Below, piece after piece: positions 1 to 56,407 of a stretch of DNA of 56,407 bases (positions within the stretch are counted from its first letter, which is position 1; each line of letters opens with the position of its first letter). A program made the translations under genes and the position numbers. A model generated the notes under the pieces. That model was not told the DNA's origin and did no database searches. It saw only the letters and a list, made by a program, of their open reading frames with translations. Source of the DNA: a virus (lineage: Duplodnaviria; Caudoviricetes); the IMG/VR virus record IMGVR_UViG_3300034407_000510, positions 1 through 56,407 of that record. One strand, 5' to 3'.

Positions 1-123
1 TCTATACCTGAATCCATCAGGTGCAGGGGGTGCATCTAGAGAAGATGGTGGAACCCACACTTTAGGTCTTTCAGATTTTGACCGTGTGTCGTTCGCACGA
101 GAAGTTTTGTTTTCTTTTTCCAT
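1..123 (-). CDS. Conserved head-module hypothetical protein, partial (runs off the window start)
   Basis: ATG at 123 after GAAGGAG SD, 1 nt past the scaffold stop; reads MEKENKTSRANDTRSKSERPKVWVPPSSLDAPPAPDGFRYR with no stop. Confidence 0.7.
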   Translation of the reverse strand, partial: MEKENKTSRANDTRSKSERPKVWVPPSSLDAPPAPDGFRYR

Positions 124-124
124 T

Positions 125-1075
125 TTACGCTCCTTCCTTCGTGATTTTTAATTGTTTTGCGTATTCTTCGAGTGGCACACCTAATTTTTTCGCTATTGCG
201 ACTTGAGACGATGTGAGTCTCACTTGTTTGCGACCAGGCTTTACGCTTCTTGAAGCTGAAGCCACCGTCTGAACGGGGGTGGTCGGTTGCTTTTGTTCAG
301 TATTACCAAATTTATGCGGAAAGTCAACTCTAATACGTTTGTCAACCTCTGCATAATACTCATCAGAATTTGGATCGTATCCTTCTTTTTCCGTTAAATC
401 CTTGTGTATTTCAAAAGCAGTGTATGTCATTGCTTTATCTGTACCAAACCATGAGTTTTTAGATGCCCATGCTTCTGCTTTTGGATCTGGATTAATAGGA
501 TCGTCCATGGCGGATTGTTGTATATTACCGCCTTGGTTAAAGTTCACAGGTGTCTCCGCCTGTGGTTTTTCTTCTCTACCTTGTTTAGCTTGATCAAGTT
601 TTGCATTCTCAAATGCGAGTGTTGCAATTCTCTTATTAGCTTCTACTTGAGCCTTTGCATCACCAGCTTCAATCGCTGCAGCTAATTCTTTTTGTGCAGC
701 TTCTAAACCTGTTTGAATACTAGTCTCAAATTTTTTAACATAATCAGCATCAGTCTTTTCAAATCTTTTTTCTAATGCTTGTCTTTTTTCTTCTACAGCT
801 TTTGCATAATCAATTGCGGCTTGCTCTCTTCTTTCAGCCTCTCTCATTTTACGAGTTAGTTTCGCAATACGAGCTTGAACACCCTTACTGTAGTCTTCTA
901 AATTTTCGTCTTGTTTCTTTTCTTCTGTTTCTTGTTTTATTGGTTCTTCTGCTTTTGTTTCTTGTTCCGGCGCTTCGGTTTCTACAACCGACTCGTCTTT
1001 TACTTCTTCAATATCAACCGTAGCATCAGGTCCTGATGTATCGATGGGTACTGTTTTGTTTTCTTCGTCTGGCAT
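125..1075 (-). CDS. Putative capsid scaffolding protein
   Basis: Acidic N-terminus, long coiled coil, C-terminal helix (AIAKKLGVPLEEYAK); GGAAGGAG SD; in the head module downstream of portal and GroES. Confidence 0.7.
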   Translation of the reverse strand: MPDEENKTVPIDTSGPDATVDIEEVKDESVVETEAPEQETKAEEPIKQETEEKKQDENLEDYSKGVQARIAKLTRKMREAERREQAAIDYAKAVEEKRQALEKRFEKTDADYVKKFETSIQTGLEAAQKELAAAIEAGDAKAQVEANKRIATLAFENAKLDQAKQGREEKPQAETPVNFNQGGNIQQSAMDDPINPDPKAEAWASKNSWFGTDKAMTYTAFEIHKDLTEKEGYDPNSDEYYAEVDKRIRVDFPHKFGNTEQKQPTTPVQTVASASRSVKPGRKQVRLTSSQVAIAKKLGVPLEEYAKQLKITKEGA

Positions 1076-1094
1076 AGTTTACTCCTTCCTATGA

Positions 1095-1499
1095 TTAAAA
1101 CTCATGCAATATGTCCTCTGGACTTTCTATTGTTGCTAAAACTTCGTCGTCGTTTAGCAGACGCATTTCCCCACCATCTATTTTGATTCGGCTACCTGCA
1201 TATCGTGCAAACATAACCCAATCTTTCTCCTTGCACCATGGACCCTCTGGATATCTCTCCTTATCCTTATAACATTGTGGACCCATAGCCATTACTAATC
1301 CAACTTGCGATGCAACTTGTTGTCTTTCTAAAGTTGTTTCAGCTAAATGTATTCCACCTTTAGTTTTCTCTTTCATCTTGAAAGGTAAAACTAAAAGTCT
1401 CCACCCAGTTGGTTTTGGTAATTTTGGTTCTTCTCTTGTAGGTTCTACACCAACAAGTTTATTGTTTGGTGTTAATATCGATGACTGTTGCTTTTCCAT
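1095..1499 (-). CDS. groES: Phage co-chaperonin GroES (Cpn10)
   Basis: PTGWRLLVLP...KTKGGIHLAE...VMFARYAGSRIKIDGGEMRLLNDDEVLA matches the Cpn10 pattern; AAGGAG SD. Confidence 0.9.
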   Translation of the reverse strand: MEKQQSSILTPNNKLVGVEPTREEPKLPKPTGWRLLVLPFKMKEKTKGGIHLAETTLERQQVASQVGLVMAMGPQCYKDKERYPEGPWCKEKDWVMFARYAGSRIKIDGGEMRLLNDDEVLATIESPEDILHEF

Positions 1500-1686
1500 T
1501 TTGCTCCTTATCTTCTAGCAGGTTAGAGATTTCCTGTAGTGTTGCCTCATAGGCGTTTATCTGACCTATTATATACTTATAATTTTCCATACTGTCAACC
1601 CCACCGGACGTTACCGATATTGACAAAGCATCTATTCTAACTCTTAAAAATTTAAGCAGTCGATTTATTACGTTTTCTAATTGCAT
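1459..1686 (-). CDS. Hypothetical protein (75 aa; start moved to MQLENV)
   Basis: GAAAGGA SD before the ATG at 1686; YKYIIGQINAY helix typical of head-module small proteins. Confidence 0.7.
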   Translation of the reverse strand: MQLENVINRLLKFLRVRIDALSISVTSGGVDSMENYKYIIGQINAYEATLQEISNLLEDKEQNGKATVIDINTKQ

Positions 1687-1936
1687 CTTTTCCTTTCTTA
1701 GCAATTGATGCAACTTGGCTTTTACCCATAACTTTAGCTCTTTGTTCCATCACTGTTAGTATTTGTATTTTTCTTGCAAACGGTTTGTTAATACGTTTGA
1801 CTTTTGCAACAGTTGCTCTTGCATCTGCTGGTGTTGCAAATTTTATTTTAACTGTATCTCTAGGATTCTCATCCGTATACAATCGTCTTCCTGAACCTTT
1901 AGGCTTTTTTCCCGTTCCTTTTTTTGGATCCGCCAT
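1652..1936 (-). CDS. Small basic protein
   Basis: AAAGGAG SD; Lys/Arg-rich, 94 aa. Confidence 0.75.
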   Translation of the reverse strand: MADPKKGTGKKPKGSGRRLYTDENPRDTVKIKFATPADARATVAKVKRINKPFARKIQILTVMEQRAKVMGKSQVASIAKKGKDAIRKRNKSTA

Positions 1937-2036
1937 GTAAGACTCCTTTCAAAGTTTTTGCTTGAGCAGCGTGTGTTTTAGATGCTTTCTGCAAACCCTT
2001 CATTACTTTTTTTATTTTTGCTTTTGCTTTTTTCAT
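1899..2036 (-). CDS. Small basic protein (45 aa, not in the ORF track)
   Basis: ATG directly abuts the upstream stop; MKKAKAKIKKVMKGLQKASKTHAAQAKTLKGVLHGGSKKRNGKKA. Confidence 0.6.
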   Translation of the reverse strand: MKKAKAKIKKVMKGLQKASKTHAAQAKTLKGVLHGGSKKRNGKKA

Positions 2037-2318
2037 TTAGCACTTCCATCTTCTACGCGCCTGACGAAGTCTTGAATTAGGATCAGCCGCTGCTTTTGGA
2101 AATTTTTTCATTTGACCGGCGCTTCTCGCGCAGAAGGACTTACGTCTCTTCGCAGCTTTTGATCCTGGCTTGACTTTACCAGTAACCGCTGTTTTTAGTT
2201 TTGAGCCAGGATTTTCTCTTCTATATCGGGCGACCCCAGCTTTTGTCATCCCTGCTCCAGACTTTGTAGATCTGAAATACTTTTTAGTTTTAGGTGGTTG
2301 TCTATCTCTTTTTCTCAT
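2037..2318 (-). CDS. Small basic protein, DUF6321-like
   Basis: GMTKAGVARYRRENPGSKLKTAV...RRKSFCAR...DPNSRLRQARRRWKC; TAATG coupling. Confidence 0.7.
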   Translation of the reverse strand: MRKRDRQPPKTKKYFRSTKSGAGMTKAGVARYRRENPGSKLKTAVTGKVKPGSKAAKRRKSFCARSAGQMKKFPKAAADPNSRLRQARRRWKC

Positions 2319-2599
2319 TATGCCGTCTTCTTTTTCTTTTTAGCAAATGTTGCCGCTCTACTAGGTGTAGGGCCTGTATTCGCTTTTGCTTGTTTTCTTC
2401 TTACGGCACCCGCACGCTGCCCTTTGCTCATCGCTCTTGCTTTTGCAATAGGCACGCATTTTGGATAATTTTTTCTTTTTTCTCCACCACTTCTTCCACA
2501 CTTTGGGTATGAGCCATCCGATTTTTTGTTTGCAATATCGACCCAGTTCTGTTTGACCCATTCTCTCAGTCCTCCGCCTTTTGAGTAATAAGTTCTCAC
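2318..2599 (-). CDS. Small basic protein (GLREWVKQNWVDI/CGR/YPKCVP family)
   Basis: GTG start overlapping the upstream TAG; basic; family of unknown function seen in viruses. Confidence 0.7.
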   Translation of the reverse strand: MRTYYSKGGGLREWVKQNWVDIANKKSDGSYPKCGRSGGEKRKNYPKCVPIAKARAMSKGQRAGAVRRKQAKANTGPTPSRAATFAKKKKKTA

Positions 2600-2847
2600 T
2601 AGACCATCCTAGTTTTTTTCTTTCTATCAGACATGATAGCACCACATCCTTTAGCTACAGCTCCACCGTTGCCATACATATTTCTATCCATCATTCCGCC
2701 ACCCATTGCTTTTTTTCTTTTCTTCTTGCCACCTGGTGTAACTTTACCTGAACATACAGCTGATGCGTACATGTTAGCATATGCTGACGGGTACACTTTA
2801 AATTTTCGCTTCGCTGCCGCTTTACCTCTTGGACAAAGTTTAGCCAT
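2599..2847 (-). CDS. Small basic protein with YPSAYAN motif (DUF5872-like)
   Basis: AKRKFKVYPSAYANMYAS; GG-rich tail; TAATG coupling. Confidence 0.65.
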   Translation of the reverse strand: MAKLCPRGKAAAKRKFKVYPSAYANMYASAVCSGKVTPGGKKKRKKAMGGGMMDRNMYGNGGAVAKGCGAIMSDRKKKTRMV

Positions 2848-3263
2848 TATTTTTTTCCTTTTTTACCGTTGATTACGCCTCTACCTTTTAAGACATCAGC
2901 AAATGTAACTTTACCATCTCCTGTTAGATCAGGAAACTTAGAACCTTTTTTGTAATTCATTCTACGACCCATCATTCCGCCGCCCATTCTACTAGACCTA
3001 GTTTTATCTATACTATCGTTTATCTTAGAAATTTTTTTAACAGTCTCTCCAGTTTTTTTATTAGGAGCAACTCCGTGTCTTGTTCTAACGCCAAAAACTT
3101 CATCTGTATCTTTTCTTCTTCTAGTCAAAGAACCTACAGCTGGTTTTACAGATTTAATGGTTGGTGATTTTTTACCTTTTTTACTAATAGCTGACGAAAC
3201 TATATTTTTTAAATGTGTTACTGGACCTTTTAAAGTATTGAATGCTTTATAATATTTAGACAT
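2847..3263 (-). CDS. Basic protein with a C-terminal EF-hand-like loop
   Basis: FPDLTGDGKVTFADVL fits a Dx[DNT]xDG Ca-binding loop; GGAGG SD. Confidence 0.7.
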   Translation of the reverse strand: MSKYYKAFNTLKGPVTHLKNIVSSAISKKGKKSPTIKSVKPAVGSLTRRRKDTDEVFGVRTRHGVAPNKKTGETVKKISKINDSIDKTRSSRMGGGMMGRRMNYKKGSKFPDLTGDGKVTFADVLKGRGVINGKKGKK

Positions 3264-3649
3264 TATTTTTTTCCTCCGTTTTTAAAAATCTGTGTACCCT
3301 TTATACCATATATAGACGCAACGACAAGGATCCAAAGATTTGTGAACCATGACGGGAGCTGCTGGAATTGCTCAAAGAACATTTTTATCTTTTCTGCTGC
3401 ACCCGGATCGTCGCTGAAGACCCCCCAGGCGATCACTGCTATGGGCAACGTGAGAATTATCAAAACTGCCTCGTCTTTCCAGTCCGATTGTCGGGCTTCT
3501 AGCAATTTTCCTTGGTAAGCTTCCTCACCTCGGGCCATCTTGTCAGCATGCATAAGTTGTGCATCCGCCATCTTCATTTTTGTCTCTTGTTTCTTCTTAT
3601 AGATGTGCGTTGCTGCGTTTAAGCCTAACTTTAGAGCACTAAACCACAT
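3263..3649 (-). CDS. Putative holin (3TM/GTA-holin-like)
   Basis: SDWKDE followed by two hydrophobic segments, LPSWF...VVASIYGIK, basic C-terminus. Confidence 0.7.
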   Translation of the reverse strand: MWFSALKLGLNAATHIYKKKQETKMKMADAQLMHADKMARGEEAYQGKLLEARQSDWKDEAVLIILTLPIAVIAWGVFSDDPGAAEKIKMFFEQFQQLPSWFTNLWILVVASIYGIKGTQIFKNGGKK

Positions 3650-3652
3650 AAT

Positions 3653-3835
3653 TTAGTACGCTTTAGAGTTTCTTTTCTTTTCTTGTAACACTGCACCTTG
3701 ACCTTGAACTTCTAATTCAGGTTTTCCAGTTGCAATTAAGTTAAAAGAACCGTCAGCAGTAGTTTTTGATCTTGGATCTATTTCAGTTTGCTGTTCAGCA
3801 ACTTTAACTTCTTCTATTTTGTCAAGTTTTTGCAT
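3653..3835 (-). CDS. Hypothetical protein (60 aa)
   Basis: AAAAGGAG SD; directly after the portal gene. Confidence 0.7.
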   Translation of the reverse strand: MQKLDKIEEVKVAEQQTEIDPRSKTTADGSFNLIATGKPELEVQGQGAVLQEKKRNSKAY

Positions 3836-3850
3836 TTTTTGCTCCTTTTA

Positions 3851-6304
3851 TTAATTATCCTCTACCATAACTTGTGCTTGTTGTACACCAGTCTTTGCAA
3901 GACTAACTCCAGCACGTAATTTAGCCAAATCTTCGTTCTGTTCCATCTTATCTTCAGCTATTTCTTGTGCTTGCATTAATTTTGCTCTGTTTAAATCTTG
4001 AGTAGCCTCATCATTTTGTTTTTTACGTTCATTTTCCATCGCTCTAAGGTCAACTTCACGTGATTTTAGCTTTAACAGAGGGTCATTATCAAATTGAGAA
4101 GTGATTTGTTTCTCTTCTTTCATGTATTCTTCTGTCATTTCAGCAATTAAGACAGCTTTTCTAGCTTCAATTTGATTTGTAATGTCTTGAAGTTGTGCTT
4201 GTATCTGTGGATTTGTTACTGCTTGTTGTTGCATCATCATCATTTGTTGCATTTGTTCTCTAAATTCAAGTTGAACTTGTTCTTGAGCCATAATTGATAT
4301 GTGTTCTAGTATATTTTTTTGTATTGCAGCCATAATTGATGGATTATTTCTAACCATGTTAGTCGACATAAAGTTTAAATGCGCTGTGATGTGTGCTCTG
4401 TGGTCTTGACCAGGGAAAGCTTGAAATGGTTTCATCGCCATTGCATTGATATGTTCCATACTTGGGTCCATTGGGGCTGTTGGTTGTGGTGGTGGCAACA
4501 CTGCATCAATATTTTTTACACCAATTGCATTATACATGTTTCTATAGATTTGATACATGTTGTGTAACTGTGGATTTGATGTTGCTATTTGTAATTGTGT
4601 TTGTGCAAGTGTAATTCTTTGCGACATTGAAAATATATTTGGATCTGCGACAGGCACAATATCTACTCTGTCATCAAAATCTACTTGCTTAATATTTCTT
4701 TGACCACCCACAACATCGTATGGATATTCTGGTGGTAAATATTTAGAAACAATATTAGCTAATAATTTAAATTCTGATTTCATCGCAGCGTAACATCTTT
4801 TGTGTATTGCGCTCATGACCCTTGAACCACGTTCAAGAAGAGCAATTGTAGTTCCAACTGCAGCTGCTTGGTTACCATCACCCACTTGCATATCAGCAAT
4901 AGCCGCGAATCTTTGACCAGCTTGTACAACGACACCTAATAAATTTAATAATGTTGGTGAAGGCTCTTTGTATGGTAATGGAAAGAAAGCATCTCTTAAA
5001 TTACCACCCGGTGCATCAACATCTTTAAATTCACCTGGTTGTATTGGTGATGCTTCATCTCTAACTCTTACACCTCTTTGTTTAAATCCTGCAGGTAAGT
5101 TAGATAAAGTACCAGCGTCTAATAATTGACGGAGAGCCGCCGTTGCCGTACGACTCAATCCGCCAATCATGTGAATGAGTCCAAAGCCATAAAATCCAAG
5201 TCCTGGCAGAAATTTGAAGTGGACAAAATATTGGATCTTAGTTTTCTTTAGATCATCGGGCGCATAGTTCCTTCTAATAGAAAGAACTTTCCTACTACCT
5301 TCTTCGACTGTTACGATGTAAGGTAATTTTATTCCTGTCGGTCCATCCGTTCCTTGATCTTCAAAACCTTCCAGGTCTAAGTTTACGTGACACTCTAACA
5401 AAGTATAAATCGGTTCTTGTTTACCAGATTTCTTTGTACCTTCTAACTCACGTTCCTTTTTATTTAATTCATCATTAACATCTGTACCAGGAGGTCCTAG
5501 ATCTATGTCAGAATAGAAACCTGATACTTGTTGTTTTCGTAATTCGTTTTCAGAAATTTTTATTGTATGAATAACCGCTTCCGCATCATCTAATGAGGTA
5601 GCTGTATACGGAACGATTAATTCATCTGCTGGTACAAACTTTGATACCGCTCTTCCGAGTGTTGTATCAAAATATACTTTTTTAAAAGTAGAACCAGCTA
5701 ATGGTAAATGAAATAACATCGAATCAAATTCTGATTCGTATTCTTTCATCTGATCCATAATTAAATAATTCATAAAATCTTTTACACGCTCTGACTGTTG
5801 TTCAGTTTGTGGATTTTTAATACCAACGATGTCCGTTCTTACAGGTCCATCTGCAGGTAATAATTCTTTGTAAGCTTGTGCTTGAAACTGTGTAACTGCT
5901 TCTGCAAGAACTGGGTGTGTTGCACCTGATGCACCTTGAAATGGTTCAGTTCTGTTTTCGTATTTAAATCCTAAAAGATCTAAACCTGTTTTATAACTGT
6001 TCTCCCATTCTTTTCTTGAAGCTTTATAGTCCATGTAATTTTGAACCATCTCGTTTCCAATTGGTTCTAAAATATCTTCTGGTAAAATATCTGCTAAGTT
6101 ATCGAAATGATTTTCTGTTCCAGGTATATTGATTGCACCTGGTTCAAAGTCGATTGTTGCACCACCATCTTCTTCTGGTACTACTTCAACCGGTCCTTTT
6201 TCTACGTCTTCCTCCTGAACACTAACTTCTTCTGCCATCTCTTCATCTGAAGGGATGTCAATTTTAGTACGAGTGTTAGGGAGTCCTTTATCTATATCTG
6301 CCAT
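3851..6304 (-). CDS. Portal protein (P22-like podoviral type)
   Basis: 817 aa; HPVLAEAVTQFQA, GSTFKKVYFD, GFYGFGLIHMIGGL, C-terminal Gln-rich barrel; near TerL. Confidence 0.85.
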   Translation of the reverse strand: MADIDKGLPNTRTKIDIPSDEEMAEEVSVQEEDVEKGPVEVVPEEDGGATIDFEPGAINIPGTENHFDNLADILPEDILEPIGNEMVQNYMDYKASRKEWENSYKTGLDLLGFKYENRTEPFQGASGATHPVLAEAVTQFQAQAYKELLPADGPVRTDIVGIKNPQTEQQSERVKDFMNYLIMDQMKEYESEFDSMLFHLPLAGSTFKKVYFDTTLGRAVSKFVPADELIVPYTATSLDDAEAVIHTIKISENELRKQQVSGFYSDIDLGPPGTDVNDELNKKERELEGTKKSGKQEPIYTLLECHVNLDLEGFEDQGTDGPTGIKLPYIVTVEEGSRKVLSIRRNYAPDDLKKTKIQYFVHFKFLPGLGFYGFGLIHMIGGLSRTATAALRQLLDAGTLSNLPAGFKQRGVRVRDEASPIQPGEFKDVDAPGGNLRDAFFPLPYKEPSPTLLNLLGVVVQAGQRFAAIADMQVGDGNQAAAVGTTIALLERGSRVMSAIHKRCYAAMKSEFKLLANIVSKYLPPEYPYDVVGGQRNIKQVDFDDRVDIVPVADPNIFSMSQRITLAQTQLQIATSNPQLHNMYQIYRNMYNAIGVKNIDAVLPPPQPTAPMDPSMEHINAMAMKPFQAFPGQDHRAHITAHLNFMSTNMVRNNPSIMAAIQKNILEHISIMAQEQVQLEFREQMQQMMMMQQQAVTNPQIQAQLQDITNQIEARKAVLIAEMTEEYMKEEKQITSQFDNDPLLKLKSREVDLRAMENERKKQNDEATQDLNRAKLMQAQEIAEDKMEQNEDLAKLRAGVSLAKTGVQQAQVMVEDN

Positions 6305-6313
6305 TTAATACTC

Positions 6314-7534
6314 CTATATGTTCTTAACACGTTTTAATAGACCTGGCAACCCTTGTGGGTTTGGTCCTCTTTCTGGTGGTGGGCCTGATGGATCGCCTGC
6401 TTCTTTTGCAATACCACCGCCTGCAAACATTTTTAAAAATTTTCTAGCTGGACCAAAAGGCACAAGATTAATGAAAGGTTTTAATTTTTGAACAACATTT
6501 GCTCTAGACATAATGTCTTCTGTTGTCCCTACAGCAGCATCTTTTATTTTAGAACCAGGAAGTGCCATAACTTCTGTTGTGGTATCAAAACCTAAATCTA
6601 GAATTTTTCCTTGTAAATTAAATGGATCAACAATAATTGGTTTTAATACATTTGCAGCCTTACTTCCTTGCGATCCTCCAGTTGCAACCGTTTCTGATAT
6701 CTTAAAATTAATATTATCTAGTGCTGTTCTTAAAGCAGAACTAGAATTTTTTTTAAGTTTATTAACAAGTTCTAACTGTTTTTTATACAACGGTTTTAGT
6801 TCATCATTTAATTGTTCTGCAACTTTGTTGTTTATATTTTGAGTTTGGATAGCTAACGCATCAATTGGATAATCTATACCTAATTTTTTAGCTTGAAAAA
6901 TATTAGCAGTGTGTGCAACTTCATATGCTTTTCCAAGACCTGTTTTAGTTTTTATTTTTTTAAGTCTGTCTTCAAGGTTAGATGCTGATAAAACATTTTT
7001 TCTTTTCTTTGCGGCTCTCTCTGCTCCTCCTGTTGATTCTGGACCTCGTTTACTTTCTATAAACTTAAAACCCTCTGATATTAATTCACTTTTACCTTGA
7101 GTCATCCATTTTGGAGTTCCAGCAGTTTTACTTCTTTTTAATTTAAATTCTTTTATAACTTTATTTTTTGCTTCGTTAGGTGTGTCACCAGCTTTAACTA
7201 ATTCTTTAAATTTAATTACTCTTTCATTTTTTGATTGTGTTTGTTTTATGTTACGCTGTTCTAAAGCTTGTATATTACCAGGGTTTCCTGGTTGAAATCC
7301 TTGACGTGTTCTAATATCTGTTCCACCTTGTAATTTAATACGTCCACCATCAGCTCGTGGATTACGTTTATTAAATTGATTAAAAAGATCTATTTGTTGA
7401 ACTTCAAATTTATCTACAGGTTTTGCTAAATCAGATGCAAAAGTTATACCACCACCTAGAAACTCTCTCTTTCTGTTTCTGCCTGTTCGTAGATATTCGT
7501 TTAGCTCTTTGATTTCTTTAGGACCGAACTTCAT
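6314..7534 (-). CDS. Modular putative virion-internal protein with GG linkers and a possible degenerate HNH-like core
   Basis: RADGGRIKLQGG and MFAGGG flank a basic central domain containing EVAH...AIQTQNINNK; between TerL and portal. Confidence 0.6.
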   Translation of the reverse strand: MKFGPKEIKELNEYLRTGRNRKREFLGGGITFASDLAKPVDKFEVQQIDLFNQFNKRNPRADGGRIKLQGGTDIRTRQGFQPGNPGNIQALEQRNIKQTQSKNERVIKFKELVKAGDTPNEAKNKVIKEFKLKRSKTAGTPKWMTQGKSELISEGFKFIESKRGPESTGGAERAAKKRKNVLSASNLEDRLKKIKTKTGLGKAYEVAHTANIFQAKKLGIDYPIDALAIQTQNINNKVAEQLNDELKPLYKKQLELVNKLKKNSSSALRTALDNINFKISETVATGGSQGSKAANVLKPIIVDPFNLQGKILDLGFDTTTEVMALPGSKIKDAAVGTTEDIMSRANVVQKLKPFINLVPFGPARKFLKMFAGGGIAKEAGDPSGPPPERGPNPQGLPGLLKRVKNI

Positions 7535-8377
7535 TATTCTCCTAACATATAACCGATACCGCCACCGCCTGCTTTTTTAACCCTGTTTTCTATAACTTCT
7601 ATAATATCGTCTTCAATACCCATCTCATCTTGTCTTCCAGGTTTGTAATAGATCTCTTTATCACCTTTTTTAATTATGTAACTACCATCTTGAATATCTT
7701 CTGTAACTTCAACACCTTCATGTTTTTTCTTTGTTACCATTTCTTTAACTCTTTTTCCTTTTAACGAAACTAATTTGCCAAGACTCATGACTGTATCTAC
7801 AATCTTAGCTAGCGCTGGTCCTGATATTTCTGCAGCTTTTGTTACAACAGGTGCTGCCATCTTAACACCTTTACCAATTCCAAACGGAAGCAATGATGCA
7901 AGTCCTGCAGCTGCTTTCATAAAAGTTCTTCTCTTAGGATCTTTTGGTCCGTCTTTGTAACCAATACGTCCACCCTCTGCTAAACCAGGAAGCGAAGATA
8001 AGTTTGATACAATGTCAAATAATTCTGCAGTGTTAAAACCAGATAGAATAGGTGCATTTCTGTTTGCAAAAATACTTTTAAATAATCCGCCATCAGGTTT
8101 TACACCAGACATCATTTTAGCTAATAGTCCTTCTTTAAAAGCTGCACGTCCACCGTCTGCTAATGTAATTGATGGTGCGCTTCTTTCTTTTTTACCTGTA
8201 AGATCTTCAAGTGCTTCTTCTAAATCTATTATCTCATCGTCTGTTAAATCTTTTAAAGGTTTACCGTAATATCTTTCAGACAACATTTCCATTACACTGT
8301 TTCTCTCATCCATAATATCAGGAGCTGATGCCATCTGCATAATACCTTCACCTTCTTTTAAACCAATACGTCCACCC
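7337..8377. repeat. Dispersed direct repeat encoding the GGR linker
   Basis: AACCAATACGTCCACCC is identical at 7959-7975 and 8361-8377; AATACGTCCACC at 7337-7348; ACGTCCACC at 8146-8154. Confidence 0.85.
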
Positions 8378-8859
8378 ATTGCTTTGTCGTCTCTCATTTT
8401 ATTTTTTAGTGCTTCTATTTTATCTACTAACTCTTTTGCTTTTTCTCTAAATCCTTTAGATTTAGGATTTAGATTACCAAGTTTTTGTTCTGTTTTTATA
8501 ATTTCTTTTTTAATACTTGACATGTTTGAAATATCATAATCATCAAGACCATAAACATCTGGTCTGTTTTTAGTTTTTACTTCTTTAAGATTTTTACCCA
8601 TGTCCTTTTGCATTCTTGCAAAGATGTTATCAAACATTCCTTTCTGACCAACTTGTTGACCGCCCATAATACCTTTAGATGTATCAATGACATTGCCTTT
8701 CATATCAACAACTTTATTCATGTCTTTAAATCTTGACATTGCTTCTTGTTTGATTTTAATAAGATCAAGTCCTTTAGGTTCTATGCCTTTAACTTTTTGA
8801 TAACCTTTAACCAGTTGATTAAATATTTGTGGTAATGACATTCCAAATTTTATCATCAA
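7534..8859 (-). CDS. Modular putative virion-internal polyprotein with repeated AxGGR motifs and an internal Tat-like motif
   Basis: KAMGGRIGLKEG, LADGGRAAFKEG, LAEGGRIGYKDG, KKAGGGGIGY; KRRTFMKAAAGLASLLPFG. Confidence 0.65.
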   Translation of the reverse strand: MMIKFGMSLPQIFNQLVKGYQKVKGIEPKGLDLIKIKQEAMSRFKDMNKVVDMKGNVIDTSKGIMGGQQVGQKGMFDNIFARMQKDMGKNLKEVKTKNRPDVYGLDDYDISNMSSIKKEIIKTEQKLGNLNPKSKGFREKAKELVDKIEALKNKMRDDKAMGGRIGLKEGEGIMQMASAPDIMDERNSVMEMLSERYYGKPLKDLTDDEIIDLEEALEDLTGKKERSAPSITLADGGRAAFKEGLLAKMMSGVKPDGGLFKSIFANRNAPILSGFNTAELFDIVSNLSSLPGLAEGGRIGYKDGPKDPKRRTFMKAAAGLASLLPFGIGKGVKMAAPVVTKAAEISGPALAKIVDTVMSLGKLVSLKGKRVKEMVTKKKHEGVEVTEDIQDGSYIIKKGDKEIYYKPGRQDEMGIEDDIIEVIENRVKKAGGGGIGYMLGE

Positions 8860-10337
8860 TAATAATTCCTTTTAACGTTATTCTGTGGTTCATCCACATA
8901 ATCTTCAGGGTGTTGTATCAAACCACCTTGTCTGAATCGCATGATTGCTTGTGTGGTTGAGTCCACAAGGTCGTCATGATCGCCGTAGGGAAATGCTGCG
9001 CATTCTTCCATGACATCGTCTGCGAATTTCTGCTCCGGACACCATATCATACCAGATTCAAATAAAGGTGCAACAGAATTCACACGTGCGTGCTTGTCGT
9101 TTCCTTTTGATGGTGTGAAGTTTACAACAGGTATATCCATGTTCCTTAGTTCGTAAGTTAAGGGCAAACCACTAGCTTTTGCCTCAATAATCACTGATTC
9201 AGGTTGCCAGTATTTATATTGTTCTAATGCAAGACGACGTAACTCTGGAAACTCATAACGTCCTTTGACTGCATCAAGAAGCATTAAATTGGCTGGTTCG
9301 TCCTCTGATGGATAGAATACTCCCCATGTCGTTATCGCACTGTAGTCTGCAGTTTCTTTTTTTAAAAATGCTGTATCATAACTTTGTATGACATGATGTA
9401 GTGTTGGTATCCAATCGTTTGGCCATATCCTCCACCACTCACGTTTTAAGATTGCTCCTTCTTCTGCTGTTGGATTTTGCATCCACTGTGCATTCCATTT
9501 ACCCGTGGGCAGTGTTGCTTGTACCTTCTCAAGCTCATCTAGTTTCCAATACTCAGGCCAAACAGGTGCAGCGTCCTTTGATCCGTGGTCCAAGATTGCC
9601 GGAAATTCGACCACGTGCCATTGATCAGCTTTCGCTTCTTTTTGGTTTGCTAGTAATTTTCCTGTTAGATCTTTGTTAGACCAACGAGTCATAACCAATA
9701 CAATTTTACCACCAGGTTGCAAACGCTGACGTGGACCTGATGTATACCACTCATACGCTGACTCCATGGCTGTAGGTGACAATGCATCTTGCTCTGAGTG
9801 CGGGTCGTCAATGATTAATAAATCTGCACCACGTCCAGTGATCGCACCACCAACACCGGCGGCGAAGTATTCACCACCTTGTGATGTCTCCCAACGTCCT
9901 GCTGCTTTACTATCTTCTTGTAGGGTTGTTTTAAAAATTTTAGAATAATCTTCTGAGTCGATTAGGTTCTTTGCTTTACGACCAAACCTGACTGCGAGTT
10001 CACCCGTGTGGGTAGCTTGAATGATCTTGAGCCTTGGCTCACGGCCCACCATCCATGCTGGCAAAAGATAAGATGCAAATTCAGATTTTGTATGCCTAGG
10101 AGGCATATTAATGATCAATCGATTTATTTCACCTGATGCTAATTTATTAAATTTATCTGCAATGTGTCTGTGATGGGACCCCTCTACAAATTCTGGCCAC
10201 ACACATTTTACAAAACTTAGAAAGTCATCTTTAGCTTTGTTCTGTATCTTTTTTTCTGCATGCATGACCTTCAATCTTAAAAATTGTTTACGGACGTCTG
10301 CAGGCAGTTTGCTTATATCTACTGTATTCAAATTCAT
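8856..10337 (-). CDS. terL: Terminase large subunit
   Basis: Walker A-like MPPRHTKSE, Walker B LLIIDDPH, coupling motif VMTRW, RNase H-like SYDTA and HDDLVDSTTQA. Confidence 0.95.
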   Translation of the reverse strand: MNLNTVDISKLPADVRKQFLRLKVMHAEKKIQNKAKDDFLSFVKCVWPEFVEGSHHRHIADKFNKLASGEINRLIINMPPRHTKSEFASYLLPAWMVGREPRLKIIQATHTGELAVRFGRKAKNLIDSEDYSKIFKTTLQEDSKAAGRWETSQGGEYFAAGVGGAITGRGADLLIIDDPHSEQDALSPTAMESAYEWYTSGPRQRLQPGGKIVLVMTRWSNKDLTGKLLANQKEAKADQWHVVEFPAILDHGSKDAAPVWPEYWKLDELEKVQATLPTGKWNAQWMQNPTAEEGAILKREWWRIWPNDWIPTLHHVIQSYDTAFLKKETADYSAITTWGVFYPSEDEPANLMLLDAVKGRYEFPELRRLALEQYKYWQPESVIIEAKASGLPLTYELRNMDIPVVNFTPSKGNDKHARVNSVAPLFESGMIWCPEQKFADDVMEECAAFPYGDHDDLVDSTTQAIMRFRQGGLIQHPEDYVDEPQNNVKRNYY

Positions 10338-10506
10338 TTAAAATTTTTTAAAAAATTTTTTGCATCATGTTTACGATGTTGAAAATGTTTTTACCAGGTA
10401 AAACTGTCTAAATCAAGCAATACAACCTAGAGTAGTGGGACCCCTTTACATATAAAAGGGGGGATGGGGTCTTAATTATTTTCTATATTTGGATTTGGTT
10501 CGGGAC

Positions 10507-10532
10507 CCCTGGGCCACGTTAGTGGCCCAGGG
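10507..10532. terminator. GC-rich hairpin after the early operon (terminator-like, no U-tract)
   Basis: CCCTGGGCCAC-GTTA-GTGGCCCAGGG, perfect 11-bp stem just past the DUF3846 stop. Confidence 0.55.
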
Positions 10533-10540
10533 AAGAAAGG

Positions 10541-10846
10541 TTATGCCCAATTTTTTAGAGCATGTTTCTTGATGTAGAGCGCAGGCCCTACAACAAAGTC
10601 ATCATATCCAAATGCATACTTGTCTTTAGTGAATGTCATTCTCCAAAGTAAAGTTGCCTCGGGATTAAGAGGTAGTTGCATTAACTTGCCCTCTTCGTTT
10701 ATTATTAATAAGTCTCCATTCGGAAACGTTATACACTCAACCATGCCACCTACAAAGTCCTGCGCCTCTTTAAGTGTTGGAGTATTCTTTTCGTCGTCAA
10801 TGATCTTAAACTCGCTGACGTCTGTGTTTGTTTTTGTTTGTTCCAT
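10541..10846 (-). CDS. DUF3846-family protein
   Basis: LKEAQDFVGGMVE...IINEEGKLMQLPLNPEAT...VVGPA signature. Confidence 0.8.
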   Translation of the reverse strand: MEQTKTNTDVSEFKIIDDEKNTPTLKEAQDFVGGMVECITFPNGDLLIINEEGKLMQLPLNPEATLLWRMTFTKDKYAFGYDDFVVGPALYIKKHALKNWA

Positions 10847-10878
10847 ATTATACCTTTCTTGTTAATAGGATTATCCTA

Positions 10879-11205
10879 TCAACTTTGTCTAGTTTCGTCA
10901 ACCTCTAATTTTGTAGTTGTATAACTTCCATAACTATATTCATGACGTTCTTTTGTAGGGTCCTTGATTGGTGTTTCAAGGCACTCGGTCCTCGGTGCAA
11001 TGGCTACGATTTCATTAACGTACTTGTGGAAGAAATCATTGTAGCAACCTTGACTACAAAACAATGACCATGCATTACCATTATTCCAATTGTTTAATTT
11101 AATCTTACGAGTTCTCAAAACCTTTGAGCCCTTGACACCTCGCACTCTGTCAACAGTATGTCTGGTATGGCACTCTGGTCCATGACACCAATTAAAATCG
11201 CTCAT
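10879..11205 (-). CDS. Zinc-binding hypothetical early protein (start moved to MSDFNWC)
   Basis: CHGPEC...FCSQGC; AGGAG SD and ATGA overlap at 11202-11205. Confidence 0.7.
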   Translation of the reverse strand: MSDFNWCHGPECHTRHTVDRVRGVKGSKVLRTRKIKLNNWNNGNAWSLFCSQGCYNDFFHKYVNEIVAIAPRTECLETPIKDPTKERHEYSYGSYTTTKLEVDETRQS

Positions 11206-11282
11206 ACTAAAACTCCTATTGTCATCAATACCATAAACACTACGAAGAATGTCCAAATTACTGCAAGTTCTTTTATGTTCAT
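11202..11282 (-). CDS. 26-aa single-pass membrane peptide (not in the ORF track)
   Basis: MNIKELAVIWTFFVVFMVLMTIGVLV; TAATG overlap upstream and ATGA overlap downstream. Confidence 0.7.
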   Translation of the reverse strand: MNIKELAVIWTFFVVFMVLMTIGVLV

Positions 11283-11470
11283 TAGTGCCTCACTTTCCAT
11301 GTTGTAGTTGCAGTTCTATAACCATGTGCGTCTAGATCATAATAAACATAATAAGGTGTTCCATTTTTAGAAACTCCATATCTGCTTTTCTCGTCATGTT
11401 TGCCTTGTCTAGTAATATGTTTTTTGTGCTTACTAGCCCAATAAGTTATGTAGAATGTTTTGTTTGTCAT
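11282..11470 (-). CDS. Hypothetical early protein (62 aa)
   Basis: AGAAAGG SD; own sigma70-like promoter. Confidence 0.75.
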   Translation of the reverse strand: MTNKTFYITYWASKHKKHITRQGKHDEKSRYGVSKNGTPYYVYYDLDAHGYRTATTTWKVRH

Positions 11471-11485
11471 TTATACCTTTCTGTT

Positions 11486-11523
11486 ATGTAAGGGATATTA
11501 TAGGATATCCCTTACATTGTCAA
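11486..11523 (-). promoter_or_regulatory. Sigma70-like promoter within a 13-bp inverted repeat
   Basis: TTGACA(11523-11518)-17 nt-TAATAT; ATGTAAGGGATAT/ATATCCCTTACAT inverted repeat at 11486-11517. Confidence 0.75.
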
Positions 11524-11526
11524 ACA

Positions 11527-12489
11527 TTAATTTAAACTATTTTGTTGTTCTTGTAATAGTTGTTTTGCAATCGCAATCTTCTCATCACGAGTTTGTTCAA
11601 CCTCATCAGTTAAAAGATCAGCTAAATTACTCGGACTATAAATTGATAAAGCCATACTAGAATGTGCGTCTAATATACTTTCATTTAAAACTACACCAAG
11701 TTTATCAGCTAGTTCTTTTGCTTGGTCAAAGTATCTGTAAGATTTCAAACCAAGTTTTAGTTTTTCCATTTTTTTATTTACATGGTCAAATAAACATTGA
11801 TGATTTCTTACAACCTCTTGTTCAGCAGTTTTGAAAAGTTGAAAAAACTCAAACTCTGCAGAGTTGGTATCAAACTTTCTACTATGACAATATGATGTTC
11901 CAATTACCCAAAGTTTGAAATCATTTTCCCACTCATCTTTAGGAAACATTTGGGACTTGCTTACATCATTACGACTACCAAAACCCAAAAACTTATCAAC
12001 TTGACTTTCGGAATTATAATAAGTCGGATTTCTTTTTTCGTAGTTGTCGCCTAATCTAACATTGAAATCTGCGTCAATGCCTTTTGCTTTTATCTCATCA
12101 CGATAGTAAGAAGTTAGAAAGTCCTTATCCATGTCGCCAAACTTAATATGAACATCATCATAATATTCTTTTTTATTTCCATTATAATCAGTTTCATATT
12201 TTGGTGTAGAGTTTTGAATATAAAAACAATTATCATGGTAAAGATCGCCACCACTACTACCATACTTTTTAATCATAGAACGAATTGTATCTATATCTTC
12301 TTGTGGTTGATGATTTCTTACTAAAACTTCCATACGAATTTTTGCCTCTTTTCGTAAAGAGTTGTAAGTGTCTTTTGCTTGTTGCCATGATTTCTTAAAT
12401 TTTGAATTATCTTCAAAATGATTTTGAAATACATCAGCAATCACTTTTCGCTTATCTGCGTTAAGTGTTATTCTTTTTTGTTTTTCCAT
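11527..12489 (-). CDS. Unknown 320-aa early protein (start moved to MEKQKR); weak Nmad5-like resemblance
   Basis: GAAAGGA SD before the ATG at 12489; RITLNADKRKVI N-terminus and LKSYRYFDQAKEL C-terminus loosely recall Nmad5 (unverified). Confidence 0.7.
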   Translation of the reverse strand: MEKQKRITLNADKRKVIADVFQNHFEDNSKFKKSWQQAKDTYNSLRKEAKIRMEVLVRNHQPQEDIDTIRSMIKKYGSSGGDLYHDNCFYIQNSTPKYETDYNGNKKEYYDDVHIKFGDMDKDFLTSYYRDEIKAKGIDADFNVRLGDNYEKRNPTYYNSESQVDKFLGFGSRNDVSKSQMFPKDEWENDFKLWVIGTSYCHSRKFDTNSAEFEFFQLFKTAEQEVVRNHQCLFDHVNKKMEKLKLGLKSYRYFDQAKELADKLGVVLNESILDAHSSMALSIYSPSNLADLLTDEVEQTRDEKIAIAKQLLQEQQNSLN

Positions 12490-12514
12490 ATTTATATTTC
12501 CTTTCATAAAAATT

Positions 12515-12553
12515 GTTTTAGCACTTGACAATAGGATAGTCAAGGATTATATT
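12515..12553. promoter_or_regulatory. Overlapping divergent sigma70-like promoters
   Basis: Plus: TTGACA(12525)-17-TATATT(12548); minus: TTGACT(12543)-17-TAAAAC; CTTGAC-N9-GTCAAG palindrome. Confidence 0.75.
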
Positions 12554-12559
12554 GTATTT

Positions 12560-12970
12560 ATTCTATTAAGTTCAAAACTTACCTCTGATAGATACTGACC
12601 TCTTTTTGCTGTAGAACGGTCGTTAAACTTTGAAACAGTAGGGCAGATCCAGTGTCACACCACGCTCCTTGCGTCGTCTTCACTGGATACTGATCCCTGG
12701 TCTAATAAAGGTAGTTAACTGCGCAGACCGACTGTTAGACCTGGGATCAGTAGGTCTGCAGGAAATAGATATACATCCCTGCTGATCCCTGGTCCATTGC
12801 TAGTCAGGAATAATCCGCGGTGATGTGATGGACCAGGGATCAGTGAGCACTGGATACAGTGATAGGCCCTGGTGCACCGGTAAACAATTGCCGCTGGGCC
12901 TCAGCCTCACTGGTCCTGCATTGCGCCGGAGAGTAAGTTCAGCTATTGCTTTAGAACTGGTAAGGCGCAA
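12560..12970 (+). ncRNA. Candidate structured ncRNA / hairpin array
   Basis: No ORF of 60 aa or more; follows a near-consensus promoter; back-to-back hairpins, including two CTGATCCCTGGTC stems with compensatory changes and G-U extensions. Confidence 0.7.
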
Positions 12971-12993
12971 GCTGCAAGAAAGGAAAAAAATTT

Positions 12994-13176
12994 ATGAGTA
13001 GAAGACCCGGAAGAGGAATGCAAAAAGTTTACATTGGCCACCTGCGCTGGCTTCAGGACCAGGGCCCAAGCTACAAGCAGCAAGCGACAAGCTGCAAGCT
13101 TCAAGCCGCAAGCTTGACAAGGGACCTGTATTGTGTTATAGGATATTCAAGGAGAAAGAAATATGAAAGTAAATGA
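12994..13176 (+). CDS. Hypothetical protein spanning a heptamer array (doubtful)
   Basis: AAAGGA SD present, but the 3' half is made of CAAGCNN repeats and the gp88 promoter. Confidence 0.35.
   Translation: MSRRPGRGMQKVYIGHLRWLQDQGPSYKQQATSCKLQAASLTRDLYCVIGYSRRKKYESK
13067..13115 (+). repeat. Tandem heptamer array A, (CAAGCNN)x7
   Basis: CAAGC at 13067, 13074, 13081, 13088, 13095, 13102 and 13109; NN = TA, AG, GA, TG, TT, CG, TT. Confidence 0.95.
13114..13144 (+). promoter_or_regulatory. Sigma70-like promoter of gp88
   Basis: TTGACA(13114)-17-TATAGG, overlapping the TAGGAT motif; AAGGAG SD follows. Confidence 0.6.
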
Positions 13177-13762
13177 AGCATTAAAAATTACAGACAGCTT
13201 CACCAGAACAAGCAAGATGCCGGGCCTGAGTTACAGTCTTCCCGCGTGGGAATGCAAGACCGGCTGGAAGCTGTCACAGGTAGAGGGCACGCCCTGCTTT
13301 TTCTGTTACGCTAAGAAGGGCAACTATACCAGATACCCGGCAATCAAAGAAGCTCAATACAGGAGACTAAAAGCAATTAACCATCCGGACTGGGTCCAGG
13401 CCATGGCTACCGTGATCAAGCGCCAGAAGTTTTTTAGATGGCACGACGCCGGCGATGTACAGAGCCCTGAACATATGCAAAAAATTTTAGAGGTATGCAG
13501 GTTAACACCAGACACGAAGCACTGGCTGCCAACGCAAGAGCGGCAGTACCTGCCAGCACCTGAAGAGGTTCCAGCTAACCTGGTGATCCGGCTGTCACGT
13601 AGCAAGATAGACGGACCTGTGCCAGCTGCCTGGTCTCATGATTCAGGAGTCACGACTGGCGAAGCTCGAACCTGTCCAGCCCCGGACCAGGGCGGCAAGT
13701 GTTTAGATTGCAGAGCCTGCTGGAATAAAGAAATTAAAAGTGTTATATACGGCAAGCATTAA
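13163..13762 (+). CDS. Gp88-family protein (radical-SAM-like Fe-S protein)
   Basis: SKMPGLSYSLPA..C..CFFCYA, FRWHDAGD, NLVIRLS, CPA...CLDCRACW. Confidence 0.85.
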   Translation: MKVNEALKITDSFTRTSKMPGLSYSLPAWECKTGWKLSQVEGTPCFFCYAKKGNYTRYPAIKEAQYRRLKAINHPDWVQAMATVIKRQKFFRWHDAGDVQSPEHMQKILEVCRLTPDTKHWLPTQERQYLPAPEEVPANLVIRLSRSKIDGPVPAAWSHDSGVTTGEARTCPAPDQGGKCLDCRACWNKEIKSVIYGKH

Positions 13763-14046
13763 TGAGTTTTACATTTAAACATCCAAAGTATTATACAGAA
13801 TTACGTAAGCTGCGTAATAAATCGGATCAGGCCATTAGCTATGGGACGGCATCGACGGATGACGCTGGCGTGCGACCTGATCCGGGCCTCAAGCAATGTG
13901 ACTCTCAGGTGGTGAACCAGGTAAAGCTGTCATCACAGTCACAAGCTTCAAGCGCCAAGCTCACTAAGCAACAAGCGGCAAGCGTCAAGCCCCGTGGCAC
14001 AAGCATCAAGCTTCAAGCCGCAAGCGTCAAGCTCCATGATTCTTGA
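13762..14046 (+). CDS. Hypothetical protein coupled to gp88; C-terminal half is repeat-derived
   Basis: TAATG overlap supports the start; the rest reads through a hairpin and array B. Confidence 0.4.
   Translation: MSFTFKHPKYYTELRKLRNKSDQAISYGTASTDDAGVRPDPGLKQCDSQVVNQVKLSSQSQASSAKLTKQQAASVKPRGTSIKLQAASVKLHDS
13823..13884. other. Branched hairpin closed by CGGATCAGG/CCTGATCCG
   Basis: Perfect 9-bp closing stem with inner CCAT/ATGG and CATC/GATG helices. Confidence 0.6.
13942..14032 (+). repeat. Heptamer array B (11 CAAGC plus 1 TAAGC)
   Basis: CAAGC at 13942, 13949, 13956, 13972, 13979, 13986, 14000, 14007, 14014, 14021 and 14028; TAAGC at 13965. Confidence 0.95.
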
Positions 14047-14316
14047 ACCACGGAAAAGTTTCACGGTGCCTGGACCAAGGGCCTCTACCATAATAAAGGT
14101 GTTGTGTGGATGACGTGTGTGGAAGCTAATTTGGTGTGGTGAGAATCGTATTTTATTCCCTTTGCATACCTTCAATTCTATTGTGAAAAAGTGGCCAGAA
14201 GCATTGCAGACCAATAGATCAGGAGTCCCATGTAAGCTATTATTTTCAAGTCGTATAAGCGAAAATTTTTTAAACTTTCTTTTAATTTTTTCATAAAATT
14301 TCTGTTCTGGTTTCAA
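13948..14316 (-). CDS. PD-(D/E)xK nuclease, VRR-NUC / Holliday junction resolvase-like
   Basis: E...RLEN...GTPDLL...TIELK...SPHQISFH. Confidence 0.8.
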   Translation of the reverse strand: MKPEQKFYEKIKRKFKKFSLIRLENNSLHGTPDLLVCNASGHFFTIELKVCKGNKIRFSPHQISFHTRHPHNTFIMVEALGPGTVKLFRGSRIMELDACGLKLDACATGLDACRLLLSELGA

Positions 14317-14322
14317 GGGAAC

Positions 14323-14562
14323 TTAGTAGTCCTTTTGAAGCTTCTCAGGTAAGATAAGACTTGATGCTTTTTGAGTTTTAAGAACTAATCTGTGTGCACT
14401 ATGACCAGGTTGACCTATGATAGGATGAACATTCTCATGTACTTCCATACGTCTAATGGCATGTAACTTACCATTAATCTCTACAAAGATAACTGCGTTC
14501 TTGACTGCATCAGACCCTTCAGTAAAGGAACCTAAAAATTGTTGTAAGTCCTGTACTCTCAT
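14323..14562 (-). CDS. Hypothetical protein (79 aa)
   Basis: ATGA coupling with the upstream gene. Confidence 0.7.
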   Translation of the reverse strand: MRVQDLQQFLGSFTEGSDAVKNAVIFVEINGKLHAIRRMEVHENVHPIIGQPGHSAHRLVLKTQKASSLILPEKLQKDY

Positions 14563-14750
14563 GAATCTTTTCTTAACTTAGATGATAAGTCCTCTATCAC
14601 TTTTTTATAACCTTGCAACAAATTTTTATTTTTTTCATTCTCTGATGCAATTTGTTTTAATTCCCAAATTTCTTTTTTTAAACTATCAATCAAAGCGTTA
14701 TATCCATCAATGACTTTCAAAAGTTCGTCTGGTGTTTTATGTACTTTCAT
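14559..14750 (-). CDS. Coiled-coil hypothetical protein (63 aa)
   Basis: Heptad pattern; directly after a promoter. Confidence 0.65.
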   Translation of the reverse strand: MKVHKTPDELLKVIDGYNALIDSLKKEIWELKQIASENEKNKNLLQGYKKVIEDLSSKLRKDS

Positions 14751-14753
14751 GTA

Positions 14754-14787
14754 TTGACTTTATAGGATAGTTCCCTTAAAAAGTCAA
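14754..14787. promoter_or_regulatory. Overlapping divergent promoters for terS and the 63-aa ORF
   Basis: TTGACTTT...AAAGTCAA inverted repeat; plus TTGACT-17-TAAAAA, minus TTGACT-17-TATAAA. Confidence 0.65.
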
Positions 14788-14789
14788 CT

Positions 14790-15314
14790 ATGGGAGTTCC
14801 AAAAAGATTAACAGAAATGCAACAGCGCTTCGCTGAGTTCTTGGTATTCGGTGGACCCGAAGGACCAATGACTAAACGTGAAGCAGCTATAGCTGCAGGT
14901 TACAGTAAAGATAGAGCTATGAGAGAAGGATCAGAGTTAACTAATCCCAAATACTCTCCACTTGTTGTCAAGTATATCGGTGAACTGAAAGAAGAAAGAT
15001 TACGTAAACACGAAGTAACTTACGAAGGTCACATTGCAGAACTTGCTAGACTACGTGAAGCCGCTTTGAAAAAAGGATCATTCTCTTCAGCAGTGAACGC
15101 GGAAGCAAACAGAGGAAAAGCAGCAGGATTATACATAGATAGGAAAATAATAAAAACAGGAAAACTAGAGGACATGTCAGAACAAGAGCTAGAAGCAAAA
15201 ATGAAACAGATCTTAGACGATTACTCACAGATAATTGATGTGACTCCATCTGCTATAACTTCTGAATCTTCTTCACCCAATGACGAGGAATCATCGTCCG
15301 ATCCCCAAAAGTAA
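14790..15314 (+). CDS. terS: Terminase small subunit
   Basis: LTEMQQRFAE...AAIAAGYSKDRAMREGSEL HTH, AEANRGKAAGLY, LEDMSEQEL. Confidence 0.85.
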   Translation: MGVPKRLTEMQQRFAEFLVFGGPEGPMTKREAAIAAGYSKDRAMREGSELTNPKYSPLVVKYIGELKEERLRKHEVTYEGHIAELARLREAALKKGSFSSAVNAEANRGKAAGLYIDRKIIKTGKLEDMSEQELEAKMKQILDDYSQIIDVTPSAITSESSSPNDEESSSDPQK

Positions 15315-15540
15315 TACCATCCTCATCCTTATCATACGACGCAAACATCTTAATATGTTTATCTGTCTTCTCGTACAACCAACCTTCATTGACTGGATAA
15401 GATAGTTTCATCTTATCAAATTCTTTTTCGTTAGCCCAGCCAGAGTCACTGACGCAGTCGACCCACTCCACTCTAACTTTCGGAAAAGGTATATCGGTAG
15501 ATCTATCAGTTAACGACAATTTTCTTCTTTTCCTAGGCAT
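15253..15540 (-). CDS. Conserved phage hypothetical protein (VEWVDC..DSGW)
   Basis: Common phage motif; extended -10 promoter (TGcTATAAT) directly upstream. Confidence 0.75.
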   Translation of the reverse strand: MPRKRRKLSLTDRSTDIPFPKVRVEWVDCVSDSGWANEKEFDKMKLSYPVNEGWLYEKTDKHIKMFASYDKDEDGITFGDRTMIPRHWVKKIQKL

Positions 15541-15581
15541 GTATAGGATTATAGCACAGATTTAAAAAATAAAAATATACA

Positions 15582-15750
15582 TTCGCGCGCGCGAACCGCA
15601 TTTTGAATGGTACATTATAAAGTGTACCAAAAATAAAAAGTGTACCAAAAAGTGTACCACTTTTGACCTTATTTTATGCGGTAAAACTGCAAAAAGTACA
15701 CTTGGACAGATGATTTTCAGAAAAAAAAAAAAAAAAAAATAAAATCTGTC
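15582..15750. repeat. Putative replication origin: palindrome, iterons and A-tract
   Basis: TTCGCGCGCGCGAA at 15582-15595; AAAGTGTACCA at 15619, 15637 and 15649; inverted TGGTACA at 15608 and GTACACTT at 15696; A19 at 15721-15739. Confidence 0.6.
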
Positions 15751-15758
15751 ACAGAATC

Positions 15759-15968
15759 TTATAGTACGAATTTGTCCTTACTACTTGCCTTATTGTCGCC
15801 ATATTTACGCTCATAAATAGCCTCAATCTCTGTCATCAGCTCAACTATGTACTGCTCTTCTAACTTATCTATCTCCGATAATGCCCTATTTATGATATCT
15901 TTCTGACGTTTTATTGCCTTATTCTTGGTGTGGATTAGATCGATCCCCCACCTTGTTTGATCTGTCAT
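15759..15968 (-). CDS. Hypothetical protein
   Basis: AGGAG SD. Confidence 0.65.
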   Translation of the reverse strand: MTDQTRWGIDLIHTKNKAIKRQKDIINRALSEIDKLEEQYIVELMTEIEAIYERKYGDNKASSKDKFVL

Positions 15969-16098
15969 GCTTTCTTACTCCTGTTTGTCGTTCATCTTTC
16001 TGTGCATAAGCGATTGCTTGCTGCCTGCATTTATCTCCAGCTACTTTAGAAACGTTATAATCTAGCCATTCAGCGTGATTATTTAGTATCTTGTTCAT
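15919..16098 (-). CDS. Hypothetical protein (start uncertain)
   Basis: Fills the gap between neighbours and overlaps both. Confidence 0.4.
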   Translation of the reverse strand: MNKILNNHAEWLDYNVSKVAGDKCRQQAIAYAQKDERQTGVRKHDRSNKVGDRSNPHQE

Positions 16099-16417
16099 TT
16101 CTGGTGAAGTCTGTAGCCCTAAGTTCCACCTTCTCTTTTTCTTCTTCATTTTTTAACCATTCATTGTAGTAAAAATCTTCATTCTTTATTATTTCATGTA
16201 AAGTGTTACCTCTATATTCATTATCTGAAATTTCATCAGTACTAAAAATTAAAGAACATTGATCTTTAAAAAATTCAGTTGCACCCTCAATACTATTTTC
16301 ATTTAAAAAACATGAATATCGTTTTTCTTCATATTCATCTTTTCCCAATATAACTAACTCAACTTTAGCGTCCATGTCATAGTTTAATAATTTATGTATC
16401 AGTTCTCTTACTTTCAT
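16079..16417 (-). CDS. Hypothetical protein (MKVRELIHKL type)
   Basis: GAGGAGG SD; common phage N-terminus; AT-rich. Confidence 0.7.
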   Translation of the reverse strand: MKVRELIHKLLNYDMDAKVELVILGKDEYEEKRYSCFLNENSIEGATEFFKDQCSLIFSTDEISDNEYRGNTLHEIIKNEDFYYNEWLKNEEEKEKVELRATDFTRNEQDTK

Positions 16418-17132
16418 TAAAGTCCTCCTCTTTCATTGGTTCTTTTGTTTGTTTTTCACTAAACACTAGCTCATGATACATGTCTAGTCGTTTAAGAAAT
16501 TTGTGTTTCCAGGTCCGTAGTTCATGGTCCGTGATCCTAAATTCTTGGTAATATAAGTCAGGCGTGCATACCATGATAACTCCTTGGCGGATACTGGACC
16601 CGTAGACATAGTCGTGTGCCATGGCGTATGCTGCGATTTGAAGATAATAATCTTCGATCCATTCTTTCTTCTTCGGACGATTGGCCTGCTTGAAGTCAAC
16701 AACAGTTTCAATATCGTTGTGTAAACAAACAAGGTCTGTTTGACCTGCGTATAGACCCGGGTAATGTAACGTAACTTCGGAGCCAAAATACTCCGTGACC
16801 GGTGCAAGGCCCACTTCCATAATCTTTTCGGCCATGGGTTTCGCCGCCTGTCCCAGTTCAGTAAGATCATCATAACCCACATCCGTAATAAATGATTCGA
16901 GGTATTTGTGCATACTGGTACCCCGTGCACTAGATACATTCTTGATTCGCTCTGCTTCCGCTTCACCGACTTTAGCCTTCCATTGTTTTAAAAATTCTTG
17001 ATTTTTCGTGGCGCCTAATATCGTAGTTACAGACGGAAGTCTATAAGAATTTATCTCGTAGACTCTTTTTCCTGTGTCAGGGTCCGTGATTTGTTTACCT
17101 TCAAAGTAATCGTATTTATTATTCTTCTTCAT
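16392..17132 (-). CDS. PD-(D/E)xK exonuclease (Cas4/MGME1-like)
   Basis: LPSVTTIL, RGTSMH, YAGQTDL, VVDFKQ, YLQIAAY. Confidence 0.9.
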   Translation of the reverse strand: MKKNNKYDYFEGKQITDPDTGKRVYEINSYRLPSVTTILGATKNQEFLKQWKAKVGEAEAERIKNVSSARGTSMHKYLESFITDVGYDDLTELGQAAKPMAEKIMEVGLAPVTEYFGSEVTLHYPGLYAGQTDLVCLHNDIETVVDFKQANRPKKKEWIEDYYLQIAAYAMAHDYVYGSSIRQGVIMVCTPDLYYQEFRITDHELRTWKHKFLKRLDMYHELVFSEKQTKEPMKEEDFNESKRTDT

Positions 17133-17140
17133 AATTTTGT

Positions 17141-17160
17141 AAAGGGCCCAAAGGCCCTTT
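17141..17160 (-). terminator. Hairpin terminator after the ParB-like gene
   Basis: AAAGGGCC-CAAA-GGCCCTTT. Confidence 0.6.
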
Positions 17161-17162
17161 AA

Positions 17163-17978
17163 TTAGTGTAGCACTGTTTCCTCTTGTTTAGGTTCTTCTA
17201 AATATAATTTATCTTCAATAAATCTTTTTAGATTTATTTTTTTAGATTTAGTTAGTCCCTTATCAAGCATACTGCTTAAAGTGTTTATGTAGTCTGTTTC
17301 ATTTCTACAGCCATCTAATTTAGCACCATTGTTTCTCATTACAGTGTTAAGTCTATCCCAACTAAAATTACTATTTTTAGTTGCTTTAGCTATAGTTCTG
17401 ATAAAGGGTCGCTGCATTTTATCACCAGGATATCTAATATCAAATGCCTTTCGCATTGGTTTTAAGAGACTATCAAATTTTTTAATCTCTTCGATAGTCA
17501 GACTATATCTACCCCACTTCCAGTCCTCATTAGTGTATTTAGACACACTCATTTCACCTTTCAGTAAAGCTACAGTTTCTTGGATTGGCATATTATATCT
17601 TGACATTTTACCGGCTACAACACGATAAGATTTTTTCTGTCTTGTTGTATAAAAATCTAGAGTGTTTGTAAAACTCCAGTTTTCTCTACCAGAATTAAAT
17701 CTTGGTACGTCTAATGCCTCAAACTCAGGACTAATCATATAATATATGTCAAGCGATAACTCTTTTCTTACTTCAAAAGTGTTATGCCCGTCTCTTATCG
17801 TACCATCTTCTGTCACAAAAATAGGTAATTTAAGATCATTTTCTACGATTGAGTTTCGTATTTTTCTTTTGTGTGCTGCAGTTGCTGCACGATTACCTTT
17901 GGTTTTTTTAAACCAAGAGTAATCTTTTGTTTTATAAACAACTGTATGTTGTTTATGTTTATCTTCTTGTTTTTTCAT
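17163..17978 (-). CDS. ParB/Sulfiredoxin-like N-terminal domain protein
   Basis: GNR...IRNSI...LPIFV...IRDGHNT (variant of DGxHR). Confidence 0.65.
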   Translation of the reverse strand: MKKQEDKHKQHTVVYKTKDYSWFKKTKGNRAATAAHKRKIRNSIVENDLKLPIFVTEDGTIRDGHNTFEVRKELSLDIYYMISPEFEALDVPRFNSGRENWSFTNTLDFYTTRQKKSYRVVAGKMSRYNMPIQETVALLKGEMSVSKYTNEDWKWGRYSLTIEEIKKFDSLLKPMRKAFDIRYPGDKMQRPFIRTIAKATKNSNFSWDRLNTVMRNNGAKLDGCRNETDYINTLSSMLDKGLTKSKKINLKRFIEDKLYLEEPKQEETVLH

Positions 17979-18135
17979 TGTTTATTACTTTCTTATTAGC
18001 ATGATCTTTGTCGACGTGATCATGTTTGACGTCATCTTTAGATACTACTCCAAAAATTCTATTAAATTCTTTTTTATATAAATCAGTAGATGGTCTAGAT
18101 TTACCATCCCACTGTCTACCTTTTTCTTTTTCCAA
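17959..18135 (-). CDS. Small hypothetical protein (58 aa, TTG start)
   Basis: GAGGA SD; MEKEKGRQWDGKSRPSTDLYKKEFNRIFG... Confidence 0.5.
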   Translation of the reverse strand: MEKEKGRQWDGKSRPSTDLYKKEFNRIFGVVSKDDVKHDHVDKDHANKKVINNEKTRR

Positions 18136-18256
18136 AATATCTTTCCTCTCTTCTTTTCTCTATATATTTCAAATGTTTAACCCATGCCCATGCATTGATC
18201 TTACCAGACCATTCCATGACTTTATCTAAAAATTTATATATGTATTTGTCTAACAT
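18116..18256 (-). CDS. Small hypothetical protein (46 aa)
   Basis: GGAGGAG SD; MLDKYIYKFLDKVMEWSGKINAWAWVKH... Confidence 0.6.
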   Translation of the reverse strand: MLDKYIYKFLDKVMEWSGKINAWAWVKHLKYIEKRREERYFGKRKR

Positions 18257-18690
18257 CTCTCCTCCACGGCTGCTCTATACTCATTCAAGTCAACCACGTT
18301 ATTTTGTTTTAGTTTTTCTTTTGAGTAATGTTCTATGATCTGTTGAATCTTTGGCAACTTGGTATGTGCAAAAGGCCAAATCAATAAACATACTTGATAA
18401 GCATCTCTAAATGTACAACGCCATTTGTATTGTTTCAAGTATTTAGTTCCATCTTTCCTGGTCCCTTTTACAGTCTTCGGTCTAAGTGTTCCTACACCTA
18501 ATACTTCATGTAACCAAATCAATACACTATGGTCCGTCATGGTGATCTCCATACTGATACGCATGGAGTTTGATAATCTATATCCCTCACCTTTGTGTTT
18601 CTTTTTCTTCTCGATACCACGTTTGAAATGTATTGATCCTTCACCATCAAACAACCCTGCAATATATGCAATATCAGTTTCAGCTATCAA
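18250..18690 (-). CDS. Free-standing single-motif LAGLIDADG endonuclease-like protein
   Basis: IAYIAGLFDGEGSI motif; TTGA coupling. Confidence 0.85.
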   Translation of the reverse strand: MIAETDIAYIAGLFDGEGSIHFKRGIEKKKKHKGEGYRLSNSMRISMEITMTDHSVLIWLHEVLGVGTLRPKTVKGTRKDGTKYLKQYKWRCTFRDAYQVCLLIWPFAHTKLPKIQQIIEHYSKEKLKQNNVVDLNEYRAAVEERC

Positions 18691-18863
18691 TTTAACACCC
18701 TCTCTGGTTCATCAACATACTCTACAAATTCACCTTCAGAATCACAGTCCCAACACTGATGTATTTGTAATTCTACGTCATAAATGTTTTGTATTTTGAC
18801 GTAACCATTACCTTTACAGGTAGTGCAAATGTGAATTCTCTTAACTTTTTTTGAGTTTGCCAT
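18687..18863 (-). CDS. Small DnaJ-type zinc-finger protein (58 aa)
   Basis: CTTCKGNG...CWDCDSEG. Confidence 0.65.
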   Translation of the reverse strand: MANSKKVKRIHICTTCKGNGYVKIQNIYDVELQIHQCWDCDSEGEFVEYVDEPERVLN

Positions 18864-19014
18864 TTAATTTCTTCGCTTTCTCGTTTGCTATTGCTTCAAT
18901 TGTTTTAGCGACACTTAGTTTTGCGTCAGGCAATATAACCTTCGACAACGTCTCTAAAACCTTGTATGTTTCTTTGGATAGAGAAACATTTTTATATTTA
19001 CTCATGTCTGTCAT
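18841..19014 (-). CDS. Putative ribbon-helix-helix DNA-binding protein (57 aa)
   Basis: GAAAGGA SD; YKNVSLSKETYKVLETLS...LSVAKTIEAIA; own promoter. Confidence 0.65.
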   Translation of the reverse strand: MTDMSKYKNVSLSKETYKVLETLSKVILPDAKLSVAKTIEAIANEKAKKLNGKLKKS

Positions 19015-19040
19015 GTTTGTTTCCTTTCATATTTCTGAGG

Positions 19041-19070
19041 ATTATATAGTTGATATTGATGGATTGTCAA
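19041..19070 (-). promoter_or_regulatory. Sigma70-like promoter
   Basis: TTGACA(19070-19065)-18-TATAAT(19046-19041). Confidence 0.7.
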
Positions 19071-19137
19071 GGATAAATATAGTATTTGACAAAAATATTT
19101 ATCTTTGATATTCGTGGAATTCAATCTTCTCACCATT

Positions 19138-19182
19138 ACCTACCCTTTATATTTATTCCCTCTTCAAAGGGTAGGTTTATTT
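19138..19182 (+). terminator. 11-bp hairpin with a plus-strand U-rich tail
   Basis: ACCTACCCTTT-17 nt-AAAGGGTAGGT followed by TTATTT. Confidence 0.55.
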
Positions 19183-19386
19183 ACAGATACAACCATAGAA
19201 GTGACCGCTACCATCATTCATGATATGCGTGTTCCATGAGTCGTGATACGTGGTCAGGTGTAAACGTAGTATGTCACAGAGATCAAAGCAATCAACGTCT
19301 TTTACCAATAACGAGATATGTTCCATCATCTTGCTTGTGACAGGAACTAACTGATACAATCCGTCGTTTAATATAATGAGGTCCAT
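19177..19386 (-). CDS. Hypothetical protein
   Basis: AAGGAG SD; Cys-containing. Confidence 0.65.
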   Translation of the reverse strand: MDLIILNDGLYQLVPVTSKMMEHISLLVKDVDCFDLCDILRLHLTTYHDSWNTHIMNDGSGHFYGCICK

Positions 19387-19489
19387 TCGCCCACTCCTTT
19401 ACTTTTTCAAACCACAACTTTTTAAGCTGTGGGTCTTTTGTTCGATGATACTCTCTTGCCAGGTCGTCTAGATGGTCTTGTGTAATCAT
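19292..19489 (-). CDS. Hypothetical protein (overlaps both neighbours)
   Basis: 65 aa; helix LDDLAREYHRTKDP. Confidence 0.5.
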   Translation of the reverse strand: MITQDHLDDLAREYHRTKDPQLKKLWFEKVKEWANGPHYIKRRIVSVSSCHKQDDGTYLVIGKRR

Positions 19490-19658
19490 TTACTTTTGTC
19501 CCCCATTCAATTACAGATCTTATTCCAGGTGCTTTCAAGGATATATCCACACCATAAGCTTTCCATGCTTTTCTTATTAAATTAAATTCAAGTAAAAGGT
19601 TTGACCATTGTCCTTGACTGGCACCATTTACTTTGATTGTTATTATTTTTTCTTTCAT
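19422..19658 (-). CDS. Hypothetical protein, probably leaderless
   Basis: ATG lies 6 nt after the -10 box. Confidence 0.65.
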   Translation of the reverse strand: MKEKIITIKVNGASQGQWSNLLLEFNLIRKAWKAYGVDISLKAPGIRSVIEWGTKVNDYTRPSRRPGKRVSSNKRPTA

Positions 19659-19664
19659 ACCTAC

Positions 19665-19693
19665 AATGTAGGATTTATTGGGATTGATGTCAA
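19665..19693 (-). promoter_or_regulatory. Sigma70-like promoter
   Basis: TTGACA-17-TACATT. Confidence 0.75.
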
Positions 19694-19695
19694 CC

Positions 19696-19830
19696 CTATT
19701 GTGGTCGACCTTGTCGATTATATTTTTTATATGATCTTTTCTTTGATTTATTTAAATTTTTTGTGTGACGGCCTGGTCTTTTACGAGGCTTTGGACGTGG
19801 TACAAAGTGAACAAACTTTTGTCTAGCCAT
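19696..19830 (-). CDS. Very basic 44-aa peptide
   Basis: MARQKFVHFVPRPKPRKRPGRHTKNLNKSKKRSYKKYNRQGRPQ; overlaps the upstream stop. Confidence 0.6.
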   Translation of the reverse strand: MARQKFVHFVPRPKPRKRPGRHTKNLNKSKKRSYKKYNRQGRPQ

Positions 19831-20029
19831 CTTTCCATTCTCTTACAAAGGGCTCACCTTTATCAGATCTTGTGATGTGTGGTAGATAACTTATCTTACC
19901 ATTTACATGTTGCTCTAAATCTGTTCCACAATTCATACATCTATAAACTGTAGTGGTTAATCCAACTAACATTGTAAACTCATCACATGTTGGACATTTA
20001 CCATTAACTATCTCTGCTGTAATTTTCAT
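19823..20029 (-). CDS. Zinc-ribbon protein
   Basis: CPTC...CMNC; ATGA coupling. Confidence 0.75.
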   Translation of the reverse strand: MKITAEIVNGKCPTCDEFTMLVGLTTTVYRCMNCGTDLEQHVNGKISYLPHITRSDKGEPFVREWKDG

Positions 20030-20361
20030 CCTGCTAGTGGGTTATCACTACGCTCTTTCAATTCTTGTATTTGATTCTTGATTATTTCTATTTGTTTTTC
20101 GTTAATTAAAATTTTTGTGTGACCGTGTTCTTCATGTTTGTGCTCACCAACTTCGTGAGTGTGTGATGTATCTGCAGTCTCTAGTGCATTAACTTTTTCT
20201 TCTAGCACAGCTATTTCTGCAGAGTGATCTGTACCACCAGCACCTTCTAATGCTTCTAATTTTGTTACGATCTCACCGTATTTTACAAAGCCACCACCAA
20301 TTGCTGCGATAACACCCAGCAATGCTGCGACTCCTGCTAATTGATTTTTAATTCTATCCAT
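20026..20361 (-). CDS. Membrane-anchored coiled-coil protein with a His-rich insert
   Basis: N-terminal TM helix; HTHEVGEHKHEEHGH. Confidence 0.7.
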   Translation of the reverse strand: MDRIKNQLAGVAALLGVIAAIGGGFVKYGEIVTKLEALEGAGGTDHSAEIAVLEEKVNALETADTSHTHEVGEHKHEEHGHTKILINEKQIEIIKNQIQELKERSDNPLAG

Positions 20362-21823
20362 TTTGTAATGCCTCTAGTTCACTTATCAAATTTTGACGTT
20401 CCTGTAAAATAATATTTAGACGTTGTTTTTTCTGCGTTATCGGATCGTTTTGTTTGTATTGCACAAGATCTATATCATAGATGATACGATTATCCTGTAT
20501 TTGCACTTGTTCTTCGTATATAATACGTGGCTCGTAAAAAGGTATATTGTATGCTTCCAGAAGATTACCTGATGACATTACTTTTAACTTTACTAGGTTT
20601 TTTAATTGTAAATTTTTATCTATATCTTTAACTTGTTCGTCAATCTTATCTAAGACTTCTGCAAGTCCAACTGTTTTTGTTTCTTTCTGTTGTACCTCTT
20701 CTTGCTCGCTACTATTCTCTTCCGTAGCATCGGCAGTCTCAGTAGTTTCGCTATTGGATTCTTCTTGTTCATTTTCTTTTTGTTCTTCTTCAAAACCTTC
20801 TTGTAATAATTCAGACGTAGTTTTCTCTTCTTTTGGTTTTTCTTCTTCCTCAGTAAAAGTTTCTATCATCTCAAATACTTCTTCCTCTTCTTCGTTTTCT
20901 TCTTCCTTCATCATTTGCACCATCTGCATAACAGGTGGTTTCTCTTCCTTTTCCTCTTCTATCATAACAAACTCTTCAAAGATAGGTTCTTCTTCAAACT
21001 TTTCTTCTTCTTCCATAACTATCATGACAGGTTCTTTAAACTCTTCTTGCATTTCTATTTTTTCTTCTTTGAAGAAAAACTCTTCTACAATTTGTTCTAT
21101 CTCTTCAAACTCGTCACCAATATCTTCAAATACATCATCTATTTCATTTTTAATTGCAGGTGGTAATGGTGAGTATAGTATATCTAATAGTGTTGCTTTT
21201 AATTCTGCACCTAGTAAATTAGGTCCTAAAGGGCTAGTGCTATTAGGACTATCACCATCTATACCAGTCCACTCCCACTCCCACTTTCTTGCACCTTCAC
21301 CTGTATGTGTGACTGTGTCTGTATATGTATAAGTGTTGTTATTATATCCTGAATCTGTATTTCTGTTTTGTGTAACTGTAGCTAATTCGTTTTCATCAGC
21401 GTCTAATATTGTAACTGTTGTAGAATAACTATCTTGTCCAGACGTTGCTTGACCACATCTATGTGCAGATCCAGTCCACTCACAGTTTTGTACTTCTGTT
21501 TTTGATGTAAGTGTAACACCACCATCTAAACTATCTTCTGTGGTTGTATGATCCCCTGCAGATATATTTAACAGTGTGCCTGTTGCAGACACTGTACCAG
21601 TTCCATTTGCTTCTAGTTCATTGTAGCTAGAAGAATAATCAGTAATATTATTGAGAGTCCAATTGTTAGAATTATTGATTCCATCTATTGCACTATTAGA
21701 ATGTTGCACACTGGTTTGACCTGTGCCTGCGTTAGGTAATAAGTTACCTGTTGTTGCTGTTTCTGTCTGTCCAGTTGTATGGATTGACATCATCAGCAAA
21801 CTTATCAATAGCAAAATACGCAT
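20354..21823 (-). CDS. Secreted protein: beta-rich N-domain, Glu-rich linker, coiled coil
   Basis: Signal peptide MRILLLISLLMMS...; AGGA SD. Confidence 0.75.
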   Translation of the reverse strand: MRILLLISLLMMSIHTTGQTETATTGNLLPNAGTGQTSVQHSNSAIDGINNSNNWTLNNITDYSSSYNELEANGTGTVSATGTLLNISAGDHTTTEDSLDGGVTLTSKTEVQNCEWTGSAHRCGQATSGQDSYSTTVTILDADENELATVTQNRNTDSGYNNNTYTYTDTVTHTGEGARKWEWEWTGIDGDSPNSTSPLGPNLLGAELKATLLDILYSPLPPAIKNEIDDVFEDIGDEFEEIEQIVEEFFFKEEKIEMQEEFKEPVMIVMEEEEKFEEEPIFEEFVMIEEEKEEKPPVMQMVQMMKEEENEEEEEVFEMIETFTEEEEKPKEEKTTSELLQEGFEEEQKENEQEESNSETTETADATEENSSEQEEVQQKETKTVGLAEVLDKIDEQVKDIDKNLQLKNLVKLKVMSSGNLLEAYNIPFYEPRIIYEEQVQIQDNRIIYDIDLVQYKQNDPITQKKQRLNIILQERQNLISELEALQNG

Positions 21824-21860
21824 ATAATCCTACTCCTGTTATTAAAATTGACCAAATCAT
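21744..21860 (-). CDS. Possible 38-aa membrane peptide overlapping the start of the 489-aa gene
   Basis: ATGA coupling and AAGGAG SD; MIWSILITGVGLYAYFAIDKFADDVNPY... Confidence 0.45.
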   Translation of the reverse strand: MIWSILITGVGLYAYFAIDKFADDVNPYNWTDRNSNNR

Positions 21861-22060
21861 GTTTCTGCTATCTCCTTACAACTAAATAATATAGAAGTTC
21901 TGTTCTTGTCAACATATGTTTGACCAAAATCAGCTATTCTTAGTTCAGCCGCTTTGTATCCCATTCTTGCGCAATCATAAAAACTATCAAACTTTTGTGG
22001 CCATTCAAATTGTGGTCCACATGTAGCATTACATATTACAAGTATTAACACAAATTTCAC
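21857..22060 (-). CDS. Small exported protein with Cys residues
   Basis: MKFVLILVIC...FDSFYDC; GTGA coupling. Confidence 0.65.
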   Translation of the reverse strand: MKFVLILVICNATCGPQFEWPQKFDSFYDCARMGYKAAELRIADFGQTYVDKNRTSILFSCKEIAET

Positions 22061-22239
22061 TTTTCCATCAGCCTATCCATGTGTGCATAAATACGACCAA
22101 TGACTTTGTCCATACCAAGTATTTCTTGCTGCAACATAGCTACTAATGTTTGTAGTTCTACCAGGGTAATTAAAACCCATGTGGACAGACCCATCAATAT
22201 AGTTCCTAGTAATGGAACTATCCATCCTAATTTTTTCAT
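22057..22239 (-). CDS. Small membrane protein (start at MKKLG)
   Basis: ATGA coupling; TM helix plus coiled coil. Confidence 0.65.
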   Translation of the reverse strand: MKKLGWIVPLLGTILMGLSTWVLITLVELQTLVAMLQQEILGMDKVIGRIYAHMDRLMEK

Positions 22240-22922
22240 TTTGGTTCCTGCCAATGAATGTCTGGTTTCTTCATTGGTAATACTGTATCTACTTTTTCCA
22301 TATCTTTTGTAATTTCTTTTTGTATCTCTTCGTTTCTTTTTTCAATAATTTTTAAATTTAAAACGTATTGATCATAATCTGGTCTTAATTTATCGTATTT
22401 TTTCCAGGCTGCTTTCGCTTGTTTACCTATCTTACCTTCGAAAGGACAAGGTGTACCTGCTTGTTCCATAGCAAAGAATACTCTTTCGTCTTGACAGAGT
22501 ATGGCTACAGCTGCAACTTTCATACCTAAACTATTTAGTTCTCTTGATAATTTAATTCTTTCACAATTTTTATCTCTAAATGACTTACCACCTGATACAC
22601 CGATACCAAATGTTTGAATACCTGCACTTGCTCCAGCAAGACAGACATCTGATCCTGCGTTAGTTACACTTGGCGCTGACGCTGTGGGCGGCGCAGATCG
22701 CATGTTTGATGTAGAATTATTTGTGGTTGTGGTATTGTTTGAACTTCCACTTTGATAAGTATTTGTGGCTGAACTTGTATACCCACCTGTGATTGATGTG
22801 TTTGATCCGCTAGTATTATTTTGAGTAGTATTAGGATATGCAGGTTCGACAAATAATGCCAGTAAACATAGCAGTGCTATAAGAATTGCTGTGAATCTGT
22901 AACTCATCCTGGCCATCTCCAT
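22236..22922 (-). CDS. Secreted protein with a Cys-containing core
   Basis: Signal peptide, S/T/N-rich linker, C...DKNCERIKLSREL...LCQDERVFFAM...GTPCP. Confidence 0.75.
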   Translation of the reverse strand: MEMARMSYRFTAILIALLCLLALFVEPAYPNTTQNNTSGSNTSITGGYTSSATNTYQSGSSNNTTTTNNSTSNMRSAPPTASAPSVTNAGSDVCLAGASAGIQTFGIGVSGGKSFRDKNCERIKLSRELNSLGMKVAAVAILCQDERVFFAMEQAGTPCPFEGKIGKQAKAAWKKYDKLRPDYDQYVLNLKIIEKRNEEIQKEITKDMEKVDTVLPMKKPDIHWQEPK

Positions 22923-22935
22923 AATACATAAATAC

Positions 22936-23037
22936 CTATTTAATAATTAGCGATACTACTAAAATTGCAAAAATAGCCACTTCAACTTTGTGGTCCATCC
23001 AGTAGTGTGCCGCCAGTTCTTTTACTTTTTTAATCAT
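22936..23037 (-). CDS. 33-aa membrane peptide
   Basis: GAGGAG SD; MIKKVKELAAHYWMDHKVEVAIFAILVVSLIIK. Confidence 0.6.
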   Translation of the reverse strand: MIKKVKELAAHYWMDHKVEVAIFAILVVSLIIK

Positions 23038-23680
23038 TTTTTTTCTCCTCGATTTCATAGAAGAACTTGTCAGTATCTTCTGTACGCCAAGCTCTGCTAT
23101 CTTCTACGTTCCATTCGGAGGTCTGCACTTTCCAGTCTGGAATATCGTCTTTCACTGTGAAAGAAGGTATATCCCATATACATCTATTGTTTGGTTGTGC
23201 TGCAAAATTGCCATCATCTAAGGCAATAATGTGAGCGCACTTGTGTTCGTGCGGAATTTCTGAATGGTCAGTGTCAAGTATATTACTTTCTGGATGTGCA
23301 AAGTCAACTGTAAATAAATACTTACCTGGATGCCATTTTTTGTCTTTACCTATGTATTTTCCTGCCTGTCCGTCTAAGATATCCCAACGATGAACAGAAG
23401 GATAATAAGAAAAACAATTCCAGAGCTGTAGTTCATCAAGTCTTCTTCCGGGCACTCTTGATGGGTCAAATCCCTTTTGAATAAACGCGCTAATTGGTAA
23501 GCGATAAAATATTGCACCGTTTTCCATAATAGCATGAAATAATATAGCGCTACCTGTAAGAGCGCTAAGACCAAAGATAATGCAGTCTTCAACTTCTCCC
23601 CTATGTTTTTTAAGATCATAAAGATACTCCCTTTTTATTTGTGCGTAAGTCGGTGGTATGTTTACATTTAAATAAGCCAT
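23030..23680 (-). CDS. Conserved marine phage protein of unknown function
   Basis: YRLPISAF, LQLWNCFSY, EHKCAH, AAQPNNR; directly after PolA. Confidence 0.8.
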   Translation of the reverse strand: MAYLNVNIPPTYAQIKREYLYDLKKHRGEVEDCIIFGLSALTGSAILFHAIMENGAIFYRLPISAFIQKGFDPSRVPGRRLDELQLWNCFSYYPSVHRWDILDGQAGKYIGKDKKWHPGKYLFTVDFAHPESNILDTDHSEIPHEHKCAHIIALDDGNFAAQPNNRCIWDIPSFTVKDDIPDWKVQTSEWNVEDSRAWRTEDTDKFFYEIEEKKND

Positions 23681-23683
23681 AGA

Positions 23684-25531
23684 TCATTTTATATTACCCC
23701 AATTTGGTCCAGATTCATAGTCTACTTTGTTGGGTACTTCTAATTCAACAGCAGACTCCATAATATCTTTTATCTTTGCAGCTTCCAAAGGGTTAACAAC
23801 AGATATATCAAGTTCATCGTGCACTTGTATATGTGGTGTGATGCCTTCTTTATGTAATTCTACCATTGCTTTCTTTGTCATGTCAGCAGCTGATCCTTGT
23901 ATCAATCTATTCAAAGCTTTGTATGTATATGCTCGTTTGATCCCTGGTCCGTGTTCCGCGAGCGCTTCTTCGTGTGGCAATGCTTTATGTATACCAAACT
24001 GATTAGGCTCCCATAAATCAAACCTACATCTTCGACCTAGTAAAGTTCTAATTCTACCCCTGTCCTGTGCTCTACGCATAACACTTTCCATCAACATTTT
24101 TACAAAAGGGACTTTGTCATGGTACGTTCTAAACAGATCTTCAGCGTTCTCTTTTGATACACCCAGCTCTGCTTGTAATTTATTTTTACCCATACCATAA
24201 AACAAACCAAGGTTTATAGTCTTCGCTTGTGATCTTGGTATGTTAGCCATCTCAGCTACAATCTGGTGAAAGTCTGCTTCACCACCTTTGTATGCATCTA
24301 ATACTTCTTCTACACCATACAAACCATCGAGAGCTGCGTAGTGTGTAACTAGACGTGGTTCTTGTTGTGAGTAATCAAAGCAACCCCACGTCATACCTTC
24401 TTCAGGTATAAACAAACTTCTGATCCGTGGTCCGAGTTCCTTGTTCCGTGCTGGTATCTGCTGTAAGTTTGGATTGTTGTAACTGAATCGTCCTGTTACA
24501 GTTCCACCTTGATCTGATCTTATCTGATTGATCTCAGCATGTATTCTACCATTGTGTGAGTGTTTTAATATTGTATCTATAAATGTTGTATGTGATTTGT
24601 TTATCTCTCTTGCATGTGCAATTGCTTTTACAACAGGATCAGTTTGATTCTGTAAAAAGTTTTTAGTAAAACTTGGTGCACCTGTCTTAGCTGTACGTTC
24701 AAATGGTAAGTTTCTTTTCTTAAATACTTCAGCAATACTTCTCGCTGCCCATATCTGTACATCAATACCAGTTTCTTTGTACACTTGCTGTAGACATTGT
24801 TTTTCTTCAGCAACTAATTCTTCTTTGAGTCTGTGAGCTGCATCCATATCAACACGTACACCCAAGAATCTCATGTCAACAAGACATGGAAATAATTCTG
24901 TTTCAAGATTGAAGATGTCTTCTATGTCTTGGCTCATGATTTCTTTTTTCATCTCTTGCCAAAGTTTTAGTGTCAACACTGCGTCTTGCTCTGCATACTC
25001 ACCAACATACATTGCAGGCAGTTTATACATCTCAGACTTAGCATCAATGCCCCAATGGTCTGCAGTTTCCTTCAATACAGCCTCATTTTTGCCGATTCCG
25101 ACGTAATCCCGACCCAAACTACCTAAATCGTATCGATAGCGATTCTCGTCCACGAGAGAGCCAGCAATCATGGTATCTACGATGGTACCCTGTATTTCAT
25201 ACCTTTCAGCCCTTAAAAAGCATACATCGTACATAGCATTGTGAAATATCTTGGTTGCAGGTGTTTTTAGTACATCTGAGAACCATCTTGTGACCATCCC
25301 ATGGTCCATGTTACCACCACCCTCATGACGTATTGGATAGTATCCGGCCCAGTCATGCACAGCTACGGCTATACCTACAATGTTTCCTCTACCGGTTACA
25401 GATCCAGAACCCATAGTTTTTAGTTCCGGGTCTTTTGTCTCCAAGTCAATTGCAATCTCATCATACTTTGATAGATCAGGAAAAGACTCTGGTGGTATCC
25501 ATTCTGTTTGTGGTTTAAATATTGGTTTCAT
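23684..25531 (-). CDS. polA: Family A DNA polymerase with 3'-5' exonuclease (Leu762 type)
   Basis: DLET exonuclease motif, HNAMYD, TGRFS..PNLQQIP, DYSQQEPR, AKTINLGLFYGMG, QVHDEL. Confidence 0.95.
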   Translation of the reverse strand: MKPIFKPQTEWIPPESFPDLSKYDEIAIDLETKDPELKTMGSGSVTGRGNIVGIAVAVHDWAGYYPIRHEGGGNMDHGMVTRWFSDVLKTPATKIFHNAMYDVCFLRAERYEIQGTIVDTMIAGSLVDENRYRYDLGSLGRDYVGIGKNEAVLKETADHWGIDAKSEMYKLPAMYVGEYAEQDAVLTLKLWQEMKKEIMSQDIEDIFNLETELFPCLVDMRFLGVRVDMDAAHRLKEELVAEEKQCLQQVYKETGIDVQIWAARSIAEVFKKRNLPFERTAKTGAPSFTKNFLQNQTDPVVKAIAHAREINKSHTTFIDTILKHSHNGRIHAEINQIRSDQGGTVTGRFSYNNPNLQQIPARNKELGPRIRSLFIPEEGMTWGCFDYSQQEPRLVTHYAALDGLYGVEEVLDAYKGGEADFHQIVAEMANIPRSQAKTINLGLFYGMGKNKLQAELGVSKENAEDLFRTYHDKVPFVKMLMESVMRRAQDRGRIRTLLGRRCRFDLWEPNQFGIHKALPHEEALAEHGPGIKRAYTYKALNRLIQGSAADMTKKAMVELHKEGITPHIQVHDELDISVVNPLEAAKIKDIMESAVELEVPNKVDYESGPNWGNIK

Positions 25532-25770
25532 TTCTTCATGTCTTTCATTTTTTTAATTTCTAAATCACAATAGTGTTTAATCTTCTCAAGATCTTCTATA
25601 CCATTTTTGTACAAATATCTACAAACATATTTTACAACGTTGCCTTGAAAGAACGATAAATCATTCTTTGAAATAAATTCGTAAGGTTGAATGTGAAAAT
25701 CTTTGTAGTGACTTCCGCCTATCTGCTTGTCTTGAGGAAATGCATCCTCCAACATATTTTTATCTGTCAT
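25528..25770 (-). CDS. DUF3310-family protein
   Basis: QIGGSHY...GNVVKYVCRY..KNGIEDLEKIKHY; start moved to the ATGA overlap. Confidence 0.85.
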   Translation of the reverse strand: MTDKNMLEDAFPQDKQIGGSHYKDFHIQPYEFISKNDLSFFQGNVVKYVCRYLYKNGIEDLEKIKHYCDLEIKKMKDMKK

Positions 25771-27251
25771 AGATTGTAAGCCTTTCTTGTTTGTGGTTCG
25801 ATTATGTATAAGTTTCTTTCTGTTCTTGTACATGCAACATAAAATAGTCTGTTCATGTCATCAGAGTTTTTTTGATACTCATCAAACGCTGCACCGGCTA
25901 AATCTGTAGTCACAACTACATTCTCTCTTTCATTACCCTTGACACCATGTATCGTAGATATTTTTATTCTAGGATTTTTAGTTAAGTCCTCACCAGAATC
26001 TATTAATTTTTTAATCTTTGTTATGTGTTGGTCACCTAATTCATCTAAAGCTTCATACCATTCAGCTTCTGTTTGTAATCCATATTTTTCTTTCAAAGTA
26101 TCAATGTCATAGAAACCATCTTTGATCATACTTTTAAATAACTTCTTGTCCCAGTTCTTACTCATCTTGTTAAATATTTTTTTACAATCGTTGTATGGTA
26201 AAGGTACACCTGTTCGTAACTCATTCCATTTCTGTATGATTGTGTATAAATTTTTTATTGCAGGTGTGGAGTTTCTTCTCTGCCAATACAAATTTTTTTC
26301 ATCAAGTATGTTGCCTATCTCTGGTAACATATAGTTAGCTTGTGCTAATACTAGCCACTTACCTTGTTTAAAGTTTACATCGTGTAAAGTATTACATCGT
26401 TGTACAGATCCTTCATCTTCTTTTGGTAACCATTCTTTTTCTACTCTGTTTGTGACTCGTTTAATTAATCTGTTAGCTAATGCAAAAGGTTTTTGTGGAA
26501 CCCTTTGTGATTGTTGTAGTACAGTTCTTTCACCTTCTAAATTTATAAATGTATTTACATGTGCACCATTCCATTTATATATAGCCTGGTCATCATCACC
26601 TGATATGTATGAGTCTTGTGATCTCTCTTCTATCTTTTTTACTAACCTCCATTGTATCAAACTTAGATCTTGTGCTTCGTCAACAAACATAACTCGTAGT
26701 CTTGGTGACTCACCACTATCTAAAAATTTTTCTAGCATGTCAGGAAAGTCAATCAAACCATTTTGTTCTTTGTATCTTTCTAATTCTTCTACAATTATTT
26801 CTAATTTGTTTAGTGATATCTTTGAGTTGTTTGCAAGATGATAAAACTTTATAGGATCTAATTCTTTTGATCGTGCTAAATTTATCATTTGTATGTATGG
26901 ATCTGTAGAATAAAACACACCATCATAGTCTTCATCTTGTTTTTGATTAAAGTCTAATTCTATTTCCATCTTCTCTGATAATTCTCTGTAATGCTTTGGT
27001 TGCATCACCTGGTTTTTATTTATACCCAACTGATTAAAACAAAATGAATGTAGTGTTTGAAAGTATGGTAGATCATCGTAAGATAATTTAAATTTATCTA
27101 CAGCTCTTTGTTTACCTTCTCCTGCAGCATTCTTACTAAATGTAAAATAACCTATTTGATCTGGTGGTGTTGTTTCTAAAAATTTTTCTATGTGTCCAAG
27201 TAATGTGTGTGTTTTACCTGTACCTGGAGGACCATAAATTATATATCGCAT
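25767..27251 (-). CDS. UvrD/Rep-like SF1 helicase
   Basis: GPPGTGKT, VDEAQD, GDDDQAIY, STIHGVKG, YVACTR. Confidence 0.9.
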   Translation of the reverse strand: MRYIIYGPPGTGKTHTLLGHIEKFLETTPPDQIGYFTFSKNAAGEGKQRAVDKFKLSYDDLPYFQTLHSFCFNQLGINKNQVMQPKHYRELSEKMEIELDFNQKQDEDYDGVFYSTDPYIQMINLARSKELDPIKFYHLANNSKISLNKLEIIVEELERYKEQNGLIDFPDMLEKFLDSGESPRLRVMFVDEAQDLSLIQWRLVKKIEERSQDSYISGDDDQAIYKWNGAHVNTFINLEGERTVLQQSQRVPQKPFALANRLIKRVTNRVEKEWLPKEDEGSVQRCNTLHDVNFKQGKWLVLAQANYMLPEIGNILDEKNLYWQRRNSTPAIKNLYTIIQKWNELRTGVPLPYNDCKKIFNKMSKNWDKKLFKSMIKDGFYDIDTLKEKYGLQTEAEWYEALDELGDQHITKIKKLIDSGEDLTKNPRIKISTIHGVKGNERENVVVTTDLAGAAFDEYQKNSDDMNRLFYVACTRTERNLYIIEPQTRKAYNL

Positions 27252-28744
27252 TAATAGTTCTCCTGCTTAAATGTTTTTGGTTTGTATGTTTCAGTCTTCT
27301 TGTCAAATCTAGCCACAACAAATACAGATAGTTTGTGTCTACCTACACGTTTAGTTGTACAGTTTAGATTGTCTTTCAACATCTGTGATGTTCTTTGATA
27401 TGGCACCTTCCAATGCTTTCTTGATAGATAGTTGTTGAAGAAGTTGTCAAACACAAAGTGATGATAGCCATCTTTGGTATACGTACCACCGTTACGTAGA
27501 TCTTCGTAGTCATCTTTCTGTATTCTGTTTACACAATAATCTTCTAAATAATTTCTCAGTATATCTTTTGTGCTTGTACCTTCTGCAGGTTCTGTGATCT
27601 CTGCGTTTGTTAACAGTATGTTTGTGAGTTTCTTCCAATCATTTGTCTTCAGTGTTGGTGGATTCAATCGTAATTGCTTCACACATTCTTCTTGAAACAT
27701 AGTCTGGTTTGTTAAATGTTTTGCTGAATCTAAATATAATCTGTCACCATCTACGTTCATGTAATAGTATGGCTCTTCCAGGTTAACGACTTGTAAGTCT
27801 GTAAGATTAGGAAAGATAGCTTCTTGACCTATACCAAACTTTCTAGATTTACATAATTTTTTATCACACAAACTACACATTGGTTGATCATTACATTTGT
27901 ATCCCCAATCTTTTTTATCATGTTGTTTTATAACTATATTTACTTCTGTGTCAGACAATGGTTGTTCCATCGCTGACTCATTGAATATCATTATTTTTGT
28001 TTTCCAATTCTCTGGCCATTTAGATTTTGCATACACACCATAATGAAACAATGCATTGTTTCTACCACCTTCACCTATTTTATTTTCTGCCATTAATTCT
28101 ATACAAGGTGGTCCATCAGAGTATGGTGTCTCTGGTCTTTTAATTTCTATTGTGCTGATGTCTTGTTGTTTATATCTTTCGTATAGTTCAAAAAAACTTT
28201 CTATAGTAGCAGCTTCGCCACTCTCAAGAAAGGCATATCTTGTTGTTTGACTACAATTAAAGTATGGTAAATTTAAAAAATTTCCTGTATCATCTTTGGA
28301 TTTTAATTCTCTTTGTTTCGGAAATACTTCTGATCCACCATAACCTAATACAGATCTAATCTCATTTAATTTATCTTGCATCAAACTTGCTGACACATAA
28401 TCTTCTGTAAATAAAAATACGTGCGCACCACCTGACTTTGATCTACAAACTATTAGTGGTAAGTTGAATTGTTTTATCTTGTTAATTAATTTCTTGTGAT
28501 CAAAACCTGCGTATGAATCTATATCAATACAACCCCATTTACATTTGTTATCATCGTTAATTGGTATGACACCTAAACTGTCTTTACCATCTAAATGTTT
28601 TTGCCATAGATTATCTGTGACTGGTTCACGTTTGACAAACGATTTACCTTTAATCTTGTTACCGTCACCATTTGATTCACCAACTAAAGTGACACCATGC
28701 GCACGGTCTAATCCTTCAAATATATTTTTAAATCTTTCTATCAT
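27251..28744 (-). CDS. AEP-family primase with a PriCT-like domain
   Basis: CIDID, RSKSGGAH, GNFLNLPY, GPPC...EGGRNNALF, C-x4-C-x2-C-x4-C cluster. Confidence 0.85.
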   Translation of the reverse strand: MIERFKNIFEGLDRAHGVTLVGESNGDGNKIKGKSFVKREPVTDNLWQKHLDGKDSLGVIPINDDNKCKWGCIDIDSYAGFDHKKLINKIKQFNLPLIVCRSKSGGAHVFLFTEDYVSASLMQDKLNEIRSVLGYGGSEVFPKQRELKSKDDTGNFLNLPYFNCSQTTRYAFLESGEAATIESFFELYERYKQQDISTIEIKRPETPYSDGPPCIELMAENKIGEGGRNNALFHYGVYAKSKWPENWKTKIMIFNESAMEQPLSDTEVNIVIKQHDKKDWGYKCNDQPMCSLCDKKLCKSRKFGIGQEAIFPNLTDLQVVNLEEPYYYMNVDGDRLYLDSAKHLTNQTMFQEECVKQLRLNPPTLKTNDWKKLTNILLTNAEITEPAEGTSTKDILRNYLEDYCVNRIQKDDYEDLRNGGTYTKDGYHHFVFDNFFNNYLSRKHWKVPYQRTSQMLKDNLNCTTKRVGRHKLSVFVVARFDKKTETYKPKTFKQENY

Positions 28745-28754
28745 ACAAAATAAA

Positions 28755-28788
28755 AGTGGGCGTCTCCACTCTCGCTTAGACGCCCACT
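28755..28788 (-). terminator. Rho-independent terminator
   Basis: 11-bp stem AGTGGGCGTCT/AGACGCCCACT followed on the minus strand by TTTATTTT. Confidence 0.75.
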
Positions 28789-28798
28789 ACCTAGGATT

Positions 28799-29551
28799 CT
28801 AGTAATTAGAAGAAGTTTTTGTATTTTCTTCGCTACCGTGTTTAGCTTGGATCTCACCCTTACCTACAGATTCAGCAAATGCTTTAGCCATGTCATACTC
28901 AGATTTTTCTGTGACAGGACCAACCTTTGTTACATCCCAACCAAACCATGTTCCTTTGTCATTAGACATCTGAACAGTAGATAGATTATAAATGTGGCTG
29001 TAAGTAGGCGGAGTAAACAAACCATTCTTACCCTGCATTTTAATACCCATCATCATTGAGTTCCACTTTCTACTCACTTTTAATTGAGTAGACTTCATAG
29101 ATATCAATGCTGTCTGAGGATTATTACCTAATACAAGTACAAAGTGATTAGCAGTGTTATCAAGATAATTACCGTTTGGTAATCTATCTTTGTAGTCTTT
29201 ACCTCTAGTGGTTTGACTAACAATATCACTATCTGCTTCATGAATTGCTACAGGTGCACCTGTGCTGGTACCTCTGTCTGCCCACTCAATGTATTGTCTT
29301 TTGTAATGGCAAGGAATTACGGAAATCATATCGTACAAATCATTCGTAACAGTATTTATGATTTTTCCTGGTTCTGCGCCTTCGACGTATTTACCATCAC
29401 GCTTATTAACTTCAGGTGATAGTTGGCCCAAAATTTTTAAGAAAGGCAACGCAAGATCTTCTTGCGATATATTTTGAGCGCCTTGTGCTGCATCAGCTTC
29501 AAATAAATTTGTAGCTAGTGCTCCTTCTTTTTTTGTTGTTACTTGGTTCAT
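28799..29551 (-). CDS. Putative ssDNA-binding protein
   Basis: DLALPFLKILGQLSPEV, MKSTQLKVSRKWNS, NDKGTWFGW; upstream of the primase. Confidence 0.65.
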   Translation of the reverse strand: MNQVTTKKEGALATNLFEADAAQGAQNISQEDLALPFLKILGQLSPEVNKRDGKYVEGAEPGKIINTVTNDLYDMISVIPCHYKRQYIEWADRGTSTGAPVAIHEADSDIVSQTTRGKDYKDRLPNGNYLDNTANHFVLVLGNNPQTALISMKSTQLKVSRKWNSMMMGIKMQGKNGLFTPPTYSHIYNLSTVQMSNDKGTWFGWDVTKVGPVTEKSEYDMAKAFAESVGKGEIQAKHGSEENTKTSSNY

Positions 29552-29552
29552 G

Positions 29553-30104
29553 TTACTTGTTCCTTTTTATTGTTGTCTTATTCTCTGAGAATATCCCAAA
29601 GATTTCCGTTGGCATTTCTTTACCTGCCTCAATACGCTCACGGACGAGCGCTTTCAGAGTCATGGGTTCTACCTTCATCTTTTGTGTTGGTTGGAACCCT
29701 TGACCCTTCGCAAGTTCAGCATAAGTTGCTGCCTTGTTGTCCTCGTTACGACCGAATGATACTGAGATCTCGTTCTTAATTATATCACCCAGTCCATTGT
29801 TACGAAGCCAGTTAAACGCCGCCTCTTTATTTGCTTCAGTAATTGTAGCACGATACGACGTTGAAACTTTTAGATGTGATCCATCTTGCAGTTTAAGTTC
29901 TGCAAGTCCCATCTCACTCATCATAGTGGGTATTACCTCACCTGATATACGTTGATATTCTTTTTTTAAATTTTTTAGATTGTCCTCACTCTTTTCTATT
30001 CTTGAGAGCAATCCCTCTAGTCTTTGTACTTGATCTGCAAGAGACTGAATGTGTTCAGTCTTTGTCATTGCATCTTGTTGATCTGCTTCAAAATTAATTG
30101 CCAT
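29553..30104 (-). CDS. Conserved replication-module protein
   Basis: GAAAGGAG SD; coiled coil, AFNWLRNNGLGDIIKN, VEPMTLKA. Confidence 0.75.
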   Translation of the reverse strand: MAINFEADQQDAMTKTEHIQSLADQVQRLEGLLSRIEKSEDNLKNLKKEYQRISGEVIPTMMSEMGLAELKLQDGSHLKVSTSYRATITEANKEAAFNWLRNNGLGDIIKNEISVSFGRNEDNKAATYAELAKGQGFQPTQKMKVEPMTLKALVRERIEAGKEMPTEIFGIFSENKTTIKRNK

Positions 30105-30489
30105 CTATTTCTCCTTTCTCGTATAAATTAATAGCAATAGGATAATACTTTCTTTCTTGTTTATCCCATTTTAACACATTGTATTTACCATGTGTTATGT
30201 CAGATACAATAGAACATGCAACACCTATGATTGCAGGATCACCTGTTAGTAATAAATAATCTCTAACTTTATAATCTTTAAGTCCTTGTCTTAACTTATA
30301 AATAAGTGGACCAGGAGAAAAAATCATTTGTGAAAACTCTGGTAGTAAAAATTTAAATTGTCCGTATTGAGACGCACCCATAATATTTATTTTAGGATTG
30401 CCTGCTTGTGTTCCAGGAATTTCCTGTATCACATATACAGTAGACGTATAATTATTTTTTATACTTTCGTATTTATTACTTTCTGACAT
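30094..30489 (-). CDS. Hypothetical protein (DYLLLTGDP family), probably leaderless
   Basis: ATG lies 6 nt after a TATGAT -10 box. Confidence 0.7.
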   Translation of the reverse strand: MSESNKYESIKNNYTSTVYVIQEIPGTQAGNPKINIMGASQYGQFKFLLPEFSQMIFSPGPLIYKLRQGLKDYKVRDYLLLTGDPAIIGVACSIVSDITHGKYNVLKWDKQERKYYPIAINLYEKGEIDGN

Positions 30490-30525
30490 TGACAAATCAT
30501 ATAACATCCTTTATATTTATGTCAA
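30489..30525. promoter_or_regulatory. Overlapping divergent promoters
   Basis: Plus: TTGACA(30489)-17-TATATT; minus: TTGACA(30525)-18-TATGAT. Confidence 0.75.
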
Positions 30526-30543
30526 TAGAAAGAAGAAAATAAA

Positions 30544-31974
30544 ATGAATTATAAATTTAAAACCAAGCCATATGCACATCAATTAACTGCATTGGAAAAA
30601 TCTTGGAACAAAGAAAACTTTGCGTACTTTATGGAAATGGGTACGGGTAAAACAAAAGTATTGATTGATAATCTTGCTATGTTGTATGACAAAGGCAAGA
30701 TAGACGGTGCTTTAATTATTGCACCAAAAGGTGTTGTTAAAACTTGGTACGAACAAGAATTACCTACGCACTTACCTAATCATATAGAAAATGTAACTGT
30801 GTTATGGCAATCTAATATTACAAAAGCACAACAAGAAAAATTAGAAACATTGTTTGAAATAGAAACTGCGTTTCATGTTTTAATTATGAATGTTGAAGCT
30901 TTATCTACAGATAAAGGTGTAAAGTTTGCAACTAAGTTTTTAAACTCACACAAAGTTATGATGGCAATTGACGAGTCTACTACTATTAAGACACCTACAG
31001 CACAAAGAACTAAAAACATTATAAGACTAGGTGACCTTGCTAAATATAAAAGAATAATGACAGGTTCTCCTATAACAAAAAATCCTTTGGATCTATACAC
31101 TCAATGTTATTTTTTAGATCCTTATTTATTAGATCATGCATCGTATTATTCTTTTAGAAATAGATATGCTATTATGAAAACAATGCACGTAAGAGGTAGA
31201 TCAATACAAGTGGTGCACAAATTTCAAAACTTATCAGAGTTATCTGACAAAGTAAAAGATTTTTCTTATAGAGTATTGAAAGAAGATTGTTTAGATTTGC
31301 CACCAAAAAATTTTATTAAACGTCATATACAGTTAACACCTGCACAAAAGAAAGTGTATGAACAAATGAAGAAAGCAGCTATGGCTGTATTAAATGGTAA
31401 AGTATCTACAACTATGACTGTATTAACACAGCTAATGCGTTTACATCAAATTACTTGTGGTCATTTTACTGCTGATGATGGTTCAGAACAACAAGTTGAA
31501 AGTAATAGAATGCCAGAGCTGATGTCCATACTTGAAGACATGGATGGTAAAGCTATTATATGGGCTAACTATCAGAAAGATATAAAAGGAATTATAGAAG
31601 AGATAACTAAAAAATATGGTCCGGGATCCGTGGTTGATTATTATGGATTAACTGCACAAGAAGATAGACAAGATAATATTCGTAAGTTTCAAAATAATCC
31701 TGAGTGTAGATTCTTAGTTGGTACACCACAAACAGGTGGATATGGTATTACACTTACACAGGCTAACACCGTAATTTATTATTCTAATGGTTACGACCTA
31801 GAAAAGAGACTGCAATCAGAAGACAGAGCACACAGAATAGGACAAAAGAAGACAGTAACCTATATCGATCTGATTTGCGAGGACACCGTCGATGAGAAGA
31901 TTGTGAAGGCTTTAAGAGATAAAATAAATATTGCATCTGAAGTCATGGGTGAAGAATTGAAAGACTGGATTTAA
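30544..31974 (+). CDS. SNF2-family (SF2) helicase
   Basis: MEMGTGKT, IDES, MTGSP, QSEDRAHRIGQ. Confidence 0.9.
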   Translation: MNYKFKTKPYAHQLTALEKSWNKENFAYFMEMGTGKTKVLIDNLAMLYDKGKIDGALIIAPKGVVKTWYEQELPTHLPNHIENVTVLWQSNITKAQQEKLETLFEIETAFHVLIMNVEALSTDKGVKFATKFLNSHKVMMAIDESTTIKTPTAQRTKNIIRLGDLAKYKRIMTGSPITKNPLDLYTQCYFLDPYLLDHASYYSFRNRYAIMKTMHVRGRSIQVVHKFQNLSELSDKVKDFSYRVLKEDCLDLPPKNFIKRHIQLTPAQKKVYEQMKKAAMAVLNGKVSTTMTVLTQLMRLHQITCGHFTADDGSEQQVESNRMPELMSILEDMDGKAIIWANYQKDIKGIIEEITKKYGPGSVVDYYGLTAQEDRQDNIRKFQNNPECRFLVGTPQTGGYGITLTQANTVIYYSNGYDLEKRLQSEDRAHRIGQKKTVTYIDLICEDTVDEKIVKALRDKINIASEVMGEELKDWI

Positions 31975-32447
31975 ACTAGATCTTTTGCTTTTCCAATCAC
32001 AGGTTTGTATTTAGTTTTTCCCTCTGATTTGTATGCGTGCAAGAATTGTTTTCTTGGTTGGTCAGATGTATAGCTGCAATGTATCCATCCACTGTTTGGC
32101 TCACCAGGAGTGTAGAACTCCAATATTAATTGATCGTAGTCTAGGTTTTGATTAATCCAATCTGCTAATTCTGCATTGTCTGTACCCATACATTCGAAGT
32201 CTGCGGCCTCGGCTTTGGCATGTTGGCTGTTGATTGAGCTACCTATTTTTAGACACAGCTGCTCGCTACGGAATCCGCTAGTTACTTTTACTCTGCCGAA
32301 GTGGTCCCGAACAGGTTGTAAAATATTTTCACAAAGTGCTTTTAGTTTTTCTATTTGACCTGAGTTTGGATTGTTATTTATATCCAACCTGATCGCAGTG
32401 TCAGATTTAATTAATTCTTGAAGGGTAAAGTTACGACTTAGATTCAT
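31971..32447 (-). CDS. Peptidase M15 endolysin
   Basis: LSRNFTLQEL, SGFRS, SQHAKAEAAD, WIHCSY. Confidence 0.9.
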   Translation of the reverse strand: MNLSRNFTLQELIKSDTAIRLDINNNPNSGQIEKLKALCENILQPVRDHFGRVKVTSGFRSEQLCLKIGSSINSQHAKAEAADFECMGTDNAELADWINQNLDYDQLILEFYTPGEPNSGWIHCSYTSDQPRKQFLHAYKSEGKTKYKPVIGKAKDLV

Positions 32448-32623
32448 TGTATCATGTTCATGATCAAGGCAAGTATTATAGCTCCGCCTCCACCCATGAT
32501 CATTCTCTCCATCCTTGTTACACGTTCTTTGATTTCTTTTATTTGTTCAAAGGTCTGCTTTTGCATTATTCTGCAAAGCTTTTCGTGATCTTCAATTTTT
32601 TGTAATGCCGATTTTTTTGCCAT
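32444..32623 (-). CDS. Small coiled-coil plus TM protein (holin/XhlA-like, 59 aa)
   Basis: IEDHEKLC...RMERMIMGGGGAIILALIMNMIQ; coupled on both sides. Confidence 0.65.
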   Translation of the reverse strand: MAKKSALQKIEDHEKLCRIMQKQTFEQIKEIKERVTRMERMIMGGGGAIILALIMNMIQ

Positions 32624-35600
32624 TATGTTCTACTCGCTATTACTTGTTCTTCTGGTGATAATAACGCAGTCTCTGTCTGTGTCAAGTTAGTATTTGGATT
32701 CACCACCTGCGCTGTAGCTTTATTATTTACAACAGGTTGTGGCATCTGTGGTAAAGGAGGTGCACTACCTATTGTAAACTCTCTAATTAAATCAAGTGGA
32801 AAATCATTATCTAAGTATAATTTATTTAGTTCTCTAAGTATGCTGTTAATAGCTCCAAATGTGGTTGTGTTCATAGGATTTGCATATCCATTTGCTCGTG
32901 CGTTTCTAATGTACTCATCAATTAATCCTTCAGGTATATCAAAAGGTGAAAATCTATTTGCACGAATCGCATTAAAATCTTTACCTTTACCACGTCTATC
33001 AAATATAGTTCCTATTTGTTGATCAGTGTATCCCAAAGTTTTCATGGCTTCGATATCTTGTTTCATATCTTTTTGTGCTTCAAACCAAGATGCATTTCCT
33101 TTAACTAACTCTTTTAGTATATCTTGTGCATCTACATTACCTCTTGGTCTTGGTAAAAATTTTCTACTATCTCTTAATGCTCCGTTGTAATCAGATATCT
33201 TGTAACCAAGAGATTCTTCAAAATCCATTTTCTGATTTCTAAATCCAAAGAAACCACCAAGTTCACCTGTTAGAGTTAGATCTCTTCCTGTTTCAGGGTC
33301 CTCTCCATAGATACCTGCTTTTATAGTTCTTGATATTTGTGGTAATGACAATGGTGCAAGAGCTTCAACTAAATGCTTTATACCTTTTGCGTATTTATCT
33401 CCTTCAAAGTCTCTCGGGTTCCACACCTCTGAACCTGTATCTGTTTTACCACCTCTTGAATATAAATCGTTTAATGCCTGAACCCAGATAGATTCACTGA
33501 TGAATGGATCAAGAAGTCTACCTAATGCTCTTGTCGTGCCTTGCACCATTCCTTGTATTAAAGGTTGTTCTTTACCAGCCTCTACGTTTGCTATGACAGA
33601 TTGAATAGGATTTACAACTGTATCATAAGCAAAACCGTGACTAAAATCTGTATAATATAAATTACCTTCTTTATCTTTATTAGGTAGAATTGTAGATTCT
33701 CTAGACCACTCAGGTAAAAATCTTCTCATAGCTGCTAACTCATCTCTTGTAATACCATACATACCTCTAAATGCCTCAACGACTGTTGGTGGTATAATAG
33801 CTAAAGTTGTTCCTAAACCTATTAATCTTCTTGCACCAATATTACGTAGTGCAGGGTCTGCTAATTCTTTTAATCCTTGTTCTGTAATATTAAATGTTGT
33901 TCTAATAATTTCAGCAGGAAACGATACAAAGTTACCAAGAGGTGATCTACGTAAACCTTTGATAAAATCTGATACATAGGCATAGTTTGGCACTGTGTTT
34001 CTAACAATACTTGCAGCTTGTTTTGCTAATTCTATGTCAGGTCTTGTTCCTTTATAAGCATTTTTTAAATTATCAAACTCTGCAAGATAATTATATATTT
34101 TGTAAAAGTCATCCTCTGCAACATATAAATCTTGTGCTCCTCTAAACACTTTATTCATTCTCTTACCTAGTTTACCAAAAGCTCTTTCGACAAAGTCCCC
34201 ACCTTTTGCGATATCTTTTAATAATCCTTGTACATCTTGAAATGTAGAACTTGAGTTAACCACACCTTCATCTAATAAAAATCTATAGAATGCCTGGTCT
34301 TCTGGTAAGTTTCTATAAGCTATTTGTGGCTGTATTGTATTAAACGATTGTTTAAAACTTCTTAAAATAAATCTAGGGTCTTTAAATAAATTACCTGTGC
34401 CTGCACTAAATGCAACAGCACTTGTAAAGTTACGCATGTGTGTAAATGGACTTAATACTGTTTTAGCAACCTGTGCTCCTGCTTTTGGCACTGCTATTAG
34501 ATATCTATACAAACTAGATTTCATAAAACTATCTAAAGGCATTTCTTCTGCAAATTTTATAGCTTGTTCAAACTCTGATGATGTAAATTTACCATTCATA
34601 GGATTAGTATATATCTCTTCACCAAGAGGTGATTTTATCTGCATACCGTTTTTTGACATGGTGTATCCAGGTCTATTAGGTAGATTTAATTGTGCTTGTG
34701 TAGGGTTATCAAAAACAATCTTACCACTTTGCACTATTGTATTATAAAACTTATCTCTGGCCGTAATCGATGCCATGGACTGCATATTATTTATAATTGT
34801 TCTTCTTGCATCTTTTATCTCACCAAATAATTCTCTAAATGCTTTTAGATCTTTTTGACCTGTAATTAAATCTTGTGGATCAAATTTATTTGTAGAAATC
34901 ATTTTTGAAATATTTATTTCTTGCACTACACCATCGTACAAAGCACTCTTGCTTTCAAATTTAAATACTGGTGACTTTGTTACTGGGTCCATTTTTACAT
35001 TTTCAAGAACTCTATCTACATCTAGTAATGCCTCTTTTTCTCCATAATTTTTAACTTTATTGTTTTTTGCATAATTCATAAACACCTGTGCAACGGCTTG
35101 TCTTTTTTCATCTGCAGGTATGTAGTTTGTTGTTTTAAATACTTTATTGTTTTGAAATATCTTGTAATCGTTTGATAAGGTTGAATTTAATCTTTGACTA
35201 AAAAAATTTAATAATTCTTCTTTGTTTGTTGTAGTTAGATTACCACCTTGTAACAAGTCTGTCTGTAATCTGTTAAAAGCTTTTTTAGAATTGGTAACTG
35301 CAGCTATTAACTCATCTTGTTTTGCTGCAGGTATTTTAATATTAGTTAGTGACTTTTTAAAATCTGCTAATCTTTTTTTATCAAAGTTTCTAAAAACAAC
35401 TTCATTATTTACAATGGTGTCTTTACCTGTTCTAATTAAACCATCCATACCCTCTAATATAGCATCTGTATTTTTTACTCTTTCAGCTGCTGTAAATGAT
35501 TTATCAAATATAGTTTTAAAAGAATCATCTATGTCTCTTACTAAATCTTTTGCAACAATAGCTGCTGCACCTTCTTGTCCTTCAACTCTCATTTGTGCTT

Positions 35601-36408
35601 CAAATAATTCTTGTGATTTTTTACTTCTAGGTCTAAACGTAGATGCAAATTTATCTAGTATTCTTTCAAATTTAGAATTACTATATGCAAGTTCTTTACC
35701 TTTTTTACCAAGAAATTTTGCACCTTGTCCGATACCATAAACAAAAGGTGTTAGTAAAATACCTTCTGCAAAAAACTTTGCTCTGTTTTCTAATCTTCTA
35801 ACAGCATCATCTTCTGTATCTTTTGTAGCATCTCTATCTAAACCTGTTCCTATACCTGGAGCTATATCACCAAAAGTTCCGATGTCTTCTATATCATAAA
35901 CCAAAGCTGCTCCACCAGCACCACCTACACTTGTTGCAGCGTATTTAGAATATCTTGCTGCTCTGTTTAATTCGTTTGCTTTCTGTGCACCTTTTAATAA
36001 ATTTTTACCTTGTTTACCGGTTGCTGAAACTCTTTTACCTTTTTGTATACCATTAATTACCTTTACCGATATGTTACCAGCTATCTTTGCAGCTCTTGCT
36101 GCAGGGACACCAACTTGTACTAATGCTTCTGTTATTCTACCTGCTGCTGTATCTCTTGCTTTATCTTCTAAACCATTAATAACATCTCCTACAACACTCT
36201 CGTCAATAAATTTTTCTAATCTTGCGACAGCACTGTCATCATAAGTAACACCCTCACCTTGCGTAGCATCATATATTTCTGCAGCTACTGAAACTAAACC
36301 TAAAGGTATTTTAATTAAACCAGAACCTATTCCTGATGCAACGGATACAGCTAAATTAGTTTCTGTTTCTGGCTCTTGGATTGCGAATCTATCGTACTTT
36401 TGTACCAT
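32623..36408 (-). CDS. Large internal virion / DNA-ejection protein
   Basis: 1261 aa, helical, hydrophobic patches; last gene of the ejection cluster. Confidence 0.7.
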   Translation of the reverse strand: MVQKYDRFAIQEPETETNLAVSVASGIGSGLIKIPLGLVSVAAEIYDATQGEGVTYDDSAVARLEKFIDESVVGDVINGLEDKARDTAAGRITEALVQVGVPAARAAKIAGNISVKVINGIQKGKRVSATGKQGKNLLKGAQKANELNRAARYSKYAATSVGGAGGAALVYDIEDIGTFGDIAPGIGTGLDRDATKDTEDDAVRRLENRAKFFAEGILLTPFVYGIGQGAKFLGKKGKELAYSNSKFERILDKFASTFRPRSKKSQELFEAQMRVEGQEGAAAIVAKDLVRDIDDSFKTIFDKSFTAAERVKNTDAILEGMDGLIRTGKDTIVNNEVVFRNFDKKRLADFKKSLTNIKIPAAKQDELIAAVTNSKKAFNRLQTDLLQGGNLTTTNKEELLNFFSQRLNSTLSNDYKIFQNNKVFKTTNYIPADEKRQAVAQVFMNYAKNNKVKNYGEKEALLDVDRVLENVKMDPVTKSPVFKFESKSALYDGVVQEINISKMISTNKFDPQDLITGQKDLKAFRELFGEIKDARRTIINNMQSMASITARDKFYNTIVQSGKIVFDNPTQAQLNLPNRPGYTMSKNGMQIKSPLGEEIYTNPMNGKFTSSEFEQAIKFAEEMPLDSFMKSSLYRYLIAVPKAGAQVAKTVLSPFTHMRNFTSAVAFSAGTGNLFKDPRFILRSFKQSFNTIQPQIAYRNLPEDQAFYRFLLDEGVVNSSSTFQDVQGLLKDIAKGGDFVERAFGKLGKRMNKVFRGAQDLYVAEDDFYKIYNYLAEFDNLKNAYKGTRPDIELAKQAASIVRNTVPNYAYVSDFIKGLRRSPLGNFVSFPAEIIRTTFNITEQGLKELADPALRNIGARRLIGLGTTLAIIPPTVVEAFRGMYGITRDELAAMRRFLPEWSRESTILPNKDKEGNLYYTDFSHGFAYDTVVNPIQSVIANVEAGKEQPLIQGMVQGTTRALGRLLDPFISESIWVQALNDLYSRGGKTDTGSEVWNPRDFEGDKYAKGIKHLVEALAPLSLPQISRTIKAGIYGEDPETGRDLTLTGELGGFFGFRNQKMDFEESLGYKISDYNGALRDSRKFLPRPRGNVDAQDILKELVKGNASWFEAQKDMKQDIEAMKTLGYTDQQIGTIFDRRGKGKDFNAIRANRFSPFDIPEGLIDEYIRNARANGYANPMNTTTFGAINSILRELNKLYLDNDFPLDLIREFTIGSAPPLPQMPQPVVNNKATAQVVNPNTNLTQTETALLSPEEQVIASRT

Positions 36409-36416
36409 AGTTTATC

Positions 36417-37235
36417 CTACGTATTAATTTCTACTGCAACAAATCCTTGTGGCACGCCCTCACCGCCTGGTGCACTTGAATCTCTCGTAAAATATTTACC
36501 TGAAATTGCATCATGATAAGTGAAACCCTCTTTGTAAGTTTTTCTACCAGGATTCCAGTAAGGATCTTCAACATCAAACGAAAGATCATCATTTTTCTTT
36601 TGTATGCTATCAAAATCATATTCAAAAGTTGCCATTCTTTTAGCAACCAAAGTATTTACTCTCATGTTTTGAGCTATTGTTTGTGTGTTTGCATCAATTG
36701 CTTTTTTACGTTCCTCACCTGGCATAAATTGTACACCATATACTTTTTTCTGCGCTAACATATTTAAGGCCTTATTGTATTCACCAAAGAATTCACTTTC
36801 TGGATTGTCAGCTAAAACTTGTGCTTCTTTTTGTATTTGAATTCTACTATCTTCATCCAAATTTTTTAATAACTGCAGTTGCTTGTCTCTTTCAAACTCT
36901 CGCTCTTCTTTTGCTTCTGCAAACTTAGCTTGTTGGAAAGTTTCAAATGGTTCTTTTGCAGCTGCAGCAGCTGTAGAAAATATATTTCCTGTAGGTGCTT
37001 GACTTGCAAGATTTAAACCAAACTGTGTTATGAATCCTGGTATTGTCCCAAGACCAAGACCTGTTGGTTTTTTATCAACAGCTGGTGCTGATGGTGTCAT
37101 TGGTCTTTGAATAAAAAATCTAGCATCGGCTCCACCGCCTTGTTGATATCCAGGTCTATCAAGTCCTGATGTAATACCAGTTCCTGATGAACCACCCATT
37201 CTAAACATTGGTCTTTTTAATGTTCTACTTCTCAT
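36417..37235 (-). CDS. Putative internal virion protein
   Basis: LKRPMFRMGG...GYQQGGG N-terminus; position in the cluster. Confidence 0.65.
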   Translation of the reverse strand: MRSRTLKRPMFRMGGSSGTGITSGLDRPGYQQGGGADARFFIQRPMTPSAPAVDKKPTGLGLGTIPGFITQFGLNLASQAPTGNIFSTAAAAAKEPFETFQQAKFAEAKEEREFERDKQLQLLKNLDEDSRIQIQKEAQVLADNPESEFFGEYNKALNMLAQKKVYGVQFMPGEERKKAIDANTQTIAQNMRVNTLVAKRMATFEYDFDSIQKKNDDLSFDVEDPYWNPGRKTYKEGFTYHDAISGKYFTRDSSAPGGEGVPQGFVAVEINT

Positions 37236-38260
37236 TATCTAGATCCTAAATATAGGCCCCCTAGTGTTGTTGCGATACCTAGAGCAGATTGTAGTGGTGT
37301 AGGTTGTGGTATGAACTCCTGCCTTGTTCCACCTGGATAACCACCCATTAAACCTGTTACTTGTGAAGCATATCTATCTAATTGTTGTTGAGGCATAAAC
37401 GCTGCTTGTTGTCTTGCCTGTCTATCTGCATCAAGTTGTGCTTGGCTTAATGATCTGTCGATTGCGCCCAATGCTCCAAGTTGTCCGACATCTGCTCTTT
37501 GTAATCCAGGAACTAATGATGCTAGTCCTGTTTGAAATTGTGCTTGTCCTAATTGTTGTCCTGCTAATCCTGCTTGTGCTTGTCCTAAACCAAATCTATT
37601 TTGTATGTCTTGTTGTCTTGCAGCTTGTGCTTGTCCAAAACCTTGCTGCAATAGATTTGCTTGTAATAATGCACGTTCTCTTGCAGCCCCTGTGCCAAAC
37701 TCTGCGAGTTGCACTCCCGCTCGACCACTGCCGAGCGCACCCAAAGCGGCTTGTTGATCTCGTATACTTTGCTCTCTCATAGCTGTATTACGATCAAATT
37801 CTGCTAATGATGCATCAATCACTTGTGATTGATATGGTGACATAAACTGAGATACGTCTTGTTGAAAAGCTTGTGCTCCTAATGGAACACCACCTAACGT
37901 TGTTCCTGCTTGTCCTAATATTCCTCCAGCAGTTCCTGCTTGTGTTTGTGCTGCTTGTACGAATGGTTGAAATGATCCAATGCCAGCTTGTGCTGTTGTT
38001 CTAGCATCTTTTTCTAATTGACTTAAACCTGCAACTTCTGGTGCAAGTCCTGCTAAACTCTGTTGTCTAATATCAAATTGTTGTGCTGCTTGTTGTCTTT
38101 TTGCAAAGTCTGCTGCTGATTCACCTGCTAATTGTGATATACCACCTGTTCCTGGTGCAACAACAGGTACTTGTGCTTGGGCCGTGATCTGTGTTGCAAG
38201 GTCCGTGCCTAATTTATCTACGAATGGTGCGGGTAATGTTCTAGTCTCTTGTATAGCCAT
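37235..38260 (-). CDS. Putative DNA-transfer (pilot) protein, Gln/Ala/Gly-rich
   Basis: FMSPYQSQVI, GALGSGRAGV, C-terminal hydrophobic LGIATTLGGLY. Confidence 0.7.
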   Translation of the reverse strand: MAIQETRTLPAPFVDKLGTDLATQITAQAQVPVVAPGTGGISQLAGESAADFAKRQQAAQQFDIRQQSLAGLAPEVAGLSQLEKDARTTAQAGIGSFQPFVQAAQTQAGTAGGILGQAGTTLGGVPLGAQAFQQDVSQFMSPYQSQVIDASLAEFDRNTAMREQSIRDQQAALGALGSGRAGVQLAEFGTGAARERALLQANLLQQGFGQAQAARQQDIQNRFGLGQAQAGLAGQQLGQAQFQTGLASLVPGLQRADVGQLGALGAIDRSLSQAQLDADRQARQQAAFMPQQQLDRYASQVTGLMGGYPGGTRQEFIPQPTPLQSALGIATTLGGLYLGSR

Positions 38261-39663
38261 TATACTACATCCTCTAATCTTTTTGCTGTTTGAAACATGT
38301 TACGTGCGCCTTCTAAGCCTTGCGATTCTTCGGATACTTCACCTCCGGCTTCGAGGTTTTTCATCATGTTATACATGACTTCTGCGCCTTTGTCCACATC
38401 TCCGTCACCTGCGTTTCTTACAGCATCAGCTGTGAATACGAATTCATTTTTAGATAGTCTAGCTGGCACGTCGTCAGCCTTTTCCATTCTACCTATCGGC
38501 ACGAAGCCACCTTCAGCTCTTAAATCCATTTCTTGTCCACCCATATCTAATAGTGGCATAGTTCTTTTAGCTACTGGCTCATCTTTCATAGATCCACCTT
38601 CAGCTTTGAAAGCACCAAATAATACACCATAAGGATCTGTATATGCTTTTGGATCTATTTGACCACCAACTGATCCTGTAAATCCTGATGGTTGTTGTTG
38701 ATCATCTTGATCTCCAAATATAAAAGGTGCTCCTATTAATCCTGCTGCTGCAGCTAGTTTTTTATTTTTCATTATAAACGGTATTAAGGTTTCTTTACCA
38801 AAAGGTGTAAAAGCAAGTGCAGCCCCTAATCCTAATTTACCAACAGGACTCTTAACTATTTTCTTAACAGCTCTTGTTGCTTTCTTAACTAATTTACCTA
38901 AGAAATAATTTTGTCTACCTGCAGCATCCATGATGCCTCCACCTATCATACCGCCGTCTGCTGCCATTATATCTCTAATGTCACCAAGTTGTTCGTCGTA
39001 ATTTTGATCTTCTATAACATCTTCTTGATAAGGTGTCATAGGTATTCCAGGCACTTCTAATAAACCTCTGTCTGGAACTAAACTCATGTCATCATCAATA
39101 ACAACATTAATAGGTTTTCTTTTTGAAATAATTATATCATCTACGGTTGGTCTAAGACCACTACCTCTTCCCGAGTCTACAAAAACAGGCGGGTCATCAT
39201 CTTTTCTCATATTTTTAAAAAAATCTACTAATGTTGGAGAATCTTTAAATGTTTGTAAAGTTTCTGGCGCTTGTTGAGTAAAAAATCTAGAGGCTATACC
39301 TAAACCAGGATTTACTAATCCTAACAGAAAAGATAATGGGTTAAATTTAGAAGCTAAACTTCTTATACCTTGAAACCTTTTAGGACGTTGAAAAACATTT
39401 GATCTTTCTAAAGCTCTTTGTCTACCAAGAGTGTCTCCTACATTAACTTTTTCACCACCTATCATTTCAAAAGCTGGTCTAGGATCTGATTGTGGACGAT
39501 CTATTCTACCTGTAGTTCCTCCAGGTCCTGCACCTCTTTGGGTTATACCTCTTTCTCTATTAGAACTACCGCCAGGTCTTTCAACGGAACCTTCTTTTGC
39601 TCGTCCGCCGAAGCCTCCGATTCTATATAGTTGTCTTGCTTGTTGTGATCTTGTTATGGCCAT
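38260..39663 (-). CDS. Modular putative internal virion protein
   Basis: Several AxGG motifs, amphipathic FLGKLVKKATRAVKKIVK, C-terminal DDVPARLSKNEFV domain. Confidence 0.65.
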   Translation of the reverse strand: MAITRSQQARQLYRIGGFGGRAKEGSVERPGGSSNRERGITQRGAGPGGTTGRIDRPQSDPRPAFEMIGGEKVNVGDTLGRQRALERSNVFQRPKRFQGIRSLASKFNPLSFLLGLVNPGLGIASRFFTQQAPETLQTFKDSPTLVDFFKNMRKDDDPPVFVDSGRGSGLRPTVDDIIISKRKPINVVIDDDMSLVPDRGLLEVPGIPMTPYQEDVIEDQNYDEQLGDIRDIMAADGGMIGGGIMDAAGRQNYFLGKLVKKATRAVKKIVKSPVGKLGLGAALAFTPFGKETLIPFIMKNKKLAAAAGLIGAPFIFGDQDDQQQPSGFTGSVGGQIDPKAYTDPYGVLFGAFKAEGGSMKDEPVAKRTMPLLDMGGQEMDLRAEGGFVPIGRMEKADDVPARLSKNEFVFTADAVRNAGDGDVDKGAEVMYNMMKNLEAGGEVSEESQGLEGARNMFQTAKRLEDVV

Positions 39664-39669
39664 TGTACT

Positions 39670-39698
39670 ATTCTATTTTGTTTTACTAAATAAATCAA
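39670..39698 (-). promoter_or_regulatory. Promoter giving a leaderless mRNA for the ejection operon
   Basis: TTGATT-17-TAGAAT-6 nt-ATG. Confidence 0.65.
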
Positions 39699-39843
39699 GA
39701 CTTGGCATGACAACATTTACGTCTTGAGCCATGTCTTTTTCCTTATAACCTTTAGCTTCCCAGTCTTTTCTCTCCTTAAAAAGCTCTCCAGTTTCCTTGT
39801 GTCTATATGTTGTTTCTACTTTTGCTGGTTTTATTACTTGCAT
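39673..39843 (-). CDS. Hypothetical protein (56 aa)
   Basis: GAGG SD, TAATG coupling; MQVIKPAKVETTYRHKETGE... Confidence 0.65.
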   Translation of the reverse strand: MQVIKPAKVETTYRHKETGELFKERKDWEAKGYKEKDMAQDVNVVMPSLDLFSKTK

Positions 39844-40184
39844 TATGATACTACCTCTCTTGGCTGTATTTCTAATATAGAGGCTATGACGTGCAGCTCA
39901 TTCGCGTCAGCAGCTTGTACTTTTAATATCTCACTTTCCTCCATAATTAGAGGTTGAGATAAAAGTTCTGTTGTAGCTTTTGATGCTATTGATTTATCTT
40001 TAAACAAATTAAAAATAGCACCACTAGCATTTACTAATGTTACTGTTATAGTAGATCCTGATCCAGCGTCCTCGGATACTAACAATGATTTTATAACAGC
40101 AGCTTTGAAACTTGGCACTGTATACAGTGTAGTTAAATCTGTTGTCGTTAAGTCTACTTTTTTATTTATAAAACTATTTGCCAT
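39843..40184 (-). CDS. Small beta-rich virion/tail protein
   Basis: TTLYTVP...LKVQA; TAATG coupling. Confidence 0.7.
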   Translation of the reverse strand: MANSFINKKVDLTTTDLTTLYTVPSFKAAVIKSLLVSEDAGSGSTITVTLVNASGAIFNLFKDKSIASKATTELLSQPLIMEESEILKVQAADANELHVIASILEIQPREVVS

Positions 40185-40348
40185 TAATTTAAAAAGAAGT
40201 TTTGTGCTTCTACCTCATCTTTTAATTCTTCTTGAAACGTTGTATTTAATTTTTCTACAATCGCATCAAGATCTCTAACTTGTGCTTCTGCTGTACCCAA
40301 ATCATACTCAGGTGCAGGTCTTGTTAATACTTGTACAATTTTTGCCAT
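40184..40348 (-). CDS. Small tail-associated protein (54 aa)
   Basis: TAATG coupling at both ends. Confidence 0.65.
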   Translation of the reverse strand: MAKIVQVLTRPAPEYDLGTAEAQVRDLDAIVEKLNTTFQEELKDEVEAQNFFLN

Positions 40349-42531
40349 TATCTTCTTCCGTCTGGTTGTGTATCTAATCTAAAAGTTCCTAACTTCCAAC
40401 TTTGACTTGTTGATGTGTTTTCTACTTTTAATGCAATAGCTCTAGCTCTTGCACGTGTATCTACTTTTTGTGTAGACGTTGTAACATCAAAAGGCCCAAG
40501 AGAAGAACCTGAAGCTGTATCATTAGGAAAGTTTCTTAAATTTAGTGTTACTCTTGTGTTACCTGTTTGTGATATAAAGTCAGGTATAAATCTTCTTATT
40601 TTCATTATAAATTCACCATCTCCTCTAAAGGTTGCAACACCTGTTGATTGTCCTGTAGCTGATCTTGATTGTGTAATATCAAAATCTCCAGACAATATGT
40701 TAGCAGTAATTGCAGTTACTGTTCCACCTTTAACTTGATCAGTCCCTGTTTCGTGTTCATAGTATGTTGTTCTACCTTCTGTGTTGCCCACAACATCAAA
40801 AGATGTATCTGTATCTGCATCGTATTCTAGTGCATGCGGTAATCCAAATACAGCAGAATCACGCCACATTGTTCTAGCTAAAGTTCCAACAGTCCACACT
40901 GGTCTTTGTGGTGATGAATCAAAATAATTATATGCAACCATTCTATTTACAACTGATGATGAAGATGTAGGATAAAACCATATTACTTCACCAAACAAAT
41001 TATTTAATCCTGCTGATACCATTTGGTTACCAGAATCTAAATTTATATCATCGTATACATGGTCTTCTACTAAACAAGGTAGTGACTCTAGTTTACCAGC
41101 ATATCTAAAGAAACCATTTTCTGACATCCAATATGCAGAACCATCAACTTCAACGCAAGCATTCTGTCCAACAAGTCCACAGTTAGTTCCAACTTGTGCA
41201 AACGCAAACGTAAACGGTTGACCAACAAAACGTTGTGTAAATAATGCTGTATCAGTCCAAACATAGATTGCATCCCTACCTCTGATTGCTCCTCTGATCT
41301 GTGATCCGTCAGCCAATCTTTGTGTACCAGCTGTATTGGTCGCTGTAGGTGTATAAGTATTAATATCTTCCTGGTCAGAGAATCTAATAAACATATCATC
41401 TTGTGTAGACGTATCACCAATAGTTGTTTCTGTTCCAAAAAATACTAAGTGACGATCCGGTGTAGATACTAACATGTGTCGTGATGCAGTTGGTGCACCA
41501 GATATAATAGTTGCTCTTGAGTTTGTTGCGTCTGCCGCTGCAGAGTTCCATTCAAATACAGCACTGTCATGAATTAGACAAATAGCTTTGTCACCAAAAT
41601 TATCTAGTGACCACATACCTGGTTCAATAACTAAGTCTCCTGATGCAGCTTCACCCCATGCCACATAATCTGATGAGTTTGTAACAGTTGCTCCAGCACT
41701 ATGTGTTGCAGCACTTGTGCCTCTTACTTCTCTTGTAACACCTGTTAATTCTTTTGTTGCACTAATACCTGTGTAAGATATTTCCTCACTTCCTATTTGT
41801 ACAAAACTAGTACCTGCTGTTGGAAACAAAGCATCGTTGACTAATATAATACCTGTTGTTTGTGAACTATTGATACCTGCAGATAAAGTAGTTGTAGCTG
41901 CACCTACATCTTCACCACCCCAAGATCCAAGAGACCAACCAAAACCTTTTGCTTGTACAGCTGGTCCTACAGGATAATAATGTTGAACTCTTATACCACC
42001 AGATGTAGATGCACCTGATCCAGATTCATTTGATGGCATTGTAATAGTTAGTGTTGTAGAAGTTGGTACACTTGTTACCATAAATTTTTTATTATCGAAA
42101 TCAGAAGCACTAAAGTTAGAATTAGTTATTGAAGAAAAATTATCTAATAAGATAATGTCTGATTCAGATATATTGTGATCACCAGCAAAAGTTATAGTTA
42201 CTATTGCTGATCCGTTAGTCGTGCTAAATGCATTAGAAAGAGTGTTTGTAGATTTAATTGGATGTATGTCATAATAAGCACCACCAGAGTATGCATATAA
42301 AATTCTGTTTGTTCCGATGATCGCATATTTTCTAGCTGCACTATTTACAAAATGATGTAAACCACGTCCTGCACCTGTAAGATTATCTGATCCTAGTTGT
42401 GACCAACCACCTATTTTTTCAGGTGTGCCATATCTAAACCTAACATTATCACAGTCAATCCATTGACCTTCTGCGCCTGTAGGTGTGATTTGTTTATTGA
42501 TACCAGGTTGAAACCCTATTTTTTGTAGCAT
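40348..42531 (-). CDS. Tail nozzle / DNA-stabilization protein (P22 gp10 or tail tubular B-like)
   Basis: 727 aa, beta-rich; WIDCDNVRFRYGTPEKIGGW, IRFSDQED. Confidence 0.75.
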   Translation of the reverse strand: MLQKIGFQPGINKQITPTGAEGQWIDCDNVRFRYGTPEKIGGWSQLGSDNLTGAGRGLHHFVNSAARKYAIIGTNRILYAYSGGAYYDIHPIKSTNTLSNAFSTTNGSAIVTITFAGDHNISESDIILLDNFSSITNSNFSASDFDNKKFMVTSVPTSTTLTITMPSNESGSGASTSGGIRVQHYYPVGPAVQAKGFGWSLGSWGGEDVGAATTTLSAGINSSQTTGIILVNDALFPTAGTSFVQIGSEEISYTGISATKELTGVTREVRGTSAATHSAGATVTNSSDYVAWGEAASGDLVIEPGMWSLDNFGDKAICLIHDSAVFEWNSAAADATNSRATIISGAPTASRHMLVSTPDRHLVFFGTETTIGDTSTQDDMFIRFSDQEDINTYTPTATNTAGTQRLADGSQIRGAIRGRDAIYVWTDTALFTQRFVGQPFTFAFAQVGTNCGLVGQNACVEVDGSAYWMSENGFFRYAGKLESLPCLVEDHVYDDINLDSGNQMVSAGLNNLFGEVIWFYPTSSSSVVNRMVAYNYFDSSPQRPVWTVGTLARTMWRDSAVFGLPHALEYDADTDTSFDVVGNTEGRTTYYEHETGTDQVKGGTVTAITANILSGDFDITQSRSATGQSTGVATFRGDGEFIMKIRRFIPDFISQTGNTRVTLNLRNFPNDTASGSSLGPFDVTTSTQKVDTRARARAIALKVENTSTSQSWKLGTFRLDTQPDGRR

Positions 42532-42545
42532 ATAACCTCATTATA

Positions 42546-43193
42546 TTACATATTCCTCATTGGTGGAATACCTAACATCGGCCTCTTGTCGAACCTATTC
42601 TTTTCAGCAAAAGGACCATCTACATGGTTATAATGAAGAAATACCTGCGCACAGACATCACCTTCAAGTGGTTCTCTCCAATGTTCTAATTCACAACCAC
42701 TATATACTAGCATATCTCCTACATCAAGCAAGACTTTCGTGCCTTCTGGAGCATTGGGCTTATGTATCTGTTTATACTCGTCTATGACGCTGTCAGCCCC
42801 TGTACCATCAATAAATATGGGCCATGGATCTCCACCTAGGTTCAACGTGGTAGATATCTCACAAGAAGGTCTATCCTTATGACGTCTTAATATATCGCCT
42901 TTTTTATATATTCTAGCGTACGAATATGTAGGCACTAGATTAAGACCTGTTTCTTTAGCCATGACTGGTAGCATCTTGACTAACAGTGTTTCCATAACTT
43001 GATCTGCATAATGACTGTATGTATTTGGAACCTGTTGGTCAGACCATGTTCCGTGTAATCCTGTATCATATGTAATATTGTTTTGATACATCCATTGAAC
43101 AGCATCTCTTTTAAGTAAGAAATAGTTGAATATAAAATTAGCTAACTCGTAGTTGAGCGCACCTTTGATTACTTGATATTTATTGAAAGCCAT
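42546..43193 (-). CDS. 2OG-Fe(II) oxygenase
   Basis: PTYSYARIY, RHKDRPSCEIS, EHWRE. Confidence 0.85.
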   Translation of the reverse strand: MAFNKYQVIKGALNYELANFIFNYFLLKRDAVQWMYQNNITYDTGLHGTWSDQQVPNTYSHYADQVMETLLVKMLPVMAKETGLNLVPTYSYARIYKKGDILRRHKDRPSCEISTTLNLGGDPWPIFIDGTGADSVIDEYKQIHKPNAPEGTKVLLDVGDMLVYSGCELEHWREPLEGDVCAQVFLHYNHVDGPFAEKNRFDKRPMLGIPPMRNM

Positions 43194-43761
43194 TTTGTAT
43201 AAAATTAAAACTTACTGATATTCTTATATCATTAGATAAATTAGGTTCAACATTATGCCAAAGATAAAATGGAAACATTATAATTCTACCTTCTTTTGGT
43301 TCTAAATGCACTTCTCTCCATAATTCTTTTGGTGGTTTTCCAGGTTTTCTTGCTGGCATATTTAATTGTGCTCCTGCTCTTGGTTCATTACAAACTAAGT
43401 TACCTGAATCTTTTGGAGTCTTTACATAATACACACCGCTAAATAAACTATTGGGATGTATGTGTGGAGCGTTGTACCCACCTGGTGGATTTATATTAGC
43501 CCACATATTACCTAACAGAGGTTCTCTATCTAGCCATTCTTCTTTCCATATATCTTGCATCATTACAAATAATTCATTTACCAAAGGTTGAAACACAGGA
43601 ATTTTATGCATTTCAGTTGTTGAGTGCCAACCATTACGGTTTGTTTTTTTAACACCAGGATCTCGTTTAGACCATTCAACTATTTCTTTTTCAAATAATT
43701 GATTATCTAACTTTACATCTTTGCCATATATATTTGTTGGAAAAAATTGTTCTTTAATCAT
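43180..43761 (-). CDS. 2OG-Fe(II) oxygenase (TIGR02466-like)
   Basis: WANIN...PHIHP...SGVYY...WHNVEP...RISVSFN. Confidence 0.9.
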   Translation of the reverse strand: MIKEQFFPTNIYGKDVKLDNQLFEKEIVEWSKRDPGVKKTNRNGWHSTTEMHKIPVFQPLVNELFVMMQDIWKEEWLDREPLLGNMWANINPPGGYNAPHIHPNSLFSGVYYVKTPKDSGNLVCNEPRAGAQLNMPARKPGKPPKELWREVHLEPKEGRIIMFPFYLWHNVEPNLSNDIRISVSFNFIQNGFQ

Positions 43762-44354
43762 CTAAAAGGTTTACCTCCAAACCAAACAACAAGAGATTGC
43801 CTCACACCTTTCTTTACAGGATTGACTCTGTGATTTAAGAATGATGCAAAACAAATAGCATGACCTTGTTTAAGTTCTGCAAATTTACCTGGAGCCATTA
43901 GTTCTAAATCACCACCTTCAAATTCTGACGGATCATTCAATAATAATGTCATTGATATTTTTCTTACAGGTGGTTCGTGTTGCATGTTCACATCACAATC
44001 CATATGCCAATCGTAGAACCCGCCTTCTGGATATTCTGTAAACTGTGCATTCTCTGTAACCTGTATATCTCCAAACCCAAAATGATTTTCATTTGCTTTT
44101 TGTATAAAATTATTAAGATCACGATACATGTGTCCCATTTCTTGAAATGGTATCCATGATATTGTTGTGACTCTTTTCTTTGTGTCTGTGCCACCTCCAG
44201 GTTTACTCATACCAACTTGTGCTTGTTGTGGTGGTTGTCTTCTACCACATTCTATAATCTGTCTACATTGATCTGGTGTAAATAATGGTGTAGTTGTTTG
44301 TATTATCCAACTCTTCCATTTAGGTTCTGTGATGTGTCTGTTTTCGTACATCAA
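43758..44354 (-). CDS. 2OG-Fe(II) oxygenase (prolyl-4-hydroxylase/PKHD-like)
   Basis: YDWHMD, RKIS, FEGGDL, HRVNPVKKGVRQSLVVW. Confidence 0.9.
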   Translation of the reverse strand: MMYENRHITEPKWKSWIIQTTTPLFTPDQCRQIIECGRRQPPQQAQVGMSKPGGGTDTKKRVTTISWIPFQEMGHMYRDLNNFIQKANENHFGFGDIQVTENAQFTEYPEGGFYDWHMDCDVNMQHEPPVRKISMTLLLNDPSEFEGGDLELMAPGKFAELKQGHAICFASFLNHRVNPVKKGVRQSLVVWFGGKPFR

Positions 44355-45007
44355 GTTACTCCTCTGTTTTTAATTTGATCATAAGTAACGTCCATGTTTG
44401 CTGCTAAAGTTCTTCTATATCCTGGTCCGTTAAAAGGGTAAACACAGTGTCTCATGTCATATGGAAATATAAAAAAATCTCTTTCAGAAATTTCTGGTTG
44501 ATAATCTATATTTGAAAACTGACCAGATGCTGAACCTAATATTTGTAATCTACCATTTTGTGGTGCCTCTGGTGATGAATATTCTACACCAAAACTTTGT
44601 GGTAGTTTTAAAATCATCACACTAGATAAACCCGTAAACAATGATCCTTGATGCACGTGCACTGGATTGTATTCGTGTTGAAACATTTGATTAACCCACA
44701 CAGAATTTAAATGCATTTCATATTCTTTTACTTTGTTCCATTGTAAGTAGTGTGTAAATTTTTGATGAAACCATTGTAATACATTTTGTGGTAAATGATT
44801 ATGTCTAGTCATCTTTTCACTATCTTGACCATCAAAAAATAAACTATGTTCTTTCTCTATCTTACCAACTAATTGTTTGTTAGCAGGTTTAAGTTCAGGA
44901 TATTTTGTTTCATAAATATGATTTATTATATTAAACACATCTAGTGGCACTTGATACCTCAATACAGATTGACCTAAAAATATAAATTTAAAATCTGATG
45001 TGTCCAT
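44351..45007 (-). CDS. 2OG-Fe(II) oxygenase
   Basis: WVN...YNPVHVH...FPYDMRHCVYPF...RRTLAAN. Confidence 0.85.
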   Translation of the reverse strand: MDTSDFKFIFLGQSVLRYQVPLDVFNIINHIYETKYPELKPANKQLVGKIEKEHSLFFDGQDSEKMTRHNHLPQNVLQWFHQKFTHYLQWNKVKEYEMHLNSVWVNQMFQHEYNPVHVHQGSLFTGLSSVMILKLPQSFGVEYSSPEAPQNGRLQILGSASGQFSNIDYQPEISERDFFIFPYDMRHCVYPFNGPGYRRTLAANMDVTYDQIKNRGVT

Positions 45008-45779
45008 ATTTTTGTCTAATCCTTTCTGGAATTTTTTCTATATAAGGGTTGTATTCCTTTCTAACAACTGTTTTTATCTTATGCATATTCTTTCCTACAA
45101 TCTTATCGTTGTAACTCATACCATTAACCTCAACTTGTTTCAAGTCTTCAAACTTATGATTATAATAAGGTAAGTTTATAAACCGATATATTTTTTTAAA
45201 CTCTTGTTCTGGATTTGTAACCATGTCATCGTATTTTACAAAACAACAAATGTCGGGATAATTAAATGCATTTTTTATCGCTTCCAAATCTTTTGCAATA
45301 GCACCCTCTTTATTCATAAGCATACTTAATTTTTCTTCATCGTTTTTTAAGTTATATCTATTAGGAAATGCATCAGGATTTTTCGTGTACCATTTCATAT
45401 ACGAAGCTAACACATCCATTAAATCTCTAAGTATTACTATACATTTAAAAGGACGTTTGTAATGTTTTTGCATTAATTGAAGATTACCAGGAGTCATCAC
45501 AGGTCCACGATCTATAATATATTGTTGTGTCCAGTCTTTATAGTACGTATCATAAACAACATCTAAAACATTATTTAAAGATTTATGATCCGGATAATTT
45601 AAAAATACATCAGTATTTTTTAACAAGAATAAATCTTTTATTATTTCTAATGTTATTGAATTAGGTGTACAAACTATATCTGGGTTTTGATTAATAATAC
45701 TTGTAAATAAAGTATTGCCAGATCTAGGAAGTGCAACTAAAAAAAATAATTGTTTATTTTTCTTTTGCTCCAAGGTCAC
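44988..45779 (-). CDS. Sulfotransferase-family protein
   Basis: 5'-PSB loop LPRSGNTL, 3'-PB ILRDLMDVLASY, VKYDDMVTNPE. Confidence 0.85.
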   Translation of the reverse strand: MTLEQKKNKQLFFLVALPRSGNTLFTSIINQNPDIVCTPNSITLEIIKDLFLLKNTDVFLNYPDHKSLNNVLDVVYDTYYKDWTQQYIIDRGPVMTPGNLQLMQKHYKRPFKCIVILRDLMDVLASYMKWYTKNPDAFPNRYNLKNDEEKLSMLMNKEGAIAKDLEAIKNAFNYPDICCFVKYDDMVTNPEQEFKKIYRFINLPYYNHKFEDLKQVEVNGMSYNDKIVGKNMHKIKTVVRKEYNPYIEKIPERIRQKYGHIRF

Positions 45780-46434
45780 TAGTTAACTGTTCTTTCTTGT
45801 TGTAAATCATTTCACCAGATTTCTTAACTCTTTCAATTGTTTGTAATTGACCCAATACATTAAATACTTCGGGCTGACTTGAACCAGATGTTAAAGTCTC
45901 TGCTTTATTCTTCATAACTAAATGATAAGAATCTAATTGATGTCTATTTACATCTTGTGTATCAAAAGAACCATCGTCAAATTCTTTTTTAAGTGCAGAC
46001 CAAAGTTTAATCTCTCTCATTCTATCTTTAGCAACTAATTGCATATTAGCTAAACCATATCTAGCTTCGTCAAGATCTATTTTATATTTTTCTAATTTGT
46101 ATTCGTCGGTTTCAGTTTCAACTTTTTTCTCTAACCATTTAACTTTAGCCTCTGATCTTCTACAATCAAATGATAGACTCATTAAGTTTTCTAAAAACAC
46201 GTTTTGTTCTCTAACACACTGCCAATACTTTGCAGCTTTAGTTGGATACTTCGCATCTTGTAACACAGACATTCTCATTTCTGTCTCTGTTCTAAATACT
46301 TGTTTTTTAGTCCACGTATCTCTAAGCTCAGACGTCATAGCCTTAAACTCTTTGACGTCTTCTGGATCTAATAAATTATTTAAACTTGGTGCTTCTTTTT
46401 CTATTAACGCATGTATATTTCTTTTTTCTGTCAT
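45754..46434 (-). CDS. Conserved coiled-coil protein of the tail-fibre modification region
   Basis: GAAAGGA SD; YPTKAAKYWQCVREQ. Confidence 0.75.
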   Translation of the reverse strand: MTEKRNIHALIEKEAPSLNNLLDPEDVKEFKAMTSELRDTWTKKQVFRTETEMRMSVLQDAKYPTKAAKYWQCVREQNVFLENLMSLSFDCRRSEAKVKWLEKKVETETDEYKLEKYKIDLDEARYGLANMQLVAKDRMREIKLWSALKKEFDDGSFDTQDVNRHQLDSYHLVMKNKAETLTSGSSQPEVFNVLGQLQTIERVKKSGEMIYNKKEQLTSDLGAKEK

Positions 46435-46466
46435 AATAATCCTTTCGTTAGCTAATATAACTATTA

Positions 46467-48308
46467 TTAACTAGTTGTCAATGTAGAAGCTGTAACTGTT
46501 GAAGTTGAACCTGTGTATTCTTCTGTTGCAGTTAATGCAGTTGTACTAGCTTCTGTTCCACCAAAAACTAATCCTGCTGCTTGTGTTCCACCACCGTTAA
46601 GTTGTCTTCTAGGAGTTGCTAAATTTGCAGTGTTTGTAAAAGCTGTCCCATCATATTCTTGTGTAGCACCAGTGTTATTTGTTACTTCAGGACCATCACC
46701 TCCAGTTATCATTAATGCTGTTGGTGCAGCTGCTCCTCCACTTACTCCACCACTTGCTAAAAAGAAAATTGAAGATGCTCCAGATGACCAATTAGTTCCA
46801 TCATATTCTTCTGTAAGTCTAGTTACACTACTATTTGCATCAGGCGCAGCAGGAGCTTCACCACCTGTTACTATTGTAGCTGTTTGTGCTCCATCAACAA
46901 AAGTATTTACCCTTGCAACTGACATAGCATTAGCTGATGTCCAAGAACTACCATCATATTCTTCTACAGTAGTGCTTGCTGCAGTACCTGCACCTGACCT
47001 TAATCCAGCTGTCTGAGTTCCTGATGCAGAACCATACATAAAATTACCACCTGAGTTTAAAGCACCACCTGATGTCCAAGATGAACCGTTATATTCTAAT
47101 GTCGTAGTATTAGGAAAACCAGGTTGACCACCATAACCTAAAGCTGCTGTTTGAGTTCCTGTGCCACCCATTTGCCTTTGTCCTGCAGGTAAAGCACCAC
47201 CTGATGTCCAAGATGAACCACCATATTCTTCAGTTTCTGATCTATTTGTGTTAGGCCAATTAAAACCTCCAAATGCTAATCCAGCATTTTGAGTTCCATG
47301 TTTTGCACTACCAAACTGTGCTCTAGAATTAGATAAAGCACCACCGCTAGCAAATGCCGCTGATGTAAAAGCATTAATGTTCGAGTTGTATTCTTCTGTT
47401 TTTGCAGATACGGGAACTCCATATCCACCAAATCCTAAACCTGCTGCTCTTGTTCCTGCACCACCAAGTAATTGTCTACCACTTGCTAAAGTAGCTGGTG
47501 ATGTTGTCCAAAGTGTTCCATCGTATTCTTCAGTTGCAGTTGGACGGCCTGAACCTGCAAAAGCCAAAGCGTTATCTTGTGTTCCTGCTCCTGCTAAACC
47601 ATTCCCTGCAGTATTTAAATCATTTGAAGCTGTCCAAGAACTTCCATTGTATTCTTCAGTGTCTGCTAAATTACCAGAACCAGGAGTTCCACCAAAAGCT
47701 AAACCTGCTGTTTGTGTACCACAACCTGCTAAAATTTTTCTTGCTGTATTTAAAGTTCCACTCGCTGTCCAAGAGGATCCATCATATTCTTCAGTTTTAT
47801 TTGAAAGTGCTGGTTCATTTCCTCCAAAAGCAAGACCCGCAGTTTGTAATCCTGCTCCAGCTAATAAACTTCTACCAGTATTCATAGCTCCACCAGTGGT
47901 CCATGAAGAACCATTATACTCTTCAGTTTGAGTTGTAATTCCTGTTGATTGTCCACCAAATGATAATCCAGCTGTTTGAGTTCCAGCACCTCCATGTCTT
48001 GCAACAGCAGTTCCTAAATTTCCTCCAGTGTTCCAAGTAAAACCAGAATATTCTTCTGTTGAATTTAAATTACTGCCTGGATTTAATCCTCCAAAAGCAA
48101 GCGCTGAAGTTTGTAGTCCGCAACCTGCTAAATATCTTCGAGGTGTTGCTATATCTGCACCACTAGACCAAGCTTTAATCTGCACTAATGTTTTGTTTGT
48201 ACCTGAAGCCGAGTTATACCACACCTGTCCTTCGGTCGTCGAATCTAACGTTGGATCCGAAGTTAAATATTTTACCCGTGTACCATGTATACTCTCGTAG
48301 TCAGACAT
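46467..48308 (-). CDS. Kelch-like beta-propeller virion protein (about 12 blades)
   Basis: Repeats GTQTAGLAFGG...TEEYDGSSW; EGQVWYN N-terminal module. Confidence 0.8.
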   Translation of the reverse strand: MSDYESIHGTRVKYLTSDPTLDSTTEGQVWYNSASGTNKTLVQIKAWSSGADIATPRRYLAGCGLQTSALAFGGLNPGSNLNSTEEYSGFTWNTGGNLGTAVARHGGAGTQTAGLSFGGQSTGITTQTEEYNGSSWTTGGAMNTGRSLLAGAGLQTAGLAFGGNEPALSNKTEEYDGSSWTASGTLNTARKILAGCGTQTAGLAFGGTPGSGNLADTEEYNGSSWTASNDLNTAGNGLAGAGTQDNALAFAGSGRPTATEEYDGTLWTTSPATLASGRQLLGGAGTRAAGLGFGGYGVPVSAKTEEYNSNINAFTSAAFASGGALSNSRAQFGSAKHGTQNAGLAFGGFNWPNTNRSETEEYGGSSWTSGGALPAGQRQMGGTGTQTAALGYGGQPGFPNTTTLEYNGSSWTSGGALNSGGNFMYGSASGTQTAGLRSGAGTAASTTVEEYDGSSWTSANAMSVARVNTFVDGAQTATIVTGGEAPAAPDANSSVTRLTEEYDGTNWSSGASSIFFLASGGVSGGAAAPTALMITGGDGPEVTNNTGATQEYDGTAFTNTANLATPRRQLNGGGTQAAGLVFGGTEASTTALTATEEYTGSTSTVTASTLTTS

Positions 48309-48321
48309 TTATTAAATTCCT

Positions 48322-48618
48322 TTATGGGAGAGTAATATCTTGAGGTCTTCCTAAATTTCCTGGTGCAGCTTTTTCTTCATCAGATAAAGCGTCCCACGCA
48401 GCTTGTGCAGCTTCTACTTCAGCTGTAACAAGAGCTTGAGCTTCTGCTTTAGTCTTTTCAACACCGTTCTTTTCAGCTAACCACAAAGCGCCTTTTTCGT
48501 TGTTACCAACGACCCAAACGTTTGCAGGATAACCTCTAAGAAAAAAGTTTCTTCTATCTTCAGCAGTGAAGAATCCTTTTCCAGTGTTTGTAGCAGTACC
48601 ATATATAAATAGTGCCAT
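48322..48618 (-). CDS. Hypothetical protein (possible fibre chaperone)
   Basis: AAGGAGGAG SD; lies between propeller genes. Confidence 0.7.
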   Translation of the reverse strand: MALFIYGTATNTGKGFFTAEDRRNFFLRGYPANVWVVGNNEKGALWLAEKNGVEKTKAEAQALVTAEVEAAQAAWDALSDEEKAAPGNLGRPQDITLP

Positions 48619-48667
48619 AGTTACTCCTCCTTATTATTAATTGTTATATACTTAATTCTATTCATTA

Positions 48668-50512
48668 TCAACTCGTTGTTAAAGTTTTAACATTTAATGC
48701 TGATGTTTCACCAGTAAATTCTTCAACATTTGCATAAGCATTTCCTCCTCCATCTGCACCTCCTGATAATAAACCTAATTGACTAGTTCCTGACCCTGCT
48801 GCTGTTTGTCTAGCTTGTGCTAATGAAGGTCTTGTTGAAAAAGAAGTTCCATCATAACCTTCAGTTGTTGTTATAATTGCTCCAGGAGTTGAATAACCAC
48901 CACAACCTAATGCTGCTGTTTGAGTTCCAAAAGCAGATAGATTTCTAGCTCCAGTTATACGTACACCTGCATTAGACCAATTTGTTCCATCATATTCTTC
49001 TGCTGTTGTTTTTGAATCAACAGGATTTCCACCACCTTGTATTAAGTTAGCTGTTTGTGTTCCACATAGAGCAGCACCTCGTCTAGCAGTATTTAAAGTA
49101 TTTCCAGCTGTCCAAGATGTTCCATCATACTCTTCTGAATTACTGGAGTCTGAAGCTGGATTTGTTAAACCTGCTGCTGTAATTGAAGCTGTTTGAGTTC
49201 CTGAACCATATACATCTCTTCTAGCTGTATTCATTGAATTACTGTTTGTCCAAGAGGTACCATTGTATTCTTCTGATGCACCTGTAGTACCAGGAGTGGC
49301 TGGTTGCGTTGATGTTGATCCTCCAAAAGCTAAACCTGCAGGAGTAGTTCCTGATCCACCTAGTTCTGATCTTGAAGTATTTAAAGCTCCACCTGAAGAC
49401 CAACTAGATCCATCATATTCGAATGTTGCATTATTCAATGTTGTTGGAGCAGATCTTCCACCAAAAACAGTAGTGTCGTTTTGAGTTCCTGGAACTGTAG
49501 AACCAAGATTCATTTTTACAGTAGGTAAATTTCCACCACTAGCCCATGCTGCAGCTGTGATGACGTTTGTTGATCTTGTAAATTCTTCTGTTAGTGTTTT
49601 ATTTGGGTCATTACCTGCAAAAGCTATCGCTGCGGATGATGGAGAAACATATTGTCCACTTCCAATTCTATCTCTTGCTGTTGCCATACTTGGTTTTGCA
49701 GACCAATTTGTTCCATCATAACCAGATGTAGTGCTTAATACAGGAGCACCATCTGATCCTCCAAAAACTAGAGCATCTGTTTGTATACCTGCTGATCCCA
49801 TTAAAAAAGTTGCTGCAGGTAAATTATTTACTTCTGTCCAAGATGAACCATTCCACTCTTCTACATTAGAAGTTATAGCTGTTGGACTTGGTGAATTTTT
49901 TCCTCCAGCTGCTAAAGCTGCTGTTTGAATTCCAACAGAAGCAGTTCCTCGTCTAGCTGTATTTAATGCAGTTGTTGCTGTCCAAGTTGATCCATTATAA
50001 GATTCAACATTTGTGGTAATACTTCCTCCGTAAGCTAATGCAGCTGTTTGTATTCCCGCTCCTGCTGCATCATATCTACCCGTTCCTAAACTACCTCCTG
50101 CTGTCCAAGATGAACCATCATATTCGAATGTTGCACTATTAGGAGTTCCAGGACCAGAAGCACCAAAAACTAAACCAGCTGTTTGAGAACCTGTTGACCC
50201 CATAGATGCTACAGCTCCAGGATAAGCAGTTCCTGCTGCCCATCCTGAACCATTATATTCTTCTGTTACATTAGTGTAACCTGACCCCCCATAACCTGCT
50301 GCTCCAACAGCAGCATTTTGAGCTCCAAAACCTGCTGGATCTCTTCTAGCAGTTGTCATATTTGTACCACTAGCCCACGCTTCATTAATTAAAACATTCT
50401 TAAAGGCACCATCGGTACTGTTATACCAAATCTGTCCTTCAGCTTGATCATTATCCAAATTGCTTGATAAGAATCTTATTCCTTTTCCAATTATATTTTT
50501 ATAATCTGACAT
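48668..50512 (-). CDS. Kelch-like beta-propeller virion protein (about 12 blades)
   Basis: Same repeat and same termini as 46467-48308. Confidence 0.8.
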   Translation of the reverse strand: MSDYKNIIGKGIRFLSSNLDNDQAEGQIWYNSTDGAFKNVLINEAWASGTNMTTARRDPAGFGAQNAAVGAAGYGGSGYTNVTEEYNGSGWAAGTAYPGAVASMGSTGSQTAGLVFGASGPGTPNSATFEYDGSSWTAGGSLGTGRYDAAGAGIQTAALAYGGSITTNVESYNGSTWTATTALNTARRGTASVGIQTAALAAGGKNSPSPTAITSNVEEWNGSSWTEVNNLPAATFLMGSAGIQTDALVFGGSDGAPVLSTTSGYDGTNWSAKPSMATARDRIGSGQYVSPSSAAIAFAGNDPNKTLTEEFTRSTNVITAAAWASGGNLPTVKMNLGSTVPGTQNDTTVFGGRSAPTTLNNATFEYDGSSWSSGGALNTSRSELGGSGTTPAGLAFGGSTSTQPATPGTTGASEEYNGTSWTNSNSMNTARRDVYGSGTQTASITAAGLTNPASDSSNSEEYDGTSWTAGNTLNTARRGAALCGTQTANLIQGGGNPVDSKTTAEEYDGTNWSNAGVRITGARNLSAFGTQTAALGCGGYSTPGAIITTTEGYDGTSFSTRPSLAQARQTAAGSGTSQLGLLSGGADGGGNAYANVEEFTGETSALNVKTLTTS

Positions 50513-50513
50513 A

Positions 50514-51467
50514 TTAGCTCGTTGTTAAAGTTTGTGTTGCAAATGATGGATCTACATATTCTTCAGTTGCAGTTGTATTAGGAGGTGTTTGTCCCCCAAA
50601 AGCTAATCCAGCTGATTGTGTTCCTGCACCCCCATGTAATTGTCTTGCTGTTGATAAATCAGATGATTCAGTCCAACTAGTCCCATCATATTCTTCAGTT
50701 TTAGCTGAAAGAGCAGTGCCATTATAACCACCAAAAGTTAAAGCTGCTGTTTGAATTCCTACAGAAGCAGAATATTGTCTTTTAGTATTTATGGAATTAA
50801 CTGTTGTCCACGAAGTACCATTATATTCTTCTACAGCATTAGTTATATTAGGGCTTCCTGGAAATTGACCAGAAACTGCTAAACCTGCAGTTTGAATTCC
50901 AGTTGCTGAAAATGCATTTCTAGCAGTATTCATAGCACCACCACCAGTCCAACTTGAACCATCATATTCTTCAGTTGCTGTTGTTCTACTTGGAGTTTCT
51001 CCTCCACTAACTGCTCCTGCGGTTTGAGTTCCAAAACCTGCTAATTGTCTTCTAGCAGTAGAAAGATCAGCTTCTTCTGACCAAGTAGATCCATTATATT
51101 CTTCAACAACACTTTGAATTGATGGTCCTACTGCACCTCCAGCCGCTAATGCAGCTGTTTGTGTTGCATTTTGAGCTGTTGCTGCTTGTCTTGCCGTATT
51201 CATTGAGCTAGTTGCAGTCCAAGATGATCCATCATATTCTTCAGTATTAGATCCTACAAAACCAACAGCGGCTGTTTGTGTTCCTGCTCCAGCGTAAGTG
51301 TTTGCTGTATTTAAACTTCCACCAGAAGACCAAACACCTCCAATGTTTTTATATACTTTTAAAAAACCAGTACTAGTATTATACCAAATCTGTCCTTCTA
51401 AAGGATTACTAGGATCTGAACTAACCTGTTTTATTAACTGGCCTTTAATTTCTTTGTAGGTCGACAT
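50514..51467 (-). CDS. Kelch-like beta-propeller virion protein (about 6 blades)
   Basis: Six EEY(D/N/V) repeats; EGQIWYN; TLTTS end. Confidence 0.8.
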   Translation of the reverse strand: MSTYKEIKGQLIKQVSSDPSNPLEGQIWYNTSTGFLKVYKNIGGVWSSGGSLNTANTYAGAGTQTAAVGFVGSNTEEYDGSSWTATSSMNTARQAATAQNATQTAALAAGGAVGPSIQSVVEEYNGSTWSEEADLSTARRQLAGFGTQTAGAVSGGETPSRTTATEEYDGSSWTGGGAMNTARNAFSATGIQTAGLAVSGQFPGSPNITNAVEEYNGTSWTTVNSINTKRQYSASVGIQTAALTFGGYNGTALSAKTEEYDGTSWTESSDLSTARQLHGGAGTQSAGLAFGGQTPPNTTATEEYVDPSFATQTLTTS

Positions 51468-51479
51468 TATTCAACCTCC

Positions 51480-52715
51480 TTAATTATTCTTTAGCAACCA
51501 GCCTTGTGTTCCATCTGTATACACGAGAGTATTCGCTGCTCTTTCTGTAGCAACAGTTAAATCTGCTGTTGCTCCGTTAATTTTCTCTGAGTTTCTTCCA
51601 ACGGTTAAGTTATTTGTATCAAATGTTCCTGCATAATCTATGAAAGCTATTTCATCACCAATTGTTGGTGAACTAGGTAATGTCATCGTAACTGCACCAC
51701 TAGTTGTGTTTATAAAATATCCTTCACCTGCAGCTGCAGTAAAGTCAGAAGTTTTTACAGCTTGCCATGAAGTACCACCAGATACTTCTGCAAAAGATAA
51801 AGTACCTGATCCGTTTGTTTTTAAAAATGTATCTGCTGATCCGTCAGCATTTGGAAAAGTCAATCCATCAAGAACAATGTTTCCTGAACCATTTGGCGTA
51901 ATAGTAATATTACCATTAGCAGCATCTACGATTGTGATATTTCCTGAGTTTGTACCACTATTAGTGTCTAATACTAAATTGTGTGCACCATTAGATGTAA
52001 TTGTTGCATCTGCTGCTCCTGTACCAACTACAACCTCACCAGTTCCTTTTGGTGATAAAGCTAAATCTATATTTGAGTCACTACCTAAAGCAGATAATTT
52101 AGGATCATTGCCTGTAGCTGCGTTTGTAACATTTAAGTAATTTACAGCTGAACCTGTAGTAGTAAAAAATAATTGTTCGTTTGCATTTTCATCTCTGATA
52201 CCGTGAGCATCATCAAAATCGATCATGAAAGAATTAGTGTCTAAGTTACCACCTAATTGTGGAGAAGTGTCATCAACAAGATCACTTGCTAATGCAACAG
52301 AATCAATATTTGGGTTTGTGCCATCATCAGCTTTTGCGTAAGCTATTACTGTTTTACCATTTAAAACAGCTACACTAGATCCAGAACCAGAAGCATATTT
52401 AAATGTTACTGTTTGAGAACCACTAGTTGAATTTTTTAAAATATAAAAGTTTTGAACATCTAAAGGTATTGTTACATTTCTTCCAGCTGATATTGTTCCT
52501 GTAAATTCTATAATTCTATGTGCAAGAGTTGCACCAGTTGAGCCATCTGAAACAGATAAAGTTGTATCTCCAGAATCTGATACAGCTTGTTGTGTAAAAC
52601 CACCTGAAATTTGTTCTATAATATTTAAGTTAGTATTGGTTTTTGTACCCCATGTACCGGCGTTTTCACCAGTTGCCATTAGTTCAATACCTAGAGGCGA
52701 ATATGTAGATGCCAT
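51480..52715 (-). CDS. Tail fibre protein
   Basis: GENAGTWGTKTNTN, DTSPQLGGNLD, LKTNGSGTLSF, TMTLPSSPTIGD. Confidence 0.8.
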   Translation of the reverse strand: MASTYSPLGIELMATGENAGTWGTKTNTNLNIIEQISGGFTQQAVSDSGDTTLSVSDGSTGATLAHRIIEFTGTISAGRNVTIPLDVQNFYILKNSTSGSQTVTFKYASGSGSSVAVLNGKTVIAYAKADDGTNPNIDSVALASDLVDDTSPQLGGNLDTNSFMIDFDDAHGIRDENANEQLFFTTTGSAVNYLNVTNAATGNDPKLSALGSDSNIDLALSPKGTGEVVVGTGAADATITSNGAHNLVLDTNSGTNSGNITIVDAANGNITITPNGSGNIVLDGLTFPNADGSADTFLKTNGSGTLSFAEVSGGTSWQAVKTSDFTAAAGEGYFINTTSGAVTMTLPSSPTIGDEIAFIDYAGTFDTNNLTVGRNSEKINGATADLTVATERAANTLVYTDGTQGWLLKNN

Positions 52716-52727
52716 AAATTTTATCTC

Positions 52728-54002
52728 CTATGCAGCGTCAGTATAACTTGTATTTGATCCAGTTGCAACATTTGAATACGAGCCATTTGAGCCCGTAGTC
52801 TTATTAGAGTATGACGTATTTGATCCTGTAGCTTCATCAGAATACGACGTATTCGAGCCTGTTGTTGTATTACTATACGATGTATTTGAGCCGCTGTCAA
52901 TATTAGCATAATGTTGTATACCTAAAATACCTGTCGTTGAAGTAATTTCATCTGTAATCAATCCTTGAATAATATCTGCAATATCAAATGACCCTGTAGT
53001 AGATGTTGCTACTTGACTTGATAAACCAATTGACATTTCATCTGGAGATAATGATCCAACGGCAGATGTTGCTTCTACTCCAGTAACATCAATTAATTCA
53101 ACAGAGCCTATTTCAATACTTCCAACACCTGTTGTTGCAGAAACACCTGTTATTTCTGCTGGACCAAATTCTAAACCTAATGTGCCAACACCTGAAGTAG
53201 CAGCTATTCCTGATATTGCAGCTGGACCAAATTCTAAACCTAATGTGCCTTGACCTACTGTTGCTTCTTGACCAGTAATATCTGGAGTTGAATCAAGTTG
53301 AATAGTTGTAGATCCAACACTTGTTGTAATCTCTTGACCAGATAATCCAACAACATCAGCAGGAGCTATTGATCCAACACTAGCTGTTGCATCCACACCA
53401 ACTAAACCAATAACTTGATTTGGAGACTCACCCCAACTTAAATCACCCCATTCATCTCTACCCCAACCAACTAAAGTTCCTGTGTAAGATAAAGTAGGTG
53501 TTGCAAAATCAGACTGCACACCTGTTAACGGTACACCTATTTCACCTATAATTGTTGGAGAGCCAACGCTTGTTGTCATAGAGTGATTTGCACCAATCAT
53601 CTCTAAAAGATATGTGACTCCCATGGTAATAGAACCAGGAGAAGCGGTTGCTTCTTGACCGCTTAGTTCATATGTAAATTCTAATGTAGGTGAACCAACA
53701 TTAGATGTTGATTCTAATCCAGTAGGAATATCTGTATAATCTACTTGTACAGAAAGATCACCAACGCTTGCTGTTGCTTCTTGACCAGAAAGAAAAACAT
53801 TTGAAGTTAAATCAAAAGAAAAAGATCCAACATTTGTTGTTACAGATTGACCATCGAGTGTAATTGTTTGATCAGAAAGATCTCCCCAACCACCTTCACC
53901 ATTCCAAGATTGTGCACCCCAACCTGTTTTTAAAGTTGTGGCATCACTCCAATTAGCCTGTCCCCAGGTTAACCGGCCCCATCCTGAAGTAACGTCGGGC
54001 AC
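52728..54002 (-). CDS. Acidic repetitive structural protein
   Basis: GWG..xWG repeats, LSGQEATASVG repeats, C-terminal TGSNTSYS repeats. Confidence 0.7.
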   Translation of the reverse strand: MPDVTSGWGRLTWGQANWSDATTLKTGWGAQSWNGEGGWGDLSDQTITLDGQSVTTNVGSFSFDLTSNVFLSGQEATASVGDLSVQVDYTDIPTGLESTSNVGSPTLEFTYELSGQEATASPGSITMGVTYLLEMIGANHSMTTSVGSPTIIGEIGVPLTGVQSDFATPTLSYTGTLVGWGRDEWGDLSWGESPNQVIGLVGVDATASVGSIAPADVVGLSGQEITTSVGSTTIQLDSTPDITGQEATVGQGTLGLEFGPAAISGIAATSGVGTLGLEFGPAEITGVSATTGVGSIEIGSVELIDVTGVEATSAVGSLSPDEMSIGLSSQVATSTTGSFDIADIIQGLITDEITSTTGILGIQHYANIDSGSNTSYSNTTTGSNTSYSDEATGSNTSYSNKTTGSNGSYSNVATGSNTSYTDAA

Positions 54003-54012
54003 TTGACCCTCC

Positions 54013-54450
54013 TTACGCTATACGAATGATTGCGTTGCTTGCGTCTGCTGTTGGAAATTGAATTGTAAATGTTCCACTAGATACTGTTTTGTCACCACCG
54101 AAAGCGATAACAGCAACAGCTTTGTCAGATTGTGTATCGTTATAAATTAATGCACCATTTGCTGTAAAAGAAGCAGATGTAAAACTTACGTCTGCAAAAT
54201 CACAGAATGCAGTTGTTCCAGAAGTTGTTGGAGTAACACTTGTTAATGTTGCACCACCTGCAGAATATGCAGATCCTGATGTATTTGTAATTTCTTCTGA
54301 AGTTGAATATGCAGTTGTGCCTGCACCTAAACTAGCATCACTATCATATAATGCTATTTTAAAAGTATTACCACTTGAAGCAGTAAAATTATGCGTGCCT
54401 ACTAAAATTTCTTGTTTGAAACTTGTACAAATTGCCGATGATATTGCCAT
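54013..54450 (-). CDS. Virion structural protein
   Basis: SFKQEIL.G.HNF, FKIALY, GALIYN, GTFTIQFP. Confidence 0.75.
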   Translation of the reverse strand: MAISSAICTSFKQEILVGTHNFTASSGNTFKIALYDSDASLGAGTTAYSTSEEITNTSGSAYSAGGATLTSVTPTTSGTTAFCDFADVSFTSASFTANGALIYNDTQSDKAVAVIAFGGDKTVSSGTFTIQFPTADASNAIIRIA

Positions 54451-54460
54451 AATTTATCTC

Positions 54461-55165
54461 CTATGGGTTTGCCGAGGTTACTGGGATACGAACAGCGCCA
54501 TCAGTGTAGTCATCTCTTCGTCTTCTACCAACTTGCTCGTTAGCAAACTTCTGTACCTCTTGTTTATACTTATTTTCGTATAGTGTCAACATGTCTATCG
54601 GACCTTTTAAAAATCCATATGCTTCTGATAGACAGCAATATAAAAGACCATTTGGAAAGTTAAGACTAATATAATTAGTGCCATCCCCCTCTAATAATGC
54701 TGGTGCTGCATTATAATGAACTCTAAATGAGTAAGTTTGATCAGGGACTGGAGCAAACATCATTCTTCCAGATGTAGTGTCAGATTCTCCTGTAGCTCCG
54801 CCAAACATAGCATAATATTTAGGTTGACCTCTTTTAGCTGATTCTGTTGAAGACACATATTCTTGTAAATATGTAACATCTTTTTTCTCTAACCAGACAT
54901 TCGCACCTGTTGTAGCTGATGTTGAATCATATACTTGTATACCTCTTATAAAAACTGCTCCTGCTGGAGCGTTAATTGTTTCTTGACCAACAACTAAATT
55001 ACCTGTCTGTTGTTTTCTATCTGCATCAATTGGCACATCTCTAAAAATTCTGTATTGTGCGTTTAATATAATATTCTCTAAAACAGAATCTGATAATACA
55101 GTAGAGTCTGTTTCAGTGTAACTTCTTATTTGTGTTTTTAATCCTGATGCACTTAATCCAGCCAT
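54461..55165 (-). CDS. Head-tail adaptor / tail tubular A-like protein
   Basis: GQPKYYA, APVPDQTY, LLYCCLSEAYGFLKG. Confidence 0.7.
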   Translation of the reverse strand: MAGLSASGLKTQIRSYTETDSTVLSDSVLENIILNAQYRIFRDVPIDADRKQQTGNLVVGQETINAPAGAVFIRGIQVYDSTSATTGANVWLEKKDVTYLQEYVSSTESAKRGQPKYYAMFGGATGESDTTSGRMMFAPVPDQTYSFRVHYNAAPALLEGDGTNYISLNFPNGLLYCCLSEAYGFLKGPIDMLTLYENKYKQEVQKFANEQVGRRRRDDYTDGAVRIPVTSANP

Positions 55166-55302
55166 TATTCAGATTCCTTTTTATGTTTTCTATTGATCTT
55201 ATCTACTTTGTGACTTTTAACTTCTTCATACAAAGCAAGATGTGGGTCTTGTTTTTCTGGTACAAAAAAATTTTTAATCCAATTCCAAATTTTATTTATC
55301 AT
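55165..55302 (-). CDS. Small hypothetical protein (45 aa)
   Basis: ATGA and TAATG coupling; MINKIWNWIKNFF amphipathic start. Confidence 0.6.
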   Translation of the reverse strand: MINKIWNWIKNFFVPEKQDPHLALYEEVKSHKVDKINRKHKKESE

Positions 55303-55889
55303 GCTTCAATAGTTACGGGTCCAACAGAACAACCGTAGCCTCCTCCTTTTATATCACCACTTGTAGCAGTATTTGTGTCAACTGTAAAAAAGAAAAAATT
55401 ACTAGTTGTGTAGTCACTTGATGCATCTCTAGCTCCACTTTTATACCGGCCTGTTCTTATTGTATATCCTGCAGCTTTTGCAATATTAGATCCTAATATG
55501 CCATCAAAATCCTCTGGATTAGCATAAACAAAACTACCTGTACCTGCAGAAGTAGTTGGTGGTCCTCTAAATCTATATGTAGTATTATCTGTTAATCCAT
55601 GACCAGGTGAAAATACATTTATAATACCTGATCCTGCTTGATAAGTTTCAAAACCATTGTCTGGTATCCTAACAGTTGTAGCAGGTTCAGTTCTATCTGT
55701 TCTTACATGTAGTAATGCAATACCATCTGCTCCATTTGGTTTAGGTTCTAATTGTGGTTGCTTTGGTTCGTATTCTGAAACATGTACAAACGCACCATTC
55801 CATTCTCTAACCATTTCTCTGTATGGAAATTCCATACCAGATCTATCAGAGATTGCTTTTGCGTATTTACCTGTTGCGTACTTTCCCAT
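55299..55889 (-). CDS. Virion-associated protein
   Basis: AKAISDRSGMEFPY...EPKQPQL; TAATG coupling. Confidence 0.7.
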   Translation of the reverse strand: MGKYATGKYAKAISDRSGMEFPYREMVREWNGAFVHVSEYEPKQPQLEPKPNGADGIALLHVRTDRTEPATTVRIPDNGFETYQAGSGIINVFSPGHGLTDNTTYRFRGPPTTSAGTGSFVYANPEDFDGILGSNIAKAAGYTIRTGRYKSGARDASSDYTTSNFFFFTVDTNTATSGDIKGGGYGCSVGPVTIEA

Positions 55890-56407
55890 TATGTTCCTGG
55901 ATAATAAGTTTTAGGTGTTATATGAGTGCTAGCAGCAGAACCATCTTCCGCTAACGCTCTTGCTAATTCATCTTCGTAATAAAGTTTCATAGCCTGCACC
56001 ATTTGAGGTTGGTATTTTTGTGCAAGATAAAATGCTAAACCTGAAACCATACAAGGCACAAATCTAAATGGTATATCAGTTGCATTTGTATAATCACCAA
56101 TATCTTGAATTCTTTTTATATAATAAAAATGCATATCTTTAGATGCATTTGTTGAATCTGGTGTTGGGTAAACGTGTACTCTTACTTTATCAATAAATCT
56201 TTCAACCCAATATTGATTAGGTGTGCCTTTTGATAATTTATTTGAAAATCCTGCATAAGTTGATCTATCAACTTTTGTCATCGGACTATCTGATTGAGTT
56301 GTTTGTGTTCTATTAGATCTTAATTGTGCTTCAAGGACATCAGATATTCCATACACACCATTTGGTGTAGAAGTAGCACTTGTGCCATCACCACTTGATC
56401 TAAAAAA
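55889..56407 (-). CDS. Second adaptor / tail tubular A-like protein, 5'-truncated by the window end
   Basis: GTPNQYW, VYPTPD, PFRFVPCMVSGLAFYLA; the frame stays open to the window edge. Confidence 0.7.
   Translation of the reverse strand, partial: FFRSSGDGTSATSTPNGVYGISDVLEAQLRSNRTQTTQSDSPMTKVDRSTYAGFSNKLSKGTPNQYWVERFIDKVRVHVYPTPDSTNASKDMHFYYIKRIQDIGDYTNATDIPFRFVPCMVSGLAFYLAQKYQPQMVQAMKLYYEDELARALAEDGSAASTHITPKTYYPGT

What the first reader, a model, noticed from the sequence alone, without database searches (positions are those of the whole stretch)
2318..39663. Recurrent (F/Y/L/K/A)-x-x-G-G linker in predicted capsid-internal proteins: possible polyprotein-processing or packaging code
Seen in the 441-aa protein: KAMGGRIGLKEG, LADGGRAAFKEG, LAEGGRIGYKDG, KKAGGGG. 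In the 406-aa protein: RADGGRIKLQGG, MFAGGG. In the 467-aa protein: AADGG, FKAEGG, LRAEGG, LYRIGG. In the 272-aa protein: FRMGG, YQQGG. In small basic proteins: KAMGGG, YGNGG, RMGGG, YSKGGG. The motif separates unrelated modules and is not evident in this form in the replication genes. Known: Gly-Gly cleavage matures virion polyproteins in adenovirus ((M/L/I)xGG) and ASFV (GG-X), and T4 loads internal proteins through a short targeting sequence. Inference: the motif is a maturation cleavage site or a prohead-loading tag, so these genes are strings of separately delivered cargo peptides. No prohead protease is visible in this window.
Basis: partly seen in the sequence, partly recalled or inferred. 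Interest (0 to 1): 0.8.

Follow-up and report, generated by a model that had tools for sequence, protein, structure and literature searches.

The report
Junction peptide in pelagiphage internal proteins
A short, strongly conserved peptide (Ala-Asp/Glu-Gly-Gly-Arg-Ile-Gly-aromatic-Lys-x-Gly) sits at the flexible joints of several modular proteins that this abundant ocean phage probably packs into its head, and most likely marks where they are cut or loaded during assembly, though neither has been measured.

Summary
The window is a 90%-complete contig of an HTVC023P-type Pelagibacter podovirus. Every quoted string is present. The loose motif (F/Y/L/K/A)-x-x-G-G is weak: it is also enriched in three Kelch-like fibre proteins and is at background in the other 60 proteins.

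Inside it is a real, sharper motif, the "GGR box": A-[DE]-G-G-R-[IA]-G-[FLY]-K-x-G. It occurs three times in the 441-aa protein and once, weaker, in the 406-aa protein. In relatives it also occurs in small basic proteins after the portal and in the 467-, 341- and 272-aa ejection-type families. It is never seen in terminase, portal, nozzle or unassigned ORFs. The window's own sites in the 467- and 272-aa proteins, and probably the 138-aa one, are degenerate copies.

The boxes lie in segments predicted disordered and flank swappable modules. They also show an unusual codon pattern: the box Arg is CGT.

No protease is detectable here or in a complete relative. However, phage T5 tape-measure protein pb2 is cut exactly before its only AEGG. 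The 467-aa C-terminal module aligns with the glycine-rich C-terminal region of lambda gpH, the region in which gpH is cleaved at an unmapped site.

- **Best reading (0.4):** a processing junction cut before the Ala.
- **Main rival (0.3):** an uncut, encapsulin-like loading tag.

Neither is shown.

The parts
7534..8859 (-). Gene A, 441 aa (440 aa from the ATG at 8856), between large terminase and portal. Modular: conserved N-terminal about 70 aa, helical modules, three GGR boxes, conserved C-terminal about 130 aa.
   Evidence: 1524 homologues at E<=0.001 among 7999 scored; TerL - gene A - gene B - portal synteny in the 76 loci; AF2 mean pLDDT 44.8.
8350..8382 (-). GGR box A1, residues 160-170, AMGGRIGLKEG. 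Followed by GEGIMQMAS, the hot spot for module insertion.
   Evidence: Matrix score 43.3. 1380 inserted residues of 42 homologues fall right after residue 178, against 154 at the four other sites with 20 or more. pLDDT below 50 over 157-185.
8128..8160 (-). GGR box A2, residues 234-244, ADGGRAAFKEG.
   Evidence: Score 42.0. G236, G237, R238, K242 and G244 conserved in 90% or more of 43 sequences.
7948..7980 (-). GGR box A3, residues 294-304, AEGGRIGYKDG.
   Evidence: Score 48.2. A294, G296, G297, R298, K302, D303 and G304 invariant in 43 sequences.
7873..7935 (-). Twin-arginine-like element after box A3: KRRTFMK plus the moderately hydrophobic stretch AAAGLASLLPFGIG.
   Evidence: [RK][RK]x[FIL][MLI]K lies 2-12 residues after a box in 119 of 120 homologues. 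Pfam TAT_signal below threshold in 14 of 43, best E 0.027. A lead only.
7537..7572 (-). Degenerate terminal box, AGGGGIGYMLGE, at the extreme C-terminus of gene A.
   Evidence: 118 of the 120 C-termini listed end in GG..[YRS/H].LGE-type tails (the call lists the 20 commonest endings, which cover all 120; two others look like frame errors). G433, G434, L439, G440 and E441 invariant.
6314..7534 (-). Gene B, 406 aa, upstream of the portal gene. One weak box and a degenerate C-proximal copy, then the conserved tail GPPPERGPNPQGLPGLLKRVKNI.
   Evidence: Box at score 12 or more in 42 of 57 gene-B homologues.
7322..7354 (-). GGR box B1, residues 61-71, ADGGRIKLQGG.
   Evidence: Score 10.4, above the 95th percentile (6.6) but below the maximum (12.0) of shuffle maxima. 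Relatives have canonical RNPRADGGRIGF at this place.
6392..6424 (-). Degenerate box AGGGIAKEAGD in gene B.
   Evidence: Read from the sequence. G001 gene B keeps AAGGGIAKEAGD.
38260..39663 (-). 467-aa protein, first of the putative internal/ejection gene row (467, 341, 272 and 1261 aa, ahead of the endolysin).
   Evidence: Synteny. The neighbouring 341-aa protein hits phrog_4287 'DNA ejection protein', E 1e-6. AF2 mean pLDDT 55.6.
39589..39627 (-). Degenerate N-terminal box YRIGGFGGRAKEG after the conserved leader MAITRSQQARQL.
   Evidence: At the same alignment position L090, L091 and L098 have GGRIGLQGG or GGRVGLRFG. Box at residue 10 onward in 15 of the 33 box-bearing homologues. pLDDT below 50 over 16-22.
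38926..38961 (-). ADGGMIGGGIMD, a conserved box variant with Met in place of Arg.
   Evidence: First GG kept in 18 of 19 and last GG in 19 of 19 aligned homologues. Relatives carry ADGGRAGMMDGGM or ADGGRIGAAEGGI in the middle of the protein; that these occupy the same place is read from sequence likeness, not from an alignment of those rows.
38587..38604 (-). AEGGSM junction, where relatives carry an inserted 'box + GIMQMAS + helical module' cassette.
   Evidence: GG kept in 18 of 19. A box-led cassette is inserted in L089, L100 and L101, 3 of 19 aligned, bounded by AEGG, ADGG or AKGG on the far side; a fourth row (L085) has a module insert without a canonical box.
38332..38520 (-). R382|AEGGFVPIG...NEFVFTADAV...EAGGEV: C-terminal module resembling the C-terminal region of tape-measure proteins.
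   Evidence: R382, G385, G386, F387 and V388 invariant in 51 sequences. hhalign to lambda gpH 734-785, E 0.0014, 41% over 51 columns. Weak PHROG tape-measure hits, E 0.001-0.018. T5 pb2 is cut at R1127|AEGG.
36417..37235 (-). 272-aa protein. N-terminal RPMFRMGG, and a degenerate box at YQQGGG (37131-37148).
   Evidence: FRMGG kept in 20 of 20; YQQGG in 5-6 of 20. Canonical box in 27 of 59 homologues, mostly near the C-terminus; at residue 27 in L149 and L155.
37235..38260 (-). 341-aa Gln/Ala/Gly-rich ejection-type protein. No canonical box in the window.
   Evidence: phrog_4287. Box plus GIMQMA module appended at the C-terminus in 3 of 71 homologues, including G001.
2943..2990 (-). 138-aa basic protein: RMGGGMMGRRMNYKKG, a 'MGGGMM' variant with a degenerate box.
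   Evidence: In an alignment of eight syntenic small proteins, four relatives have a canonical-type GGR[IV]GLK box a short way upstream of the block where the window, G001 and L071 have RMGGGMMGRR. L066 carries both in tandem (GGRVGKMGGGMMSRRFG).
2662..2709 (-). 82-aa basic protein: AMGGGMMDRNMYGNGG.
   Evidence: Conserved KKAMGGG[MV][MI]D in relatives.
2567..2590 (-). 93-aa basic protein: YYSKGGGL near the N-terminus. A loose instance, not a box.
   Evidence: Not scored above 8 by the matrix.

Best explanation
The real feature is an 11-residue peptide, A-[DE]-G-G-R-[IA]-G-[FLY]-K-x-G (core A-[DE]-G-G plus a hydrophobic residue). It lies in disordered linkers of a set of modular, basic proteins of the head and ejection modules of HTVC023P-type pelagiphages.

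I read it as a junction signal used during virion assembly. Most likely the chain is cut immediately before the Ala, as measured for T5 tape-measure protein pb2 (R1127|AEGG). The cutting activity would not be encoded as a recognisable phage protease: a host enzyme, an unrecognised phage enzyme, or assembly-dependent self-cleavage. Cutting would turn gene A, gene B and the 467-aa family into sets of separate modules, each starting with the box.

Shown: the motif, its restriction to these protein families, its position at module borders, cassette exchange between genes, the lack of a detectable protease, and the T5 cut site.

Inferred: that these proteins are inside the capsid, that the box is cut, and where.
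For: 1. Specificity.
   - Box at score 12 or more in 42 of 57 gene-B homologues.
   - Also in 18 of 159 unassigned plus-strand ORFs: 11 large proteins in the gene-B position and 7 small proteins with 23-29% Lys+Arg.
   - 0 of 66 portals, 0 of 63 terminases, 0 of 661 unassigned opposite-strand ORFs.
   - 33 of 80 of the 467-aa family, 27 of 59 of the 272-aa family, 3 of 71 of the 341-aa family.
   - 0 of 73 (727-aa family), 0 of 73 (113-aa family), 0 of 20 (1261-aa family), 0 of 390 unassigned ORFs.
   - Gene A itself has 69 of 76, but the matrix was built from that family.
2. Linker position. The boxes fall in segments with pLDDT below 50, between helical modules.
3. Module borders.
   - Nearly all length variation in gene A is inserted right after box 1.
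   - The cassette 'box + GIMQMAS + acidic helical module' of gene A is found inside three 467-family homologues, with an A-x-G-G site on both sides, and at the C-terminus of the 341-aa homologue of G001.
4. Precedent.
   - T5 pb2 is cut after R1127 by mass spectrometry (PMC10038345, passages read).
   - In the T5 record the sequence is NSFVPR|AEGGMMYPG, the only A[DE]GG in 1219 residues.
   - The 467-aa family has an invariant R382 before AEGGFV, 85 residues from its end. T5 pb2C has 92 residues.
5. The same module aligns with lambda gpH 734-785, with both GG motifs in register. This lies in the glycine-rich C-terminal region in which gpH is cleaved to gpH*; the site and the catalyst are unknown (PMC12617516, passages read).
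6. The box occurs in a cultured phage, so it can be tested: HTVC027P gp41, gp42 and gp82.
Against: - No cut has been measured in any phage of this group, and virion membership of these proteins is inferred from gene order and weak profile hits only.
- The residue before the Ala is not conserved in GGR boxes (L 40, K 25, F 23, Y 10, M 5 of 113). The conserved part is 11 residues on the C-terminal side, about 19 bits outside the four residues used to select the sites. That is more typical of a binding epitope than of a protease site.
- Gene A always ends with a degenerate box 10-12 residues before its stop codon. Cutting there would achieve little.
- T5 pb2 shares only the motif, not an alignable domain, with the 467-aa family (E 0.87).
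- The lambda alignment is weak (probability 17%), and lambda's cut site is unmapped.
- Most window sites outside gene A are degenerate.
Confidence: 0.4

Rival explanations
1. Uncut cargo-loading tag. The box is a docking peptide that binds the inner face of the HK97-fold capsid (or scaffold or portal) and brings the proteins into the procapsid, as encapsulin targeting peptides do. Several copies per protein would add avidity.
For: - Pattern likeness to family-1 encapsulin targeting peptides: native T. maritima NTGGDLGIRK and consensus DGSLGIGSLKG. [quoted passage not shown] The box is GG-R-I-G-[FLY]-K.
- Gene A ends in a degenerate box at its very C-terminus.
- High information content on one side only, and a disordered context.
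- Restriction to proteins likely to be inside the head.
- The capsid of relatives is a 303-aa HK97-type protein with a separate scaffold. As recalled, such phages often lack a maturation protease.
Against: - Most boxes are internal, not terminal.
- A profile of 61 box segments finds no encapsulin cargo or anything else among solved structures. The only hit has E = 2 and is unrelated, so the likeness is of pattern, not descent.
- The A-[DE]-G-G core is shared with tape-measure proteins, which sit in tails, not in capsids.
- It does not explain why inserted cassettes carry the motif on both sides, other than through recombination at the box.
Confidence: 0.3
2. Hinge or recombination linker only. 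The box is a flexible joint kept because it is the microhomology at which modules are swapped, with no partner that recognises it.
For: - Cassette exchange between genes, and insertion hot spots at the box.
- The DNA of the box is unusually uniform: GGTGGACGT occurs 4 times in the window against 0.08 expected.
- The box Arg is CGT in 137 of 225 cases against 8% background, and in 97 of 98 in gene A.
- Other conserved Arg residues in the same proteins use AGA.
Against: - A plain hinge does not need invariant Ala, Arg, Lys and an aromatic residue.
- In the 272-aa family the box keeps its amino acids while mostly using AGA (19 of 22), so the protein sequence is what is held.
- Third positions of neighbouring codons vary freely.
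Confidence: 0.1
3. One reading: a cut after Gly-Gly by a phage-encoded adenain/ASFV-type cysteine protease or another prohead protease.
For: Some sites fit (M/L/I)-x-G-G loosely, for example AMGGG in the 82-aa protein.
Against: - No protease family other than the M15 endolysin among 70 window proteins (Pfam and PHROGs at E<=0.001).
- None among 17 additional or unassigned proteins of the complete relative G001.
- None among 9 HTVC027P head-region proteins.
- The only mapped cut at this motif lies before the Ala, not after the GG.
Confidence: 0.03
4. The box binds something else: packaged DNA, or the host chaperonin GroEL by mimicking the GroES mobile loop.
For: - The proteins are basic (16-30% Lys+Arg).
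- The phage has its own GroES-like gene (1095-1499), whose loop reads TKGGIHLAE.
- The likeness of that loop to GG-x-I-x-L, and its role in GroEL binding, are my own recollection.
Against: - The box itself has a net charge of about +1 or less and carries a conserved acidic residue.
- The GroES likeness needs an extra invariant Arg inside the loop.
- No test was possible.
Confidence: 0.07

Closest known systems
Processing junction of siphovirus tape-measure proteins (T5 pb2 into pb2* and pb2C; lambda gpH into gpH* and gpHC)
   Same: - Core A-x-G-G followed by a hydrophobic residue, in a glycine-rich, unresolved region ahead of a roughly 90-residue C-terminal module of an ejected protein.
- T5 is cut exactly before AEGG.
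- The 467-aa C-terminal module aligns with gpH 734-785, including both GG motifs.
- No dedicated protease is known: 'unknown how cleavage is catalyzed'.
   Different: - A podovirus with no tape measure.
- The motif is multiplied (1-5 copies per protein), extended by R-I-G-[FLY]-K-x-G, and spread over at least six protein families, including genes between terminase and portal.
- Cutting is unproven here, and lambda's site is unmapped.
Encapsulin family-1 cargo targeting peptides
   Same: A short Gly-flanked peptide with two hydrophobic residues separated by Gly and a following basic residue, on a flexible linker, serving proteins destined for the lumen of an HK97-fold shell.
   Different: - Mostly internal and repeated rather than a single C-terminal copy.
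- No sequence-detectable relation.
- Binding to the capsid is untested.
T4 capsid targeting sequence of internal proteins, removed by prohead protease gp21 (recalled, not read here)
   Same: A short shared peptide on otherwise unrelated proteins packed in the head. In the 467-aa family a conserved 12-15-residue leader (MAITRxQxAxQL) directly precedes a box.
   Different: No gp21-like protease. Different motif. Sites are internal and repeated.
Polyvalent proteins of phages and conjugative elements (recalled; one 467-family homologue hits Pfam LPD22, E 4.9e-4)
   Same: Strings of unrelated small modules delivered with the DNA, with modules exchanged between proteins.
   Different: Much smaller proteins, no embedded protease domain, and a defined junction peptide.

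Membership tests
Tape-measure-type processing junction (T5 pb2 / lambda gpH) | Motif: hydrophobic or basic residue | A-x-G-G-hydrophobic, ahead of a C-terminal module of about 90-120 residues | tested here: met
   467 aa: MDLR|AEGGFVPIG, 85 residues from the end, with R382, G385 and G386 invariant in 51 sequences. T5: FVPR|AEGGMMYPG, 92 residues from the end. Lambda: FHFATGGF at 734.
Tape-measure-type processing junction (T5 pb2 / lambda gpH) | Sequence relationship of the flanking module | tested here: inconclusive
   hhalign to lambda gpH: E 0.0014, probability 17%, 41% identity over 51 columns. T5 pb2: no alignment, E 0.87. PHROG tape-measure families at E 0.001-0.018.
Tape-measure-type processing junction (T5 pb2 / lambda gpH) | The chain is actually cut at the motif during assembly | not testable with these tools
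   No virion proteomics of HTVC023P-type phages was found (search listings and passages).
Encapsulin family-1 targeting peptide | Two hydrophobic residues separated by Gly, plus a basic residue, on a flexible linker | tested here: met
   Box G-G-R-I-G-[FLY]-K against NTGGDLGIRK and DGSLGIGSLKG. Disordered context.
Encapsulin family-1 targeting peptide | Single copy at the extreme C-terminus of the cargo | tested here: not met
   Canonical boxes are internal, 1-5 per protein. Only a degenerate copy ends gene A.
Encapsulin family-1 targeting peptide | Binds a pocket on the luminal face of the shell protein | tested here: inconclusive
   The only attempt gave no verdict (see Tried and rejected). 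The window lacks its capsid gene.
Adenovirus/ASFV-type GG-X polyprotein processing | Virus-encoded clan-CE cysteine protease | tested here: not met
   No such family among 70 window proteins or 17 additional or unassigned proteins of the complete relative G001.
T4-type capsid targeting sequence | Prohead protease (gp21-like) and an N-terminal leader ending in its cut site | tested here: not met
   No prohead protease. A leader-plus-box arrangement exists only in the 467-aa family.

The most novel reading that the evidence does not exclude
A-x-G-G-hydrophobic is a junction code shared across tailed phages and read by one still unknown activity, host-encoded or assembly-triggered. This would be the same activity that cuts T5 pb2 and lambda gpH.

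Pelagiphages have multiplied the code to build polyprotein-like strings of swappable cargo modules, which are released inside the capsid or on ejection.

In gene A, a cut before box 3 would leave a fragment whose new N-terminus has the layout of a twin-arginine export signal: about 15 residues, then RRxF[ML]K, then a mildly hydrophobic stretch. A phage protein could then be handed to the host Tat pathway only after processing.
Probability: 0.15. Interest if true: 0.85.

Novelty: new variant of a known kind. Interest (0 to 1): 0.62.

Why it matters
[quoted passage not shown] Almost none of their virion-module proteins has a known role.
- A defined, testable peptide shared by six of these protein families gives a handle on which proteins travel with the DNA and how they are loaded or released.
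- If the box is the same signal as the T5 pb2 cut site, it would give a sequence rule for tape-measure processing. For lambda both the site and the catalyst are stated to be unknown (PMC12617516).
- If it is an uncut loading tag, it would be a natural phage counterpart of encapsulin targeting peptides and a possible tool for packing foreign proteins into phage heads.
- The cassette pattern also shows how small cargo modules are shuffled between virion proteins.

Tried and rejected
- **Complex prediction.** Capsid protein of the complete relative G001 (alignment A2, 100 rows) with residues 280-314 of the window's gene A. Verdict: no answer, so it counts neither for nor against binding. The capsid was from a relative because the window lacks its own.
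- **Box profile against solved structures.** 61 box segments (A3). One unrelated hit at E = 2. The first row of A3 was given with shifted coordinates (residues 278-302) and so lacks the last two box residues.
- **Folds.** The 441-aa and 467-aa models have mean pLDDT 44.8 and 55.6. They are too poor for fold searches, so none was run.
- **Family libraries.** Pfam, PHROGs and NCBIfam at relaxed thresholds name none of the box-bearing proteins, beyond phrog_4287 for the 341-aa protein and weak tape-measure hits. The ESM Atlas gave only unnamed viral clusters.
- **Cultured relatives.** tblastn against cultured phages found only HTVC027P, an uncultured 023Pt record and one weak tape-measure hit.
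- **JBD30 tape measure.** The paper only speculates about a cut (passages), so it is not used as evidence.
- **Literature.** Searches for pelagiphage virion proteomics, for a link between encapsulin tags and phage scaffolds and for a tape-measure cleavage motif found no description of this box. Supplements were not opened.
- **GroES-loop mimicry and DNA binding.** Considered but could not be tested.
- **Frozen ancestral codon at any invariant Arg.** Rejected as a general rule: the RR motif and R382 use AGA.
- **Earlier notes.** Look-ups by place and by sequence returned nothing.

Full report
**What the window is.** The 56,407-base window is a whole IMG/VR virus record. It is linear, and CheckV estimates it at about 90% complete. 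Nearly all genes lie on the minus strand. Its nearest cultured relatives are Pelagibacter phages HTVC023P and HTVC027P.

Profile scans of 70 ORFs give:
- large terminase 8856-10337;
- an SU10-type portal 3851-6304 and adaptor 54461-55165;
- a GroES-like gene 1095-1499;
- a scaffold-like acidic protein 125-1075;
- a family-A polymerase, primase and helicases;
- an M15 endolysin 31971-32447;
- several 2OG-Fe(II) oxygenases.

A complete, collinear 57,845-base relative (G001) shows what the window lacks across its ends: two small proteins (153 and 186 aa), the 303-aa HK97-type capsid protein, and two more small proteins. The capsid gene is not in the window.

**Checking the observation.** All quoted strings are present. 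The loose motif is only partly meaningful.
These proteins were chosen because of the motif.
- The other 60 proteins are at expectation (22 against 20.8).
They consist of Kelch-like repeats with 'LAFGG'.
- A[DE]GG is sharper: 6 in the seven proteins, 1 in the fibres, 0 elsewhere.

**The real motif.** The 441-aa protein (gene A) has 1524 homologues at E<=0.001 among the 7999 candidates scored, nearly all from marine metagenomes.
- All of the 120 best carry 2-5 copies of GGR[IA], and 118 of the 120 end in ...GG..[YR][ML]LGE-type tails.
- A matrix from 113 distinct sites gives A(110 of 113)-[DEM]-G-G-R-[IA]-[GA]-[YFL]-K(96)-[DE]-G.
- In the window it scores 48.2, 43.3 and 42.0 in gene A and 10.4 in the 406-aa protein (gene B). 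The largest score in 200 shuffled proteomes was 12.0.
- The last 12 residues of gene A (AGGGGIGYMLGE) align position for position with the box and form a degenerate fourth copy.

**Where else the box occurs.** TerL - gene A - gene B - portal is syntenic in 76 viral-contig loci.
- At score 12 or more the box is in 69 of 76 gene-A homologues (by construction) and in 42 of 57 gene-B homologues.
- It is also in 18 of 159 unassigned same-strand ORFs. Eleven are large proteins in the gene-B position. Seven are small proteins with 23-29% Lys+Arg, six of them just after the portal (the seventh, L004 11168-11452, lies further downstream).
- It is in 0 of 66 portals, 0 of 63 terminases and 0 of 661 unassigned opposite-strand ORFs.
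- In 80 loci around the 467-aa gene it is in 33 of 80 homologues of that protein, 27 of 59 of the 272-aa protein and 3 of 71 of the 341-aa protein.
- There it is in 0 of 73 (727-aa), 0 of 73 (113-aa), 0 of 20 (1261-aa) and 0 of 390 unassigned ORFs.
- The window's own sites in the 467- and 272-aa proteins are degenerate copies at the same alignment positions. YRIGGFGGRAKEG lies where relatives have GGRIGLQGG, and ADGGMIGGGIMD resembles the ADGGRAGMMDGGM of relatives. In the 138-aa protein RMGGGMMGRRMNYKKG lies close to where relatives have KDGGRIGLKRG.
- Several of the 467-aa GG sites are nearly invariant (18-19 of 19).
Of 86 ORFs carrying it in the 80 loci fetched, 21 have no detectable similarity to any window protein.
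- The cultured phage HTVC027P has canonical boxes in gp41, gp42 and gp82.

**Anatomy.** AlphaFold2 models of gene A (43-row alignment) and of the 467-aa protein (51 rows) are poor overall, with mean pLDDT 44.8 and 55.6. They show short confident helical modules separated by segments below 50, and the boxes lie in those segments.
- Length variation in gene A is concentrated right after box 1 plus GEGIMQMAS: 1380 inserted residues there, against 154 at the four other sites with 20 or more.
- The same cassette (box, GIMQMAS, acidic helical module) is inserted into three 467-family homologues (L089, L100, L101), with an A-x-G-G site on both sides. It is appended to the 341-aa homologue of G001.

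**A codon oddity.** In 230 distinct box DNAs the Arg codon is CGT in 137 of 225 cases, against 8% CGT and 84% AGA elsewhere in the same ORFs. The first Gly avoids GGA (4 observed, 71 expected), and other positions are near background.
- By family, gene A has CGT in 97 of 98 and gene B has CGN in 34 of 41.
- The 467-aa family has 18 CGT and 22 AGA. The 272-aa family has AGA in 19 of 22.
- Other conserved Arg residues (the RR motif, R382) use AGA.
- GGTGGACGT occurs 4 times in the window against 0.08 expected.
- Avoidance of GGA-GG may reflect avoidance of Shine-Dalgarno-like strings (my inference). The near-fixed CGT in gene A is unexplained. It fits common descent and exchange of box-bearing cassettes, but single-step synonymous changes should have accumulated.

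**Is there a protease?** None is detectable.
- No protease family besides the M15 endolysin among the 70 window proteins.
- None among 17 additional or unassigned proteins of complete G001.
- None among nine HTVC027P head-region proteins.
- Unassigned ORFs could still hide one.

**Comparison with known systems.**
1. **Encapsulin targeting peptides.** My first idea was an encapsulin-like loading tag. Published peptides (NTGGDLGIRK; consensus DGSLGIGSLKG) bind through two hydrophobic residues separated by Gly plus a Lys contact, and hang on flexible linkers (PMC7925596, passages). The box has the same pattern. A profile of box segments finds nothing among solved structures, so this is a likeness of pattern only.
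2. **Tape-measure processing.**
   - T5 pb2 is cut after R1127 by mass spectrometry (PMC10038345, passages).
   - In the T5 record the sequence is NSFVPR|AEGGMMYPG, the only A[DE]GG in 1219 residues, 92 residues from the end.
   - Lambda gpH carries FHFATGGF (734) and GYATGGYV (779) and ends in RDGGLFSGGGR.
   - The 467-aa family aligns with gpH 734-785 with both GG motifs in register (E 0.0014, probability 17%). It has an invariant Arg before AEGGFV, 85 residues from its end.
   - T5 pb2 itself does not align.
   - For JBD30 the paper only speculates about a cut.
[quoted passage not shown] I saw the title only.

**Weighing.**
- For a cut before the Ala: the T5 precedent at the same core, the likely homology of the 467-aa C-terminal module with the cleaved region of gpH, the linker position, and cassettes with the motif on both sides. 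The lack of a phage protease is also the situation in T5 and lambda tails.
- For an uncut tag: conservation lies almost wholly on the C-terminal side over 11 residues while the residue before the Ala varies, gene A ends in a box, and the pattern matches encapsulin tags.
- The two are not exclusive. A cut would leave each fragment starting with the box.
- My estimates: 0.4 for a processing junction, 0.3 for an uncut loading tag, 0.1 for a mere hinge or recombination linker, 0.03 for a cut after GG by a phage protease, and the rest for other partners.

**Novelty.** Tape-measure cleavage and targeting peptides are known. In my searches I found no description of a defined, repeated junction box shared by six families of podovirus head and ejection proteins, with cassette exchange. 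Earlier notes of this scan report similar A-x-G-G motifs in unrelated phages, which suggests a wider rule. Those notes are unchecked apart from what I tested here.

Noticed in passing
window 7873-7935 (-): Right after the last GGR box, gene A carries KRRTFMK and a mildly hydrophobic stretch that looks like an internal twin-arginine signal. [RK][RK]x[FIL][MLI]K follows a box in 119 of 120 homologues. G001 reads NRRAFLKLMGGVGAGIGAL. Pfam TAT_signal is below threshold in 14 of 43. The highest 19-residue Kyte-Doolittle hydropathy anywhere in gene A is 1.17 (at residues 348-366, downstream of this stretch), too low for a classical membrane helix.
   Followed up: partly
window 7966-7974, 8146-8154, 8368-8376, 7340-7348 (-): The box Gly-Gly-Arg is always encoded GGT GGA CGT in the window. 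Across relatives the Arg is CGT in 97 of 98 gene-A boxes, although AGA is 84% of Arg codons in the same genes. Unexplained.
   Followed up: partly
window 46467-51467 (-): Three glycine-rich fibre-like proteins (613, 614 and 317 aa; phrog_27227) are built of roughly 50-residue Kelch-like repeats (TEEYDGSSWT..GG.LNTAR..LAG.GTQTAGLAFGG). These explain the loose-motif enrichment there.
   Followed up: partly
window 39628-39663 (-); L164:16557-17468 (capsid of G001): The 467-aa family starts MAIT[RKN]xQ, with M1, A2, I3, T4 and Q7 invariant in 51 sequences. The capsid proteins of relatives start MAISRSQLVKEL, and HTVC023P gp50 starts MAITRGQ. This may be a shared N-terminal element.
   Followed up: no
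window 2895-2930 (-): The 138-aa basic protein ends with an EF-hand-like loop, DLTGDGKVTFAD. HTVC027P gp44 (FPDLTGDGEVTKAD) and HTVC023P gp53 (DKNKDGKISGED) have the same. The EF-hand label is from memory.
   Followed up: no
window 42546-45779 (-): A run of three 2OG-Fe(II) oxygenase genes, a 'ferrochelatase'-labelled PHROG and a sulfotransferase sits between the nozzle-like 727-aa gene and the fibre genes. It may modify virion proteins.
   Followed up: no
window 1-124 and 55889-56407: The contig breaks inside the structural module. The ORF at 55889-56407 runs off the end, and the capsid gene with four small neighbours seen in G001 is missing.
   Followed up: yes
window 2037-2318 (-): The 93-aa, very basic protein is a free-standing DUF6321 domain. 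In PHROGs the same domain forms the C-terminus of much larger phage proteins (450-928 aa).
   Followed up: no
window 6314-6391 (-): Gene B ends in the conserved tail GPPPERGPNPQGLPGLLKRVKNI. In HTVC023P a similar GPPPKRGPNPQ is in gp32, downstream of the portal rather than upstream.
   Followed up: no
window 18250-18690 (-): A LAGLIDADG/HNH-type homing endonuclease ORF lies within the replication module.
   Followed up: no

What the first reader, a model, noticed from the sequence alone, without database searches (positions are those of the whole stretch)
12560..12970. Promoter-driven hairpin array with conserved, covarying stems and unique 26-30 nt loops: candidate phage guide or regulatory RNA system
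Seen: about 410 nt with no long ORF, starting just after TTGACA-17-TATATT and tiled by adjacent hairpins. They are TACTG/CAGTA (12593-12640), ATCCAGTG/CACTGGAT (12647-12688, 26-nt loop), TACTGATCCCTGGTCTAA/TTAGACCTGGGATCAGTA (12688-12752, 29-nt loop), CTGATCCCTGGTCCAT/ATGGACCAGGGATCAG (12782-12843, 30-nt loop), CACTG-GATA-CAGTG, AGGCCC/GGGCCT (12864-12901) and TTGCGCC/GGCGCAA (12921-12970). The two long stems are copies of each other that differ by two compensatory pairs (GGTCTAA/TTAGACC versus GGTCCAT/ATGGACC), while their loops are unrelated. CTGA recurs at 12595, 12690 and 12782 (period about 92-95 nt). G-U extensions favour a plus-strand RNA. Inference: a fixed handle with a variable payload suggests processed guide, antisense or decoy RNAs. 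It is not CRISPR and there is no recognisable Nop-domain (TIGR-Tas) protein. Candidate partners are the divergently transcribed 320-aa unknown and the downstream Gp88 protein.
Basis: partly seen in the sequence, partly recalled or inferred. Interest (0 to 1): 0.88.

Follow-up and report, generated by a model that had tools for sequence, protein, structure and literature searches.

The report
Modular structured RNA of pelagiphages
This is a real, previously uncatalogued, multi-hairpin non-coding RNA that sits just upstream of an early gene in a very abundant group of ocean phages; what it does is still unknown.

Summary
The hairpins are real. Window 12560-12990 folds far better than shuffles (z -7.4 on the plus strand). 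It lies after a near-consensus promoter (12525-12553).

Comparison with more than 100 related viral contigs shows a chain of modules on the plus strand:
- an H-type pseudoknot (12596-12643);
- hairpin A (12647-12688), with covarying stems around a fixed internal loop;
- two copies of hairpin B (12688-12752, 12780-12845), with a conserved 13-bp base, a conserved U.U mismatch and unrelated tips;
- modules C (12843-12910) and D (12921-12970).

Covariation is strong. Wobble pairs favour plus-strand RNA: 54 G.U against 2 A.C in A.

The RNA always occupies the slot between a 320-aa unknown gene and gp88 in HTVC023P-type pelagiphages. It matches no Rfam family. In 5 of 45 sources scanned, the known Flavobacterium-1 RNA shares the slot.

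The "array" is a local duplication. Of 42 relatives, 22 carry one B, 12 none, 5 two and 3 three.

A guide-RNA reading is not supported. The constant-base, hypervariable-tip pattern is nevertheless real. The best reading is a new modular phage ncRNA or leader recognised by proteins. Its function is inferred, not shown.

The parts
12525..12553 (+). Promoter P1: TTGACA, 17-nt spacer, TATATT. Its -35 box lies in an imperfect palindrome shared with the divergent p320 promoter.
   Evidence: 11 of 12 positions match. The same promoter is conserved in relatives.
12596..12643 (+). Module P0: H-type pseudoknot. S1 is 12596-12600 with 12618-12622. S2 is 12604-12612 with 12635-12643. Loop 3 is A-rich.
   Evidence: pseudoknots of at least 14 bp occur in 30 of 89 distinct upstream segments, against 6 of 445 shuffles. 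There are 24 distinct S1 and 26 distinct S2 pairings. The U.G pairs in S2 work only on the plus strand.
12647..12688 (+). Module A: 8-bp outer stem, internal loop UCACACC / CGUCUU, 4-bp inner stem, variable tip.
   Evidence: The covariance model scores 65.1 bits at 12643-12692 and this is the only hit in the window. Across 78 sequences, 97.3% of cells are paired and 12 of 12 pairs show compensatory changes.
12688..12752 (+). Module B, copy 1: conserved base CUGAUCCCUGGUC / GACCUGGGAUCAG with a U.U mismatch, and a unique tip.
   Evidence: The U.U mismatch is present in 54 of 65 relatives.
12753..12779 (+). Spacer between the B copies. Together with B1 it forms a 92-nt unit that is absent from a natural variant.
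   Evidence: a contig of run X15 joins 12687 to 12780; direct repeat with 92-nt spacing.
12780..12845 (+). Module B, copy 2: the same base, perfectly paired, with a different tip.
   Evidence: 16 nt, 100% complementary. The same tip is seen in L103.
12843..12910 (+). Module C: closing stem GUGAG/CUCAC, hairpin CACUG-GAUA-CAGUG, and AGGCCC...GGGCCU around an inner hairpin.
   Evidence: found in 14 distinct contexts in relatives. The small hairpin covaries (CACUG, CACCG, CAGGU, CGCUG). In some relatives the module sits inside a B tip.
12921..12970 (+). Module D: stem UUGCGCC/GGCGCAA around a sequence that recurs in relatives.
   Evidence: The inner sequence is also seen in a B tip of L117 and after module C in L017.
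13067..13113 (+). Array of seven CAAGCNN heptamers that ends in phase with the next promoter.
   Evidence: 14 matches against 0.12 expected..
13114..13142 (+). Promoter-like site P2 in front of gp88: TTGACA, 17-nt spacer, TATAGG, with TG upstream.
   Evidence: Read by eye. The same layout is present in HTVC027P. The consensus scan did not list it.
13163..13762 (+). gp88: a GP88-family protein with a predicted radical-SAM-like fold.
   Evidence: PF17338, E 1.1e-31..
11527..12489 (-). p320: the divergent 320-aa protein of unknown function (start taken at the ATG at 12489).

Best explanation
Window 12560-12990 encodes a plus-strand, promoter-driven, modular structured RNA. The modules run in the order pseudoknot P0, hairpin A, hairpin B twice, module C, module D. 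It belongs to a new RNA family that fills one fixed slot in HTVC023P-type pelagiphages, between the divergent p320 gene and the gp88 gene.

Shown here: the structure, the strand, the conservation, the synteny and the modular make-up.

Inferred: the RNA is made from P1 as a non-coding RNA, or as a long leader of the gp88 unit. HTVC027P transcript data place that unit in the early-to-middle part of infection. Its fixed elements are the A internal loop (UCACACC/CGUCUU) and the 13-bp B base with its U.U mismatch. I take these to be recognition sites for a protein. Candidates are a host double-strand RNA enzyme such as RNase III, or a phage factor. The hairpin tips are free to vary and are swapped by recombination at the conserved bases.

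The two B hairpins in this phage are a 92-nt duplication or insertion, not a guide array.
For: - Fold z is -7.37 on the plus strand.
- Hairpin A: 97.3% of cells paired, 12 of 12 pairs with compensatory changes, covariation score 0.855 against 0.25 in shuffles and at most 0.15 when the partner columns are slid.
- Hairpin B: 99.5% of cells paired, 7 of 16 pairs compensatory.
- Plus-strand wobble pairs: 54 against 2 in A and 47 against 4 in B.
- In the 42 intergenic regions found through the p320 protein, the exact A loops occur in 28, always on the plus strand. The one divergent copy, in L031, changes C-G to U-A inside the loop.
- The motif lies upstream of gp88 on the same strand.
- No intrinsic terminator was found in 12300-14400.
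- In HTVC027P, gp33 (Gp88) and gp34 form their own temporal cluster, high at 6-9 h after infection (PMC12753301, passages read).
- Contigs from four RNA libraries cover the region.
- A known sRNA family, Flavobacterium-1, sits in the same slot and strand in 5 of 45 sources.
- L060 is 96% identical to the window over 12490-12702 yet carries a different B tip.
Against: - No transcript ends, processing sites or binding partners were observed. The RNA-library data are contigs and may include DNA.
- A and B are not universal. Of the 42 syntenic regions, 14 lack the exact A-loop pattern; one of those, L031, has a divergent A, so 13 lack A altogether. 12 lack B and 5 lack both. Whatever A and B do is dispensable or replaceable.
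- All instances come from one phage lineage in one synteny, so the link to gp88 could be inheritance alone.
- The invariance of the A loops in the larger set is partly built in, because the search pattern required them.
- A sequence-conserved stem could also reflect a DNA-level role.
Confidence: 0.55

Rival explanations
1. A cis-regulatory leader of the riboswitch kind. P0 (H-type pseudoknot with an A-rich loop 3) and/or A (fixed internal loop between covarying stems) would bind a small molecule and tune read-through or translation of the downstream gp88 unit.
For: - A has the usual aptamer look: invariant loop nucleotides, covarying stems and a variable tip.
- The architecture of P0 recalls preQ1-I and SAM-II/V pseudoknots (comparison from memory; pseudoknot statistics).
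- Gp88 is predicted to be QueE-like radical SAM (Z 5.5, rmsd 4.1 over 135 residues) with invariant Cys31, Cys45 and Cys48.
- No terminator separates the RNA from gp88.
Against: - No Rfam riboswitch family matches, even at E up to 10.
- gp88 has its own promoter-like site P2 directly upstream.
- The distance from the motif to gp88 varies from 150 to 1270 nt, and in some relatives ORFs lie in between.
- No expression platform was found.
- A and P0 are missing in many relatives that keep gp88.
Confidence: 0.15
2. The B hairpins are a fixed scaffold that displays hypervariable RNA payloads acting in trans as guides, antisense RNAs or decoys. They would be processed out of the precursor and exchanged between co-infecting phages.
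For: - The handle is constant while tips are extremely diverse: about 119 distinct tips in about 100 clusters, mostly singletons (the call counted 238 and 201 over both strands).
- Tips are swapped within otherwise 96%-identical flanks.
- Copy number runs from 0 to 3.
- The region is an early-expressed accessory slot.
Against: - Tip length is not fixed: 20-205 nt, median 48.
- Stems extend past the handle with covariation.
- Tips are only mildly structured (z -1.05), which looks like free variation rather than fixed-length guides.
- The window's loops have no 12-mer match elsewhere in the phage.
- No effector was recognised among the neighbouring genes scanned: Pfam on 9, PADLOC on 5, NCBIfam on 4.
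- Host genomes could not be searched for targets.
Confidence: 0.13
3. A DNA-level element. The inverted repeats and the heptamer arrays would mark a replication origin, a packaging site or a genome end, or act as hairpins for single-strand DNA transactions. On this reading the RNA folding is incidental.
For: - The region lies near the terminase genes (TerS at 14790-15314, TerL at 8856-10337).
- Gp88 homologues in other cultured phages sit at record ends or in terminal repeats.
- Heptamer arrays flank gp88. From memory, this recalls the heptamer arrays beside the T7 terminal repeat.
- The B stem is conserved in sequence.
Against: - The excess of G.U over A.C in A, B and P0 points to a single-stranded plus-strand molecule made of RNA.
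- The U.U mismatch keeps CCUGG on both arms, which a duplex DNA site would not require.
- The pseudoknot and the internal-loop conservation are RNA-like.
- The spacing between the arms varies widely.
Confidence: 0.08
4. Selfish or neutral palindromic repeats (MITE- or REP-like) that pile up in a tolerant intergenic region and have no function for the phage.
For: - Copy number is variable and the content is mosaic.
- The conserved ends resemble terminal inverted repeats.
Against: - Every instance lies in one slot and one orientation.
- No further full copies occur elsewhere in the 56-kb phage.
- Compensatory changes keep the stems intact across distant relatives.
- No transposase was recognised among the neighbouring genes scanned against Pfam and PHROGs.
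Confidence: 0.04

Closest known systems
Flavobacterium-1 RNA (Rfam RF02976, candidate sRNA of unknown function)
   Same: It occupies the same intergenic slot on the same strand, downstream of the A/B hairpins and upstream of gp88. This holds in HTVC027P (L002 3344-3464, 90.2 bits) and in L089, L108, L125 and L133 (91-115 bits). It is a structured, promoter-distal, non-coding module.
   Different: The window has no Flavobacterium-1 match. P0, A, B, C and D do not match its model. It is a neighbour in the slot, not a homologue.
Large phage-associated structured RNAs of unknown function (GOLLD, ROOL)
   Same: They are multi-domain, GC-rich relative to their surroundings, carried by phages and of unknown function (general knowledge; the Weinberg 2017 passage on ROOL was read).
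   Different: No Rfam match to either. This RNA is smaller (about 400 nt) and mosaic. It is linked to gp88 rather than to tRNA genes.
RNase III processing hairpins of the phage T7 early leader
   Same: Long imperfect hairpins with a conserved stem and an internal mismatch, lying downstream of strong host-type promoters and ahead of an early gene (comparison from memory).
   Different: No cleavage data exist for this RNA. The B hairpins occur only in this one slot, not between genes across the genome. Their stem sequence is much more conserved than RNase III is known to require.
H-type pseudoknot riboswitches (preQ1-I, SAM-II, SAM-V)
   Same: P0 has two interleaved covarying stems, a U-rich loop 1 and an A-rich loop 3. 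SAM-V is known from Pelagibacter (recalled).
   Different: No Rfam hit at E up to 10. S2 is 9-10 bp, much longer than in preQ1-I. Ligand binding is untested.
CRISPR and TIGR guide arrays
   Same: Repeated conserved sequence flanks unrelated short inserts, and the region is transcribed from an upstream promoter.
   Different: The repeats are inverted and form the stem of one hairpin. Insert length is not fixed. The usual copy number is one. No Cas or Nop-domain protein was found in the neighbouring proteins scanned.

Membership tests
Any Rfam 15 family | Score at or above the family's gathering threshold | tested here: not met
   0 matches in the whole window; the best hit in 12400-13250 is mir-378 at 23.2 bits against a gathering score of 80, a chance-level match to hairpin shape.
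Flavobacterium-1 RNA (RF02976) | Covariance-model match of at least 58.9 bits | tested here: not met
   The window has none. Relatives L002, L089, L108, L125 and L133 do, in the same slot.
CRISPR array | Direct repeats of fixed length separated by unique spacers of near-constant length | tested here: not met
   the conserved 13-mers are arranged as inverted pairs that form hairpins. The only direct repeat is the single 92-nt duplication.
CRISPR array | Cas genes nearby | tested here: inconclusive
   Pfam on 9 and PADLOC on 5 neighbouring proteins found none. The remaining genes of the window were not scanned.
TIGR-Tas | Nop-domain Tas protein next to the array | tested here: inconclusive
   No Nop domain in the 9 neighbouring proteins scanned against Pfam. 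The remaining genes were not scanned.
Retron msr-msd or DGR template | Reverse transcriptase gene in the element | tested here: not met
   no RVT_1 match in six frames of the 56.4-kb record, while the control genomes did give matches.
Integron attC site | Core sites R'' (RYYYAAC) and R' (GTTRRRY) at the ends of an imperfect palindrome that follows a gene cassette | tested here: not met
   The arms read CTGATCCCTGGTC / GACCWGGGATCAG. No cassette ORFs lie between the hairpins. The core-site consensus is quoted from memory.
preQ1-I, SAM-II or SAM-V riboswitch | Match to the family model; ligand binding | tested here: not met
   No model match at E up to 10. Ligand binding cannot be tested with these tools.
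RNase III substrate hairpin | Cleavage by RNase III within a stem of about 20 bp | not testable with these tools
   The stems are 17-21 bp with one mismatch, which is compatible, but there are no cleavage data.
tRNA or tmRNA | ARAGORN detection | tested here: not met
   0 genes in the window.

The most novel reading that the evidence does not exclude
The slot between p320 and gp88 is an 'RNA accessory island'. On this reading, abundant ocean phages use one conserved hairpin base (with its U.U mismatch) as a universal adaptor. Through it they load, display and exchange hypervariable RNA payloads and other RNA modules (pseudoknots, A, C, Flavobacterium-1). These would act as decoys, antisense RNAs or protein sponges in the arms race with SAR11 or with competing phages. 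The conserved base would serve both as a processing signal and as the crossover point for cassette swapping.
Probability: 0.15. Interest if true: 0.85.

Novelty: new variant of a known kind. Interest (0 to 1): 0.62.

Why it matters
HTVC023P-type pelagiphages infect SAR11 and are among the most abundant viruses in the sea (stated in the papers listed). Almost nothing is known about how they regulate their genes, and most of their genes have no assigned function.

This work defines a new RNA family with strong covariation support, built from at least five recurring modules. It sits at the head of a distinct early-to-middle transcription unit. It gives concrete elements to test:
- the fixed internal loop of hairpin A;
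- the conserved U.U mismatch in the B base;
- the P0 pseudoknot;
- the heptamer arrays fused to promoters.

It also places the orphan Rfam family Flavobacterium-1 in a defined phage context. If the hypervariable tips prove functional, this would be an RNA-level counterpart of protein accessory islands.

Tried and rejected
- Rfam: gathering thresholds on the window and E up to 10 on 12400-13250 gave only chance-level miRNA-like hits.
- tRNA/tmRNA scan: none.
- Cellular genomes: the A+B pattern gave at least 120 matches in varied taxa. By my own arithmetic about 400 would be expected by chance. 0 of the 100 I tested (of 120 loci fetched) passed the A covariance model at E up to 0.01. I treat all of them as chance. 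The last 20 were not tested.
- Viral pattern matches: 8 of 86 unique sequences had no stems (L109, L110, L119, L136, L148, L162, L178, L181). They were dropped before the alignments.
- Distant gp88 phages: the A model found nothing in Roseobacter phage CRP-171, Caulobacter phage Seuss, Acinetobacter phage AM24 or HTVC027P.
- p320 fold: pLDDT 77. The best structural matches were Z 4.9 to coiled-coil proteins, which is uninformative. The protein atlas gave nothing.
- Gp88: Foldseek against the PDB gave nothing at E up to 0.001. A profile search of PDB sequences gave nothing. NCBIfam and PADLOC gave nothing. PF17338 appears in no paper of the library searched.
- A pairing partner for UCACACC: the 7-mer complement occurs in only 2 of 112 contexts.
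- Targets of the window's loops inside the phage: no 12-mer match. Host genomes were not searched.
- RNA-library contigs: in run X15 there is no cover over 12342-12554, and cover begins in the 12555-12625 bin. This would fit a start at P1, but gaps in contig cover prove nothing and the libraries may hold DNA.
- A MAFFT alignment of P0 (A5) put several rows out of structural register. I therefore counted pseudoknots with a script rather than with the column-based tool.
- Papers: searches for 'pelagiphage' plus 'noncoding RNA', for HTVC027P, and for Flavobacterium-1 plus 'motif' and 'structured RNA', and term searches in PMC9599517, the 2019 bioRxiv preprint and PMC5737381, found no description of this RNA. 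Supplements were closed. The Weinberg 2017 supplement may describe Flavobacterium-1 contexts.

Full report
**What is in the sequence.** Window 12560-12990 lies between two divergent genes. One is a 320-aa ORF of unknown function on the minus strand (11527-12489). The other is a GP88-family gene on the plus strand (13163-13762; PF17338, E 1.1e-31). A near-consensus sigma-70-type promoter, TTGACA-17-TATATT, sits at 12525-12553.

The 431 nt fold to -167.9 kcal/mol on the plus strand, against -127.1 +/- 5.5 for 100 shuffles (z -7.37). The minus strand gives z -5.81. The 13-mer CTGATCCCTGGTC, allowing up to 2 mismatches, occurs 7 times in the window against 0.76 expected. Four of the 7 form the two long hairpins. 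The region holds no tRNA or tmRNA gene and no Rfam family.

**Where the window comes from.** The record is a 56.4-kb viral contig. Its nearest named relative is Pelagibacter phage HTVC027P.

- A search with the 320-aa protein fetched 72 related viral loci.
- With the window's own locus and the HTVC027P locus, 42 loci hold both the 320-aa gene and gp88. The intergenic region between them is 452-1701 nt long and mosaic.
- Of 86 unique sequences, 8 had no stems and were dropped as chance matches.
- The rest lie in one synteny: p320 on the opposite strand, then the RNA, then gp88 on the same strand 150-1270 nt downstream. A resolvase-like gene and the small terminase subunit follow.
- Counted over 116 distinct contexts, gp88 was present in 92 and p320 in 69. 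Many loci are cut by contig ends.
- Pattern matches in cellular genomes are chance. 0 of the 100 I tested passed the covariance model.

**The modules.**

*Hairpin A (12647-12688).* It has an 8-bp outer stem, an internal loop UCACACC / CGUCUU, a 4-bp inner stem and a variable tip.
- On 78 distinct sequences, 97.3% of cells are paired and all 12 pairs show changes on both sides. The covariation score is 0.855, against 0.25 for shuffles and at most 0.15 for slid partners.
- The loop letters were part of the search pattern, so their invariance in that set is built in.
- In the 42 regions found through the protein alone, 28 carry exactly these loops, always on the plus strand.
- The only divergent copy found by the covariance model (L031) changes UCACAC to UCACAU and GUCUU to AUCUU. 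This is a compensatory C-G to U-A change inside the loop.

*Hairpin B.* It has the base CUGAUCCCUGGUC / GACCUGGGAUCAG.
- On 65 sequences, 99.5% of cells are paired. Positions 11-17 covary.
- Position 9 is a U.U mismatch in 54 of 65 sequences. CCUGG is therefore kept on both arms of the RNA.

Relatives show two interleaved covarying stems, that is an H-type pseudoknot.
- In the window, S1 is 12596-12600 with 12618-12622 and S2 is 12604-12612 with 12635-12643.
- Pseudoknots of at least 14 bp occur in 30 of 89 distinct upstream segments, against 6 of 445 shuffles. There are 24 different S1 and 26 different S2 pairings.

*Modules C and D.* Module C (12843-12910), with its CACUG-GAUA-CAGUG hairpin, recurs in 14 distinct contexts with covariation. 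In some relatives it sits inside the tip of a B hairpin. The core of module D (12921-12970) likewise recurs in other closing stems.

**Strand and molecule.** G.U pairs outnumber A.C pairs 54 to 2 in A and 47 to 4 at positions 2-17 of B. S2 of the pseudoknot relies on U.G pairs. These features, together with the pseudoknot and the conserved U.U mismatch, point to a single-stranded plus-strand RNA rather than a duplex DNA site.

**Is it an array of guides?** The two B hairpins of the window are one 92-nt unit apart.
- A contig from an RNA library joins 12687 directly to 12780. It is a natural variant that lacks exactly that unit.
- Among the 42 syntenic regions, B occurs 0 times in 12, once in 22, twice in 5 and three times in 3.
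- The tips are very diverse. The call counted 238 distinct tips and 201 clusters over both strands, so about 119 and about 100, mostly singletons. Lengths run from 20 to 205 nt.
- Tips are exchanged as blocks. L060 is 96% identical to the window over 12490-12702 but carries another tip.
- The tips are only mildly structured (mean z -1.05). The ends pair in 43 of 87.
- The window's loops have no 12-mer match elsewhere in the phage.
- No reverse transcriptase was found in a six-frame search of the record. No Cas or Nop-domain protein turned up among the neighbouring proteins scanned.

The guide-array inference has no support yet.

**The neighbours.**
- Gp88 models with high confidence (pLDDT 92.4). 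Its best structural matches are radical-SAM enzymes: QueE at Z 5.5 (rmsd 4.1 over 135 residues), and spore photoproduct lyase and PFL-activating enzyme at Z 5.2. These scores are middling, and chitinase-like barrels score similarly.
- Cys31, Cys45 and Cys48 (CX13CX2C) and four C-terminal cysteines are invariant in 41 homologues. I read Gp88 as a probable small radical-SAM-like enzyme. This is an inference.
- In other cultured phages, Gp88 homologues sit at record ends or within terminal repeats. Examples are Roseobacter phage CRP-4 at 10-660, CRP-171, CRP-113 and CRP-125 as the last gene, and Streptomyces phages with two places per record.
- Those phages lack the RNA.
- p320 gave no informative fold or family.
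- Gp88 is kept in relatives that lack A, B or both. The RNA is therefore not an obligatory partner of Gp88.

**Expression.**
- In HTVC027P, gp33 (the Gp88 homologue) and gp34 (a small ORF inside the intergenic region) form their own temporal cluster, high at 6-9 h after infection (PMC12753301, passages read).
- Contigs from four metatranscriptome libraries cover the hairpin region and gp88. Contigs cannot prove transcription, strand or ends.
- No intrinsic terminator was found between the promoter and the end of gp88.

**The slot.**
- The Rfam family Flavobacterium-1 (RF02976, a candidate sRNA) lies in the same slot and on the same strand in HTVC027P and four metagenomic relatives. That is 5 of 45 sources scanned, counting the window.
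- Some relatives instead have other hairpins or small ORFs in the slot.
- Across about 130 loci, the stretch from the motif to about 1.3 kb downstream has 45-51% G+C against 33-37% on either side (the window itself).
- The slot is thus a compositionally distinct, plus-strand island in a genome that is otherwise transcribed almost wholly on the minus strand.

**Most likely working.**
- Shown: a conserved, modular, plus-strand structured RNA at a fixed place.
- Inferred: it is transcribed from P1 as an ncRNA or long leader of the early-to-middle gp88 unit. The fixed A loop and the B base with its U.U mismatch are protein recognition or processing sites. The tips vary freely and are swapped by recombination at the conserved bases.
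- I put 0.55 on this general reading. The rivals are a ligand-sensing leader at 0.15, trans-acting payloads at 0.13, a DNA-level role at 0.08 and selfish repeats at 0.04.

**Comparison with known systems.** This RNA is a member of no Rfam family. It works most like other phage-borne multi-domain RNAs of unknown function, and possibly like the RNase III hairpins of phage early leaders. That second comparison is from memory. It fails the tested defining features of CRISPR arrays (direct repeats), retrons and DGRs, integron attC sites and the pseudoknot riboswitch families. The Cas-gene and TIGR-Tas tests were inconclusive.

**Verdict.** This is a new RNA family in an ecologically dominant phage group. 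Its structure is well supported and its function is open.

Noticed in passing
window 13067-13113 and 13942-14032: Arrays of the heptamer CAAGCNN flank gp88 (14 matches of CAAGCNNCAAGC against 0.12 expected). In relatives, 82 of 294 distinct arrays run straight into TTGACA, 57 of them in phase as CAAGCTTGACA. Only 140 of 20000 random 16-nt windows contain TTGACA. HTVC027P has such an array before each of two promoters. They could be Rho-type terminators or insulators that close one unit before the next promoter, or regulator sites. Neither idea was tested.
   Followed up: partly
window 12600-14100: A plus-strand island with about 50% G+C in a genome of about 30-37% G+C that is otherwise almost all minus-strand. 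The same rise is seen across about 130 related loci.
   Followed up: partly
window 13163-13762: Gp88 (PF17338) is predicted to be a small radical-SAM-like barrel, with QueE as the best match at Z 5.5. Cys31, Cys45 and Cys48 and four C-terminal cysteines are invariant. Its homologues sit at genome ends or in terminal repeats in Roseobacter, Streptomyces and Acinetobacter phages.
   Followed up: partly
L002 3344-3464 (HTVC027P); L089 2251-2372; L108 3298-3419; L125 1731-1851; L133 1799-1920: The orphan Rfam family Flavobacterium-1 (RF02976) occurs in pelagiphages, always between the hairpins and gp88.
   Followed up: partly
window 12525-12543: The -35 box of P1 lies in the imperfect palindrome TTGACAATAGGATAGTCAA. 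In some relatives it is perfect (ACTTGACAATAGGATTGTCAAGT). It looks like overlapping divergent -35 boxes or an operator shared by P1 and the p320 promoter.
   Followed up: no
window 12994-13176 and 13762-14046: Two small ORFs are doubtful genes. The 60-aa ORF runs across the heptamer array and promoter P2. The last third of the 94-aa ORF is encoded by heptamer repeats, which gives a 7-residue periodic peptide.
   Followed up: no
window 11499, 13137, 14761: TATAGGATA occurs three times on the plus strand, against 0.51 expected. The copy at 13137 is the -10-like box before gp88. The copy at 14761 lies just before the small terminase gene (14790). It may be a shared promoter element of the few plus-strand genes.
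   Followed up: no
L012, L020, L038, L043, L045 intergenic regions: Another recurring hairpin, around TTTAGAATGATTCTAA, fills the slot in relatives that lack B.
   Followed up: no
window 12688-12779: A contig from an RNA library (run X15) joins 12687 to 12780. It is a natural variant with one B hairpin instead of two.
   Followed up: partly
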